A stretch of DNA of 64,000 nt from the human T2T-CHM13v2.0 reference genome, Homo sapiens (GCA_009914755.4 CP068257.2:2016001-2080000); one strand, 5' to 3'; shown: positions 1-64,000, numbered from the stretch's first letter. The notes: generated by a model from the sequence alone, not told the origin. A program made the numbers and translations.

Positions 1-661
1 ACCGAATGGGGTGGAGTGGAGTTGAGTGGGGTCAAATGGAGGGGAATGGAATGGAATGTAATGGAATGGAAGGGAATTGAATGGAAATGATTGGAGTGTA
101 GTGGAGTGGAATGGAGGGTAGTGGAGTGGAGAGCTATGGAATGGAATTGAATGGAGTGGAATGGAATTGAGTGGAATTGAATGAAATGGAATGGAGTGAA
201 ATGGAATGAAACGGAGTGGAGTGGAAGGGAATGGAATGGAATGGAATGGAATGGAGTGGAATGGAATGGAATGGAATGGAGTGGAGTGGAGTAGAATGGA
301 GTGGAATGTAATGGAGTGAAGGGGAGTGGAATGGAATTGTTTGGAGAGAATTGGAATGGAATGGATTGTAATCGAGTAGTGTGGAATGGAATGGAATGCA
401 GTGTAGAGGAATGGAACATAATGGAGTGGAATGGAATGAATTGGAGTGGAATGGAACTGAGAGGAGTGGAATGGAATGGAAACGAATGGAATGGAATGGA
501 ATGGAATGAAATTGAGTGGAACGCAATGGAGTGGGGATGAGTGGAATGGAATGGACTGAAGTGGAATGGAATGGTATGGAATGGAATAGAATAGAATGGA
601 ATGGGACGGAATTTAACGCATTGGAATGGAGTGGAATGGAGTGGAGTGAAATGGATTGTAA

Positions 662-912
662 TGGAATGGAATGGGATACAATGGAATGGACTGTAATGGA
701 ATGCAGTGGAATGGAGTGGAATGGAGTGGAATGGAGTGCAGTGGAGTGGAGTGGAGGGGAGTGGAATGTAATGGAGTGGAGTGGAATGGAATGGGATACA
801 ATGGAATGGACTGTAATGGAATGCAGTGGAATGGAGTGGAATGGAGTGGAATGGAGTGCAGTGGAGTGGAGTGGAGGGGAGTGGAATGTAATGGAGTGGA
901 GTGGAATGGAAT
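662..912 (+). repeat. Perfect 120-bp tandem duplication (about 2.1 copies) inside diverged array
   Basis: Bases 662-792 are identical to 782-912 (gaatgggatacaatggaatggactgtaatggaatgcagtgg...gagtggaatgtaatggagtggagtggaatggaat). This is mirrored by the 40-aa repeated peptide in ORF 671..1009. Confidence 0.85.
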
Positions 913-3900
913 AAAATGGAATGGATTGGAAAGGAACAGAGTGGTGTGGAGTGGGGTCGAATGGAATGAAACTGAAAAGAATGGAATGGAATGGAATGGA
1001 ATGGAATAGGTTGGAGTGGAGTGGAGTGGAATGGAATCAATGGAGAGGAATGTACTGGAGTGAAACGGAAAGGAATGGAGTGGAGTGTAATGGTATGAGG
1101 TGGAATGGAATGGAGTGGAATGGATTTCATTGGAGAGGAATGGAATGGAGTAGAATGGAATGGACTGGAGTTGAGTGGAGTGTGTTCGAGTAGATGGTAT
1201 TTGAATGGAATGGAATATAATGGGGTGGACTGGAGTGCAACGGAGTGGAGTGGAGTGGAGTTGAGTGGAATGTGTTCGAGTGGATGGTATTGGAATGGAA
1301 TGGAATGGAAAGGGGTGGAATGGAGTGTAGTGTAGTGCAGTGGAGTGGGTTCGATTGGATGATAATTGAATGGAATGTAGTGGCGTGGAATGGAGTGGAG
1401 TGGAGAGGAATGGATTTGAAAGGATTGCAGTGGAAAGGAATGCATCGGGGTGTAGTGGAATGTAAAGGAATGCAGTGGAATGGAATTGAATGTTATGGAA
1501 TTGAATGGAGTGTAGAGAAATTGAATGGAATGGAATGGAATGGAAGGGAATGGAATGGAAGGGAATAGAATGGAGTGGAATGGTGTGGAAGGGAATGGAA
1601 TTTAAAGGATTTGAGTGGATTGTAGTGGAGTGGAGTGGAATGGAATTGTGTGGAATGGAATGGATTGCAATGGAATGGAGTGGAAGGGAATGGAGTGGTG
1701 TGGAGTAGAATGGATTGGAATTAAATGCAATGGAATGGAATGGAGTGGAATGGAACAGAATGGAATGGAGTGGAATGGAATGGAATGGAGTGGAATGGAG
1801 TGGAGTGGATTGGAATGGAATGGAGTGGAATGGAGGGGAGTGCAATGGAATGGAACGGTGTGGAGTGGAGTGTAATGGAACGGAGTGGAATAGAATGTAA
1901 TGGAATGCAATGGCTTGGAATGGAGTGGAATGGAACGGAATGACAAGGAATGGAATGGAATGGAAAAGAACGGAAAGGAAGGGAGTGGAATGGAATGGAA
2001 TGGAATGGAAGGGAATGCAGTGGAATGGAAATTAAAGGAATGGAATGGAATGGAATGGAATGGAATGGAATGGAGTGGAATGGAGTGGAGTTCAGTGGAG
2101 TAGAATGGAATGGTGTAGAGTGGAGTGGAATGCAATGGAATGGAATGGAAAGGAGTGGAGAGGAATGGAGTGGTGTGGAATGGAATGGAATGATATGGAA
2201 TGGAATCGAATGGTGTGTAAAGAAATTGTAGGGAAAAGAGAGAAGAGATGTGGAGTGGAATGGAATGGAGTGAATGTAGTGGAGTGGAGTGGTTTGTAAT
2301 GGAGTGTAATGGAAAGGAAAGGATAGGAGTGGAGTGGAAAGGAGTGGAATGGAATGGAAAGGAATGGAATAAAAGGGCATGGAATGGAATGGAGTCCGGT
2401 TGAGTGGAATGGAATAGAGTGGAGTGGAATGGAAAGGAATGGAATGAAATGGAATGGAATTGAGTGGAGTGGAGTGGAGTGTAATGGAGTGCCATCGAGT
2501 GGAATGGAATTGAATGGAATATAATGGAATAGACTCGAATGGAATGGAATGCAGCGGAATGGAGTCTAGTGGAGTAGAATGGAATGGAGCGGAATGGAGC
2601 GGAATGGAATGGATTGGAGTGAAAAGAATGGAATTGAATGGATTGGAATAGAATAGAGTGGAATATACTGCAGTGGAAAGGAATGGATTGGAGTGAAAAG
2701 AATGGACTGGAACGGATTGGAGTGGAATAGAGTGGAATGTAGTGCAGTAGAATGGAATTGATTGGTATGGAATGGAGTTGAATGGAATTGCGTGTAGTGG
2801 AAAGGAAGGGAATGGAATGGAATGGAATGGAGTGGAGTGGAGTACAGTGGAGTGGAGTGGGGTCGAATGGATTGTAGTCGAATGGAATGGAATGGAATGG
2901 AGTGGAAGGGAGTGGAGTGGAATGGAATGAAAGGCATTGGAAAGGAATATAATGGAATATAATGGAATGGAATGGAAAGAAATGGAATGGATGGGAATGG
3001 ACTGGAATAGAGTGGAGTGGAATATACTGGAATGGAATGGAAGGAATGGAATGGTATGGAAAGGAGGGGAGTAGAGTGGAATGGAATGGAGTGGAATGGA
3101 TTGGAGTGGAATGGAATGGAATGGAAAGAATGGAATGGAGGGCAGTGGAATGGATTGGATTGGAGTGGAATGGAGTGGAATGGAGTGGAGTGTAGTGAAA
3201 AGGAATGGAATGGAGTGGACTGGAATAGAGTGGTATGGAATGGAACGGAGTGCAGTGGAATGGAATGGAATGGAATGGAATGAAATGAAATGGAATGGAG
3301 TGAAGTGGAATGGAATGGAGTTGAGGAGAATGGAATGGAATGGAAAAGAAGGAAATGGAGAGGCGGGGAGTGGAGTGGAATGCAATGAATTTCAATGGAG
3401 TTGAGTGGATTGGAATGGAACAGAATGCAGTGGAATGGAATGGAATGAAATGGAAAGTAGTGGAATGGAATCTAACGGAAAGGAGTGGAATGGAATGGAA
3501 TGGAATACAATGGAATGGAGTGGAATGGAGAGGAGTGGAGTGGAGTGAAGTGGAATGGAATGGAATCGAATAGATTGGAATGCAGTGTAGTGGGTTGGGG
3601 TGGAATGCAATGGAGTGGAGGGATGCGGATTGGAAAGGAATGGAATGGAAAGGAATAGAAGAGAATGAAATGGATTGGAGTGGAGTGTAGTGGAATGGAA
3701 TGAAATGGAATGGAGTGGAATGGAATGTAGTGGGGTGGAGTGTAATGGAATGGAGTAGAGTGAAGTGGAAGGGAATGGAATGGAGTGGAATGCAATGGAA
3801 TGGAGTTGGGTGGAGTTGAACGGAGAGGAAAGTAGAGAAATGGAATTGAGTGGAATGAAAGTGATAAGAGTGGAATGGAGTGGAATGGAATGGAATGGAA

Positions 3901-6900
3901 TGAAAGGGATAAGAATGGAATGAAGAGAAATGGAATGAAATGGAATGGAGTGGAATGGAGGAGATTGGACTGGAGTGGAGTGGAGTGGAGTGGATTGGGG
4001 TAGAGTGGGGAGGAATGGAGTGGAAAAGAATGGAGTAGAGTTGAGTGGAATGGAATGGATTGGAGTGGATTTGAGTGGAATGGAATGGACTGGAATGGAA
4101 TGGAATGGAATGGAATGATGTGGAATGGAATGGAGTGGAGAGGAGTGGAGTGGAATGAAGAGGAGAGGACTGGAATGGAATGGAATGGCATGAAACGGAA
4201 TGGAACGGAATGGAATGGAGAGGAGGGGATTGGAGTGAATTGGAATGGAGTGGAAGGTAGTGGAGTGCAGTGGATTGGAATAGAATATAGTCGAATGGAA
4301 AGGAAAGGAATGGAACGGAATGTAATGGAGTGGAGTGGTGTTGAATGGAATTGAGTGGAGTGGAAGTCATGGAATGGAATGGAGTGGACTGGAGAGGAGT
4401 TGGGTCGAGTGAAATGGAATGGAATGGAGTGGAGTGGAATGGAATGAAATTCAATGGAATGGAATGAAATGGAATGGATAGGAAAGGAGTGGAATGATCA
4501 GAATGGAATGGATTTGAATGGAATGGAATGGAATGTAGAGGAATGGAGTGGAATTGGGTGGAGTGCAATGGAATGGAGTGGAGTAATGTGGCATGGCACG
4601 GAATGGAATGGAAAGGAATAGAACGGAATGAAATGGATTGGAGTGGAGTGGAGTGAAATGGAGTGGAGAGGAGTGAAATGGAAAGGAATGGAATGGAATA
4701 GAATAGAATGGAATGGAGTAAATTTGAATGGAATGGGATGGAGTGGAGTGGAATGGAATGGAATGGAGTGGAGAGGAGTGGAATGGAATTTAGTGGAGTG
4801 GAAGATCATGGAATAGAATGGAGTGGAGTGGAGTGGGGTCGAGTAAAATGGAATGGAATGGAGTGGAGTGCAGTGGAATGGAATACAATGGAATGGATTG
4901 GAAAGGAATGGAATGGAATGGAGTGGAGTGGAATGAAAATCCATGGAGTAGAGTGGAATGGAATGGAGTGGAATGGAATGGAGTGTAACGAAATGGAATG
5001 GAATGGAATAGAGTGGAATGGAATGGAATTCAACTGAACGGAATGGAATGCATTGGAATGGAATGGAATTCAATTGAATGGAATGGAATGCAATGGAATG
5101 GAATGGAAAGGAATTGAATTCCGTGGAATGGAATGGAATTGACTGAAATGTAATGGAATGAAGTGGAATGGAGGGGAATGGAATGGCATGAATGGGAGTG
5201 GAATGGAACGTTATGTAATGGAATGGAATGGCATAGAGTGGAGTGGAGTGGAATGGAATGGAGTGGAGTGGAATGGAATGGAGTGGTGTGGAATGAAATG
5301 GAATGGAGTGGAATGGAGTGGAGCGTAATGGAATGTAATGGAAAGGAATGGAAACGAATAGAATGAAATGGAATGGAATGGAATGGAATGGAATGGAGTG
5401 GAAGGTAAAGGAGGGGAGTGGAGTGTAAAGGAGTGGAATGGACTGGAATCGAATGAAATGGAAAGAATAGGAGTGGAATGGAATGGAGTGGAATGCAATT
5501 GATTTAAGTTGAGTGGAATGGAGTGGAGTGGAATGCAAGGGAATGGAGTGTGTTGGAAAGGAATGGAATGAAATGGAGTGGAGTGCAATGAATTGGTATG
5601 GAATGGAATGGAGTGTAGGGGAATTGAATGGAATGGAGTGGAATGGAAAGGAATGGAATGGGGAGGACGGGAGTGGGGTGGAATGGAATGGAATGAAGTG
5701 AAGTGGAAAGGAATGGAACTGAATGGAGAGGAGTGGAATGGAACGGAGTGGAATGGATTTGAGTGGAATGGAATGTAGTGGATTGGAATGGAATGGAGTG
5801 GAATGGAGTGCAGTGGAATGGAAGGGAACAGAGTGGAGTGGAAAGGAATTGAAAGGAACGGAATGAAGTGGAATGGAACGGAGTGGAAAAGAATGGAACC
5901 GAACAATGTGGAATTGAAAGGAGTGGAGTGGAATGGAATGGAATGGAAAGAAGGGGAGTAGAGAGCAAATGAATGGAGTGGAATGGAGTGGAGTCGAATG
6001 GAATGGAAAGGAATGGAGTAGAAAGGAATTGAATGGAATGGAACGAATGGAATGGAATAGAAAGTAAAGGAATCGAATGGAGAGGAGTGGATTGGAGAGG
6101 AATGGAATGGAGTGGAATGCAGTGGAGTGGAAAGGATTGGAATGAAGTGTAGTGGAATGGAATGGAAGGGAGCAGAATGGAATGGAGTGTAGTGGAATCA
6201 AATGGAATGAAGAACAATGGAATGGAATGGAATGGAATGGAATGGAGTGGAATGGAGTGGAGTGGAATGGAATCAGATGGAGTAGAGTGAAATGGAATGG
6301 AATTCCATGGAATCGAATGGAATGGAATAGACTGGTGAAGAATGGATTGGAATGGAAACGAATGAAATGCAACAGAATGGACAGGAGTGGAATGGAAAGG
6401 AATGGAGTGGAATGGAATGGAGTGGAATGGAATGGACTGGAGTGGAAAGGAATGGAGTGGAATGGAATGGAGTGGAATTGAATGGAGTGGAGTGGAATGG
6501 AATGGAGTAGAATCTAGAGCAGTGGAATGGAATTGAACGGTGTAGAATAGAATGGAATGGAATTTTGTGGAATGGAACGGAGTGAAATGGAATGGAGTGG
6601 AGTGTATTGGAGTGGAGTGCAATGCAATGGAATGAAGTGGAATGGAATGGAGTGGAATAAAATGGAATGGAGTGTAGTGGAATTCAAAGGAGTGTAATGG
6701 AATGGAGTAGAATGGAATGGAATGGAATTAAGTGTAGTTGAATGGAATGGAATGGAGTGTAATGGAATGGAGTGGAATGGAAAGGAAAGAAGGGTAGTGC
6801 AATAGAACAGACTGGAATGGAGTGGAGTGCAAAGAAATGGAACGGAGTGGAGCGGAATGGAATGGAAAGGAATGGATTGGAAAGAAATGGAATGGGGTGA

Positions 6901-9900
6901 AGTGGAATGGAATGGAATGGAATGGAGTGGAATAGAATGAAATGGAATGGAGTGTGGTGGAGTGGAATGGAATTGAGTGGAGTTGAAAAGATTTGAATGT
7001 AATGGAATGGAGTGGAGTGGAGCGGTGTCGCGTTGCATATAATGGAATGGAGTGGAGTGATATGGAATGGAATTCAATACAATGGAATGGAATGGAACTT
7101 AGTGGAATGGAATTGAGTGGAATGGAACGGAAGGGAGTATAGTGGAATGGAATTGAACGCAAACGAACGGAAAGGAATGGAATGGAATGGGATGGAAAGG
7201 AATGAAATAGAATGGAGTGTAATGGAGTTGCGTGGAATGGAATGGTATGGAGTTGCGTGGAATGGAATGCAATTTTATGGAATGGAAAGGAATGGAATGG
7301 AAAGGAATTGAAAGGAGTGGAGTGGAGTAGAGTAGAGTGGAATCGAATGAAATGGAATGGAATGGAGTGTAATTTAACATAAAGGAGGGGAGACAAGTGG
7401 CATGGAATACAGTGGAATGGCATGGAATGGAGTGGAGTAGAATGGAATGGAAGGGAATGGAGTGGAGTGGAATCGTATGGAGTGTAATGGAATGGAATGG
7501 AGTGGAATGGAATGGAGTTGAGCGGAGCGGAATCGAGTAGAGGGGAATGGAGTAGAGTGGAATAGAATGGAATGGTGTGTGGTGGAATGGAATGGAATGG
7601 AATGGAATGGAATGGAATGGAATGGAATGGAGTCGAGTGCAATGGAGTGGTTTCGAATGGAAAGGAGTGTACTGGAATGGAATGGAAGGTAATGGAGTGT
7701 AGTGGGGAAGAATGGAGCGGAGTGGAGTGGAATGGAATGGAGTGGAATGGAGTGGAGTGGAATGGAATGGAACGGATTTGAGTTTAATGGAATGGAAGGA
7801 AATGGAATGGAATCGACTTGGGAGAAGGGGAATATGGTGGAATGGAATGGAGTTGAGTGGAATGGAATGGTGTGGAATGGAATGGAATGGAGTGGAGCGG
7901 AATGGAATGCAGTGTATTAGAGTGGAGTGGAATGGAATGGAACGGATTTGAGTGGAATGGAATGGAGTGGAGGTATATAAATTGGTATGCAATGGAATGG
8001 AATGGAATGGAATGGAAAGGAATGGAATGGAATGGAATGGAGGTTAATGGAGTGGAATGGAATGGAATGGAATGGAATGGAATGGAATGGAATGGATTGG
8101 AGTGAAATGGAATGGAATGGGAAGGAGTGCAGTTGAATGGAGTGGAGTGGAGTGGAAAGGAATGGAATGGAATGGAATGGAGGGGACGGAATGGAATGTA
8201 ACGGAATGTAGAAGAGGGGAGTGGAGTGGAATGTAATGGAGTGGAATGTAGTGGAGAGTAGTGATTTGAATGGAATGGGGTGGAATGGAATGGAATGCAG
8301 TCGAAAGGAATGGAGTGGAGTGGAATGGCATGGAATGGAGTAGAATGAAATGGATTAGAATGGAATGGAGTGGAATGGAATGGAACGTATTGTGGAGGAA
8401 TGGAATGGAATGAAATGGAGTGGAATGGAGTGAAATGGAGTGGAATGGTGTGGAGTGGAATGGAATAGATTGGAGTGGATTGGTGTGGAATGGAATTGAA
8501 TGGAGTAGAGTGGAATGGAATGGAGTGGAATGGAGTTGAGTGGAGTGGAATGGAGTGGATTGGAATGGAGTTGAGTGGAGTGGAATGGAATGTAATGGAG
8601 AGGAGCTGAGTTGAGTGGAAAGGGATGGAGTGGAGTGGAATGGAATGGAATGGAATTTTGTTAGAATTCAATGGAATGGAATGTAGTGGAGTGGAATCTG
8701 ATGGAATGGATTGGAATTGAATGGAATGCAATCCAATGGAATGGAGTGGAAAGGAGTGGAGTGGAGTGGAGTGGAGTGGAGTGGAATGGAATGGAGTTAA
8801 GGCAAGTGGAACTGAATGGAATGTAGTAGAGTGGAGTGGATTGCAATGTAATGTAAAGGAATGGTATGCAAATAGTGGAATGGAATGGAATGGAATGGAA
8901 TGAGTGGGGTGGAGTGGAATGCAATTAAGTGGAGTGGAAACGAATAGAATGGAATGGCATGGAATCAAATGGAAGGGAATCGATTGGATTGGATTGGGGT
9001 CCAGTGGAATGGAATGAAATGGAGTGGAGTGAAATGGAATGGAATTCAATGGAATGGAATGGCATGGAATGGATTGGAATGGAAGAGAATGGAATGGAGT
9101 GGAAAGGAATGGAACGGAATGGAGTGGAGTGGAATGGAATGAAATGGAATGGAATGGAGTGGATTGGAATGGAACGGAATGGATCGGAGTGGAATGGAAT
9201 GGAACGGAATGGAACGGAATGGAGTAGTATGGACTGGAATGGACTTGAGTGGAGTTGAATGGAATGGAACAGAATGCAGAGGAGTGCAGAGGAATGCAAT
9301 GGATTGAAATGGAATTTAGAGGAATGCAGTGGAGTGGAGTAGAATGGAAGGGAGTGGAATGGAACGCAGTGGAAAAGAATGTAACAGTGTGGAGGGTTGT
9401 GGAATTTAATGGAGTGGAATGGAATGGAATATAATGGAATGGAGTGGAACAGAATGGAACGGAAAGGAAGGGAGTGGAATGCAATCGAACAGAATGGAAT
9501 GGAGTGGAATGGAATGGAACGGTGTGGAGTAGAACGGAATGGAGTGGAATAGAATTTAGTGGAATGGAATGGACTGGATTGGAGTGGAATAGAATGGAAC
9601 AGGGTATAGTGGAGTGGAACTGAATAGAGTGGAATTGAATGGAGTGGAGTGGAGTGGATTGCATTGGAATGGAATGGAATGGAGTGTAATGGAATGGAAT
9701 CGAATGGAACGGAATGGGTTGGAGTGTAATGGAATGCAGTGGGATGGCATAGAGTGGAATGGAATGGAGTGGAGTGGAGTGGAGTGGAGTGGAATACAAT
9801 AGAGTGGAATGGAGTGGAGTGGAGTGGAATGGAATGGAAAGGAATGGAATCGAATGGAATGGAATGGAGTGGAATGGAATAGAATGGGATGGAATGGAAC

Positions 9901-12900
9901 GGAATGGAGGGGAGTGCAATGGAATTATGTGGAGTGGAGTGGAATTTAGTGGAATGGAATGGACTGCAATGGAATGGAATTGAGCGGAGTGGAATGGAAT
10001 GGAATGGAATGAAATGGAATGGAATGGAATGGAATGCAATGGAATGGAATCAAATGGAATGGAATGGAATGGAGTTAAATGGAATGGAATGGAAAGGAAT
10101 GGAATGGAACGGAATAGAGTGCAGTGCAGTGGAGTGGAAAGGAATGGATTGGAGTGTAATGGAGTGGAATGGATTTAGTGGAGTGGAGAGCAGAGGACTG
10201 GGCAAGAGTGGATTGGAGTTGAGTGGAAAGGAATAGAGTGTAGCGGAATGGAATTAAATGGAGGGTAATAGAGTGGAGTGCTATTCAAAGGAGTGGATTG
10301 GAGTGCAGTTCAATGGAATGGAGTGGAATGGAAAAGAATGTAATGGAACACAATGGAGTGGAGTGGAATGGAATAGAGTGGAATGAATTAGAGAGGAGTG
10401 GAACAGAGTGGAGAGCAGTGGAACAGAATGGAATATAGTGGAATGGAATGGTTTGGAATGAAATGGAGTGTATTGGAATGGATTAGATTGCAATGGAGGG
10501 GAATGGAATGACATTGAATTTAATGGAATGCAATGGAATTGAAAAGAAAGGAGTGGAATGGAGTGGAATGGAATGGAATGGAATGGAACTGAATGGAATG
10601 GAATTGAACGGAGTGTAATGGATTGGAGTGGAATGGAAAGGAGTGGAGCAAAGTGTAGTGGAATGGAATGGAATGCAATAGATTGGATTGGAATGGAGGG
10701 GAGTGGAATGGAATGGAGAGGAGTGGAGTGGAATGTAAAAAAGGAATGGAATGGAGTGGAGTGTGATGGATTGGAGTCGAGTGGAATGTAATAGAATGGA
10801 GTGGTGTGGAGTGGTTTGGAGTGGATTTGAATGTAGTGCTGTGGAATAGAATGGAGTGCAGAGCAGTTTAGTGGAAATGAATGGATTCGAGTGGATTGGA
10901 ATGCAGCAAAATTGGGAGAAGTGGAATGGAATGGAGTGGAGAGGTATGGGAGGGAATGGAGTGGAATAGAGTGGGAGGGAATGGAGTGGATTGGAGAGTG
11001 GTGGAATGAGTAGGAGTGGAGTGGAATGGAATGGACAGGAGTGGTGTGGAGTGGAATGGAATGGAGTAGAAAGGAAAGGACTGGAGAGGAATGGAATGGA
11101 ATGGAGTGGAGTGGAATGGAGGGGAATGGAGTGGAGTGGAACGGATTGGAAAGGAATAGAGTGGAGTGGAATAGAGTGGAGTGGAATGGAATTTAGTAGT
11201 ATGGAGTGGAGTGGAGTGGAGTGGAGTGGAATGGAATGGAATACAATGGAGTGCAATGGAGTGGAGTGGAGTGGAGTGGAATGGAGTGGAATGGTGTGGA
11301 ATGGACTGGAATAGAATTTAATGGAATGGAATGGAGTGGAGCCGAGTGGAGTGGAGTGGAGTGGAATAGATTGGAATGGACTGGAATATAATTTAATGGA
11401 ATGGAATGGAGTGGAGCAGAGTGGAGTGGAGTGGAGTGGAATAGAGTGTAGTGTAGTGGAAAGGAATGGATTGGAATGGAATGGAATGGAATGGATTTAA
11501 ACGGAATGGAGTGGAATGGAATGGATTAGAATGGAATGGAGTGCAGTGGATTTGAATAGAATGGAATGGAATGAAGTGGAAGGGAATAGAATGGAATGGA
11601 ATGGAGTGGATTGGAATGCAATGGAATGGAATGGAGAGGAATGGAATGGAGAGGAGTGGATAGGAGTGGAGTGGAATAGAACGGAGGGGATTAGAGTGGA
11701 ATGGAGTGGAGTGGACTGGAATGGAATGGAGTGAAGTGGAATGGAGTGGAATGGAATGGAGTGGAATGCAGTGGAGTAGAGTTTAGTGTACTGGAATGGA
11801 ATGGAATGGATTAGAGTGTAGTGGAGTGAGTGGAGTGGAGTGGAGTGGAATGGAATGGAATGGAAGGAATGGAATGGAATGGAATGGATTGGAGTGGAAA
11901 GAAGTGGAGTGGAATGGAATGGAATGGAATGGAGTGGAATGTAATGGAAGGGAATGGAATGTAATCGAGTGGAGTGGAATGGAATGGAATGGATTCGAAT
12001 GTAATGTAATGGAGTGGAGAAGAGTGGAGTGGAGTGGAATGGCATGGAATGGAATTTAATTGAATGGAATGGAGTGGAGTGGAGTGGAATGGAGTGGAGT
12101 GGAGTGGAATGGAATTGAGTGGAATGGTATCGATTGGAATTGAATGGGGTGGAGTGGAGTGGAGTGAAAAGGGGTAGGATGTAATGGAGTGGAGTGGAGT
12201 AGAGAAGATTGGAGTGGAGAGGACTCGCATGGAATGGAATGGAGTTAAATGGAATGGAGTGAAATGGAACCGAATGGAATGGAATGGAATAGAATGGAGT
12301 GAAGTGGAGTGGAATGGAATGTAATGGAATGGATTGGAATGGAAGGAATGGAGTTGAGTGGAGTTGAATGGAATGGAGTGGAGTGGAGTGGAAATGAGTA
12401 GAGTTGAGTGGAATTGAGTGACATGAAGTGGAGGGGAGTGGAGTTTATTGAGGTGGAATTCAGTGGAACATAATGGAAGAAAATGAATTGAATGGAATGG
12501 AGTTAAATGAAATGGAGTGTAATGGAATGGAGTGGAATGGAATGGATTGCAGTGGCATGGAATGGAATGGAGTGGATTTTAATGGAATGAAATGGAATGG
12601 AATGGAATGGAATGGGGTGGAGTGGAGCCGAGTGGAAAGGAATGGAGTATAGTCTTGCCGAGTTGAGTGAAGTGAAGTGGAGTGGAGTGGAATGGAATGG
12701 AATGAAGTGGAGTGCACTGGAGTGGAGTGGAATGGAATTGAGTGGAATTGAGTGGAATGATATGGAATGGAATGGAGTGGAATAGAGTGGAGTGGAATGG
12801 GATGGGATGTAATGGAGTGGAGTGATGTGCAGAAGAGTGGAGTGGAGAGGAATTGCATGGAATGGAATGGAATGAAATGGAGTTAAATGGGATGGAGTGG

Positions 12901-15900
12901 AACGGTATGGAGTGGAATTGAATGAAACGAAATGGAGTGGAGTGGAATGGAATGGAATGGAATATATTGGAATGGAGTTGAGTGGAGTTGAATGGAATGG
13001 AGTGGAGTGGAGTGAAACAGTGTGGGGTGGAATGGAGTGGAGTGGAGTAGAGAGAAGTGGAATGGAATGCAGTAGAGTGGAATGGAATGGAGTGGAGTGG
13101 AGTGGAATTCAGTGGAATGAAGTGGAGTGGATTTCAGTGAGGTGGAGTCAAGTGGAAGAGAATGGAATGGAAAGGAATGGAATGGAATGGAATCGAATGG
13201 AATGGAACGGAATGGAGTTAAATGAAATGGAGTGGAATGGAATGGAGTGGAACGGAATGGAGTGCAGTGGCATGGAATGGAATGGAGTGGAGTGGAATGG
13301 AATGAAAGTGGATGGAATGGAATGGGGTGGATTGGAGTAGAGTGGAATAAAATGGAGTAGAGTCTTGTAGAGTTGATTGAAGTGGAGTGGAATGGAGTGG
13401 GAAGGAATGGAATGGAGTGGGGTGGAGAGGATTGGAGTGGAATGGAATGGAGTGTAGTGAAATGGAGTGGAGTCAAGAGGAATGGAAAGGTATGGAGTGA
13501 AGAGGAATGAAAGGGAATGGAGTGGAATGGAGTGGATTGGAATGGAGATGAATGGACTGGGGGGAATGGAGTGAAGTGGAGAGGATTGGAATGGAGTGGA
13601 GTGGAATGGAATGGAGTGGAATGGATTGGAATTTAGTGGAGTGGATTGGAATGAAATGGAATGGAATGGAGCGGAGTGGATTAGACTAGAGTGGAATGGA
13701 ATGAAGAGGAGCAGAGTGGAGTGAAGTGGAGTGGATGGTAATGGGATGGAATGGAATGGAGTTTAGTGGAGTGGAGAAGAATGGAATGAAGTGGAATGGT
13801 GTGGAGTGAAGGGGAGTGCAGTGGAGTGGAATCGAGTGGAATGGAATGGAGTCGGGTGAAGTGAAATAAAATGGAATGGGGTGGAATGGAGTGGAATGGA
13901 ATGGAATGGAATGCAATGGATTGGAATGTAGAGGAGTTTAGAGCAGTAGAGTGGAGTGGAATGGAATGGAATTGAATGGAGTAGAGGGGAGTGGTGTGGA
14001 GTTGAGTTTAGTGTAGTGGAATGGAGAGGAGTGGGGAAACGTGGAGTTGAGTGGAGTGGAGTGGAATGCAACGGAGTGTAATGGAATGGAAGGGAATGGA
14101 GTGGAGTGGAATGGAATGGAATGGAATGGAATGGAATGGAACGGAACGGAATGGATTGGAGTGGAATGGAGTTTAGTGTAGTGGAATGGAATTGAGTGAA
14201 TGGAATGGAATGGAGTGGAGTGGAGTGGAATGGAATGGAATTGAGAAGAAAGGTATGGAATGGAATGCAGTGGAGTGGAGTGGAATGGGATGGGATGGAA
14301 TGGAGTGGAATGCAGTGGAGAAAATTGGAGTGGGGTGGAATGGCATGGAATGGAATGTAAAGGAATGGAGATAAATGGAATGGAGTGGAATGGAATGGAG
14401 TGTAGTGGAATGGAAAGGAATGGAGTCGAGTGGAAAGGAATGGAATGGAATGGAGTGGAGAGGAGATGAATGGATTGGAGTGGAGTGGAGTGGAGTGAAG
14501 CAGAGTGCTGTGAAATGGAGAGAAGTGGAGTGGAGTGGAGAAGAATGGAATGGAGTGGAGTGGAGTGGAAATGAATGGAGTGAAGAGGACTGGAATGGAG
14601 TTTAGTGACTTGGAGTTGCGTGGAACTGAATGGAATGGAAAGGAATGGAATGGAGTAGAATGGAGTGGAATAGAATGGAATGGATTTAAATGGAATGGAG
14701 TTGAATCGAATGCAGTGGAACAGAATGGAGTGCAGTGGCATGGAATGGAATGTAGTGCAGTGGAACGGAATGAAAACGGATGGAATGGAATGGAGTGGAG
14801 TGGAGTAGAGTGGAATGGAAAGGAGTGGAGTCTTGTGGATTTGAGTGAAGTGGAGTGGAATGGAGTGGAATGGAATGGAATGGTGTGGGGCAGAAGGAGT
14901 GAAGTGGAAAGGAATGGAGTGGAGTGGAGTGAAATGGATTGGAGCCGAGAAGAATGGAAAGGAGTGGAGTAAAGTGGAAGAAAATTGAATGGAGTGGAAT
15001 GGAGTGGATTGGAATCGAGTGGAATGGACCGGAGTGGAATGGAATGAAGTGGAGAGGATTGGAATGGAATGGAATGTAGTGGAGTGGATTGGAATGAAAT
15101 GGAATTGAATGGATTGGAGTGGAGTGGAGAGGACTGGAATGGAATGGAATGGAGTGGAGTGGAGAGGAGTGAAGTGGAGTGGAGGATAGTGGGATGGAAT
15201 GGAATGGAGTTTAGTGGAGTGGAGAAGAATGGAATGGAGTGCACTGGAGTGGAATGGAGAGGAGTGAAGTGGAAAGGAGTGAAGTGGAGTGGAGTGAATT
15301 GGAGTGGAGTTGAGTGGAATCGAGTGGAATGGAATGGAGTGGAGTGAAGAGGAATAAAATGGAATGGAGTGGAATGGAGTGGAATGGAATGGAACGGAGA
15401 GGAGTTTAGAGCAGTGGAGTGGAGTGGATTGGAATGGAATCGAATTGAATGGAGTGGAGGGGAGTGCCATGGACTTGAGTTTAGTGTAGTGGAATGGAGT
15501 GGAGTGGGGTAGCGTGGAGTTGAGTGGAGTGAAGTGGAATGGAATGGAGTATAACGGAGTGGAGTGGAATGGAGTGCATTGGAGTGGAATGGAATGGAAT
15601 CGAATCGAATCAAATGGAGTGGAAAGGAATGGAATTTAGTGGATTGGAAAGGAATTGAGTGGAATGGTATGGAATGGAATGGAATGGAGTAGAGTGGAGT
15701 GGAGTCGAATGGAAATGAGTGGAATGGTGTGGAATGGAATTGAATGGAGTGGAGTAGAGTGGAATGGAGTGGAACGGGATGGGATGCAATGGAGTAGAGT
15801 GCAGTGGAGAATATTGGAGTGCAGTGGAATGGCATGGAATGGAATGGAATGGAATGTAAAGGAACTGAGTTAAATGGAATGGAGTGGAATGGAATGGAGT

Positions 15901-18900
15901 GCAATGGAATGGGGTGGAGTGGAGTGGAAAGGAATGGAGTGGAGTGGAATGGAAGGGAATGGAATGGAGTGGAGTGGAGTTGAATGGATTGGAGTGGCGT
16001 GGAATGGAATGCAATGAAGCGGAGTGGTGTTGAATGGAGAGCAGTGGAGTGTAGTGGAGTGGAATGGAATGCAGTAGAGTGGAAAGGAATGGAGTGGAGT
16101 TGAAAGGATCGGAGTGGAGAGGAGTAGAATTGAGTGGAGTGAAGAGGAGTGGACTGGAGTTTAGTGGCGTGGAGTCGCGTGGAACAGAATGGAACGGAAA
16201 GGAATGGAATGGAGTAGAATGGAGTGGAATGGAATGGAATGGAGTTAAATGGAATGGAGTTGAACGGAATGGAGTAGAATGGAATGGAGTGAGGGGGAAT
16301 GGAATGGAATGTAGTGGAGTGGAATGGAATTGAATCAGATGGAATGGAATGAGGTGGAGTGGAGCCGAGTGGAATGGAATTGAGGGGAGTCTTGTGGAGT
16401 GGAGTGATGTGGAGTGGATTGGAGTGGAAAGGAATAGAATAGAGTGGAGCGGAGTGGAGTGGAGTGGAATGGAATGGAGTGGAGTGGAGTGAAATGGAGT
16501 GGGGTTAAGGGGAATGGAAAGGAGTGGATTGAATTGGAATGAAATGGATTGGAGTGGTATGGAGTGGACTGGAATGGACTGGAAGGGACTGGAGTGGAAA
16601 GGAATGAAGTGGAGAGGATTGGAATGGAATGGAATGGAATGGAGTGCAGTGGAGTGGAAGGGAATAGGGTGGAATGACATAGTGCAGAAAGAGTGGAGGA
16701 GAATGGAAAGGAAGGTAATGGAGTTGAGTGGAAGAAAGTGAAATATTGTGGAGGGGAATGGAGTGGAATGGAGTGAAAAGGAGTGGAATTTAATGGAATG
16801 GAATAGAATGGAAAGTAGTGGTGTGGAGTGGAGTGGAGTGGATTAGAGTGGTGTGGAAAGGAATGTAATGAAATGGAATGGAAAGGATTGGAATGGAACT
16901 GAATGGAATGGAACGGAATGCAATGGAATTAAATGAAATAGAATGGAATGGATTGGTTTGGAGTGGAATGAAGTGGAATGGAATGGAGTGTAGTGGAATT
17001 GAATGGAATGGAGTGGTGCAGAAAGGAATTGAATGGAATGGAATGCAATGGAATGGAGTAGAGTGGAATGGAACTGAAAGGAGTTAAGTGAATGGAATGG
17101 AGTGGATAGTAGAGGAGTGGTGTGGAGTGGACTGGAGTGGAGTGGATTTGAGTAGAGTGGAATGGAGAGGAATGGAGTGGAATGGAATGGAATGGCGTTG
17201 AGTGGAGTGGAATGGAGTGCAGTGGAGAGGAATGGAAAGCACTGAATTGGGGAAGAGTGGAATGGAATGGAATGTGGTTTGAAAAGGAATGAAATGGAAT
17301 TGAGTGCAGTGGAGTGTAATGGGGTGGAATGGAATGGAGAGGAATGGAGTGGAGTCGAGTGAAGTGTATTGGAATGGAATGGAATGTAGTGGAGAGAAGT
17401 GGACTAAAGTGGAGTGGTCGGAATGGAATGGAATGCAGTGGAATGGAATGCAATGGAATGGAATGTAGTGGAGTGGAGTGGAATGGAGTGTAATGGAGTG
17501 GAATGGAATTGAGAGGAACGGTATGGAACGGAATGGAGTGGACTGGAGTGGAGTAGAGTGGAGTGGAGTGGAAAGGAATGAGATGGAGTAGATTGCAATG
17601 GAATGGAGTGGAATGGAATGCCGTTAAACGGAATGGAGTGGAATAGAATGGAGTGGAGGGGAATGGAACGGAATGGAGTGGAATGGAATGAAATGGGATG
17701 GAATGGAATGGAATGGAATGGAGTGGAGTGGAGTGGAGTTGAATGGAATGGAGTGGAGTGGAGTGGAGAGGAGTGAAGCGGAGTGGAGTGGAGTGGAATG
17801 GAATGAAGTGTAGTGGAGTGGAGTGGATTGGAGTGGAAATGAGTGGAGTGAAGTGGAGTGGAGTTTATTGAGCTGGAGTCGAGTGGAACAGAATGGAATG
17901 GAATGAATGGAATGAAATGGAATGGAAGAGACGGAAGTTAAAAGGAATGGAGTGGAATGGAATGGAGGGCAGTGGCATGGAATGGAATGGACTGGAGTGG
18001 AATGGAATGAAAAGGAATGGAATGGAATGGAGGGGAGAGGAATCGAGAGGAATGCAATGGAGTATAGTCTTGTGGAGTGGAGTGGAGTAGAGTGGAATGG
18101 AATGGAGTGGAGTGCAGTGGAATGCAGTGAAGTCGTGAGGAATGGAACGGAGTTGAGTGAAGTGGAATAAAATGGAGTGGATTTTAATTGAGTGGAATGG
18201 AATGGAGTGGAATGGAGAGAACTGGAGTGGATTGGAATGGAATGGAATGGAGTGGAGTGCAGTGGAATGGAACGGGGTGGAATGGAATAGAGTGGAAGGA
18301 GTGGATTGGAATGGAAAGGAATGTAATGGAGTTGAGCGGAATAAAGCGGAATATTGTGAATTGGATTGGAGTGGAATGGAGTGGAATGGAATGGAATTGA
18401 GTGGAATGAGGTTAAAAGGAGTGGAATATAATAGAATGGAACAGAATGTAAGGTAGTGGCATGGAGTGAAGTGGAGTGGATTGCAGTGCTGTAGAATGGA
18501 ATGCAATGGAAAGGAAAGGAATGGAATGGAATGGAATGGACTGAAATGAAATGGAATGCAATGGAATGGAGTGGAGTGGAATGAAGTGGAATGGAATGGA
18601 GTCGAGTGGAATGGAATGTCATGGAGTGGACTGGAATGGAATGGAATGGAATGCAAAGGAATAGAATACAGTAGAGTTGAATGGAACTGAAAGGAGATAA
18701 GTGAAATAGAGTGGAGTAGAGTCGAGTGGAGAGGAGTGGAGTGGAGAGGAGTGCAGTGGGGTGGAGTGGAATGGAGTGGATGGAGTGGAAAGGAATGGAA
18801 AGCAGTACAGTGGAATGGAATGGAGTGGAGTGGAATTGAGTACAGTGGAATGGAGTGGAGTGGAGAGGAATGCAGTGGATTGGATTGGAGGAGAGTGGAA

Positions 18901-21900
18901 TAGAATGGAATGTAGAGGAGTGGAATGGAAGGAAATGGAATTGAATGTGGTGGAGTGGAATGGGGTGGAATGGAGTGGAGTTGAGTGAATGGGATGTAAT
19001 GGAAAGGAATGGAATGGAATGGGATGGAATGGAAAGGAATGGAATGGAATGCAATGGAATGGAATGGAATGGAGTGGAATGGAATGGAGTGGAACAAAAT
19101 GGAGAGGAGAGGAAAGGAATAGAATTAAGTGTAGTAGAATGGAAAGAAATGGAATGGCATGGAGTGGACTGGAGTGGAGTGGAAGGTAATGGAGTGGAGT
19201 AGAGTGGAGTGAAGTGTAGAGAAGTGGAGCGGAATGGAATGGAATAGAGTGGAGTGGAGTGGAATAGAATGGAGTGGAGCAAAGTTGAATGGAGAGGAGT
19301 GAAGTGGAGTGGAGTGGAGTCAAGTGTAATGGAATGGATTTGAGTGAAGTTGATTAAATTGGAAAGGAGTGGAATGGAGTGGATAGGAATGGAGTGGAAT
19401 GGAGCGAAGTTTAGAGGACTGGAGTGGAGTGGATTGGAGTGGAATGGAATGGAATGGATTGGAGTGGAGTGGAGTGGCATGGAGTTGAGTAGAGTGGTGT
19501 GAAATGGTGTGGTTTCGATTGTGGTGGAATGGAATTTCATGGAGAGGAATGGAATGGATTTGAAGGCAAAGAAATGGAATGGAATGCAATGGAATGGAAT
19601 GGAGTGGTATAGAATGGAGTGCAATGGAATGGAGGGGAAAGGAGTGAAGTGGAGTGAAATGGAATGGAATGGAATGGAGTGGAATAGATTGGAATGGAAA
19701 GGAATGGATTGGGGTAGAATGGAGTGGAATGGAATGGAATGGAATGGAATGGAATGGAATGGAATGGAACGGAATGGAATGGAGCGGAGTGGAGAGGAAT
19801 GGAACTCGGTGGAATGGATTGGAATGCAGTGGATTGGAATGGAATGGAATGGAATGGAATTGAATGGAATCGAATAGAATAGAATAGAAAGGAATGGAAT
19901 GGAATAGATGGTAGTGGAGTGGAATGTAATGGAGTGGAGTGGACTGGAATGTAGTGGAGTGGAATAGAATGGAGTGGAGAGGAGTGCAGTGCAGTGGAAT
20001 GGAATGGAATAGAATGGAAAGGAATGGAATAGAATGGAATGGAATAGAATAGAATGAAATGGAGTGGAATCAAATGGAGTGGAAGGGAATTTAGAGGAGT
20101 GGAATGGAATGGAGTGGAGTGGAGTGGAATGGAATAAAATGGAATGGAACGGACTGGAGTGGAGTGGCGTGGAATGTAATGGAGTGGAGTAGAGTGGAGT
20201 GAAGTGTAAGGGAGTGGAGTGGAATGGAAAGGAACTGAGTGGAATGGAGTGGATTGGAATTGAATGGAGTGGAGTAGAGGGGAATGGAGTGGAGTGAAGT
20301 GGAGTGGAGTGGATTCGAGTCAAGTGGAAGAGAATTGAGATGAGGGAAGTTGAATAAAATAGAAAGGAGTGGAATGGAGAGGAATGGAAAGGAGTGGAAT
20401 GGAGAGGAATTTAGAGGACTGGAGTGGAGTGGATTAGAGTGGAATGGAATGGATTGGAATGTAGTGGAGTGGAGTGGCGCAGAATTGTATGGAGTGGAGT
20501 GGAATGGAGTCTTTGGGATTTTGGTGGAATGGAAGGTATTTTTAGTGGAATGGAGTGGAATGGAATGGAATGGAGTGGAATGGAATGGAATGGAATGGAA
20601 AGTAATGGAATGGAATGAAATGAAATGGAATGGAATGGAATTTAAAGGAAAGGAGTGGAATGGAATGGAGTAGAATGGAGTGAAGAGGAATGCAGTGGAG
20701 TGTAGTGGAAAGCAATCGAGTGGAAAAGAATGGAATGGAGTGGAATAGATTGGAATGGAATGGAATGGAGTGTGGTGGAATGGAGTGTAATGAAGCAGAA
20801 TGAATGGAATGGATTGGAATGGAATGGAATTGAAGGGAATGAAATGGAGTGGAATGGTGTGGAAGGGAATGGAATAGGGTGGAATGGATTAGAATGGGGT
20901 GGATTGTAGTGGAATGGAATTGAATGGAGTGGAGTGGAATGGAATGAAATAGAATGGAATTGAATGGAATGGAATGGAAAGGAATGGAATGTAAAAGAAT
21001 GGAATGGAAAGGAATGTAATGGAATGTAGTGGAGTGGATTGGAATGGAGTGTCGTGGAATGGAATGGAGTGGTGTGGAATTGAATGGAGTGGAGTGGAGT
21101 GGAATGGAATGGAATGGTGTGGATAGCAGTGGCGTGGAGTGGAGTGGAATGGAATGGAATGGAATGGAATGGAACGGAGTAGAATGGAATGGTGTGGAAG
21201 TCAATGGAGTCCAATGCAATGGGGTGGAATGTAGTTGAATGAAATGCTGTGGAGTGGAATGTAATGAAATGGTATGCAATGGAACGGGGTGGAATGGAGT
21301 GGAATGGTTTGGAATGAAATGAAACGGAGATGAGTGGAGTGGAGTGCATTGGAATGGAGTGGAATGCATTGTAATGTTATGGAATGGAATGGAGTGAAGT
21401 GGAAAGGAGTGGAGTGGAGAGGAATGGAATGGAATGAAATGAAATGGAGTGGAGTGGAGTGGAATGGAATGGAGTGGTATGTAGTGGTGTGGAGAGGAAA
21501 TTAATGGAATGGAGTGGATTGGAATGGAATGGAAAGTGGAGTAGAGTTGAATGCGATGGAATGGAATGGAATGGAATTCAGTTAAAAGGAATGGAGTGGA
21601 TTGGAATTCAGTGGAATAGAATGGAAAGGAGTGGTGTGGAATGGAATGGAATGGAGTGGAGTGGATTTGAATGAAATTGAATGGAATGGAATGCAGGGGA
21701 GTGGAGTGGAGTGGAATGGAATGGAGTTGAGTGGAGTGGAGAGGAGTGGAGTGAAGTGGATCGGAGTAGAGTGTAATGGAATAGAACGGATTTCAGTGGA
21801 GTGGAGTGGAATGGAATGGAGTGGAGTTGAGTGGAATGGATTGGAGTGGAGTGGAGGCGAGTGGAGTGGAATTGATTGGAGTGAAGTAGAATAAAAAGGA

Positions 21901-22399
21901 ATGGTGTGGATGGAGTGTATTTGAATGGATTGGAACGGAATGGAGTTTAGAGGCGTGGAGTGGAATGGAGTGGATTAGAAAGGAATGGAGTGGAGTGGAA
22001 TGCATTGTAGTGGCGTGGAGTCAAGTGGAGTGGAGTGGAATGGAGTGGTTCTTATGGTGGTGGAATAGAATGGAATGGAGTGGAATGGAATGGAATGGTG
22101 TAGAATAGAAAGGAATGGAAGTGAAAGTAAGGGAGTGGAATAGAATGGATTGGAATGCAGTGGATTGCAATGGAATGGAATGGAGTGGAATGGAATGGAA
22201 TGGAATTCAATGGAATTGAGTGGAGAGGAGTTTAATGGAATAAAATGGAGTGGTACAGAATTGAATGGAATGGAGTAGAGTGGAGTGGAGTGAAATGCAA
22301 TGGAGGGGAGTGAAGGGGAATGAAATAGAATGCAATGGAATGGAATTGTATGGAATGGAGTGGAGGTGAAAGGGATCGAGAGGAGTGAAATTGAATGGA

Positions 22400-25300
22400 A
22401 AGGAATGTTATGGAATTGAAAGCAACGGAATGGAAGGGAGTGGATTGCAATGGAATGGAATGGAATGGAGTGGAATGGAGTGGAGTGGAGAGCAGTGGAA
22501 TGGAACGGTGTCGAGTGGAGTGGGGTGGAACAGAGTGGAATGGAATGGAGTGGAGTGGAATGGAGTCGAGTGGATTCGAATCGAGTGGAATAGAATGGAA
22601 ACGAATAGAATGGAAAGGGATGCAGAAGAGAGGAATGCAGTGGAATGGGTTGGAGTGGAATGCACTGCAGTGGAGTGGATTGGAAAGGAATGGAGTGGAA
22701 TAGAATGTAGTAGAATGGAGTGGAGTGAAGTGGAAAGGAATGGAGTGAAATGGATAGGAGTGGAAAGGAGTGGAACGGTTTGGAGTAGAATGTAGTGGAA
22801 TCAAGTGGAGTGGAAAGGAATGGAACGGAATGCATTAGAATGGAATGGAATGGAGTGGAATTGAGTGGAGAGGAATGGAATGGAATAGAATGAAATGGAA
22901 TGGAACAGAGTGGAATGGAATGTAATGGAATGTAGTGGAGTAGAGTGGAATATAATGGAAAGTACGGAAGTGGAATGGAATGGAGTGGAATGGAATGGAA
23001 TCGAATGCAATTTATTGGAATAGAGTGGAATGGAATGGAATGGATTGGAATGGAATGGAGTGGAGAGGTATGGACTGGAAGGGAGAGGATTGGAGTGGAG
23101 AAAAGTGCAGTGGAATCGTGTGGAATGGAGTGAAATATAACGGAATCTATAGGAGTGGAATGGAATGGAGTGGAGTGGAATGGAATGGAGTGGAGTGGAA
23201 TGTAATGGACAGGAATGATATGGAGAGAAATGGAGTTGAGTGGAATGGAAAGTAATGGAGTGAAATAGCATGGAATGGAATCGAGTGGAGTTGAATGGAA
23301 TGGAATGGAGTGGAATTGAGAGGAGTGGAGTGGAGTGGAATGGATTGCACTGGAATGGAAGGGAATTCTCTTGAATGGAATAAAATGGAATGGAATGGAG
23401 TGGAATGGAATGGATAGGAATGAAGTGCAGTTGTGAGGAATGGAATGGAATGGAGTGCAACGGATTGGAGTGGAATGAGGTGGAATGAAATTAATTAGAG
23501 TGGAATGGATTGGAATGGAATGGAATGGACTGCAATCGAGTGGCGTGGGTGGAATGCAATGAAATGGAATGGAGCGGAGTGGAGTGGAGTGGAACGGAAT
23601 GGAATGCAGTGGATTAGAGTGGCATGGTTGGAATTGAATGAAATGGAATGGAATGGAGTGCAGTGGAATGCAATGGTGTAGAGTGGTGTGGAGGGGAGTG
23701 GAGTGGAGTGAAATGTTGTGGAGTGGAGTGGAATGGAGAAAAACGGAATGGAATGGAGTGGAATCGAATGGAGAGGAATGGAATGGAGTGGAATGGAGTG
23801 GAATGGAATGGAATGGAATGGACTGGAATAGTATGGAATGGAATGCTATTGATCGAATGGAATGGAGTGTATTTGAATGGAAGACAATGGAATGGAATGG
23901 ACTGGCGGTTGGTGGAGTGGTGTAGACTGGAGTTGAATGGAATGGAATGGAATGGAGTAGAATGGAATGGAATGCAATGGAATAAAGGGGAATGGAATGG
24001 AATGGAAAGGAGTGGAGGGGAATGGAATCAAAAGGAATGAAAAGGAATTTTGGGGAGTGGAATGGAAATGAAAGGAATAAAATGCAATGGAGTGGATTGG
24101 AGTCGAGTGAAGTGGAATGGAATGGAGTGTAATGGAGTGGTATAGAATGGAATGGAATGGAGTGGATTGGAGAGAAAGGAGTGGAGTGGAGTGGAAGGGA
24201 GTGGAGTGGAAGGGATTGGAATGGAATGCAATGCAGTGGAATAGAATGGAATCAATAGGAGTGGAATGGAATGCAGGCGAGTGGAATGGAATGGGCTGGA
24301 ATGGAACGTAGAGAAATGGATTGGGGTGGAAGGGAATGAAATGGAGTGGAATGGAGTGCAGTGGAATGGTGTGAAGTGGAATGGAATTAAACGGAATGGA
24401 ATGGAGCGGAGTGCACTGAAGAGGAATGGAGTGGAGTGCAATGGAATGGAATGGACTGAAATGGAATTGTTTGGAATGGAAAGGAATGTGGTGGAATGTA
24501 ACGGAATGGAGAGGAATGGATTGGAGTGGAATGGAATGGAGTGGAAAGGAATGGAAAGTAATGGAGTTTACTGGAATGCAATGGAATGAAATGGAATGGA
24601 ATGGAATGGAATGCAATTGAATGGAGTGGAATGCAATGGAATGGAATCGAGTGGATTGGATTGGAATGGAATGGAATAGAATGGAACAGATTGGAACGGA
24701 ATGGAGTGGAACGGAATGGATTGTAATGGAATGGAATGGAATAGAATCGAATCGAATGGAATGGAAGGGAAGGAAAAGGAATAGAATGGAATGGATTAGA
24801 ATGGAAGGGAGTGGAGTGGAATGGAATGGAATCGAGTGTAGTGGAATGGAATGGAGTGGAATGGATTGGAATGGAATGGAATGGAATGGAATAGAATGGA
24901 ATGGAATGGAGGGGATTGTAGTGGAGGGCTGTGGATAGGAATCGAGGGGAGTGGAATGGATTGGAATGGAAGGGAATGGAATGGAATCGAATGGAGTGGA
25001 GGGGATTGGACTGGAGGGCTGTGGATTGGAATGGAGTGGAATCGAATGGAATGGAATGGAGTGGAGTGGAATGAGGTAGAGTGAAATGAAATGGAAGGGA
25101 ATGGAGTGGAGTGGGGTGGAATGGAATTGAGTGTAATGGTGGGGAGAGGATTGGACAGGAGTAGAGTGCAGTGGAATGGAGAGTAGCGGAGTGGAGTGGA
25201 ATGGAATTAAATGGAATGGAATGGAGTCGAATGGAATGTAGTGGAATGGAGAGGAGTGCAATTGAATGGATTGGAATGGAATGGGGTGGAATGAAATGGA

Positions 25301-28300
25301 GTGGAATGGAATGGAGTGTATAGGACAGGAATGCAATAAAGTGGAATGGATTGGAGAGGAGTGGAACCGAATAGAATGGAGTGGAAATGAATGAAATGGA
25401 AAGGAATGGAGTGGATTGGAATGGAGTGACGTGGAATGGATTGCAATGGACTGGATTGGAATGGACTGGAGTGGAATGGAGTAGATTGAAATGAAATGTA
25501 ATGGAATGGAATGCAATGGAATGGAATAGAAAGGAGTGGAATGGAGTGTAATGGAAAGGAACGGATCAGAATTGAATGGAATGGAATGGAGTGGAATGTA
25601 GTGGAGTGGAATGGAATGGAGTGGAGTGAAGTGGATTGGAACAGAATGGAATGGCATGGAATGGAATGGAGTGGATTTCAATGGAATGTAATAGAATGGA
25701 GAGGAATGTAGTGGAGTGGAGTGCTGTGGAATGGAATGGTGTGGAGTGGAGTGGAGGGGAATGGTGTGGAAAGAATGGAGTGGAGTGGAGCGGAATGGAG
25801 TGCAGTGGAGGGGAATACAAAGGAATAGAATGGAAAAGAATTGAATGGAGTGGAATGCAGAAGAGAGGAGTGGAGTGTAATGGATTGGAGTGGAATGTAA
25901 TGCAGTGGAGTGGATTGGACTGGAATTTAGTGGAATGGAATGGAAACGAGTACAATGGAATGGAATGGAATGGAATGGAGTGGGGTGGAGTGGAATGGAA
26001 TGGAGTGGAAAGCAGTTGAGTGCAGTGGATAGGAATGGAATTTAGTGGAATGGAATGGAGTGGCATTGAATGAAATGGAATGGAATGGAATGGATTGTGG
26101 TGGAGTGGATTGGAATTGAGTGGAGTGGTATAGAATGCAATGGAATGGAGTGGAGGGCAACGGAGTGGAGTGGGGTCGAGGGGAATAGAATGGAATGGAG
26201 AGAAATTGAAAGGATTTCACTTGAATTGAGTGGATTAAAGAGGATTGGTATGGAACGGAGAGGATTGGAAAGGAGTGGAATGGATTGGAGTGCAGTGGAG
26301 TAGATTGGAATGGAGTGGAGCGTAATGGAATGGAATGGAATGGAGTGGAACGGAGTAGAGTGAAATGGAATGGAGTGGAACGGAGTGGAGTGAAATGGAA
26401 TGGAGTGGAACGGAATGGAGTGGAATTGATTGGAGTGTAGTGGAGTGGAATGGAAAGGAATGAAACGGAGTGGAGCGTAATGGAATGGAGTGGAACGGAA
26501 TGGAGTGGAATTGATTGGAGTGTAGTGGAGTGGAATGGAAAGGAATGAAATGGAGTGGAGCGTAATGGAATAGAAAGGTTTGGAGTGGAGTGGAATGGAA
26601 TGGAGTGGAATGCAATGGAGTGGGGTGGAGGGGAATGGAATTGAGTGGAGTGGAATAGAAGGGAATGGAATAGAATATCGTGGAGTGAAGTGGAGTGAGG
26701 TCGACTGGATGGTAATTGAAAGGAATGGAATGCAATGGAATGGAACGTAGTGGAATGGAAAACAGAGGAATGCAAAGGAATGGAGTGGAATGGAATGGAC
26801 TAGAGTGGAGTGAAGTTGAATGGAATGTACTCGAATGGCATGGAAAGAAATGGAATACAATGGAGTGGAGTGGAATGGATTGGAGGAGAGAAATGGAATG
26901 AAATGCAATGGAGTGGAGGGGAGTGAAGTGGAATGGAAACGAGAGGAATGTAGTGGAGTGAAGTGGATTGGAATGGAATATAGTGGAGCTGAATGGAATG
27001 GAGTGGAATGAAATGGAACGAAATGTAATTGAATGGAAAGGAGTGAAGTGGAGTGGAATGGAATTGAGTACACTGATATGGAATGGAATGGAATGGAATG
27101 GAATGGAATGGAGTGGAGTGGAGTGGAGTGGAGTGGGGTCGACTGGAATGGAATTGAATGGAATGGAATGGAATTGAATGGAATGGAATGGAATTGAATG
27201 GAATGGAATGGAATAGATTGGAATGGAAATGAATAGAATGCGATGGAGGGGAGTGCAATGAAATGGAACGAAAGCATTGGAATCGAATGGAGTGGAATAT
27301 AATAGCATGGAATAGATGGGAATGGAATGGAGTGGAATGGAGTGGAGTGGAATGGAATAGAGCGGAATGGATTGGAGGTGAGTGGAATGCAATGGAGTGG
27401 GATGGAGTGGAGTGGAATGGAATCGAATGGATTCCTGTGGAAAGGAATGAATTGGAATGCATTGGAGAGGAATGGAGAGGAATGGAGTGTAGTGCAAAGG
27501 AATGAAGAGGAATGGAATGGAGTGGAATAGAGTTGAGTGGAGTGGAATAGATTGGAGTGTAATGGAGTTTAGTGGTGTGGAATGGAATGCCGTGGAATGG
27601 AGTTGAATGGAGTGGAATGGAATGGAATGGAATGGAATGGAACGGATTTGAATGGAATGGAGTGGAATGGAATTGAGTGGAATTGAGTGGAGTGGAGAAA
27701 ACTGCAGTGGAGAGGGGTCGAGTGGATGGGAATGGAATGGAATGGAATTGAGTGTAAAGGAATGGAGTGGAGAGGAATGGAATGGAATGGAGTGGTGTGG
27801 AATGGAGTGGAAAGGAATGGAATGGAATGCAATGTAGAGGAGTGGTGTGGTGTGGAATGGAATGGAGTGGACTGGGATGGAATGAAATGGAATTGAATTT
27901 AATGGAATGGAATGTAATGGAGAGGATGGGAGTTTAGTGGAATGGAATAGATTGGAATGGAGTGGAGTAGAATGTAACGGAATGGAATTGAGTGGAGTGG
28001 AATAGAATGGAATGGATTGGAATTTAATGGACTGGACAAGAGTGGAATGGAGTTGAGTAGAGTGAAGTGGAATTGAATGGAATGGAATGGAGCGGAATGC
28101 TGTGGAGTGGACTTGAGTGGAATGGAATACAGTGGAGTGAAGTTGAATGGAAAGGAATGGAATGGAATGGAATGGAGTGGAGTGGAATAGAATGGAGGAG
28201 AATGGAATGGAATGGAATGGTGTGGAGTGTAATTGAATGGAATGGAATGCAGTGGAATTGAAAGGAAAGGAATGGAATGCAATGAAATGGAGTGGAGTGG

Positions 28301-31300
28301 AGTGGAGTGGAATGGAATGGAGAGCAGTGAAGTGGAATTTAATAGATGTAATGGAATGGAGTGGAATGGAATGGAGTGGTGTGAAATGAAAAGGAATGGA
28401 ATGGAATGGAATGGATTGGAAAAGAATGGAATGGAGGGGAATGGAATGGAATGGAAGGGACTGGAATGGCTTCGAGTGGAGTGTAGTGGAATGGAGTGGA
28501 ATAGAATGGAAAGGAGTGGAATGGAATCGAATGAGTGGAACGGAATGGAATGCAATGGAATGGAATGGAATGGAATGTAGTGGAGCAGAGTGGAATGGAA
28601 TGGAATGGAATATAGAGTAGTGGAATGGAATGGAATGGAATGCAATGGAATGGAATGGAGTGGAATAGAATGGAATGGAATGCAATGGAATGGAATGGAG
28701 TGGAGAGGTATGGAGTGGAGGGGAGTGGATTGGAGTGGAGAGGAATGGAGTGGAATCTTGTTCAATGGAGTGGAATATAATGGAATCAAGTGGAGTGGAA
28801 TGGATTGGAGTGGAGTGGAATGGAGTGGAGTGGAGAGGAATGGAATGGAGTGGAATGCAGTGGAGTGGAGTGGAATGGAGGGCAGTGGAATGGAATGGAT
28901 AGGAGTGGAGTGGAGAGGACTGGACTTGTGTGGAATGGAATGGAATGGAATGGAGTGGGATTGAGAGGAGTGGAGTGGAGTAGAATGGATTGCACTGGAA
29001 TGGAATGGAATGGAATTCAGTTGAATGGAATAGATTGGAATGGAACGGAGTTCAATGGAATGGAGAGTAATGAAGTGGAGTGGAGAGGAGTGGAATGGAA
29101 TGGAGTGGAATGGAGTGGAGTGGAATGGAATAAAGTGGAATGGAGTGGATTGGAACGGAATGGAATGGAATGGATTCAAGTGGTGTGGGTGGAATGGAAT
29201 GAAATGGAATGGAGTGGACAGAAGTGGAGTGGAATGCATTGGAATGGAGTGGCTTCGAATGGTGTCGGTGGAATGGAAGGAAATGAAATGGAGTGAAGTG
29301 GAATGGAGTGGAATGCAATTGTTTGGAGTGGTGTGGAGATAAGTAGAGTGGAGTGAAATGTTGTGGAGTGGAGTGGAATGGAGTAAAATGGAATGGAATG
29401 AAGTGGAGTGGAATGGAATGGAGTGGAATGTAACGGAGTGGATTGGAGAGGAATGGATTGGAGTGGAATCGACTGGAGTGGAATGGAAAGGATTGGAGTG
29501 GACAGGAATGGAATGAAGTGGATTGGAGTGGAGTGGAACAGAATGGAACGGAGTGCAGTGGAGTAGAATGGAATGGAGTGGAACGGAATGGAGTGGAAGA
29601 GAATGGAGTGGGGCAGAGTGGAGTGGACTCGAATGGAATGGAATGGAGTGGAATGGATTGGAACGAAATGGGAAGGAATGGATTGGAGTGGAATAGAATG
29701 GAGTGGGATGGAATGAAGTGGAATGGAATGGAGAGGAGTGGAGAGGAATAGAATGGAGTGAAATACAGTAGAGTGGAATGGAATGGAATGTAGTGGAGAG
29801 GAATGGAATTGAATGGAATGGAATTCAGAGGAATGAAGTGGAGTGGAGTGGAATGGAATGGAATGGAGTAGAATGGAATGGAATGAAATGGAATGGATTG
29901 GAGTGCAGGGGAGCAGAATGCAATGGAAAGGAGTGAAATGGAATGGAATGGAATCTAATGGAAAGGAATGGAATGGAAAGGACTGGAGTTGAAAGGAATT
30001 GAGAGGAATGAAATGGACTAGAATGTCATGGAATGGAATGGAATGTAGTGGATTTCAATGGAATGTAATAGAATAGAGTGGAATGTAGTTGTGTGGAGTG
30101 CAGTGGAATGGAAAGTTGTGGATTGGGGTGGAGGGGAATGGTGTGGAAAGAATGGAGTGCAGTGGAGTGGAATGGAGGGTAGTGGAGTGGAATGGAAAGG
30201 AATAGAATCGAAACGAATTGAATGGAATGGAATGCAGAAGACAGGAGTGGAGTGGAATTGATTGGAGTGGAATGTAGCGGAGTGGAGTGGATTGGAATGG
30301 AATGCAAAGGAATGGAATGGAAACGAGTACAATGGAATGGAAAGGAACGGAATGAAGTGGGGTGGAGTGGAATGGAATGGAGTGGAATGCAGTTGAGTAA
30401 AGTGGATTGGAATGGAATGTAGTGGAATGGAATGGAATGGAGTAGCATAGAATGAAATGGAATGGAGTGGGGTGGAGTGGAGTGGAATTGACTGGAGTGG
30501 TATAGAATGCAATGGAATGGAGAGGAGGGCAGTGGAGTGGAGTGGGGTCAAGTGGAATAGAATGGAATGGAGACGAATTGAATGGATTGACTTGAATGGA
30601 GTGGAATAAAGTCCAGTGGAATGGAAAGGAGAGGAATGGGAAGGAGTGGAATGGATTGGAGAGGAGTGGAGTACATTGGAATGGAGTGGAATGGAGTGAA
30701 GTGCAATGGAATGGAATGGAATGAGTGGAGTGGAATGGAATGGAGTGGAACGGAGTGGAGGGGAATGGAATGGAGTGGAAAGGAATGGAGTGGAATGGAT
30801 TGGAGTGGAGTGGAGTCGAATGGAATGGAGTGAAATGGAGTGGAGCGTAATTGAATGGAAAGGTGTGGAGTTGAGTGGAATGGAAAGGACTGGAATGCAA
30901 TGGAGTGGAATGGATTGAAGTGGAATGGAATGGAGTGGAGTGGAGAGGAATGGAATGGAGTGGAATGCAGTGGAGTGGAGTGGAATGGAGTGGAGTGGAA
31001 TGGAATGGAGTGATATGGAATGGAGTGGAATGGAATGGCATCGAATGGAATGAAATAGAAGGGAATGGAATGGAATGGAACGGAATGGAGTGGAGCGGAA
31101 TGGAATGGAATGGAATGCAATGGAATGGAGTGGAGTGGAATGGAATGGAATGCAAAGGAATGGACTGGAACGGAGTGGAGTGGAGCGGAATGTAATGGAG
31201 ACGATTGGGGTAGAAAGGAACGGAATGGAATGGAGTGGAGTGGAATGGAGTTGAGTGGATTGCAATGGAAAGGAATGGAATGGAGTGATATGGAATGGTG

Positions 31301-34300
31301 AGGAAGGGAGTGGATTGGAAAGGAATGGAGAGCAACGAATTGGAGTGGAGTGGATTGGAATGGAATGTAGAGGAACTGAACGGAAAGGAGTGGATTGAAA
31401 TGGAATGGAATGGAACAGAATGGAAAGGAACATAAAGAAATGGAATGGAATGCAATGGAGTGGGGTGGAGGTTAATGGAATAGAGTGGAGAGGAATAGAA
31501 TGGAATGGAAAAGAATGTCACAGAGTAGAGTGGAGTGAGGACGACTGGATGGTAATTGAAAGGAATGGAATGGAACGGAGTTGAATGGAATGGAGAGGAA
31601 TGCAATGGAATGGAGTGGAATGGAATGGAGTGGAGTGGAGTGGAGTTGAATAGAATGTACTGGAATGGCATGGAATGGAATGGAATGGAATGGAGTGGAG
31701 TGGAATGGAGTGGAGGGGAGACAAACGGAATGGAATGGAATGGAGGGGAGGGGAGTGAAGTGGAATGTAAACCAGTGGGATGTAGTGGAGTGAAGTGGAT
31801 TGGAATGGAATATAGTGGAATTGAATGGAATGGAGTGGAATGCAATTTACCGAAATGGAAAGGAACGGAATGGAGTAAAGTTGAGTGGAATGGAATTGAG
31901 TGGAGTGGTATGGAATGGAATGGAATGGAATGGAATGGAGTGTAGTGGAGTGAAGTGGGTTCGACTGGAATGGAATTGAACGGAATGGAATGGAATTTAA
32001 TGGAATGGAATGGAATGGAATGGAATGGAAATGAATACAATGCGATGGGGGGGAGTGGAATGGAATGGAAAGGAAAGGATTGGAATGGAATGAAGTGCAA
32101 TGTAATGGCATGAAATAGAATGGAATGGAATGGAGTGGAATGGAGTGGAGTAGAATGGAATGGAGCGGAATGGATTGAAGTGGAGTGGAATGCAATGGAG
32201 TGGAATGGAGTGGAGAGAAACGGAACGGAATGGATTCCTGTGGAAAGAATGAATTGGAATGCATTGGAGTGGATTGGAGAGGAATGGAGTGGAGGGCAAT
32301 GGAAACGAGAGGAATGGAACAGAGTGGAATGGAGTTGAGTGGAGTGGGATAGATTGGAGTGTAATGGAGTTTAGTGGAGAGGAATGGAATAGAGTGGAAT
32401 GGAGTTGGATAGATTGGAATGGAATGGAATGCAATCGAATGGATTGGAATGGAATGGAATGGAATGGAAATGAGTGGAGTGGAGTGAAATGGAATGCAGT
32501 TCAATGGAGGGGAGAGAAATGGAAAGGAATGGAATGGAATGAGGCGGTGTGAAATGAAATGCAGTGGAATTGAATAGAGTGGAATGGAATGGATTGGAGG
32601 GGATTGGAATGGAATGGAGTTGAATGGAATATAGTGTAATGGAATGCAGTGGAATAGAGTGGAATGTAATATAACGGTGTGTAGTGGAATGGAATGCAAT
32701 GGAATGAAATGGAATGAAATAAAAAGGAATGGAACTAAGTGTAGTGGAGTGGAATGTAATTGAGTGGAGTGGAATGGAATAAATTGGAATGGAATGCATT
32801 GGAGTGGAGTGGAGGTGAGTGGAAGGGAATGGATCGGAATGGAACGGACGGGAATGGATTGGAATGGAATGGAGGGGAATGGAATGGCATGGAATGGATT
32901 TGAATGTAATGGAGGGGAAAGAAATTGAGTGGAATTGAGTGGTGTGGAGTGAAGTGGAGTGTAGAGGAGTCGAGTGGATGGGACTGGAATGGAATGGAGT
33001 GGAAAGGTGTGGAGTGGAAAGGAATGGAATGGAATGGAGTCGTGTGGAATTGAGTGGAAAGGAATGGCATGGAATGCAATGGAGAGGAGTGGTGCAGTGT
33101 TGAATGGAATGGAGGGGACAGGAATGGAATGAAATGGAATTGAATTCAATGGAATGGAATGGAATGGAGAGGCTGGGAGTTTAGTGGAATGGAATGGAGT
33201 TGAATGGAATGGAATGGAATTGAGTGGAGTGGAATGGAATGGAATAGATTGGAATTTAATGGATTGGACGGGAGTGGAATGGATTTGAGTGGAGTGAAGT
33301 GGAATTGACTGGAATGGAATGGAGCGGAAAGCAGTGGAGTGGAGTGGAATGGAGTGGAGTGAAGTTGAATGAAAGAATGGAATGGAATGGAGTGGAGTGG
33401 AATGGAATGGAACGGAATGGTGTGGAGTGTAATGGAATAGAATGGAATGCAGTGGAATTGAAAGGAATGGAATGGAATGGAATGGAATGGAATGGAATGG
33501 AATGGAATGCAGTGAAATGAAGTGGAGTGGAGTGGAGTGGAATGGAATGGAGAGCAGTGAAGTGGAATTTAATAGAAAGCAATGGAATGGAATGGAATGG
33601 AATGGAATGGAAGGGAGTGGAATGGAGTGGAATGGAATGGAATGGTGTGAAATGAAAAGGAATGGAATGGAATAGAATGGATTGGGAAAGAATGGAATGG
33701 AGTGCACTGGCATGGAATGGAGTGGAATGGAGTGGAGTGGAGAGGAGTGGAACGGAGTGGAATAGACTGGAATGGAGTGGAATGGAATGGAATGAGTGGA
33801 ACGGAATGGAATGCAATGGAATGGAATGGAATGGAATGTAGTGGAGCAGAGGGGAATGGAACGGAATGTAGAGGATGGGAATGGAATGGAATGTAATGCA
33901 ATGGATTGGAATGGAGTTGAATGGAATTGAATGAAATGGAATGGAGTGGAGAGGTATGGACTGGAGGGGAGTAGATTGAAGTGGAGAGGAATGGAGTGGA
34001 ATTGTGTGGAATGGAGTGGAATATAATGGAATCGATTGGAGTGGTATGGAAAGGGGTGGAGTGGAATGGAATGGAGTGGAGTGGAATGTAATGGACTGGA
34101 ATAAAATGGAGAGAAATGGAGTGGAGCAGAATGGAATAGAATGGAGTGAAATGGCATGGAGTGGAATAGAGTGGAGTTGAATGGAATTGAATGGAATTGA
34201 GTGGAGTTGAGAGGAGTGGAGTGGAGTGGAATGGACTGCACTGGAATGAAATGGCATGGAATTCAGTTGAATGGAATAGAATGGAATGGAATGGAGAGGA

Positions 34301-35300
34301 ATGGAAGGGAGAGTAATGAAGTGGATTGGAGAGGAGTGGAATGGAATGGAGTGGAATGGATTGGAGTGCAATGTAGTGGAATAGAATAGGGTGGAAAAGA
34401 GTGGATTGGAATGGAATGGTGTGGATTCGAGTGGTATGGGTGGAATGGAATGAAATGGAATGTAGTGGAGTGGATTGGAGTGGAGTGGAATGGAATGGAA
34501 TGGAGTGGATTCTAATGGAGTGGGTGGAATGGAATGAAATGAAATGGTGTGGAGTGGAGTGGAATGCAATTGTTTGGAGTGGTGTGGAGAGGAGTAGAGT
34601 GGAGTTAACTTTTGTGGAGTGGAGTGGAATGGAGTAAAATGGAATGGAGGGGAGTGGAATGGAATGGAGTGGAATAGAACGGAGTGTAATGGAGAGGAGA
34701 GGAATGGAATGGAGTGGAAAGGAGTGGAATGGAATGAAATGGACAGTAATAGAATGAAATGGAAAGCTATGTGATGAAATGGAATGGAGTGTATTTGAAT
34801 GGAAGGGAATGAATTGGAATGGAGTGGCGGAGAGTGGAGTAGTGTAGAGGGGAGTCGAAAGGAATGGAATGGAATGGAATGGAATGGAATGGAGTGTAAT
34901 GGATTGAAGTGGAATGGAATTTAATGGAAAGGAGTGGAGGAGAATGGAATGGAATGGAATGGAAAGGAATGGTGGGGAGTGGAATGGAATTGAAGGGAAT
35001 AAAATGTAATGGAGCGGAGTGGAATTGAGTGAAGTGGAATGGAATGGAGTGTAAATGAGTGGAATAGAATGGAATGGAATGGAGTGGAGTGGAGAGAAAG
35101 GAGTAGAGTGCAGTGGAATTGAGTGGAGTAGAATGGAGTCGAATGGAGTGGAATGGAGTGAAATTGAATGGAATCGATTGTAGTGGAATGGAGTGGAGTA
35201 GAATGGAAGGGAGGGGAGTGGAATGAAGTGGACTGGAATGGAACGGAATGTAAAGAAATGGACTGGAATAGAACGAAATGTAAAGAAATGAAGTGAAGTG
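22400..35300 (+). repeat. Multi-kb higher-order repeat (HOR) copies of the pentameric satellite (units ~4.4-5.6 kb; partial copy ~22.4-23.8 kb, fuller copies ~25.6-30.0 kb and ~30.0-35.3 kb)
   Basis: Shared rare anchor motifs recur in the same order. ATGCAGAAGAGAGGA(G/A)TG block at ~22,620 / 25,850 / 30,240. (A/T)CGACTGGATGGTAATTGAAAGG at 26,700 / 31,545. GGATTCCTGTGGAAAG at 27,435 / 32,232. ATTGAGAGGAGTGGAGTGGAGT.GAATGGA(T/C)TGCACTGG at 23,320 / 28,975 / 34,215. GTGAAATGTTGTGGAGTGG at 23,705 / 29,355 (degenerate in the third copy). Homologous peptides appear in ORFs 28233..28580 vs 33442..33675 and 25636..26019 vs 30058..30261. Confidence 0.7.
26300..26580 (+). repeat. Nested short tandem duplications (30-bp x2 then 85-bp x2)
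   Basis: GGAGTGGAACGGAGT(A/G)GAGTGAAATGGAATGG occurs at 26,345 and 26,375. TGGAACGGAATGGAGTGGAATTGATTGGAGTGTAGTGGAGTGGAATGGAAAGGAATGAAA(C/T)GGAGTGGAGCGTAATGG occurs at 26,406 and 26,491. Confidence 0.8.
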
Positions 35301-35899
35301 GAATGGATAGGAGGGGAGTGGAGTGGAATGGTATGCAGTGGAAAGCAGTTGAGGGGAGTGGATTGGGAAGGAATATAGTGGAAGGGAATGGAATGGAGTG
35401 GAATGGAATGGAATGGAGTGGAAAGGAATGGAATGGAAGGGACTGGAATGGAATGAAATCGAATGGAATGGAATGGAGAGGTTTGGAGTGGAACGGAATT
35501 GAGTGGAGTGGAATAGAATGGAATGGAATGGAATGGAATGGAATGGAATCGAGCAGAGTGGAGTGGGGTCGACTGGAATGGAATGGAACGGAGTGGAGTG
35601 GAATGGAATTGAATTTAATGGAAAGGAATGGAATGGAATGGAATGGAATGGCATGGAATTTAATGCAGTGGAATGGAATGGAATGCAGTGGAGTGGATTG
35701 GAATGGAATGGAGTGGAATGGAATAGAGTGCATTGGAATGGAATGGAATTGACTGGAATTGAGTGGAGGGGAATGGAGTGCAATGGAGTGAGGTGGAAAG
35801 GAATAGAATTCAATGCAATGGAATGGAATGGTATGGAACGGAATGGAAAGGAACAGGATGGAATGGAAGGGAGTGGTGTGGAGTGGAATGGAATTGAGT

Positions 35900-37985
35900 G
35901 GAGTGGAATGGAATGGAATGGAATGGAATGGAATGGAATGGAACGGAATTCCATGGAATGGAATGGAGTGGAATTCCATGGAATGGAATGGAATGGAATG
36001 GAACGGAATTCCATGGAATGGAATGGAATGGAATGGAACGGAATTCCATGGAATGGAATGGAATGGAACGGAATTCCATGGAATAGAATGGAATGGAATG
36101 GAATGGAATGGAACGGAATTCCATGGAATGGAATGGAACGGAATTCCATGGAATGGAATGGAACGGAACGGAATTCCATAGAATGGAATGGAACGGAACG
36201 GAATTCCATTAAATGGAATGAAATGGAACGGAACGGAATTCCATTAAATGGAATGGAATGGAACGGAACGGAATTCCATTAAATGGAATGGAATGGAACG
36301 GAACGGAATTCCATTAAATGGAATGGAATGGAACGGAACGGAATTCCATTAAATGGAATGGAATGGAACGGAACGGAATTCCATTAAATGGAATGGAATG
36401 GAACGGAACGGAATTCCATTAAATGGAATGGAATGGAATGGAATGGAATTCCATTAAATGGAATGGAATGGAATTCCATTAAATGGAATGGAATGGAATG
36501 GAATGGAATGGAATTCCATTAAATGGAATGGAATGGAATGGAATTCCATTAAATGGAATGGAATGGAATGGAATGGAATTCCATTAAATGGAATGGAATG
36601 GAATGGAATGGAATGGAATTCCATTAAATGGAATGGAATGGAATGGAATGGAATTCCATTAAATGGAATGGAATGGAATGGAATGGAATGGAATTCCATT
36701 AAATGGAATGGAATGGAATGGAATGGAATGGAATGGAATGGAATTCCATTAAATGGAATGGAATGGAATGGAATGGAATGGAATGGAATGGAATGGAATG
36801 GAATGGAATGGAATGGAATTCCATTAAATGAATGGAATGGAATTCCATTAAATGGAATGGAATGGAATGGAATGGAATTCCATTAAATGGAATGGAATGG
36901 AATGGAATGGAATTCCATTAAATGGAATGGAATGGAATGGAATGGAATTCCATTAAATGGAATGGAATGGAATGGAATGGAATTCCATTAAATGGAATGG
37001 AATTCCATTAAATGGAATGGAATGGAATGGAATGGAATTCCATTAAATGGAATGGAATGGAATGGAATGGAATGGAATGGAATGGAATTCCATTAAATGG
37101 AATGGAATGGAATGGAATGGAATGGAATGGAATGGAATGGAATGGAATTCCATGGAAAGGAATGGAATGGAATTCCATGGAAAGAAATGGAATGGAATGG
37201 AATTCCATGGAAAGGAATGGAATGGAATTCCATGGAAAGGAATGGAATGGAATTCCATGGAAAGGAATGGAATGGAATTCCATGGAAAGGAATGGAATTC
37301 CATGGAATTCCATGGAAAGGAATGGAATGGAATGGAATTCCATGGAAAGGAATGGAATGGAATGGAATTCCATGGAAAGGAATGGAATGGAATGGAATTC
37401 CATGGAAAGGAATGGAATGGAATGGAATTCCATGGAAAGGAATGGAATGGAATGGAATGGAATTCCATGGAAAGGAATGGAATGGAATGGAATGGAATTC
37501 CATGGAAAGGAATGGAATGGAATGGAATGGAATGGAATGGAATGGAATGGAATGGAATGGAATTCCATGGAATGGAATGGAATTCCATGGAATGGAATGG
37601 AATGGAATGGAATGGAATGGAATGGAATGGAATTCCATGGAATGGAATGGAATTCCATGGAAAGGAATTCCATGGAATGGAATTCCATGGAAAGGAATGG
37701 AATGGAATGGAATGGAATTCCATGGAAAGGAATGGAATGGAATGGAATGGAATTCCATGGAAAGGAATGGAATGGAATTCCATGGAAAGGAATGGAATGG
37801 AATTCCATGGAATGGGATTCCATGGAAAGGAATGGAATGGAATTCCATGGAATGGAATCGAATGGAATGGAATGGAATGGAATACCAAGGAATGGAATGG
37901 AATGGAATGGAATTCCAAGGAAAGGAATGGAATGGAATGGAATGGAATGGAATGGAATTCCAAGGAAAGGAATGGAATGGAATGG
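35900..37985 (+). repeat. Homogeneous GGAATTCC-palindrome-bearing sub-array (domain B): (GGAAT)n punctuated by GGAACGGAATTCCATGG, GGAATTCCATTAAATGG and GGAATTCCATGGAAAGG units
   Basis: There is an abrupt drop in divergence. ggaattcc recurs about 60 times, spaced at multiples of 5 bp (20-130 bp). Sub-blocks are 35,944-36,180 (AACGGAATTCCATGG), 36,201-37,100 (AATTCCATTAAATGG), 37,140-37,860 (GGAATTCCATGGAAAGG) and 37,870-37,980 (GGAAT[AT]CCAAGGAA[AT]GG). Both flanks return to diverged GGAGT-rich sequence. Confidence 0.9.
36201..36450 (+). repeat. Perfect 35-bp periodic block x7 (GAATTCCATTAAATGGAATGGAATGGAACGGAACG)
   Basis: gaattccatt starts at 36,201; 36,236; 36,271; 36,306; 36,341; 36,376; 36,411; 36,446. 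Spacing is exactly 35 bp with near-identical units. Confidence 0.9.
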
Positions 37986-40900
37986 AATAAAATGCAATGC
38001 AGTTGAAAGGAATGGAATGGAGTACACTGCAATGGAATGCAATGCAATGGAATTGAATGAAACGGAATGGAATGACATGGAAAGGAGTTGATTGGAATGG
38101 AATGCAGTGGAGTGGATTGGAATGAAATGGAGTGAAATGGAATCGATTGGAGTAGAATGGAACGGAATGGAATGGAGTGGAATGGAGTGGAATGCAATGG
38201 AATGGAATGGAGTGAAGTGGAATGGAAAGGAATTAAATGGAATGGAATGGAATGGAAAGTAATTGAACGAAATTGAATAGAAGTGAGTGGTGTGGAAAGG
38301 AATGGATTCGAGTGGAGAGTAATGGAATGGAATAGAATGGAATGGAATAGAGTGGACTGGAATGGAATGGAGTGGAGTGGAGTGATAAGGAATGGAGTAC
38401 AATGGAATGAGTTGGAGTGAAGTGGAATGGAATGGAGTGGAATGGAGTGGAGTGGAATGGAATGAAGTGGAATGGAATGGAGTGGAATGGAGTGGAATTG
38501 TATGGAGTGGAGTGGAGTGGAGCGGAATGGAATGGAATGGATTGGAATAGAATAAAATGAAATTCAAAGGAATGGATTGGAGTGGAATGGAATGGAGTGG
38601 GATGGAATGCAGTGGAAGGCAGTGGAGTGGAGTGGAGTGGAATAGAATGGAGTGGAATACAGTGAAGTGGAAAGGAATGGAGTGGCATGGAATGGAATGG
38701 AGTGGAATGGAGTGGAGTGGAGTGGAGTGCAGTGGAATGGAATGGTGTTTAGTGGAGTGGAGTGGAATGGAGTGGAATGCAACAGAGTGGAAAGGAGTGG
38801 AGAGGAATGGAATGGAAAGGTGGTGAGTGGAGTGGAATGGAATGGAGAGGAATGGAATAGAGTGGAATGGAATGGAGTGCAGTGGAGTGGAATGGAAAGG
38901 AGTGGAATGGAGTGGAGTGGAGTGGAATTGAGTGGTATGGAACTGCGTGGAATGCAATGGAATGGAATGGAATGGAATGGAATGGAATGATGTGGAATGG
39001 AATGGAATGGAATGGAGTTTGAAAAGAATGGAATGGAATGGAATGGAATGGAATGGAATGGAATTGAATGGAATGGAATAGAATGGAATGGAGCAGAGAG
39101 GAATGGAAAGGAATGGAATGCAATGGACTGGAATGGAGCGGAGTGGAGTGGAATGGAATAGAATGGAGTGGAGTGCCGTGGAATTGAACGGAATGGAGTG
39201 GAGTGGAATGGAGTGCAGTGGAATGGCGTCGAGTGGAGTGGAATGGAATGGAATGGAATGGAATGGAATGGAATGGAATGGAATGAATTGGAGAGGAAGG
39301 GAGTGGAGTGGAATGGAATGGATTGGAATGCAGTGGAGTGGAATGGATAGGAATGGAATGTAGATGAACGGAATGGAAAGGAGTGGAATGCAAAGATTGG
39401 AATGGAATGGAATGGAATGGGAAGAAATGGAATGGAATGGAATGGAAAGAAATGGAATGGAATGCAATGGAGTGTGGTCGAGAGGTTTGGAATTGAATGG
39501 AGTGGAATAGAATGGAATGGAATGGAATATAGTGGAGTGGAGTGGCTTCGAGTCATTGGTAATTGAAAGTAATGGAATGGAATGGAATGAAATGAAATGC
39601 TGTGCAGAGGAAAGCAACGGAATGGAGTGTCGTGCAATGGAGTGGAATGAGGTGGAATGGAATGTATTGGAATCGCATGGAATAGAATCGAGTGGAATGG
39701 AATGGAGTGGAATGGCGTGAAACGGAATGAAATGGAGTGGAGAGTAGGGGATTGGAGTGGAATGGAAATTAGTGGAAAGAAGTGTAGTGGAGTGGATTGG
39801 AATGGAATGTGCTGGAGTTGAATGGAATGGAATGGAATAGAATGGAAACGAATCAAATGGAACGAAAAGGAGAGAATGGAATGGAGTGAAGTGGAGTTGA
39901 ATGGAATTGAGAGGAGTGGAATGGAATGGAATGAAATGGAGTGGAGTGGAATTAAGTGGTGTCAAGTGAAATGGAATATAACCGAATGGTATGGAATTTA
40001 ATGGAATTGGATGGAATGGAATGGAATGGAAAGGAATAGAATGCTATGGACTGGAGTGAAGTGGAGTGGAATGGACCCGAAAGGAATGGAATGGAATGAA
40101 GTGGAATGGAGTGGAATTGATTGGTGCGGAGCAGAAAGCAAAGGAGTGAAATGGAGAGGAGTGGAACGGAAGGGAATAGATTCTTGAGGAATGGAATGAA
40201 ATGGAATGGATTGGAGTAGAATGGAGTGTAATCGAGTGGAGTGCAATGGAAAGGATTGGAATGGAATGGAGTGCAAAGGAGTTCAGTGGAGTGGCATAGA
40301 TTGGAGTGGAATGGAGTTAATTGGAGTGGAATGGAATGGACTGTAATGGAGTTGAATGGAGTGGAATGGAATGGAATGGAATGGAATGGAGTGGAGTGGA
40401 GTGCAATCGAGTGTATTGGAATGGAATAGAAGGGAATGGAGGGGAATGGAGTGGAATAGAATGGAAATGAGGAGAGTGGAGTGAAATGAAATGGAGTGGA
40501 ATAGAGTGGATTGGAAAGGAATGTAATGGAATAGTGTGTTGCGGAATGAAATGGAGTGGAATGGAATGCAGTGGAATGGAATGGAGTGAAGTGGATTGGA
40601 ACGGAATGGAGTGGAATTGAATAGATTAGAAAGGAGAGGAACGGAGTGTAGTGGAGTGGAACTGAATGGAATGGAATGGAATGAAAAGGGAAGGAATGGA
40701 ATGCAGTGGAGTGGAGTGGAATGGAATTAACGGGAGTGGAATAAAATGCAATGGAATGGAAAGCAATGGAGTGGAATGGAGTGGAGTGGAGTGGATGGGA
40801 ATGGACCGGAATGGAACGGAAATGAATGGAGTGGAATGGAATGCAGAGGAAAGTAATGGAATGGAATGGAGTGGAATAGAATGGAGACGAATGTAATGGA

Positions 40901-43900
40901 ATGGAATGGAATGGAATGGAATGGAATGGCGTGGAATGCAACGGAGTTGAATGGAGTGGAGTGGAGTGGAGTGGGGTGGAGTGGATTGGAATGGAACGAA
41001 ACGGAATGGAATGGATTGGAATGGAAACGATTGGAGTGGAATGGAATGGAATGGAATGGAGTGGAGTGGAATGGATTAGAATGGAATGGATTGGAATGGA
41101 GAGGAGGGCTGTGGAGTGGAATAGAATAAATTGGAGTGGAATGGAATGGAATGGAATCGAGTGGAGAAGAATGGAGTGGAGTGGAATGCAATGGAATGGA
41201 GTGGACTGTAATGGATTGGAATGGAATGGAATGGAAGGGAGTTGAGGGTTGTGGAGTGGAATAGAATTTATTGGAATTGAATGGAACGGAACGGAATGGA
41301 AAGGATTGGAATGGAATGGAATAGAAGGGAGAGGAGTGGAAAGGAATGGTATGGAGTGAAATGGAATGGAAGGGAATGGAATGGAACATATTGGAATGGA
41401 AACGAATGGAATGGAATGGAATAGAATGGAATGGAAATGAATGGAATGGAATGAAATGCAATAGAATGGAGTGTTAAAGAAGTGATTGAAGTGGAGGGGA
41501 ACGGAGTGGAATGGAGTGGAATCAAGTGGAATGGAAAAGAATGGAACGGAGTTTAGTGGAATATTATGGAGTGGAATGGAATCGAGTGGAAAGGAAAGTA
41601 GTGGAGTCGAGTGGAACGGAATGGAGTTAAATGGAATAGAGTGCTATGGAATGGAATGGTGTGTAGTGGAATGAAATGGAGTGGCATGGAATGGAGTGCA
41701 GTGGAATGGAGTGGAGTGCAATGGAATGGAATGCAATGGAATGGAATCGAATGGAATGGAATGGGGTGGAGTGAAATTGAATGGAGAGGAATGGAAGGAG
41801 TGGAATGGAATGTAGTGTAAAGGTATGTAATGTAACAGTGGAGTGGAATGAAATGGAATGGAATGGAATGGAGTGTTGTGCAATGGAATGGAATGGAGTG
41901 GAATGGAATAGAATGGAATGGAATGGAATGGAATGGAAAGGAATGGAGAGGAATGGAATGGAGAGGAATGGAATGCAATGGAGTGGAATGGAATGGAATC
42001 GAGTGGAGTGGAATGGAATGGAGTGGAGTGGAATAGAGTGGAATGGAATGGAATGGAGTGCAGGGGATTGAAGTGGAGTACTTTGGAGTCGAATGGAGTC
42101 AAAGGTATTAAATGGAATGGAGTGGAGTGGAAGGGGGTGGAGTGGAATGGAATGGAATGGAATGGGGTGCAGTGGAATGGAATGGAATTGAGTGGAGTAG
42201 AGTGGAGAGGATTGGAGATGAGTGGAGTGGAGTGGAGTGGAAACGAGTGGAATTGAGTACATTTGAATAGAATTAAATGGAATGTAATGGAGTGGAATGG
42301 AATGGAGTGGAATGGATTGTAGTGGACTAGAATTTAATAGAGTGGAATGGATTGGAGAGAAGTGGAACAGAATGGAATGGAAAGGAATGGAATGGTGTGG
42401 AGTGCAATGGAATGGAGTGGAATGTAGTTGAGTTGAGTGGATTGGAATGGAATATAGTGGAATTGAATGGTATGGAGTGGCGTATAATGAAAAGGAATAT
42501 AATGGAATGGAGTGGGGTTTAGTGGATTGAAATTGAGTGAAGTGGTATAGAATGGAATGAAATGGAGTGGAATGCAGAGGCTTCGATTGGAATCGAATGG
42601 AAAAGAGAGGAATTGAATGGATTTGACTGGAATGGAGTGGAAAGAAGTGCAGTGGAATAGAATGAAGAGGAATGGAAAGGAGTGGAATGGATTGGGGTGG
42701 AGTGGAGTGGAATGGAGTGGAGAGGAACAGAATGGAATGGAATGGAATGGAGGGTTGTGGAATGGAATGCAGTGGAACGGAGTGGAGTGGAATGGAATGG
42801 AGTGGACTGGAATTGAGAGGAATGGATTGGAGTGGAGAGGAGTGAAATGGAATGGAGTGGAGCAGAAAGGAATGGAAAGTTATGGAATCGAGTGGAATGG
42901 AATGGAGTTGAATGGAATGGAGTGGAATGGAGTGGAGTAGAATGAAATGGAAAGTTATGGAATGCAGTGGAATGGAATGGATTTGAGTGGAATGGAATGG
43001 AATGGAATGGAGTGGAGTGGATTGGAATGGAATGGAGAGGAATGGAGTGGAGTGGAGTGGAAAGGAGTGGTTTGGAATGGAGTGGAATGGAACGGAATGG
43101 AATGGAAGGCAATGGAAGGGATTGGTATGGAATGGAATGAAATGGAGCAAAGTTGAATGGAATAGAGTGGAATGGAATAGAATGGAATGGAATGGAATGG
43201 ACTGGAATGGAGTGGAGTGCAGTGGAGTGGAATGGAATGGAGTCGAGTTGATTGGAATGGAGTGGAATGGAATGGAGTGGAATGTAGTTGAGTGGAGTGG
43301 AGTGGAATGGAATGGAGTGCAACAGAGTAGAATGGAATGGAACGGAAAGTTGGGCAGTGGAGTGGAATGAAATGGAGACGAATGGAATAGAGTGGAATGG
43401 AATGGAGTGGAGTGGAGTGGAATGGAATGGAGGGCAATGGAGTGGAGTGGAGTGGAATTGAGTGGTATGGAATGGAGTTGAATGCAATGGAATAGAATGG
43501 AATGGAATGGAATGGTGTGGAGTGGAATGGAATGGAATGGAATGGAAAGGAACGGAATGGAATGTGGTGGAATGCAGTGGAATGGAATATAATTTGAAAA
43601 GAATGGAATGGAAAGGAATGGAATATAATCGAATGGAGTGGAGAGGAATGGAAAAGAATAAACTGGAATGGAGTGGAGTGGAGTGGAATAGAATGGAGTG
43701 GAGTGGAGTGAAATTGAATGGAATGGAATGGAATGGAATGGAATGGAGTGAAGTGGAATGGAGTCGACTGCAGTGGAATGGAATGAAATGGAGAGGAAGG
43801 GAGTGTAGTGGAATGGAATGGAGTGGAATATAGTGGACTGGGGTGGATAGGAATGGAATGTAGACGAACGGAATGGAGAGGAGTGGAATGGAACGGATTG

Positions 43901-46900
43901 GAATGTTATGCAATGGAATGGAATGGAAAGAAATTGAATACAATGGAATGGAATGGGGGGAGGGGAATGGAATTGAGTGGAGTGGAATACAATGGAATAG
44001 AATGGAATTTAGTGGAGTGGAGTGGCGTCCAGTGGTTGGTAATTGAAAGTAAGGGAATGGAATGGAATGGAGTCGAATGCAGTGGAGTGGAACACAGTGG
44101 AATGGAGTGGAGTGGAATGGAGAAGAGTGGAGTCGAGTGGATTGGAATGGAGTGGAGTGAGGTGGAATGCAATGTAGTGGAATCACATGGAATAGAATCG
44201 AATGGAATGGAGTGGAATGGAATGAAGTGGAGAGGCGTGAAATGGAATGGAATGGAATGGAGGGTAGGGGAGTGGAGTAGAATGGAAAGGAGTTGAATGT
44301 ACTGGATTGTAGTGGATTGTAATGGATTGTACTGGAGTTGAAAGGAATGGAATGGAATGGAATGGAATGAAAAGGAGTGGGAAGGAATGGAGTGAAGTGG
44401 ATTTGAATGGAATTGAGTGGAGTGGAATGGTATGGAATGAAATGGGATGGAGTGAAGTAGAGTGGGGTTGAGTGAAATGGAATTGAATGGAATGTTATGG
44501 AATTTAATGGAATTGGTTGGAATGGAATGGAATGGAATGGAATAGAATGCTATGGAGTGGAGTGGAGTTGAGTGGAGCAGAGAGGAATGGACCGTAAAAG
44601 AATGGCATGGAATGGAGTCGGATGAAATTGAATGGAATTGAAAGGAATGGCATGGAATGGAGAGGAAGGCAATGGAGTGGAATGGAGTGGATTGGAATGG
44701 AAAGGAGCGGAATGGATTGGAGCGGAGTGGAATGCAATGGAGTGAAATGGAGAGTAGTGGAATGGAATGCAATGGATTCTTGAGGAATGGAATGAATTGG
44801 AGTAGAATGGAGTGGAAAAGAGTGGAGTGCAATGGTAATCATTGGAATAGAATGGATTGTAAAGGAGCTGAGAGAAGTGACATAGATTAGAGTGGAACGG
44901 AGTTATTTGGAGTGGAATGGAATGGACTGTAATGGAATTGAATGGAGTGGAATGGAATGGAATGGAGTGAAGTGGAGTGGGATCGAGTGGAATGGAATGG
45001 AATGGAGTGGAATGGAATGGAATGGATATGAGGGGAGTGGAATGAAATGAAATGGAATGGAATAGAGTGGATTGGAAAGGAATGGAATGGAATGGAGTGA
45101 TGTGGAATGAAATGGAGTGGATGGAGTGGAGTTTAGCGGATTGGAATGGAATGGAGTGGAATGGAATAGAGTGGAATGGAATGGAATGGTGTGTAGTGGA
45201 ATGTAACTGGATGGAAAGGAATGGAATGAAATGGAAAGGAATGGAACGGAGTGGAGAGGATTAGAGTGGAATGGAATTAAGTGGAGTGGAAAAAAATGCA
45301 ATGGAATGAAAAGCAATGGAGTGGAGTGGAATGGAGTGGAAAGGAATGGACCAGAATGGAACGGAATGGAATGGAGAGGAATGTAATGTAATGGAATGGA
45401 GTGGAATGGAATTGATTGGAATGGAATGTAGTGGAGTGGAGTGGAGTGGGGTCGAGTGGATGGGAATAGAATGGAATGGAATTGATTGGAATTGAAACGA
45501 GGGGAGTGGAGTGGATAGAATGGAATGGAGTGGAGTTGAATGGATTGGAATGGAATGCAATGGAATGGAGAGAAGGGGTGTGGAGTGGAATAGAATGGAT
45601 TGGAGTGGAATGGAATGGAATGAAATGGAATGGAACGGAATCGAGAGCAAAGGAGTGGAGTGGAATGGATTGGAATGGAATCGAATGGAAGGGAGATGAG
45701 GGGTGTGGAGTGGAAAAGAGTTTATTGGAGTTGAATGGAATAGAGTGGAGCAGATTGGAATGGAATGGAAGGGAGAGGAGGGCAATAGAATGAAATGGAA
45801 TGGAATTTAATGGAATGGAGTGGAACAGAATGCAATGGAGTGGAATGTAATGAAATGGAAAGGCATGGGATGAAGTGGAACGCAATGGAATGGAATGGAT
45901 TGGTAATGAGGAGAGAGGAGTGGAATGGAATGGAGTGGAAAGCAGTGGAGGGGATTGGAATGGAATGGAGTGGAGTGGGATTGAATGGAGTGTAATGGAA
46001 TGGAGTGGAATGGAGTGGAGTGGAATGGAATGGAACGGAGTGTGGTGGAATGGAATGGAATGAAGTAGAGAGAAATGGAGTAGAGTGGAGAGGAATACAG
46101 CGGAATGAAGAGGAGTAGAATAGAATAGAATAGAATGGAATGGTGTGTAGTGGAATGAAATGGAGTGGCATGGAATGGAGTGGAGTGGAATTGAGTGGAG
46201 TGCAATGGATTGGAATGGAATGGAATGCAATGGAATGGAATCGAATGTAATGGGATGGGGTAGAGTGGAATTGAATGGATGTTAATGGATGGAGTGGAAT
46301 GGAATGTAGTGTAAAGGAATGGAATGTACTCAAGTAGAATGAAATTTAATAGAAAGGAAAGAAGGGGAGTGCAATGTAATGGAAAGGAGTGGAATGGAAT
46401 GGAATGGAATGGAATGGAATGTTATGGAATGGAATGGAATGGAATCGAGTGGACTGGAATGGAATGGAGTGGAGTGGAAGGGAATGGAATGGAATTGAAT
46501 GGATTGCAGTGGATTGAAGTGGAGTTCTTTGGAATGGAATGGAGTGGAATGGAATTAAATGGAATGGAGTGGAATGGAAGGGGGTGGAGTGGAATGGAAT
46601 GGAACAGAATGGAGTGGAGTGGAATGGAATGGAATTGAGTGGAGTACAGTGGAGATGATTGAATATGAGTGGAGTGGAGTGGAATGGAGTGGATTGGAAT
46701 AGAAAAAACGGAATGGAATGGATTGAAATGGAACGAAGTGAAATGGAATGGAGTGGAATGGACTGTGGTAGACTGGAATGGAATAGAGTGGAATGGATTG
46801 GAGAGAAGTGGAACAGAATGGAATGGTGTGGAAGGGAATGCAATGGAACAGAGTGGACTAGAAAGGATTTGAGTGGAATGGAGTGAAATGGAATTTAATG

Positions 46901-49900
46901 GAATACAACGGAATGGCATAGAATGGAGTGGGATGGAGAGGAATGGAATGGAATGGAATGGAATCTAATGGAACAGAAAGGAATGGAGGGAAGTGGGAAG
47001 GAATGGAATTTAATGGAATGGAGTGGAATGGAGAGGATTGTTATGGAGTGGCAAGGAATGAAATCGAATGGAGTGGAATGGAATGGAATGGAGTGGAGTG
47101 GAGTGGAGTGGAATGGAGTGGAGAGGAGTGTAGTGGAATGGAATGGAAGGAATGGAATTTAATGGAATGGAATGGCAGGGAATGGAATGTAGCGGAGGGG
47201 AGAGGAGAGGAGTGGAAAGTAATGGAGTGGAATGGAATGGAACAGAATGGAGTGGAATGGAGAGAAGAGGAGTGGAATTGTATGCAATGGAGTGGAATGG
47301 AAGGGAATGGAATGGTACGGAAAGGAATGAAGTGGAATGGAATGGAATTGAAAGGAACGGAATGGAATAGCGTGGAATGGAATGGTGTGGAATGGAATGG
47401 TATGGATTCGAGTGGAATGGAGCAGAATGGAATGGAAGCGAATGTACTGGAGTGGAGTGGAGTGGAATGGAATAGAAAAGAATGGAATTGGGTGGATTGC
47501 AATGGAATTGACTGGAGTGGAAGACAATGGAATGGAATGGAATGGTTGTAGTAGAGTGGAGTGTGGTCGGGTGGAATAAAATGGAATGGATTGGAGTGAA
47601 ATGGAACGGAATTCCGTGGAATACAATGAAATGGAATGGAATGGAATGGAAAGGAAAGGAATGGAACGGAACGGGCCAGAACAGAATGGAATGGAACGAA
47701 ATGGAATGGAATGGAATGGAATAGAGTGGAAAGGAATGGAATGAAATGGGGTGGAATATAGAGGAGTGGAGTGGAATGGAATGGAATGCAGTGGAGTGGA
47801 AAGGAATGGAGCAGAATTTATTGGAATGGAATGCAATGCAATGGAAACGAATGGAATGGAATGGGGTGGAATGGGGTAGTGCGGAAAGGAATGGAGCAGA
47901 ATTTAATGGAATGGAATGCAATGGAATGGAAACGAATGGAATGGAATGGGGTGGAATAGAGTGGTGTGGAATTTAATGGAGTGAAGTTGAATGGAATGGA
48001 ATGGAAAGGATTGGAATGCAGTGGAGTGGAATGGATTGGAATAGAATGGAATAGAGTGGAATGGAATCTAGTGTAATGGAATGGAAGGGAATGAAATGAA
48101 ATGCAGTCGAATGTAATAGAATAGAACGGAAGTGAATGGAGTGGAGTGAAAAGTATTGAATTTTTTCAAGTGGAATGGAATGGAATGGAATGTAAAGGAA
48201 TGGAATGCATTGGAAATGAATGGAAAGGAATGGAGTGGAAGTGTAGTATACTGGAGTGGAGTGGAGTGAAATGGAAGAGAATAGAATGGAAAGGAACGGA
48301 ATGGAACAGAATGGATTGGAATGGAATGGAATGGAATGGAATAGACTGTATTGGAATGTAATGTAATGTTATGTAATGGAAAGGAATGGAATAGAGTGGA
48401 ACGGAATGGAATTGAATGGAGTGGAATGTAGAGGAGTGGAGTGTAATGGAATGGAATGTTGTGGAAGGGATTTTAGAGGAATGGAGTGGAGTGGAATGGA
48501 ATGGAGTGGAATAGAGTGCAGTGGAATGGAATGGAGTGGAATGGAATGGAATGGAGTGGAATGGAATGGAAAGAATTGGAGTGGACTTCTGTGGAATAGA
48601 ATGGAATGGAGAGGAGGGGAACGGAGTGGAGTAGACTAGAATGAAATCAAATGGAATGGAATGGAATGGAAAGGAAAGAAATGGAATCGAGTGGAGTGGA
48701 GAAGAAGAGAATGGAGTGGAGTAAAATGGATTGGAATGGAAAGGAACAGAATGGAATGGAGTGAAGTGGAGTGGAGAGAACTGGAGAGGAATGGAGTGGA
48801 ATTTAATGGAATGGAAGGGAATGGAATGGAATGGAGTGCAGTGGAATGGAATGGAATGGAATGGAATGGAGTGGATTGGAATGGAATGAAGTGTAATGGA
48901 AAGGAGTGGAATGGGATGGAATGGACTGGAGAGGAGTGGAATGGAATTGAATGCAATAAAATGGAATGGAGTGAAGTGGAGTGAAGTGGAATATAATGTA
49001 ATGGAATGCAATGGAGTGCAATGGAGTGGAGTGGATTGGAACGGAATAGAGTGGAATAGAGTGGAGTGGATGGAATGGAATGGAATGGAATGGAAAGGAA
49101 TGGAATGGAATGGAGTGGAATGGATTGGAATGGAATGGAATGGAGTGGAATGGAATGGAATGGAATGGAGTGGATTGAAGTGGAATGGAAAGGAAAGGAA
49201 TGGCATGGAATGGAATGGAATGGAGTGGAGTGGAGAGGTGGGGATAGGGGTGGAATGCAATGAAATGCAATCCAATGGAATGGAATGCAATGGAATGGAA
49301 TGCAATGGAATGGAAGGGAATGGAGTGGAATGAAGGAGAGTGGAATGGAATGGAGTGGAATGGAATGGAATGGATTGGAATGATGTGGAGTGGGGTGGAT
49401 GGAATGGAATGGAATGGACTGGACTGGACTGGATGGAATAAAATGTAAAGGCACGTATCAAATGGATGTAATGGAATCGAATGGAAGTGAGTGCACTGGA
49501 GTGGAGTGGAGTGTAAAGAAATGGAATGGAGTGGAATTCAAGGGAATGGAAAGGGAAGGAATGGAATGGAAAGGAAAGGAATGGAGTGGAGTGGTTTGGA
49601 ATGGAATGGAGTAGAGTGGAATGGAATGCAATGGAATGGAATGGAATGAATCGGAATGGAATGGAAACGAATTCCATAATGTGGAAGGAATGGAATGGAG
49701 TGGAATGGAATCTTGTGGAATGCAACAGAAGGCAATGGAATGGAAAGGAGAGGAGTGTAGTGTAGTGGAATGGAATGAACAGGTATGGAATGTAACCTAA
49801 AGTAGTTGAATGGAATGGAGTAGAATGGAATGGGGTGGAATGAAATGGAGTGTTATGGAATGCAATTGAGTGGAATGGGGTCGAATGGAGTGGAGTGTAA

Positions 49901-50529
49901 TGGAATGGCATGGAATCGAGTGGATTGGAATGGATTGGGATTGAGTGGAGTGGAATGCAAAGGAGTGGAATGGAATGGAATGGATTGGATTGGAGTTGAG
50001 TGGAATGGAATGGAATGGAGTGTAGTGGAGAGGAGTTTATAGGAGTGGAGTGGAGTGGAGTGGAAGGGAGTGGAATGGATTGGAATGGAATGGAATTGAA
50101 CGGAGCGGAAGGGAGTGGAGTGTAGTAGAGTGGAATGAAATGGAATGGAATTGAATGGAAAGGAATGGAAGGAATGGAATGGAATGAAAGGGAATCGAGT
50201 GGATTGGAGCGGAATAGAATGGAGGGGAAAGGAACGGAATGGAATGGAATGTAATGGAACGGAGTGGAGTCTAGTGAAGAGGAATGGAGCGGAACAGAAT
50301 GGAATATAGTGGAATGGAGTCGAGTGGAGTGCAGTGTAATGCAACGATATAGAAAGGAATGCAGTGGAATGGAATGGAGTGGAATGGAATGGAGTGGAAT
50401 GGAATGGAGTCGAATGGAATGGAATGGAATGGAGTGGAGTGGAATGGTAATGAATGCAATAAAATTGAGTAGAGTTGAATGGAGTGAAGTGGAGTGGAAC
50501 GGAATGAAGTGGAATAGAGTGGAGTGAAA
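37986..50529 (+). repeat. Diverged pentameric GGAAT/GGAGT satellite (domain C) containing further copies of the multi-kb HOR
   Basis: Same composition as domain A. The anchor motif TGGTAATTGAAAGTAA(T/G)GGAATGG occurs at ~39,555 and ~44,035 (period ~4.48 kb). Flanking homology runs 39,340-39,760 vs 43,830-44,290 (GGATAGGAATGGAATGTAGA(T/C)GAACGGAATGGA; GGAATC(G/A)CATGGAATAGAATCGA). Confidence 0.85.
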
Positions 50530-50544
50530 AGGAATGGAATGGAT

Positions 50545-50650
50545 GGAATGGAATGGAATGAAATGGAATGGAATGGAATGAAATGGAATGGAATGGAATG
50601 AAACGGAATGGAATGGAATGAAATGGAATGGAATGGAATGAAATGGAAGT
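50545..50650 (+). repeat. 20-bp periodic micro-array (GGAATGGAATGGAATGAAAT)x5
   Basis: aaatgg/aaacgg occurs at 50,561; 50,581; 50,601; 50,621; 50,641. Confidence 0.85.
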
Positions 50651-51099
50651 GACCGGAGTGGAATGGAATGGAATGAAATGGAATGGAGTGGAATGGAATG
50701 GAATGGAAAGGAAAGGAATGGAATGGAAAAGAATGGAATGAAATGGAATGGAGTGGAATAGAATGGAATGGAATGGAATGGAATGGAATGGAATGGAATG
50801 GAATGGAATGGAATCAACTGGAATGGGATGGAATGAAATGGAATGGAAAGAAAGGGAATGGAATTTAATGAAACGGAGACTATCCGAACGGAATGGAATG
50901 GAATGGAATGCAATGGAATGGAATAAACACGAATGGAATGGAATGGAATGGAATGGAATGGAATGGAATGGAATGGAATGGAATGGAATGGAATGGAGTG
51001 GAATGGAATGGAATGGAATGGAACTTAATGGAATGGATTCAACCCAAGTAGAATGGAATGGAATGAAATGGAATGGAAAGGAATGGAAAGGAATGGAGT

Positions 51100-51290
51100 G
51101 GAATGGAATCAACGGGAGTGGAATGGAATGGAATGGAATGGAATGGAATGGAATGGAATGGAATCAACACGAGTGGCATGGAATGGAATGGAATGGAATG
51201 GAATGGAATGGAATGGAATGGAATCAACACGAGTGGCATGGAATGGAATGGAATGGAATGGAATAGAATGGAATGGAATGGAATAAACAT
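51100..51290 (+). repeat. 60-bp HOR x3: CAAC(G/A)(G/C)GAGTGG(C)ATGG + (GGAAT)~9
   Basis: caacacgagtggcatgg occurs at 51,165 and 51,225, with related caacgggagtgg at 51,107. The 20-aa repeated peptide MESTRVAWNGMEWNGMEWNG in ORF 51053..51286 mirrors this. Confidence 0.8.
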
Positions 51291-52449
51291 TAAGGGGATG
51301 GAATGGAATGGAATGGAATGGGATGGAATGGAATGGAATGGAATGGAATAGTATGGAATAGAATCAATTGGAATGGAATGGAAGGGAATGGAATGAAATG
51401 GAGTGGAATGGAATCAACCCAAATAGAATTGAATGGAATGGAATAGAATGGAATGGAGTGGAAAGGAATTGAGTGGAATGGAATCAACCAGTTGGAATGG
51501 ATTGCAATGGAATGGAATGGAATGGAACGGCGTTGAATGGAACGGAATGGAATAGAATGCAATGGAATGGCATGGAATCAACCCGAGTGGAATGGAATGG
51601 AAAGGAATGCAATGGAATGGAATGGAATGGAATGGAACGGAACGGAATGGAACAGAACGGAATGGAATGGAATGGAATCAAACCAAATGGAATGGAATGG
51701 AATCAACCCCAGTGGAATGGAATTGAAAGAAATGGAATGGAATGGAATGGAATGGAATGGAATGGAGTCAACTGGAATGGAATAGAATGGAATGGAATGG
51801 AATGGAATGGAATGGAATGGAATGGAATGGAATGGAATGGAATGGAAAAAACCCGAGTGGAATGGAATGGAATGGAATGGAATGAACTAGAAAGGAATGG
51901 AGTGGGATGAAATGGAATGGAATGGAATGAAATGGAATGGAAGGGAATATAATGGAATGGAATGGAATGGAATCAACCCGAGTACAATGGAATGGAATGG
52001 AAAGGAATGGAAAGGAATCGAGTGGAATCAACCCGAGTGGAATGGAATGGAGTGGAATTAATTGGAATGGAATGGAATGGAATGGAATAGAATAGAAAGG
52101 AATCAACTAGAATGGAATGGAATGGAATGCAATGCAATGGAATAGAACGGAATAGACTGGAATGGAATGGAATGGAATGGAATGGAATAGAATGCAATAG
52201 AATGGAATGGACTCAACTCGAGTGGAATGGAATGAAATGTAATGGAATGGAATGCAATAGAATAGAATGCAATGGAATGGAATCAAGTAGCCTCGAATGC
52301 AACAGAATGCAATGCAATCAACTCAAGTGGAATGGAATGGAAAGGAGTGGAATACAATGGAATGGAATGCAATAGAATGGAATTGAATGGAATGGAATAA
52401 TGTGGCCTCAAGTGCAATAGAATTAAATGGAATCAACTTGAAGGAATGG

Positions 52450-52935
52450 AATGGAATGGAAAGGAATAAACTGGAATGGAATGGAATGGAATGGAATGGA
52501 ATGGAATGGAATGGAATGGAATGGAATGGAATCAACACGAGCCGAATGGAAGATTGGAATGGAATTTAATGGAATGGAATAGAGTCAACCGAAGTGGAAT
52601 GGAATGGAATGGAATGAAATGGAATCAATCGGAGTGGAAAAGAATGTAACGGAATGGAAAGGAATGGAATGGAATGGAATCATCCAGAGTGGAATGGAAT
52701 GGAATGGAATGGAATGGAATGGAATGGAATGGAATGGAATGGAATCAACACGAGCCAAATGGAAGATTGGAATGGAATTTAATGGAATGGAATAGAGTCA
52801 ACCGAAGTGGAATGGAATGGAATGGAATGAAATGGAATCAATCGGAGTGGAAAAGAATGTAACGGAATGGAAAGGAATGGAATGGAATGGAATCATCCAG
52901 AGTGGAATGGAATGGAATGGAATGGAATGGAATGG
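52450..52935 (+). repeat. ~215-bp HOR x2 within canonical HSat3
   Basis: caacacgagcc occurs at 52,531 and 52,746. The whole intervening block (…gaagattggaatggaatttaatgg…agagtcaaccgaagtgg…caatcggagtggaaaagaatgtaacgg…catccagagtgg) is repeated near-identically. A partial third copy (caagcggagtggaaaagaatgtaacgg…catccagagtgg) is at 53,870-53,935. Confidence 0.8.
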
Positions 52936-55900
52936 AATGGAATGCAATGGAATGGAATAGAATGGAATGGAATGAAATTAAATGGAGTCATCCCGAGTGG
53001 AATGGAATGGAAAGGAATTGAATGGAATGGAATGGAATGGAATCAACCCGAGTGGAATGGAATGGAATGCAATGGAATGGAATGGAATGGAATGGCATCA
53101 ACCTGAATGGAATGGAATAGAATGGAATGGAATTCAATGGAATGGAATGCTATCAACCCGAGTGACATGGAATGGAATGGAATGGAATGGAATGGAATCA
53201 AATGTAATGGAATGGAATGGAATCAACCCGAGTGGAATGGAATGGATTGGAATGGAATGGAAAGGAAAGGAAAGGAATGGAATGGAATGGAATGGAATGG
53301 AATCAAAATGAGTAGAATGGAATGGAATGGAATTATATGGAATGGAATGGAATGGGATGTTATGGAATGGAATGGAATGGAATCAACCCGGGTGGAATGG
53401 AATGGAATGGAATGGAATCAACCAGAAGGGATTGGAATGGAATGTAATGCAATGGAATGGAATGGAATGGAATCAACCCGAGTGTATTGGAATGGAATGC
53501 AATGGAGTGGAAGGGAATGGAATGGAATGGAATGCAATGCAATAGAATGGAATGGAAAGGAATGGAATGAAATAGCCTCGAATGCAACAGAATGGAATGT
53601 AATCAACTCGAGTGGAATGGAATGGAAAGGAGCGGAATGCAATGGAATGGAATGCAATAGAATGGAATTGAATGGAATGGAATGAAGTGGCCTCGAATGC
53701 AATAGAATGAAATGGAATCAACTCGAATGGAATGGAATGGAATGGAATGGAATGGAATGGAATGGAAAGGAATCAACTGGAATGGAATGGAATGGAATGG
53801 AATCAACGCAAGTGGAATGGAATGGAATGGAATGGAATGGAATGGAATGGAATGGAATGGAATGCAATGGACTCAAGCGGAGTGGAAAAGAATGTAACGG
53901 AATGGAAAGGAATGGAACATCCAGAGTGGAATGGAATGGAATGAAATGGAATGGAATGGAATGGAATGGAATGGAATGAAATGGAATGGAATGGAATGGA
54001 ATGGAATGGAATTTAATGGAGTCTTCCCGAGTGGAATGGAATGGAATGGAATGGAATGGAATCACCCCGAGAGGAATGGAATGGAATGCAATGCAATGGA
54101 ATGGAATGGAATGTCATCAACCCGAATGGAATGGAATAGAATGGAATGGAATTGAATGGAATGGAATGCTATCAACCCGAGTGGCATGGAATGGCATGGA
54201 AAGGAATGGAATCAAATGGAATGGAATGGAATGGAATGGAATGGAATGGAATGGAATGGAATGGAATGGAATCAACCCGAGTGGAATGCAATGGAAAGGA
54301 ATGGAATGGAATGGAATGGAATGGAATGGAATGGAATGGAATGGAATCAACCCGAGTGAATGGAATGGAATGGAATGGAAAGGAATGGAATCAACCCGAG
54401 TGGAATGGAGTGGAATGGAATGGAATGGAATGGAATCAACCCAAGTGGAATGGAATGGAATGGAATGGAATGGAATGGAATGGAATGGAATGGAATCAAC
54501 CCGAGGGGAATGGAATGGAATGCAATGGAATGGAATGGTATGGAATGGAATGGAAAGGAATGGAATCAACCTGAGTGGAATGGAATGGAATGGAATGGAA
54601 TGGAATGGAATGGAATGGAACGGAATCAACCCCAGTGTAGTGGAATGAAAGGAATGGAATGGAATGGAATGGAATAGAATCAACTAGAATGGAATAGAAT
54701 GGAATGGAATGGAATGGAATGGAATGGAATGGAATGGAATCAACCCGAGTGGAATGCAATGGAAAGGAATGGAATGAAATGGAATGGAAGGGAATATAAT
54801 GGAATGGAATGGAATGGAATCAACCCGAGTGCAATGGAATGGAATGGAATGGAATGGAATGGAATGGAATGGAATGCATTGGAATGGCATGGAATGGAAT
54901 GGAATCGAATGGAGTCAATTCGAGTGGAATGGAATGGAATGGAATGGAATAGATTGGAATGGAATGGAATGGAATGGAATGGAATGGAATGGAATGGAAT
55001 GGAATGGAATGGAGTGGAATGGAGTGGGATGGATTAGAGTGGAGTGGAGTGGAGTGTTATGGAGAGGAGTGGACTGTAGTGGAATGGAATTGAATGGACC
55101 AGAGTGGAATAGTGTGGAATCGAGTTGGGTGGAATGGATTGGAATGGATTAAAGTGGAATGGAGTGGAGTGGAGTGGACTGGGGTGGAATGGAATGGAGT
55201 GGAGTGGAGTGCAACTGAGTGTAGTGGAGTGGAGTGGAACGGTATGGAGAGGAGAGGAATGGAATGGAATGGAATGGAAAGGAGTCAACTGGAATGGGAT
55301 TGAGTGAAATGGAATGGAACAGATGGGAATGTAATGGAATGGCGTAGAGTGGAATGGAATGGAGTGAAGTGGAATGGATTCGATTGGAAAAGAAAGGATT
55401 GGATTGGTGTTGAGTGGAATGGAGTGGAGTGGAATGGAGTAGGCTGGAGTGGATTGAAGTGGAGTGGAGTGGAATGTACTCGAATGGAATGGAATGGAGT
55501 GGAGTGGAGTGGAGTGCAATGGAATAGAATGGATTGAAGTGGAATGTAATGGAATGGAATGGAATGGAGTGGAATGCAATGGATTGGAAAGCGGAATGGA
55601 ATGGAATGTAACAGAGTGGAATGGAATGGAATGGAGTGGAGTGGAAGGAATGGAAAGAAGAGGAATGGATTTGAGATGAATAAAGTGGAATGGAATGCAG
55701 TGGAGCGGAATAAAATGGAAAGGAGTGGAACGGAATGGAATGGAGTGTAATGGAATGGAGTGGAGTGGAGTGGACTGGAGTGGAGTGCAGTGGAATGGAG
55801 TGGAATAGAATGGTGTAGAATGCAGTGGAATGGATTGGAGAGTGTAGAATGGAATGGAGTGTAGTGGAATTGAATAGAGCGGAGTGGAACCGAGTGGAGT

Positions 55901-56714
55901 GGAGTGGATTGGAGAGAGTTGTATTGAATGGAATGGAGTGGAAAGGAGTGGAGTACAATGGAATGGAGTGGAATGGAATGGAACGGAGTGGGATGGAATG
56001 TAATGAATTGGAGTTGAGTGGAATTGAGTGTATTTGAATGGAGTTGTGTGTAATGGAATGGAATGGAGTGGAGTTGAATGAAAAGTAGAGGAATGGAATG
56101 GAAAGAAGGGAGTGCAGTGGAGCGGAGTGGAATGGAATGGACTGGAGTGGAGTGGAATGGAGAGCAGTGGAGTGGAATGGAGTGGAGTTGAATTGAGTGG
56201 AGTGCAATGGAGTGGAGTGGAGTGGAATGGAGTGGAGTGGAGGGGAATGAACTAGAGTGGAATGGAATGGAGTGGATTGGTATGGACTGGAGTGAAATGG
56301 AAATGATTGGAGTGGAATGGAATGGAATGGAGTGGAGTGGAGTGGAGTGTGGTTGAATGGATTTGAGTGGAGTGGAGTGGTGTGGAATGGAATGGGGTGA
56401 AATGGATTTGAACGGAGTTCAATGGAGTCAAATGGAGCGGAGTGGAGCGGAATGGAATGCAGTGGAGTGAGGTAGAGTGGATTGGATTGGAGTGTTATGG
56501 AGAGGAGGGGAGTGTAGTGGAATCGAATGGACTGGAAGGGAATGGCGTAGAATTGAATTGAGTGGAGAGGATTGGAATGGATTTGGGTGGAATGGACTGA
56601 AGTGGAATGGAATGGAGTGGAATGGAATGGAGTGGAGTGGAGTGGAGTGCAACTGATTGGAGTGGAGTGGAGTAGAATGGAATGTAGAGGAGTGGAATGG
56701 AATGGAATGGAATG

Positions 56715-56870
56715 GAAAGTAGTGAACTGGCATGGCATGGACTGAAGAATGGAATAGGATGGGATGTAATGGAATGGAGTGGAGAGGAATGCAAAGGAGT
56801 GAACTGGAATGGAATGGACTGAAGTGGAATGGAATAGGATGGGATGTAACGGAATGAAGTAGAGAGGAAT
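56715..56870 (+). repeat. 77-bp tandem duplication
   Basis: agtgaactgg occurs at 56,721 and 56,797. ggactgaag(a/t).tggaataggatgggatgtaa(t/c)ggaatg occurs at 56,738 and 56,815. Confidence 0.75.
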
Positions 56871-59800
56871 AGAATGGAGTGAAGTGGAATGGATTCAAAT
56901 AGACTAGAAAGAAGTGGGATGGAGTTGAGTGGAATGGAATGGAGTGGAATGGAGTTGGGTGGAGTGGAATGAAGTGGAGTGGAGTGGAATGTACTGGAAT
57001 GGAATGGAGAATAGTGGAGTGGAATGGAGTGGAATTTAGTGGAGTTGAGTGGAACGTACTGGAATGGATTGCAGTGGAATGGAGAGGAATGGAATGGAAC
57101 GTAGTGGAATGGAATGGAGTGGAGTGGAATGGAATGGATTGGATAGGAAAGGAATGGATGGAATGGAGTGCAATGGAATGGAATGGAGTGGAGTGGAAAG
57201 GAATGGAATTGAGGGGAATGGAATGCAGTGTAATAAAGTGCAATGGAATGCAGTGGAGTGGAATAAAATGGAGTGGAGTGGAACGGAATGGAATGGAGTG
57301 TAATGAAATGGAGTGGAGTGGAGTGCAGTGGAATGGAGTGGAATGGAATAGAATGGTGTGGAATGAAGTGGAATGGAGTGGAATGGAGTGGAGAATGTGG
57401 AATGCAATGGAGTGGAGTGGAATTGTGTGGAATGGAATGGAGTGGAGTAGAATGCAATGTATTGGAAAGGAATGAAATAGACTGGAGTGGAATATTATGG
57501 ATTGGAGTGGAGTAGAGTGGAGTGGAGTGGAGTTTAATGGAATGCAGTGGTGTGGAGTGGAGTGGAATGGAATGGAGTGGAGTGGACTACAGTGTAGTGG
57601 AGTGAAATGGACTGGAATGGAATGGAGTGGAGTAGAGAGAAGAGGATTGGAATGGATAGGAGTGGAATAGACTGGAATGGAATGGTGCAGAGTGAAATGG
57701 AGCTTACCAGAGTGGAAAGGAGTGGAAAGGAATGGAGTGTCATAAAATGGAACATGGTGGAGTTGAACTGAGTGGAGTGGAGAGGAATGAAGTGGAGAGG
57801 AATGAAGTGGAGTGGAATGGAGTGGAATGGAGTAGAATGAATCGGAGTGGAGAGGAATAGAGAGGAATGGTATGGAGAAGAGTGGAATGGAATGGAATGG
57901 AGTGGAATTGAATGGAGTGGAGTGGAGTGGAGTGGAATGCAGTGGAGTTGTGAGGAGTGGAAAAGAGTCGAGTGGCAGGGAATTGAAGGGAATGGAATGG
58001 AATTAAATAGAATGGAATGGAATAGTGTGGAATGGAGTGGAGTGGAATGGAGTGGAGTGCATTGGAATGGAGTGGAGGGGAGTGGAATGGAATGTAGTGG
58101 ATTGGAGTGGCATTGAATGGAATGTAATGGATTGGAGTGGAATGGAGTGGAGTGCAGTGGAATGGACTAAAATGGAATGGAGTGGAGTATAGTAGAGTAG
58201 AGTACAGTGGAGTGGGGTAGAATGGAGTGGATTATGGTAGAGTAAAGTGGAATGGAGTGGAGCAGAATGGAATGGAGTGGATTGGAATAGAGTGGAGTGT
58301 AGTGGAATTGCGTGGAATGGAATGCAGTGGAGTGGCATAAAGTGGAATTGTTTGGAATGGAATACAATTGACTGGAATGGAATGGAGTGGAATTGAGTGG
58401 AGTGGAATGGAGTTGAGTGGAATGGATTGGAGTGGAGTGGAATGTAGTGGAGTGGAGTGGAGTGAAGTGGAGAGGAGGGGAATGGAGTGGAGTAAATTGG
58501 AGGAGTGTGGAATGTAGTGGAATGGAATGCTCTGGAGTGGAGTGTAGTGTATTGGAATGGAATGGAGTGGAGTTGCATGGAGTGGAGTGGAGTGGAATGG
58601 ACTGGAATGGAGTGGAATTGAGTGGAGTGGAATGGAGTGCAGTGGAGTGGAGTGGAATGGAATGGAGTCTAGTGGAATGGAGTGGAATGGAGAGGAATGG
58701 AGTGGAATTTAATGGAGTGGAATGGAATGTAGTGGAGAGGAATGGAGTGGAGTGGAGTGGTGTGGAGTAGAGTGGAGTGGAATGAAGTGGAATGGAGGGG
58801 AATGGAGAGGAACGAAGTGTAGTGGAGTGGAATGGAATTAAGTGGAGCAGAATGGAATGGAGTGCAATGCTATGGAATGGAGTGGAGTAGAATGAAGTGG
58901 ACTGGAGTGGAGTGTAGGGGAGTAATACAGAAAGGAATGGAGTGGAGTGGAGTGGAGTAGAGTGGAGTGGAGTGGAGTAGAGTGGAGTGGAGTGTCATGG
59001 AGTGGGGTGGAATGGAGTGGATTGGAATGGAATGGATTGGAATTAAATGGATTGGAGTGGAATTGAATGGAGGGGAATGGAATGGTGACAAATGGATTAG
59101 AAAGTATTTCAGTCGTGTGGAAAAAATGGAGTGGAAGGGAAAGGAAAGGAATTCAATGGAATGCACTGAAGTGGAGTGACATGGAGTGGACTGCAGTGGA
59201 ATGAGGTAGAATGGAATGCAGTGGAGTGGAATGGAATGGAATGGAAAGGAAAGGAAAGTAATGGAATGGAGTTGTGTGTAATGGAATGGAGTGCAGTGTA
59301 ATTGAGTGGACTGCAGTGAAGTGGAGTGGAATGGAGTTGAATGGAGGGGAATGAAGTGGAGTGGAGTGGAGGGGAAGGAAGTGGAGTGGACTAGAATGGA
59401 GTGGAATGGAGTGGAATGGAATGCAGTGGACAGGAATGGAATGGAGTGGAGTGCAGTGGATTAGAGTTGAGTGGAGTCGAGTGCAGTGGATTAGAATGGA
59501 AAAGATTGCAATGGAGAGGAGAGGAATGGAATGGAGAGGGGTGGAATGGATTGCAATGGAGTGGAATGGAATGCAATGGAGTTTAGTTGAGTAGAGTGGA
59601 GTGGAAAGGAGTGGGGTGGAATGGAGTTGAGTGGATTGGAGAGGAATGGAATCGAGTGGAGTCAAATTGAAAAGAGTGGAGTGGAATTGAGTGGAATGGA
59701 TTGCAGCGGAGTGGAATTGTGTAGAATGGAATGAAGTGGAATGGAGTGGAGTGGAGTCAAGTGGAGTGGAGTGGAATGGAGTGGAGTGGAATGGAGTGGA

Positions 59801-62589
59801 GTGGGGTGGAATGGGGTGAAATGGAATGGAATTAAGTGTAAAGGAATTCAGTAGAGGAGAATGGAATGGAGTGCAGAGGAATGTAATGAAATTCATAGGA
59901 GTGGAATGGAATGGAATGGAATAGAATGGGATGGAATGCAGTGGAGTTGAGTGGAATGGATTGGAGAGGAATGGAATGTAGTAGAATGGAAAGCAGTGGA
60001 ATGGAATGGCGTGGAATGGAATGGAAAGCTCTGAATTGGTGTTGAATGGAATGGAGTGGATGGAGTGGAAAGGAGTGAAGTGGAATGGGGTGGAATGGAA
60101 TGAAGTGGAGTGGAATGGAATGGAATGCAATGGAGTGTTGTGGAATGGAGTGGATTGGAGTAGAATTAAGTGGACTGGAGTGGTGTGCAGTGGAATCAAG
60201 TGGTGGGGAGTGGAATGAAGTGGAGTTTAGTGGAATGGAGTGGAAAGGAATGGAGTGGAGTGGAAAGGAATAGATTGGATTGGAGTAAAGTGCAATGGAG
60301 TGGAGTGGAGTGGAGTGCAATGCAATGCAGTGGAGTGGAGAGGTGAGGAATGGAATGGAGTTGAAAGGAATGGAGTAGAGTGGAGTGGAAAGGACTGGAA
60401 TGGAATGGAGTGGAGTGGAGTAGAGTGGAGTGTAGAGGAGAGGGGTCGAATGGAGTGGGGTGGAGTGGAATGGAATGGAATGGAGTGGAGTAAAATGGAC
60501 TGGCTTGGAGTGGCACCGAGTAGAATGGAATGGAGTGGAATGAAATGCTGTTGAAGGGAATAAAATGGAGTGGCGTGGAATGGAATGGAATGGAGTGGAG
60601 TGGAGTGGAGTGGAATGGAGTGCAGTGGAGTGGAATGGAGTGGAATGGAATGGAGTGGAGAAGAATGGAATTTAGTAGAGTGGAGAAGAGTGGAGTGGAG
60701 TGGAATGGAACGAAGTGCAGTGGACTGAAGTGGAGAGCAAAGGAATGGATTAAAGTGGAATTGAGGGGAGTGGAATAGGAAGGAGTAGAGTGGAATGGTG
60801 TGGAATGGATTGGAATGCAATGTAGTGGAATGTAGTGGAGAAGAGTGGAATGGAATTGAGTACAGTGGATTAAAATGGAATGGAGTTGATTTAAATGGAA
60901 TGTAGTGGAATGGAATGAAGTGGAGGGGAGTGGTGTTTAGTGGAGTGTAGTGGAATGGAGTGGAATTGAATGGAATGGAGTGGAATGGAGTGGAGTGCAG
61001 TGGAAGGGAATTAAGTGGAGTGGAATGGATGGAGTGGATCGGAGGGGAGTAGAATGGAGAGGACTGGAGTGAAGTGGAGTGCAGAAGATCGCAAATTAGT
61101 GGAGTGGAGTGGAATGGAATGGAATGGAGTTGAATGCAGTGGAATTTAGTTGAATGGAGTGCAGTGCAGTGGAATGGAATTAAGTGGAGTGGAATGGAAT
61201 AGTGTGGAATGGAATGGAATGCAGTCGAGTAGAATGGTGGGGACTGGAGTAGAGTGGAGTGGAGTGGAATGAAAAGGAGTAGAGTGGAGTGGAGAGGAAT
61301 GGAGTAGAGTGGAAAGGAATGGAGTCAAGCAGAATGCAGTGGAGTGGAGAGGAATGGAGTGGAACGGAATGGAGAGGAGTGGAATGGAGTGGAGTGGAAT
61401 GGAATGGAATGGAATGGAATGGAGTGGAGTGTAATGGAATGGATTTGATTGGAGTCAATGGAGTGGAATGGAATGGAATGGAATGGAGTGGAATGGAGTG
61501 GAATGGAGTGCTGTGGCGTGGATGGAAATGGAATGGAGTGGAATGGAGAGGAAAGTAATGGAGTGGAGTGGAGTGGAATGGAATAAAGTGAAATGCAGTG
61601 GAATGGAACAGAGTTAAATGGAGTGGAATTGAGTGTAGTGGAGTGGAATGGAATCGAATGCAGTGGAATAAAATGGTGTGGAGGGGAATGGAATGGAATG
61701 GAGTGGAATTGAATGGAGTGGAATGCAGTGGTGTGGATATCAGTGGAGTGTAATTAAATGGAGAGTAATGGAATGGAATGGAGTGGAATGGAGAGGAACG
61801 AAGTGGAGTGGAGTGGAATGGAAGTATGTGGAGTGGAATGGAATGGAGAGGAATGGTATGGAATGGAATGGAGAAGAATGAAGTGGACTGGAATGGAGTG
61901 GAGAGGAGTAGAATGGAAACGAGTGGAGTGGAGTTGAGTGGAGTGGAGATGAGTGGGGTAGATTGGAGTGGAGTGTAATGGAGTGGAGTGTAATGGAGTG
62001 GAGTGGAGTTGAGTGGAGTGGAGATGAGTGGGGTAGATTGGAGTGGAATTGAGTGGAGTGTAATGGAGTGGAGTGGAATTGCAGGGCATGGAAGGGCATG
62101 AAATGGATTGGAATGGTTTGCAGGGGTGTGGAAAAATTGGAGTGGAGGGGAGGGGATTCGTATGGAGTGGAATGGAATGGAGTGGAATGGAGTGCCTTGG
62201 AATGGAGTGGAATGGAATGGAATGGAGTATAATGGAGTGTTATGGAGAGGAGTGGAGTGGAATGGACTGGACTGAAATGGAGCGGAGTGGAGTGGGGTGG
62301 TATGAATAGGAGTGGATTCCAGTGGAATGTGATGGAATGTAGTGGAATGGAGTGCAGTGGAGTGGAATGGAGTGGAATGGAGTGGAGTGGACGGGAAAGG
62401 AATGTAGTGGAGTGGAATGGAATGAAAGTGAATGGAGTAGAGTGGAATGGAATGGAATGGAATGGAGTGGAGTGGAGTGGAATGGGATGGAGTGGAGTGG
62501 AATGGAAAGGAGTGGAGTGGAACAGAGTGGACTGGTGTGGAATGGAAATTAATCGAATGGAGTTTAATACAGAGAAGTAAAATGAAATG

Positions 62590-63870
62590 GAATGTAGGGG
62601 AACGGATTTAGTGGAATGGAATGGAATGCCCGGAAGAGGAGAGGAATGGAGTGGAGTGAAGTGGAGAGGAGTGGAGTGGAATGGGGTGGAATGCAATGAA
62701 GTGGATTGGAATGGAATGGAATGAAAGGAATGGAATGGAGTGCTGTGGAAAGGAATGGAGATGAGTACAATGCAGTGGAATGGAATGGAGTGGAGTGCAG
62801 TGAATTAGAGTGGACTTACTTGAAATGGAGTGGAAAGGAGTGTAAAGAAGTGAAATGGAATGGAATGGAGTGGAATGGAATGGAAGTCAGTGGGGTGGAG
62901 TGTAACGGAATGGAGTGGAGCAGAGTGGTGCGGAATTGTATGGAATGGAGTGGACTGGAGTGGAGTGGAATATAGTGGAGGTCAATTGAGAGGAGTGGAA
63001 TGGAATAGGGTGAAATGGAATGGAATGTAGTGGAATACAGTGGAATGGAGTGGAGTGGAGGGGAAAGGAGTGGAGTGGAATGGAATGGAATGGAGTGGAA
63101 TGGATCGAGTGGAGTGGAATGGAATGTAGTAGAGTGGAACAGAGTTGAGTGGTGTGGAACGGTAGTAAGTGGAATGGAGTGGAACGGAGAGAAGTGAAAT
63201 GGAGTTCAGTGGAAGAGAACGGATGTAGTGGAATGGAATGGAATGCCCTGAAGACGAGTGGAATGGAGTGGAGTGAAGAGGATTTGAGTGGAGTGGAATG
63301 GGGTGGAATGGAATGAAGTGGAGTGGAATGGAATGGAATGGAATGAAATGGAATTGAATGCAGTAGTGTGGACAGGAATGGAATTGAGTACAATGGAGTG
63401 GACTGCAGTGGAGTGGAGTGGAAAGGAGTACAATGGAGGGGAATGAAGTGCAGTGGAGTGGAATGTATTGGAATGGAATGGAGTTGAGTTGAATGGAATG
63501 GAGTGGAGAGGAATGGAATGGAGTGTAGTAGAGTAGAGTGGTGTGGAATGGAATGAAATGGAATGCAGTGTTGTGGAGTGGAGTGGAATTGAATGTAGTG
63601 GAGTGGAATAGAGTGGTGTGGAGAGAAACTGGGATGGAATGAAGTGGAGTGGAGTAGAGTGGACTGGAGTGGAGTGGGGTGGAATGGAGTGGAGTGGAGT
63701 GGAATGGAATGCTGTGGAGTGGAATGGAGTGGAATGGAATGAAGTGGAGTGGAATAAAATAGAGTGAATGGGAATGGAGTGGAAAGGATGGAATTGAAGG
63801 GAGTGGAATGGAGTGGAGGGGAATGGAATGGAGTGCAGTTGAGAGGAAAGAATTGCAGTGGAGTGGAATG
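62590..63870 (+). repeat. ~617-bp two-copy HOR marked by an atypical GC-rich unit GGAATGCCC(G/T)GAAGA(G/C)GAG
   Basis: ggaatgccc occurs at 62,624 and 63,240. Downstream, gagtggagtgaag…gaatggggtggaatg…gaatgaagtgga.tggaatggaatggaatg and gagtacaatg (62,772 / 63,386) recur at the same offset. Confidence 0.7.
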
Positions 63871-64000
63871 GAGAGGAATGGAATAAAGTGGAGTGGAGTG
63901 GAATTGAGTGGAGTCGTGTGGAATGGAGTTGAGTGGAGTACAATGGAGTGGAAGGGAGTGGAGAGGAATGGAATGGAATGAAGTGCACTGGAATGAAGTG

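What the first reader, a model, noticed from the sequence alone, without database searches (positions are those of the whole stretch)
22400..47000. Multi-kb higher-order repeat (~4.4-5.6 kb) superimposed on the diverged pentamer array, with at least five partly homologous copies
Rare non-pentameric words recur in conserved order. (A/T)CGACTGGATGGTAATTGAAAGG / TGGTAATTGAAAGTAA is at ~26,705; 31,548; 39,555; 44,035. ATGCAGAAGAGAGGA is at ~22,620; 25,850; 30,240. GGATTCCTGTGGAAAG is at 27,435 and 32,232. ATTGAGAGGAGTGGAGTGGAGT…TGCACTGG is at 23,320; 28,975; 34,215. Hundreds of bp of collinear similarity between the copies are visible, and the ORF track produces homologous peptides at matching offsets. 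Spacing between equivalent anchors varies (3.2, 4.4, 4.8, 5.2, 5.6, 4.5 kb), so copies differ by large indels, and the earliest copy (~22.4-23.8 kb) lacks ~2.4 kb present in the next two. This is HOR structure typical of HSat3 arrays but with a long, irregular period.
Basis: seen in the sequence. Interest (0 to 1): 0.55.

Follow-up and report, generated by a model that had tools for sequence, protein, structure and literature searches.

The report
Decayed multi-kb repeat in pentamer satellite
Inside a 64-kb stretch of (GGAAT)n satellite DNA of the human-satellite-3 type, a block of about 4-5 kb was copied side by side several times long ago and has since decayed to about 82-89% identity, which is an ordinary feature of this kind of satellite.

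Summary
Spacings are 3235, 4377, 4840, 5246, 5645 and 4480 bp. Collinear alignments of 1-1.9 kb score 420-1376 bits; unit-shuffled controls reach at most 226.

There are five same-orientation partial copies:
- c0 22211-24270
- c1 25452-29488
- c2 29839-35192
- c3 38342-42380
- c4 42380-46826

Identity is 84-89% for c1/c2, 82-87% for c3/c4 and 82-86% for c0 against c1/c2. Between the two groups it is 80-87%, and only over the roughly 2.5-kb middle part. Unrelated parts of the same array align at 77.3 ± 1.1%.

The copies are mosaics. c0 lacks the middle. c1 has lost two ~0.4-kb pieces that c2, c3 and c4 keep. c3 and c4 have a tail with no detectable match in c1/c2. A younger 2-kb GGAATTCC-punctuated block (35930-37990) separates c2 from c3.

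This is a decayed "nested tandem repeat" of an HSat3-type array, most likely made by unequal exchange and then eroded by point mutation and pentamer slippage. It is not a homogenised higher-order repeat; DYZ1 units are over 98% identical. Species and chromosome could not be determined. The phenomenon is known and interest is low.

The parts
22211..24270 (+). Copy c0: a short copy made of the head module (about 22211-22820) joined directly to the last ~1.45 kb of the tail module (22837-24270). It lacks about 2.5 kb relative to c1 and about 3.3 kb relative to c2.
   Evidence: BLAST chains: 22427-22707 to 25658-25942 (83.6%); 22846-23827 to 28487-29477 (81.6%); 22987-24270 to 33878-35192 (83.5%). 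Tile map. Anchors at 22620 and 23315.
24271..25451 (+). A 1.18-kb spacer between c0 and c1 with no detectable homologue in the other copies.
   Evidence: Semi-global alignments to the sequence after c2 and after c4 fall within the null range, z = 1.6 and -1.6. Identity is 76.6-79.9%.
25452..29488 (+). Copy c1: head, middle and tail modules. It lacks two pieces of about 0.45 and 0.42 kb from the middle, and the last ~0.45 kb of the tail.
   Evidence: Three collinear HSPs to c2 at 83.7-85.3%. Global alignment gives 89.2% over 3887 columns, with a 420-bp gap and a ~470-bp gap cluster. The pieces missing from c1 match c3/c4 collinearly (clearly above the null for the first piece, only marginally for the second), so they are read as deletions in c1.
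29489..29838 (+). A 350-bp junction or spacer between c1 and c2.
   Evidence: It aligns to the tail end of c2 (34779-35194) at only 81%, and to c0 at 76%. No matched null was run for this comparison.
29839..35192 (+). Copy c2: the most complete copy (5.35 kb), used as the reference. Modules are H 29839-30440, M 30440-32840 and T 32840-35192.
   Evidence: Anchors at 30232, 31550, 32232 and 34206.
35930..37990 (+). An interrupting, more homogeneous block of nearly pure (GGAAT)n, punctuated every 25-50 bp by the palindrome GGAATTCC. It lies between c2 and c3, where the head of c3 would be expected.
   Evidence: Sequence read. TRF period 35, 80% matches. GGAAT makes up 66.5% of units and GGAGT 0.2%, against about 18% GGAGT in the copies. 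The left flank of c3 (37990-38342) shows no homology to the c3/c4 junction, z = -0.4.
38342..42380 (+). Copy c3: the middle module (38.4-40.8 kb) plus a tail (40.9-42.38 kb) shared only with c4.
   Evidence: Chain to c4, 80.4-88.3%. Global alignment 86.9% over 3702 columns. Collinear matches to c2 31189-32390 exceed the null. Anchor at 39557.
42380..46826 (+). Copy c4: the middle module including its start (42380-42882, absent from c3) plus the tail shared with c3.
   Evidence: 42380-42882 against c2 30345-30865: 87.2%, z = 10.6. Against c1 25968-26495: 84.1%, z = 9.1. Chain to c3. Anchor at 44037. Nothing homologous follows 46826, z = 0.5-1.9.
26710..26722 (+). Anchor word TGGTAATTGAAAG. It marks the same point in c1, c2 (31550), c3 (39557) and c4 (44037).
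   Evidence: Exactly four occurrences in 64 kb at up to 1 mismatch. In the four-way alignment, c1/c2 and c3/c4 each carry group-specific changes, including a GTAA(T/G) pentamer present only in c3/c4.

Best explanation
The region is a decayed nested tandem repeat inside an HSat3-type (GGAAT)n satellite array.

**Proposed history.**
1. A block of at least 4-5 kb of already diverged pentamer array was duplicated side by side in the same orientation. The likely mechanism is out-of-register (unequal) exchange between sister chromatids or homologues, or replication template switching. Both are easy in an array where every position is locally similar to every other.
2. Further rounds produced at least five adjacent units.
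3. The units were not kept homogeneous afterwards. They accumulated point substitutions, many of them A/G changes that toggle GGAAT and GGAGT. They also gained and lost whole pentamers, so small indels are mostly 5, 10 or 15 bp. A few deletions of 0.4-3.3 kb occurred.
4. A younger short-period array (35930-37990) expanded at the c2/c3 junction.

**What is shown and what is inferred.** The copies, their order, orientation, identities and indels are shown. The exchange mechanism and the order of events are inferred.

**Function.** The unit is not expected to have a function of its own beyond being satellite heterochromatin. The long ORFs are a by-product of base composition.
For: - The whole window is a period-5 array: 12,800 copies at 71% matches. 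C content is 3.3%. There are no inverted matches.
- The classic HSat3 decamer CAACCCGAGT occurs 13 times, at 51.5-54.8 kb.
- Long collinear same-strand alignments score 4-6 times higher than any shuffled control.
- Identity is 84-89% for c1/c2, 82-87% for c3/c4 and 80-83% between groups in the middle module. The null for unrelated array is 77.3 ± 1.1%, with a maximum of 79.9%.
- The tile-by-tile homology map shows collinear modules.
- The shared rare word and the group-specific pentamer indel support the tree ((c1,c2),(c3,c4)) in the middle module.
- Of the small gaps between c1 and c2, 20 of 26 are multiples of 5.
- K-mer interval peaks at 4.3-5.2 kb appear only inside 22-47 kb. Other parts of the window show other periods, such as 1.4-1.5 kb in 1-22 kb and a ~1.5 kb repeat at 12.7-16.7 kb.
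- This fits published statements that HSat2/3 have multi-kb nested tandem repeats whose period varies locally (bioRxiv 10.1101/2021.07.12.452052).
- It also fits reports that some HSat3 arrays are only about 86-92% self-identical (bioRxiv 10.64898/2026.01.27.702063).
Against: - Each group has only two or three copies, so 'periodicity' rests on few units.
- Spacers of 0.35 and 1.2 kb between copies have no detectable homologue.
- The tails of c3/c4 show no detectable homology to the tails of c1/c2. A single ancestral unit covering everything is therefore not shown.
- Relationships are mosaic. The head of c4 is as close to c2 (87%) as c1 is. This needs conversion, exchange or uneven decay.
- Identity values shift by about 5 points with gap scoring.
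- Species, chromosome and HSat3 subfamily were not established.
- No related sequence from elsewhere could be retrieved.
Confidence: 0.8

Rival explanations
1. It is a true, currently homogenising higher-order repeat: a regular unit of 4.4-5.6 kb kept similar by ongoing exchange, as in DYZ1.
For: Same-orientation adjacent copies with conserved anchor order. Interval peaks at 4.4 and 5.2 kb.
Against: Identity is 82-89%, only 5-12 points above the unrelated-array background, whereas DYZ1 units are over 98% identical. Unit length varies from 2.1 to 5.4 kb. The tails are not shared between the groups. No further copies are detectable before 22.2 kb or after 46.8 kb.
Confidence: 0.06
2. The copies did not arise from one tandem series. 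They are a patchwork of separate duplications or gene-conversion tracts between nearby parts of the array, and they happen to be collinear.
For: Similarity is mosaic. The head of c4 is 87% identical to c2, while the middle of c3/c4 is 80-83% identical to c1/c2. The tails are unrelated, and there are spacers without homologues.
Against: All five copies lie in one orientation and in the same module order, and they are directly adjacent. Tandem duplication followed by deletions explains this with fewer events.
Confidence: 0.1
3. The similarity is a chance effect of low sequence complexity in a pentamer array.
For: Any two parts of the array align at about 77%. Purer stretches such as 30.6-31.2 kb match many places at about 80%. 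Some weaker cross-group HSPs (120-215 bits) lie within the shuffle range.
Against: The main HSPs score 420-1376 bits against a maximum of 226 in shuffles. Rare words recur only at equivalent positions. The z-scores are 9-21 for c1/c2 and for the c4 head against c1/c2, and 3.8-7.9 for the cross-group middle module.
Confidence: 0.02
4. It is an assembly artefact: a falsely duplicated or collapsed satellite region.
For: Satellite arrays are error-prone in assemblies (general knowledge).
Against: False duplications give near-identical copies. These differ at 11-18% of sites and by many pentamer-multiple indels.
Confidence: 0.02

Closest known systems
Nested tandem repeats (NTRs) of HSat2/HSat3 arrays, as defined by Altemose et al. 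(bioRxiv 10.1101/2021.07.12.452052)
   Same: A multi-kb unit built from diverged (CATTC/GGAAT)n pentamers, repeated head-to-tail in one orientation. The period differs between neighbouring parts of one array: 4.4-5.6 kb here, about 1.5 kb at 12.7-16.7 kb, and other periods elsewhere.
   Different: There are only 2-3 copies per group. Identity is 82-89% rather than near-identity. Lengths are irregular, with deletions of 0.4-3.3 kb. NTRprism with its default minimum of 10 k-mer occurrences would probably not report it; this is an inference from the method description.
DYZ1 (HSat3A6), the ~3.6-kb NTR of human Yq12
   Same: An HSat3-type pentamer base with a kb-scale unit.
   Different: DYZ1 units are over 98% identical and number in the thousands. 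The period differs. The published HSat3A6 24-mer has no match at up to 1 mismatch in the window.
Divergent alpha-satellite HORs (dHORs) flanking active centromeric arrays
   Same: [quoted passage not shown] Here likewise a once-regular unit survives only as eroded copies.
   Different: A different satellite family and monomer size (171 bp against 5 bp). A layered position relative to a live array was not testable in a 64-kb window.
Diverged HSat3 arrays on acrocentric short arms, for example the three-copy duplication within HSat3 on HG002 chr21 (bioRxiv 10.64898/2026.01.27.702063)
   Same: An HSat3 array with low internal identity (about 86-90% ANI, below 92%) that contains a few-copy local duplication. 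The GGAGT (ACTCC) pentamer variant, 17-25% of units here, is reported to be enriched on chromosomes 13, 14, 15, 21 and 22 (PMC11305138).
   Different: No test of identity with that locus was possible. The chromosome assignment of this window is unknown.

Membership tests
HSat3 (classical human satellite III) | Array built on the pentamer GGAAT/ATTCC | tested here: met
   TRF finds period 5 with 12,800 copies over 35-63995. GGAAT makes up 32-37% and GGAGT 17-19% of units in the copies.
HSat3 (classical human satellite III) | Interspersed decamer CAACCCGA(A/G)T | tested here: inconclusive
   There are 15 CAACCCGA sites, all at 51.5-54.8 kb and none inside 22.4-47 kb. The window contains canonical HSat3, but the finding itself lies in a decamer-free, GGAGT-rich variant.
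HSat3 (classical human satellite III) | Not HSat2: lacks the CATTCGATTC-based HSat2 units and HSat2-specific 24-mers | tested here: met
   The three published HSat2 example 24-mers have no match at up to 2 mismatches. CATCGAATGGAATCGAATGG occurs 0 times. AATCGAATGG occurs only 25 times in 64 kb.
HSat3 (classical human satellite III) | Assignment to one of the 11 subfamilies by subfamily-specific 24-mers | tested here: inconclusive
   Only one example 24-mer per subfamily was available. There is one exact HSat3A2 hit; A1, B1 and B5 hit only at 1 mismatch. The full list is held only for HSat2A1.
HSat3 (classical human satellite III) | Human or hominoid pericentromeric or acrocentric location | not testable with these tools
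   No human or primate genome is searchable here. Scans of bacterial-genome and metagenome contigs and exact-ORF look-ups found nothing.
Nested tandem repeat (NTR) of HSat2/3 | A multi-kb unit of diverged pentamers, repeated adjacently in the same orientation | tested here: met
   Five adjacent + strand copies of 2.1-5.4 kb. No inverted matches.
Nested tandem repeat (NTR) of HSat2/3 | Unit-to-unit similarity above the similarity of unrelated parts of the array | tested here: met
   82-89% against 77.3 ± 1.1%. HSP scores are 4-6 times the shuffle maximum.
Nested tandem repeat (NTR) of HSat2/3 | One dominant period across the array | tested here: not met
   Anchor spacings are 3.2, 4.4, 4.8, 5.2, 5.6 and 4.5 kb. 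Only the 5200 and 4400 bins exceed shuffles. Other parts of the window have other periods.
Higher-order repeat in the strict (alpha-satellite) sense | A fixed number of monomers per unit and near-identity between units (typically over 95%) | tested here: not met
   Units differ by 0.4-3.3 kb, and identity is 82-89%.
DYZ1 / HSat3A6 | A ~3.56-kb unit and A6-specific 24-mers | tested here: not met
   There is no 3.5-3.6 kb peak. The A6 example 24-mer has 0 matches at up to 1 mismatch.

The most novel reading that the evidence does not exclude
The eroded 4-5 kb units could be an old 'layer' of an HSat3 array whose live, homogeneous descendant or relative lies elsewhere in the same array or on another chromosome. 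With the nested younger blocks at 35.9-38.0 kb and 50.3-55.2 kb, the window would then record layered expansion in HSat3, comparable to the layered model for alpha satellite. It would give datable steps for how classical satellites turn over.
Probability: 0.12. Interest if true: 0.35.

Novelty: new member of a known kind. Interest (0 to 1): 0.14.

Why it matters
It matters little on its own. It documents at base-pair level that an HSat3-type array can carry old, unhomogenised kb-scale duplications with different periods side by side, with younger short-period expansions nested among them. This agrees with the published view that nested tandem repeats in HSat2/3 arise and expand very locally.

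The practical value is modest:
- The rare anchor words and copy-specific differences make this stretch mappable.
- The deletion pattern (c0, c1) gives markers for tracing exchange events, if the locus is compared between haplotypes or apes.

Tried and rejected
- **Ungapped diagonal identity map.** It recovered the main diagonals (offsets 4377, 5246-5261, 10886-10922, 4530). Frame-shifting indels and an ill-defined background made its z-scores unusable, so it was replaced by BLAST plus shuffles and by semi-global tile alignments.
- **Origin of the large c1/c2 length differences.** I tested whether the extra sequence in c2 is a local duplication of its neighbours. Identities were at background (76-79%), so this was rejected. 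One search then showed that c3/c4 carry these pieces, so they are deletions in c1.
- **Subfamily assignment with Altemose 2014 24-mers.** Only one 24-mer per subfamily was available. The stored Dataset S2 is cut off within HSat2A1, so it could not classify the window.
- **Finding the same or related sequence elsewhere.**
  - Two exact-ORF look-ups found nothing.
  - Two patterns scanned in each of genome contigs and metagenome contigs found nothing.
  - One protein search returned a single hit, P0001. It lies in a GC-rich, non-satellite contig and matches only through an (ACTCC)n-encoded repeat, so it is unrelated.
- **Rfam scan of the window.** No family reached its gathering score.
- **Pfam hits of the long ORFs.** Pentapeptide_4 and Extensin_1 matched. 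I take these as artefacts of translating a 5-bp repeat, not as evidence of genes.
- **A sixth copy after 46.8 kb, or a homologue of the c0-c1 spacer.** Neither was found; z ranged from -1.6 to 1.9.


Full report
**What the window is.** All 64 kb is one uninterrupted satellite array in a single orientation.
- Tandem Repeats Finder reports period 5 (AATGG), 12,800 copies at 71% matches, over 35-63995.
- The base counts are G 26,254, A 22,210, T 13,446 and C 2,090.
- A minus-strand self-BLAST returned nothing, so there are no inversions.
- In most of the window, about one third of units are GGAAT and 17-25% are GGAGT.
- Two blocks differ:
  - 35930-37990 is nearly pure GGAAT punctuated by GGAATTCC.
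  - 50.3-55.2 kb carries the classic satellite-III decamer CAACCCGAGT 13 times. The same decamer occurs in primers used for 9q12 satellite III transcripts (PMC2171959).
- HSat2 signatures are absent.
- I therefore treat the array as HSat3-type. Species, chromosome and subfamily could not be tested.

**Checking the observation.**
- The best anchor, TGGTAATTGAAAG, occurs exactly four times in 64 kb: 26710, 31550, 39557 and 44037.
- The 22-mer ATTGAGAGGAGTGGAGTGGAGT is informative only at 0-1 mismatch, because it resembles common GGAGT runs.
- Anchor spacings are 3235, 4377, 4840, 5246, 5645 and 4480 bp. The spacing is 8007 bp across the 35.9-38.0 kb block.

*Alignments against a null.* Self-BLAST gives long collinear HSPs:

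| Segment 1 | Segment 2 | Identity | Bits |
|---|---|---|---|
| 25452-26639 | 29839-31009 | 84.3% | 856 |
| 26599-27681 | 31439-32478 | 85.3% | 912 |
| 27608-29488 | 32860-34734 | 83.7% | 1376 |
| 22987-24270 | 33878-35192 | 83.5% | 910 |
| 22846-23827 | 28487-29477 | 81.6% | 525 |

- Six further collinear pieces link 38342-42380 to 42882-46826 at 80-88% identity, 216-507 bits.
- For the null, I cut the sequence into its GGA-initiated units and shuffled them, singly or in groups of four, within 4-kb blocks. Six such controls gave maxima of 161-226 bits.
- Semi-global alignment of a 1.2-kb segment to 40 unrelated parts of the array gave 77.3 ± 1.1% identity, with a maximum of 79.9%.

**Anatomy.** With c2 (29839-35192) as reference, a tile-by-tile map (300-bp tiles, each compared with eight unrelated control intervals) and targeted alignments define three modules:
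- H: 29.84-30.44 kb
- M: 30.44-32.84 kb
- T: 32.84-35.19 kb

| Copy | Coordinates | Content |
|---|---|---|
| c1 | 25452-29488 | H + M + T; lacks two pieces of ~0.45 and ~0.42 kb in M and the last ~0.45 kb of T |
| c2 | 29839-35192 | H + M + T, the most complete copy |
| c3 | 38342-42380 | M (start missing) plus a tail shared only with c4 |
| c4 | 42380-46826 | M (including its start) plus the tail shared with c3 |

- The two pieces missing from c1 have collinear counterparts in c3 and c4 (clear for the first piece, marginal for the second). They are read as deletions in c1, not insertions in c2.
- The start of c4 (42380-42882) is 87% identical to c2 (z = 10.6) and 84% identical to c1 (z = 9.1). 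The sequence left of c3 shows no such homology, z = -0.4. The head of c3 is therefore missing where the GGAATTCC block now lies.
- The T module of c1/c2 has no detectable match in c3/c4.
- Spacers at 24271-25451 and 29489-29838 have no clear homologue.
- Nothing homologous follows 46826.

**Degree of similarity.**
- BLAST chains give 83.9% for c1/c2 and 82.3% for c3/c4.
- Global alignments with cheap gap extension give 89.2% and 86.9%.
- In the middle module, c1/c2 is 86.9% and c3/c4 is 87.4%. The four cross-group pairs are 80-83%, with scores 3.8-7.9 sd above the null where tested.
- A four-way alignment around the anchor shows group-specific characters, including a pentamer present only in c3/c4. 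This supports ((c1,c2),(c3,c4)) for that module.
- The head of c4 is as close to c2 as c1 is, so relationships are mosaic.
- Small gaps are mostly multiples of five: 20 of 26 for c1/c2.
- A/G changes are the commonest substitution type.

**Interpretation.** This is a decayed multi-kb tandem duplication series within an HSat3-type array.
- The likely origin is unequal exchange or template switching between out-of-register parts of the array.
- Decay followed by substitution, pentamer slippage and a few kb-scale deletions.
- A younger short-period expansion then arose at one junction.
- The steps from 'copies exist' to 'unequal exchange made them' are inference from the tandem, same-orientation arrangement and from established models of satellite evolution.
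- The long ORFs, up to 985 aa on the minus strand, and their mutual similarity follow from the near-absence of stop codons on the C-rich strand and from DNA homology. Their Pfam 'pentapeptide' and 'extensin' hits are periodicity artefacts.
- No Rfam family matches the window.

**Comparison with what is known.**
[quoted passage not shown] - The window fits this. Besides the 4.4-5.6 kb series it holds a ~1.5-kb series at 12.7-16.7 kb, plus ~1.0, ~1.5 and ~3.0 kb pairs elsewhere.
- It differs from well-known NTRs such as DYZ1, which is ~3.6 kb with units over 98% identical (bioRxiv 10.1101/2022.12.01.518724). Here there are few copies, they are irregular, and they are only 82-89% identical.
- Diverged HSat3 arrays of below 92% identity that hold few-copy duplications are described for acrocentric short arms (bioRxiv 10.64898/2026.01.27.702063).
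- The GGAGT/ACTCC variant is reported as enriched on chromosomes 13, 14, 15, 21 and 22 (PMC11305138). This is a lead to the origin of the window, not a test.
- The strict HOR criteria, a fixed monomer number and near-identity, were tested and are not met.

**Verdict.**
A multi-kb superimposed repeat with five partly homologous copies exists. It is a relic nested tandem repeat split into groups of three and two, not a homogenised HOR 'typical of HSat3'.
- The kind of feature is known, and this is at most a new example of it. Interest is low.

Noticed in passing
window 35930-37990: A 2-kb block of almost pure (GGAAT)n, punctuated every 25-50 bp by the 8-bp palindrome GGAATTCC (which contains an EcoRI site). 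The local units read GGAACGGAACGGAATTCCATTAAATGGAATGGAAT on the left and GGAATTCCATGGAAAGGAATGGAAT on the right. It holds 61 of the 62 GGAATTCC sites counted in the window, and GGAGT is almost absent. It looks like a younger local expansion between copies c2 and c3.
   Followed up: partly
window 50300-55200: A block of canonical HSat3: (GGAAT)n with the decamer CAACCCGAGT (13 exact copies at 51.5-54.8 kb) embedded in the GGAGT-rich variant. It contains a young local duplication, 52443-52745 against 52656-52958, at 97% identity with a 213-bp offset.
   Followed up: partly
window 12680-16660: A separate series of about three units with a ~1.5-kb period. 12681-14564 matches 14175-16083 at 79.8%; 14531-15086 matches 16090-16646 at 86%; 12680-13625 matches 15657-16658 at 80%. 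All score well above the shuffle maximum.
   Followed up: partly
window 19006-20478; 55256-57425; 58374-62007; 62433-63420: Further isolated old tandem pairs with other periods: ~0.99 kb at 84%, ~1.5 kb at 85.7%, ~3.0 kb at 79.6% and ~0.62 kb at 83%. The last two (234 and 238 bits) only just exceed the shuffle maximum of 226 bits.
   Followed up: no
window 2601-3299: TRF reports a 74-bp period with 9.6 copies at 70% matches, superimposed on the pentamer array.
   Followed up: no
window 21975-47921, minus strand: Stop-free ORFs of up to 985 aa on the C-rich strand translate to (HSIPF)n-like repeats. They hit Pfam Pentapeptide_4 above its cut-off and Extensin_1 at its cut-off. These are artefacts of a 5-bp DNA repeat read as a 5-residue protein repeat, and could seed spurious protein annotations.
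   Followed up: yes
L001 11983-12638 (ENA ERZ25074135 ctg9760, 558 kb): An unrelated GC-rich contig carries a gene with an (ACTCC)n-encoded extensin-like repeat. It aligns at 83% to the GGAGT-rich stretch at window 58.4-59.0 kb, on the opposite strand. This is a convergent simple repeat, not homology.
   Followed up: yes
window 1-64000: There is no strand switch, no transposable-element-like interruption and no non-satellite sequence anywhere in the 64 kb. C content is 3.3%.
   Followed up: partly
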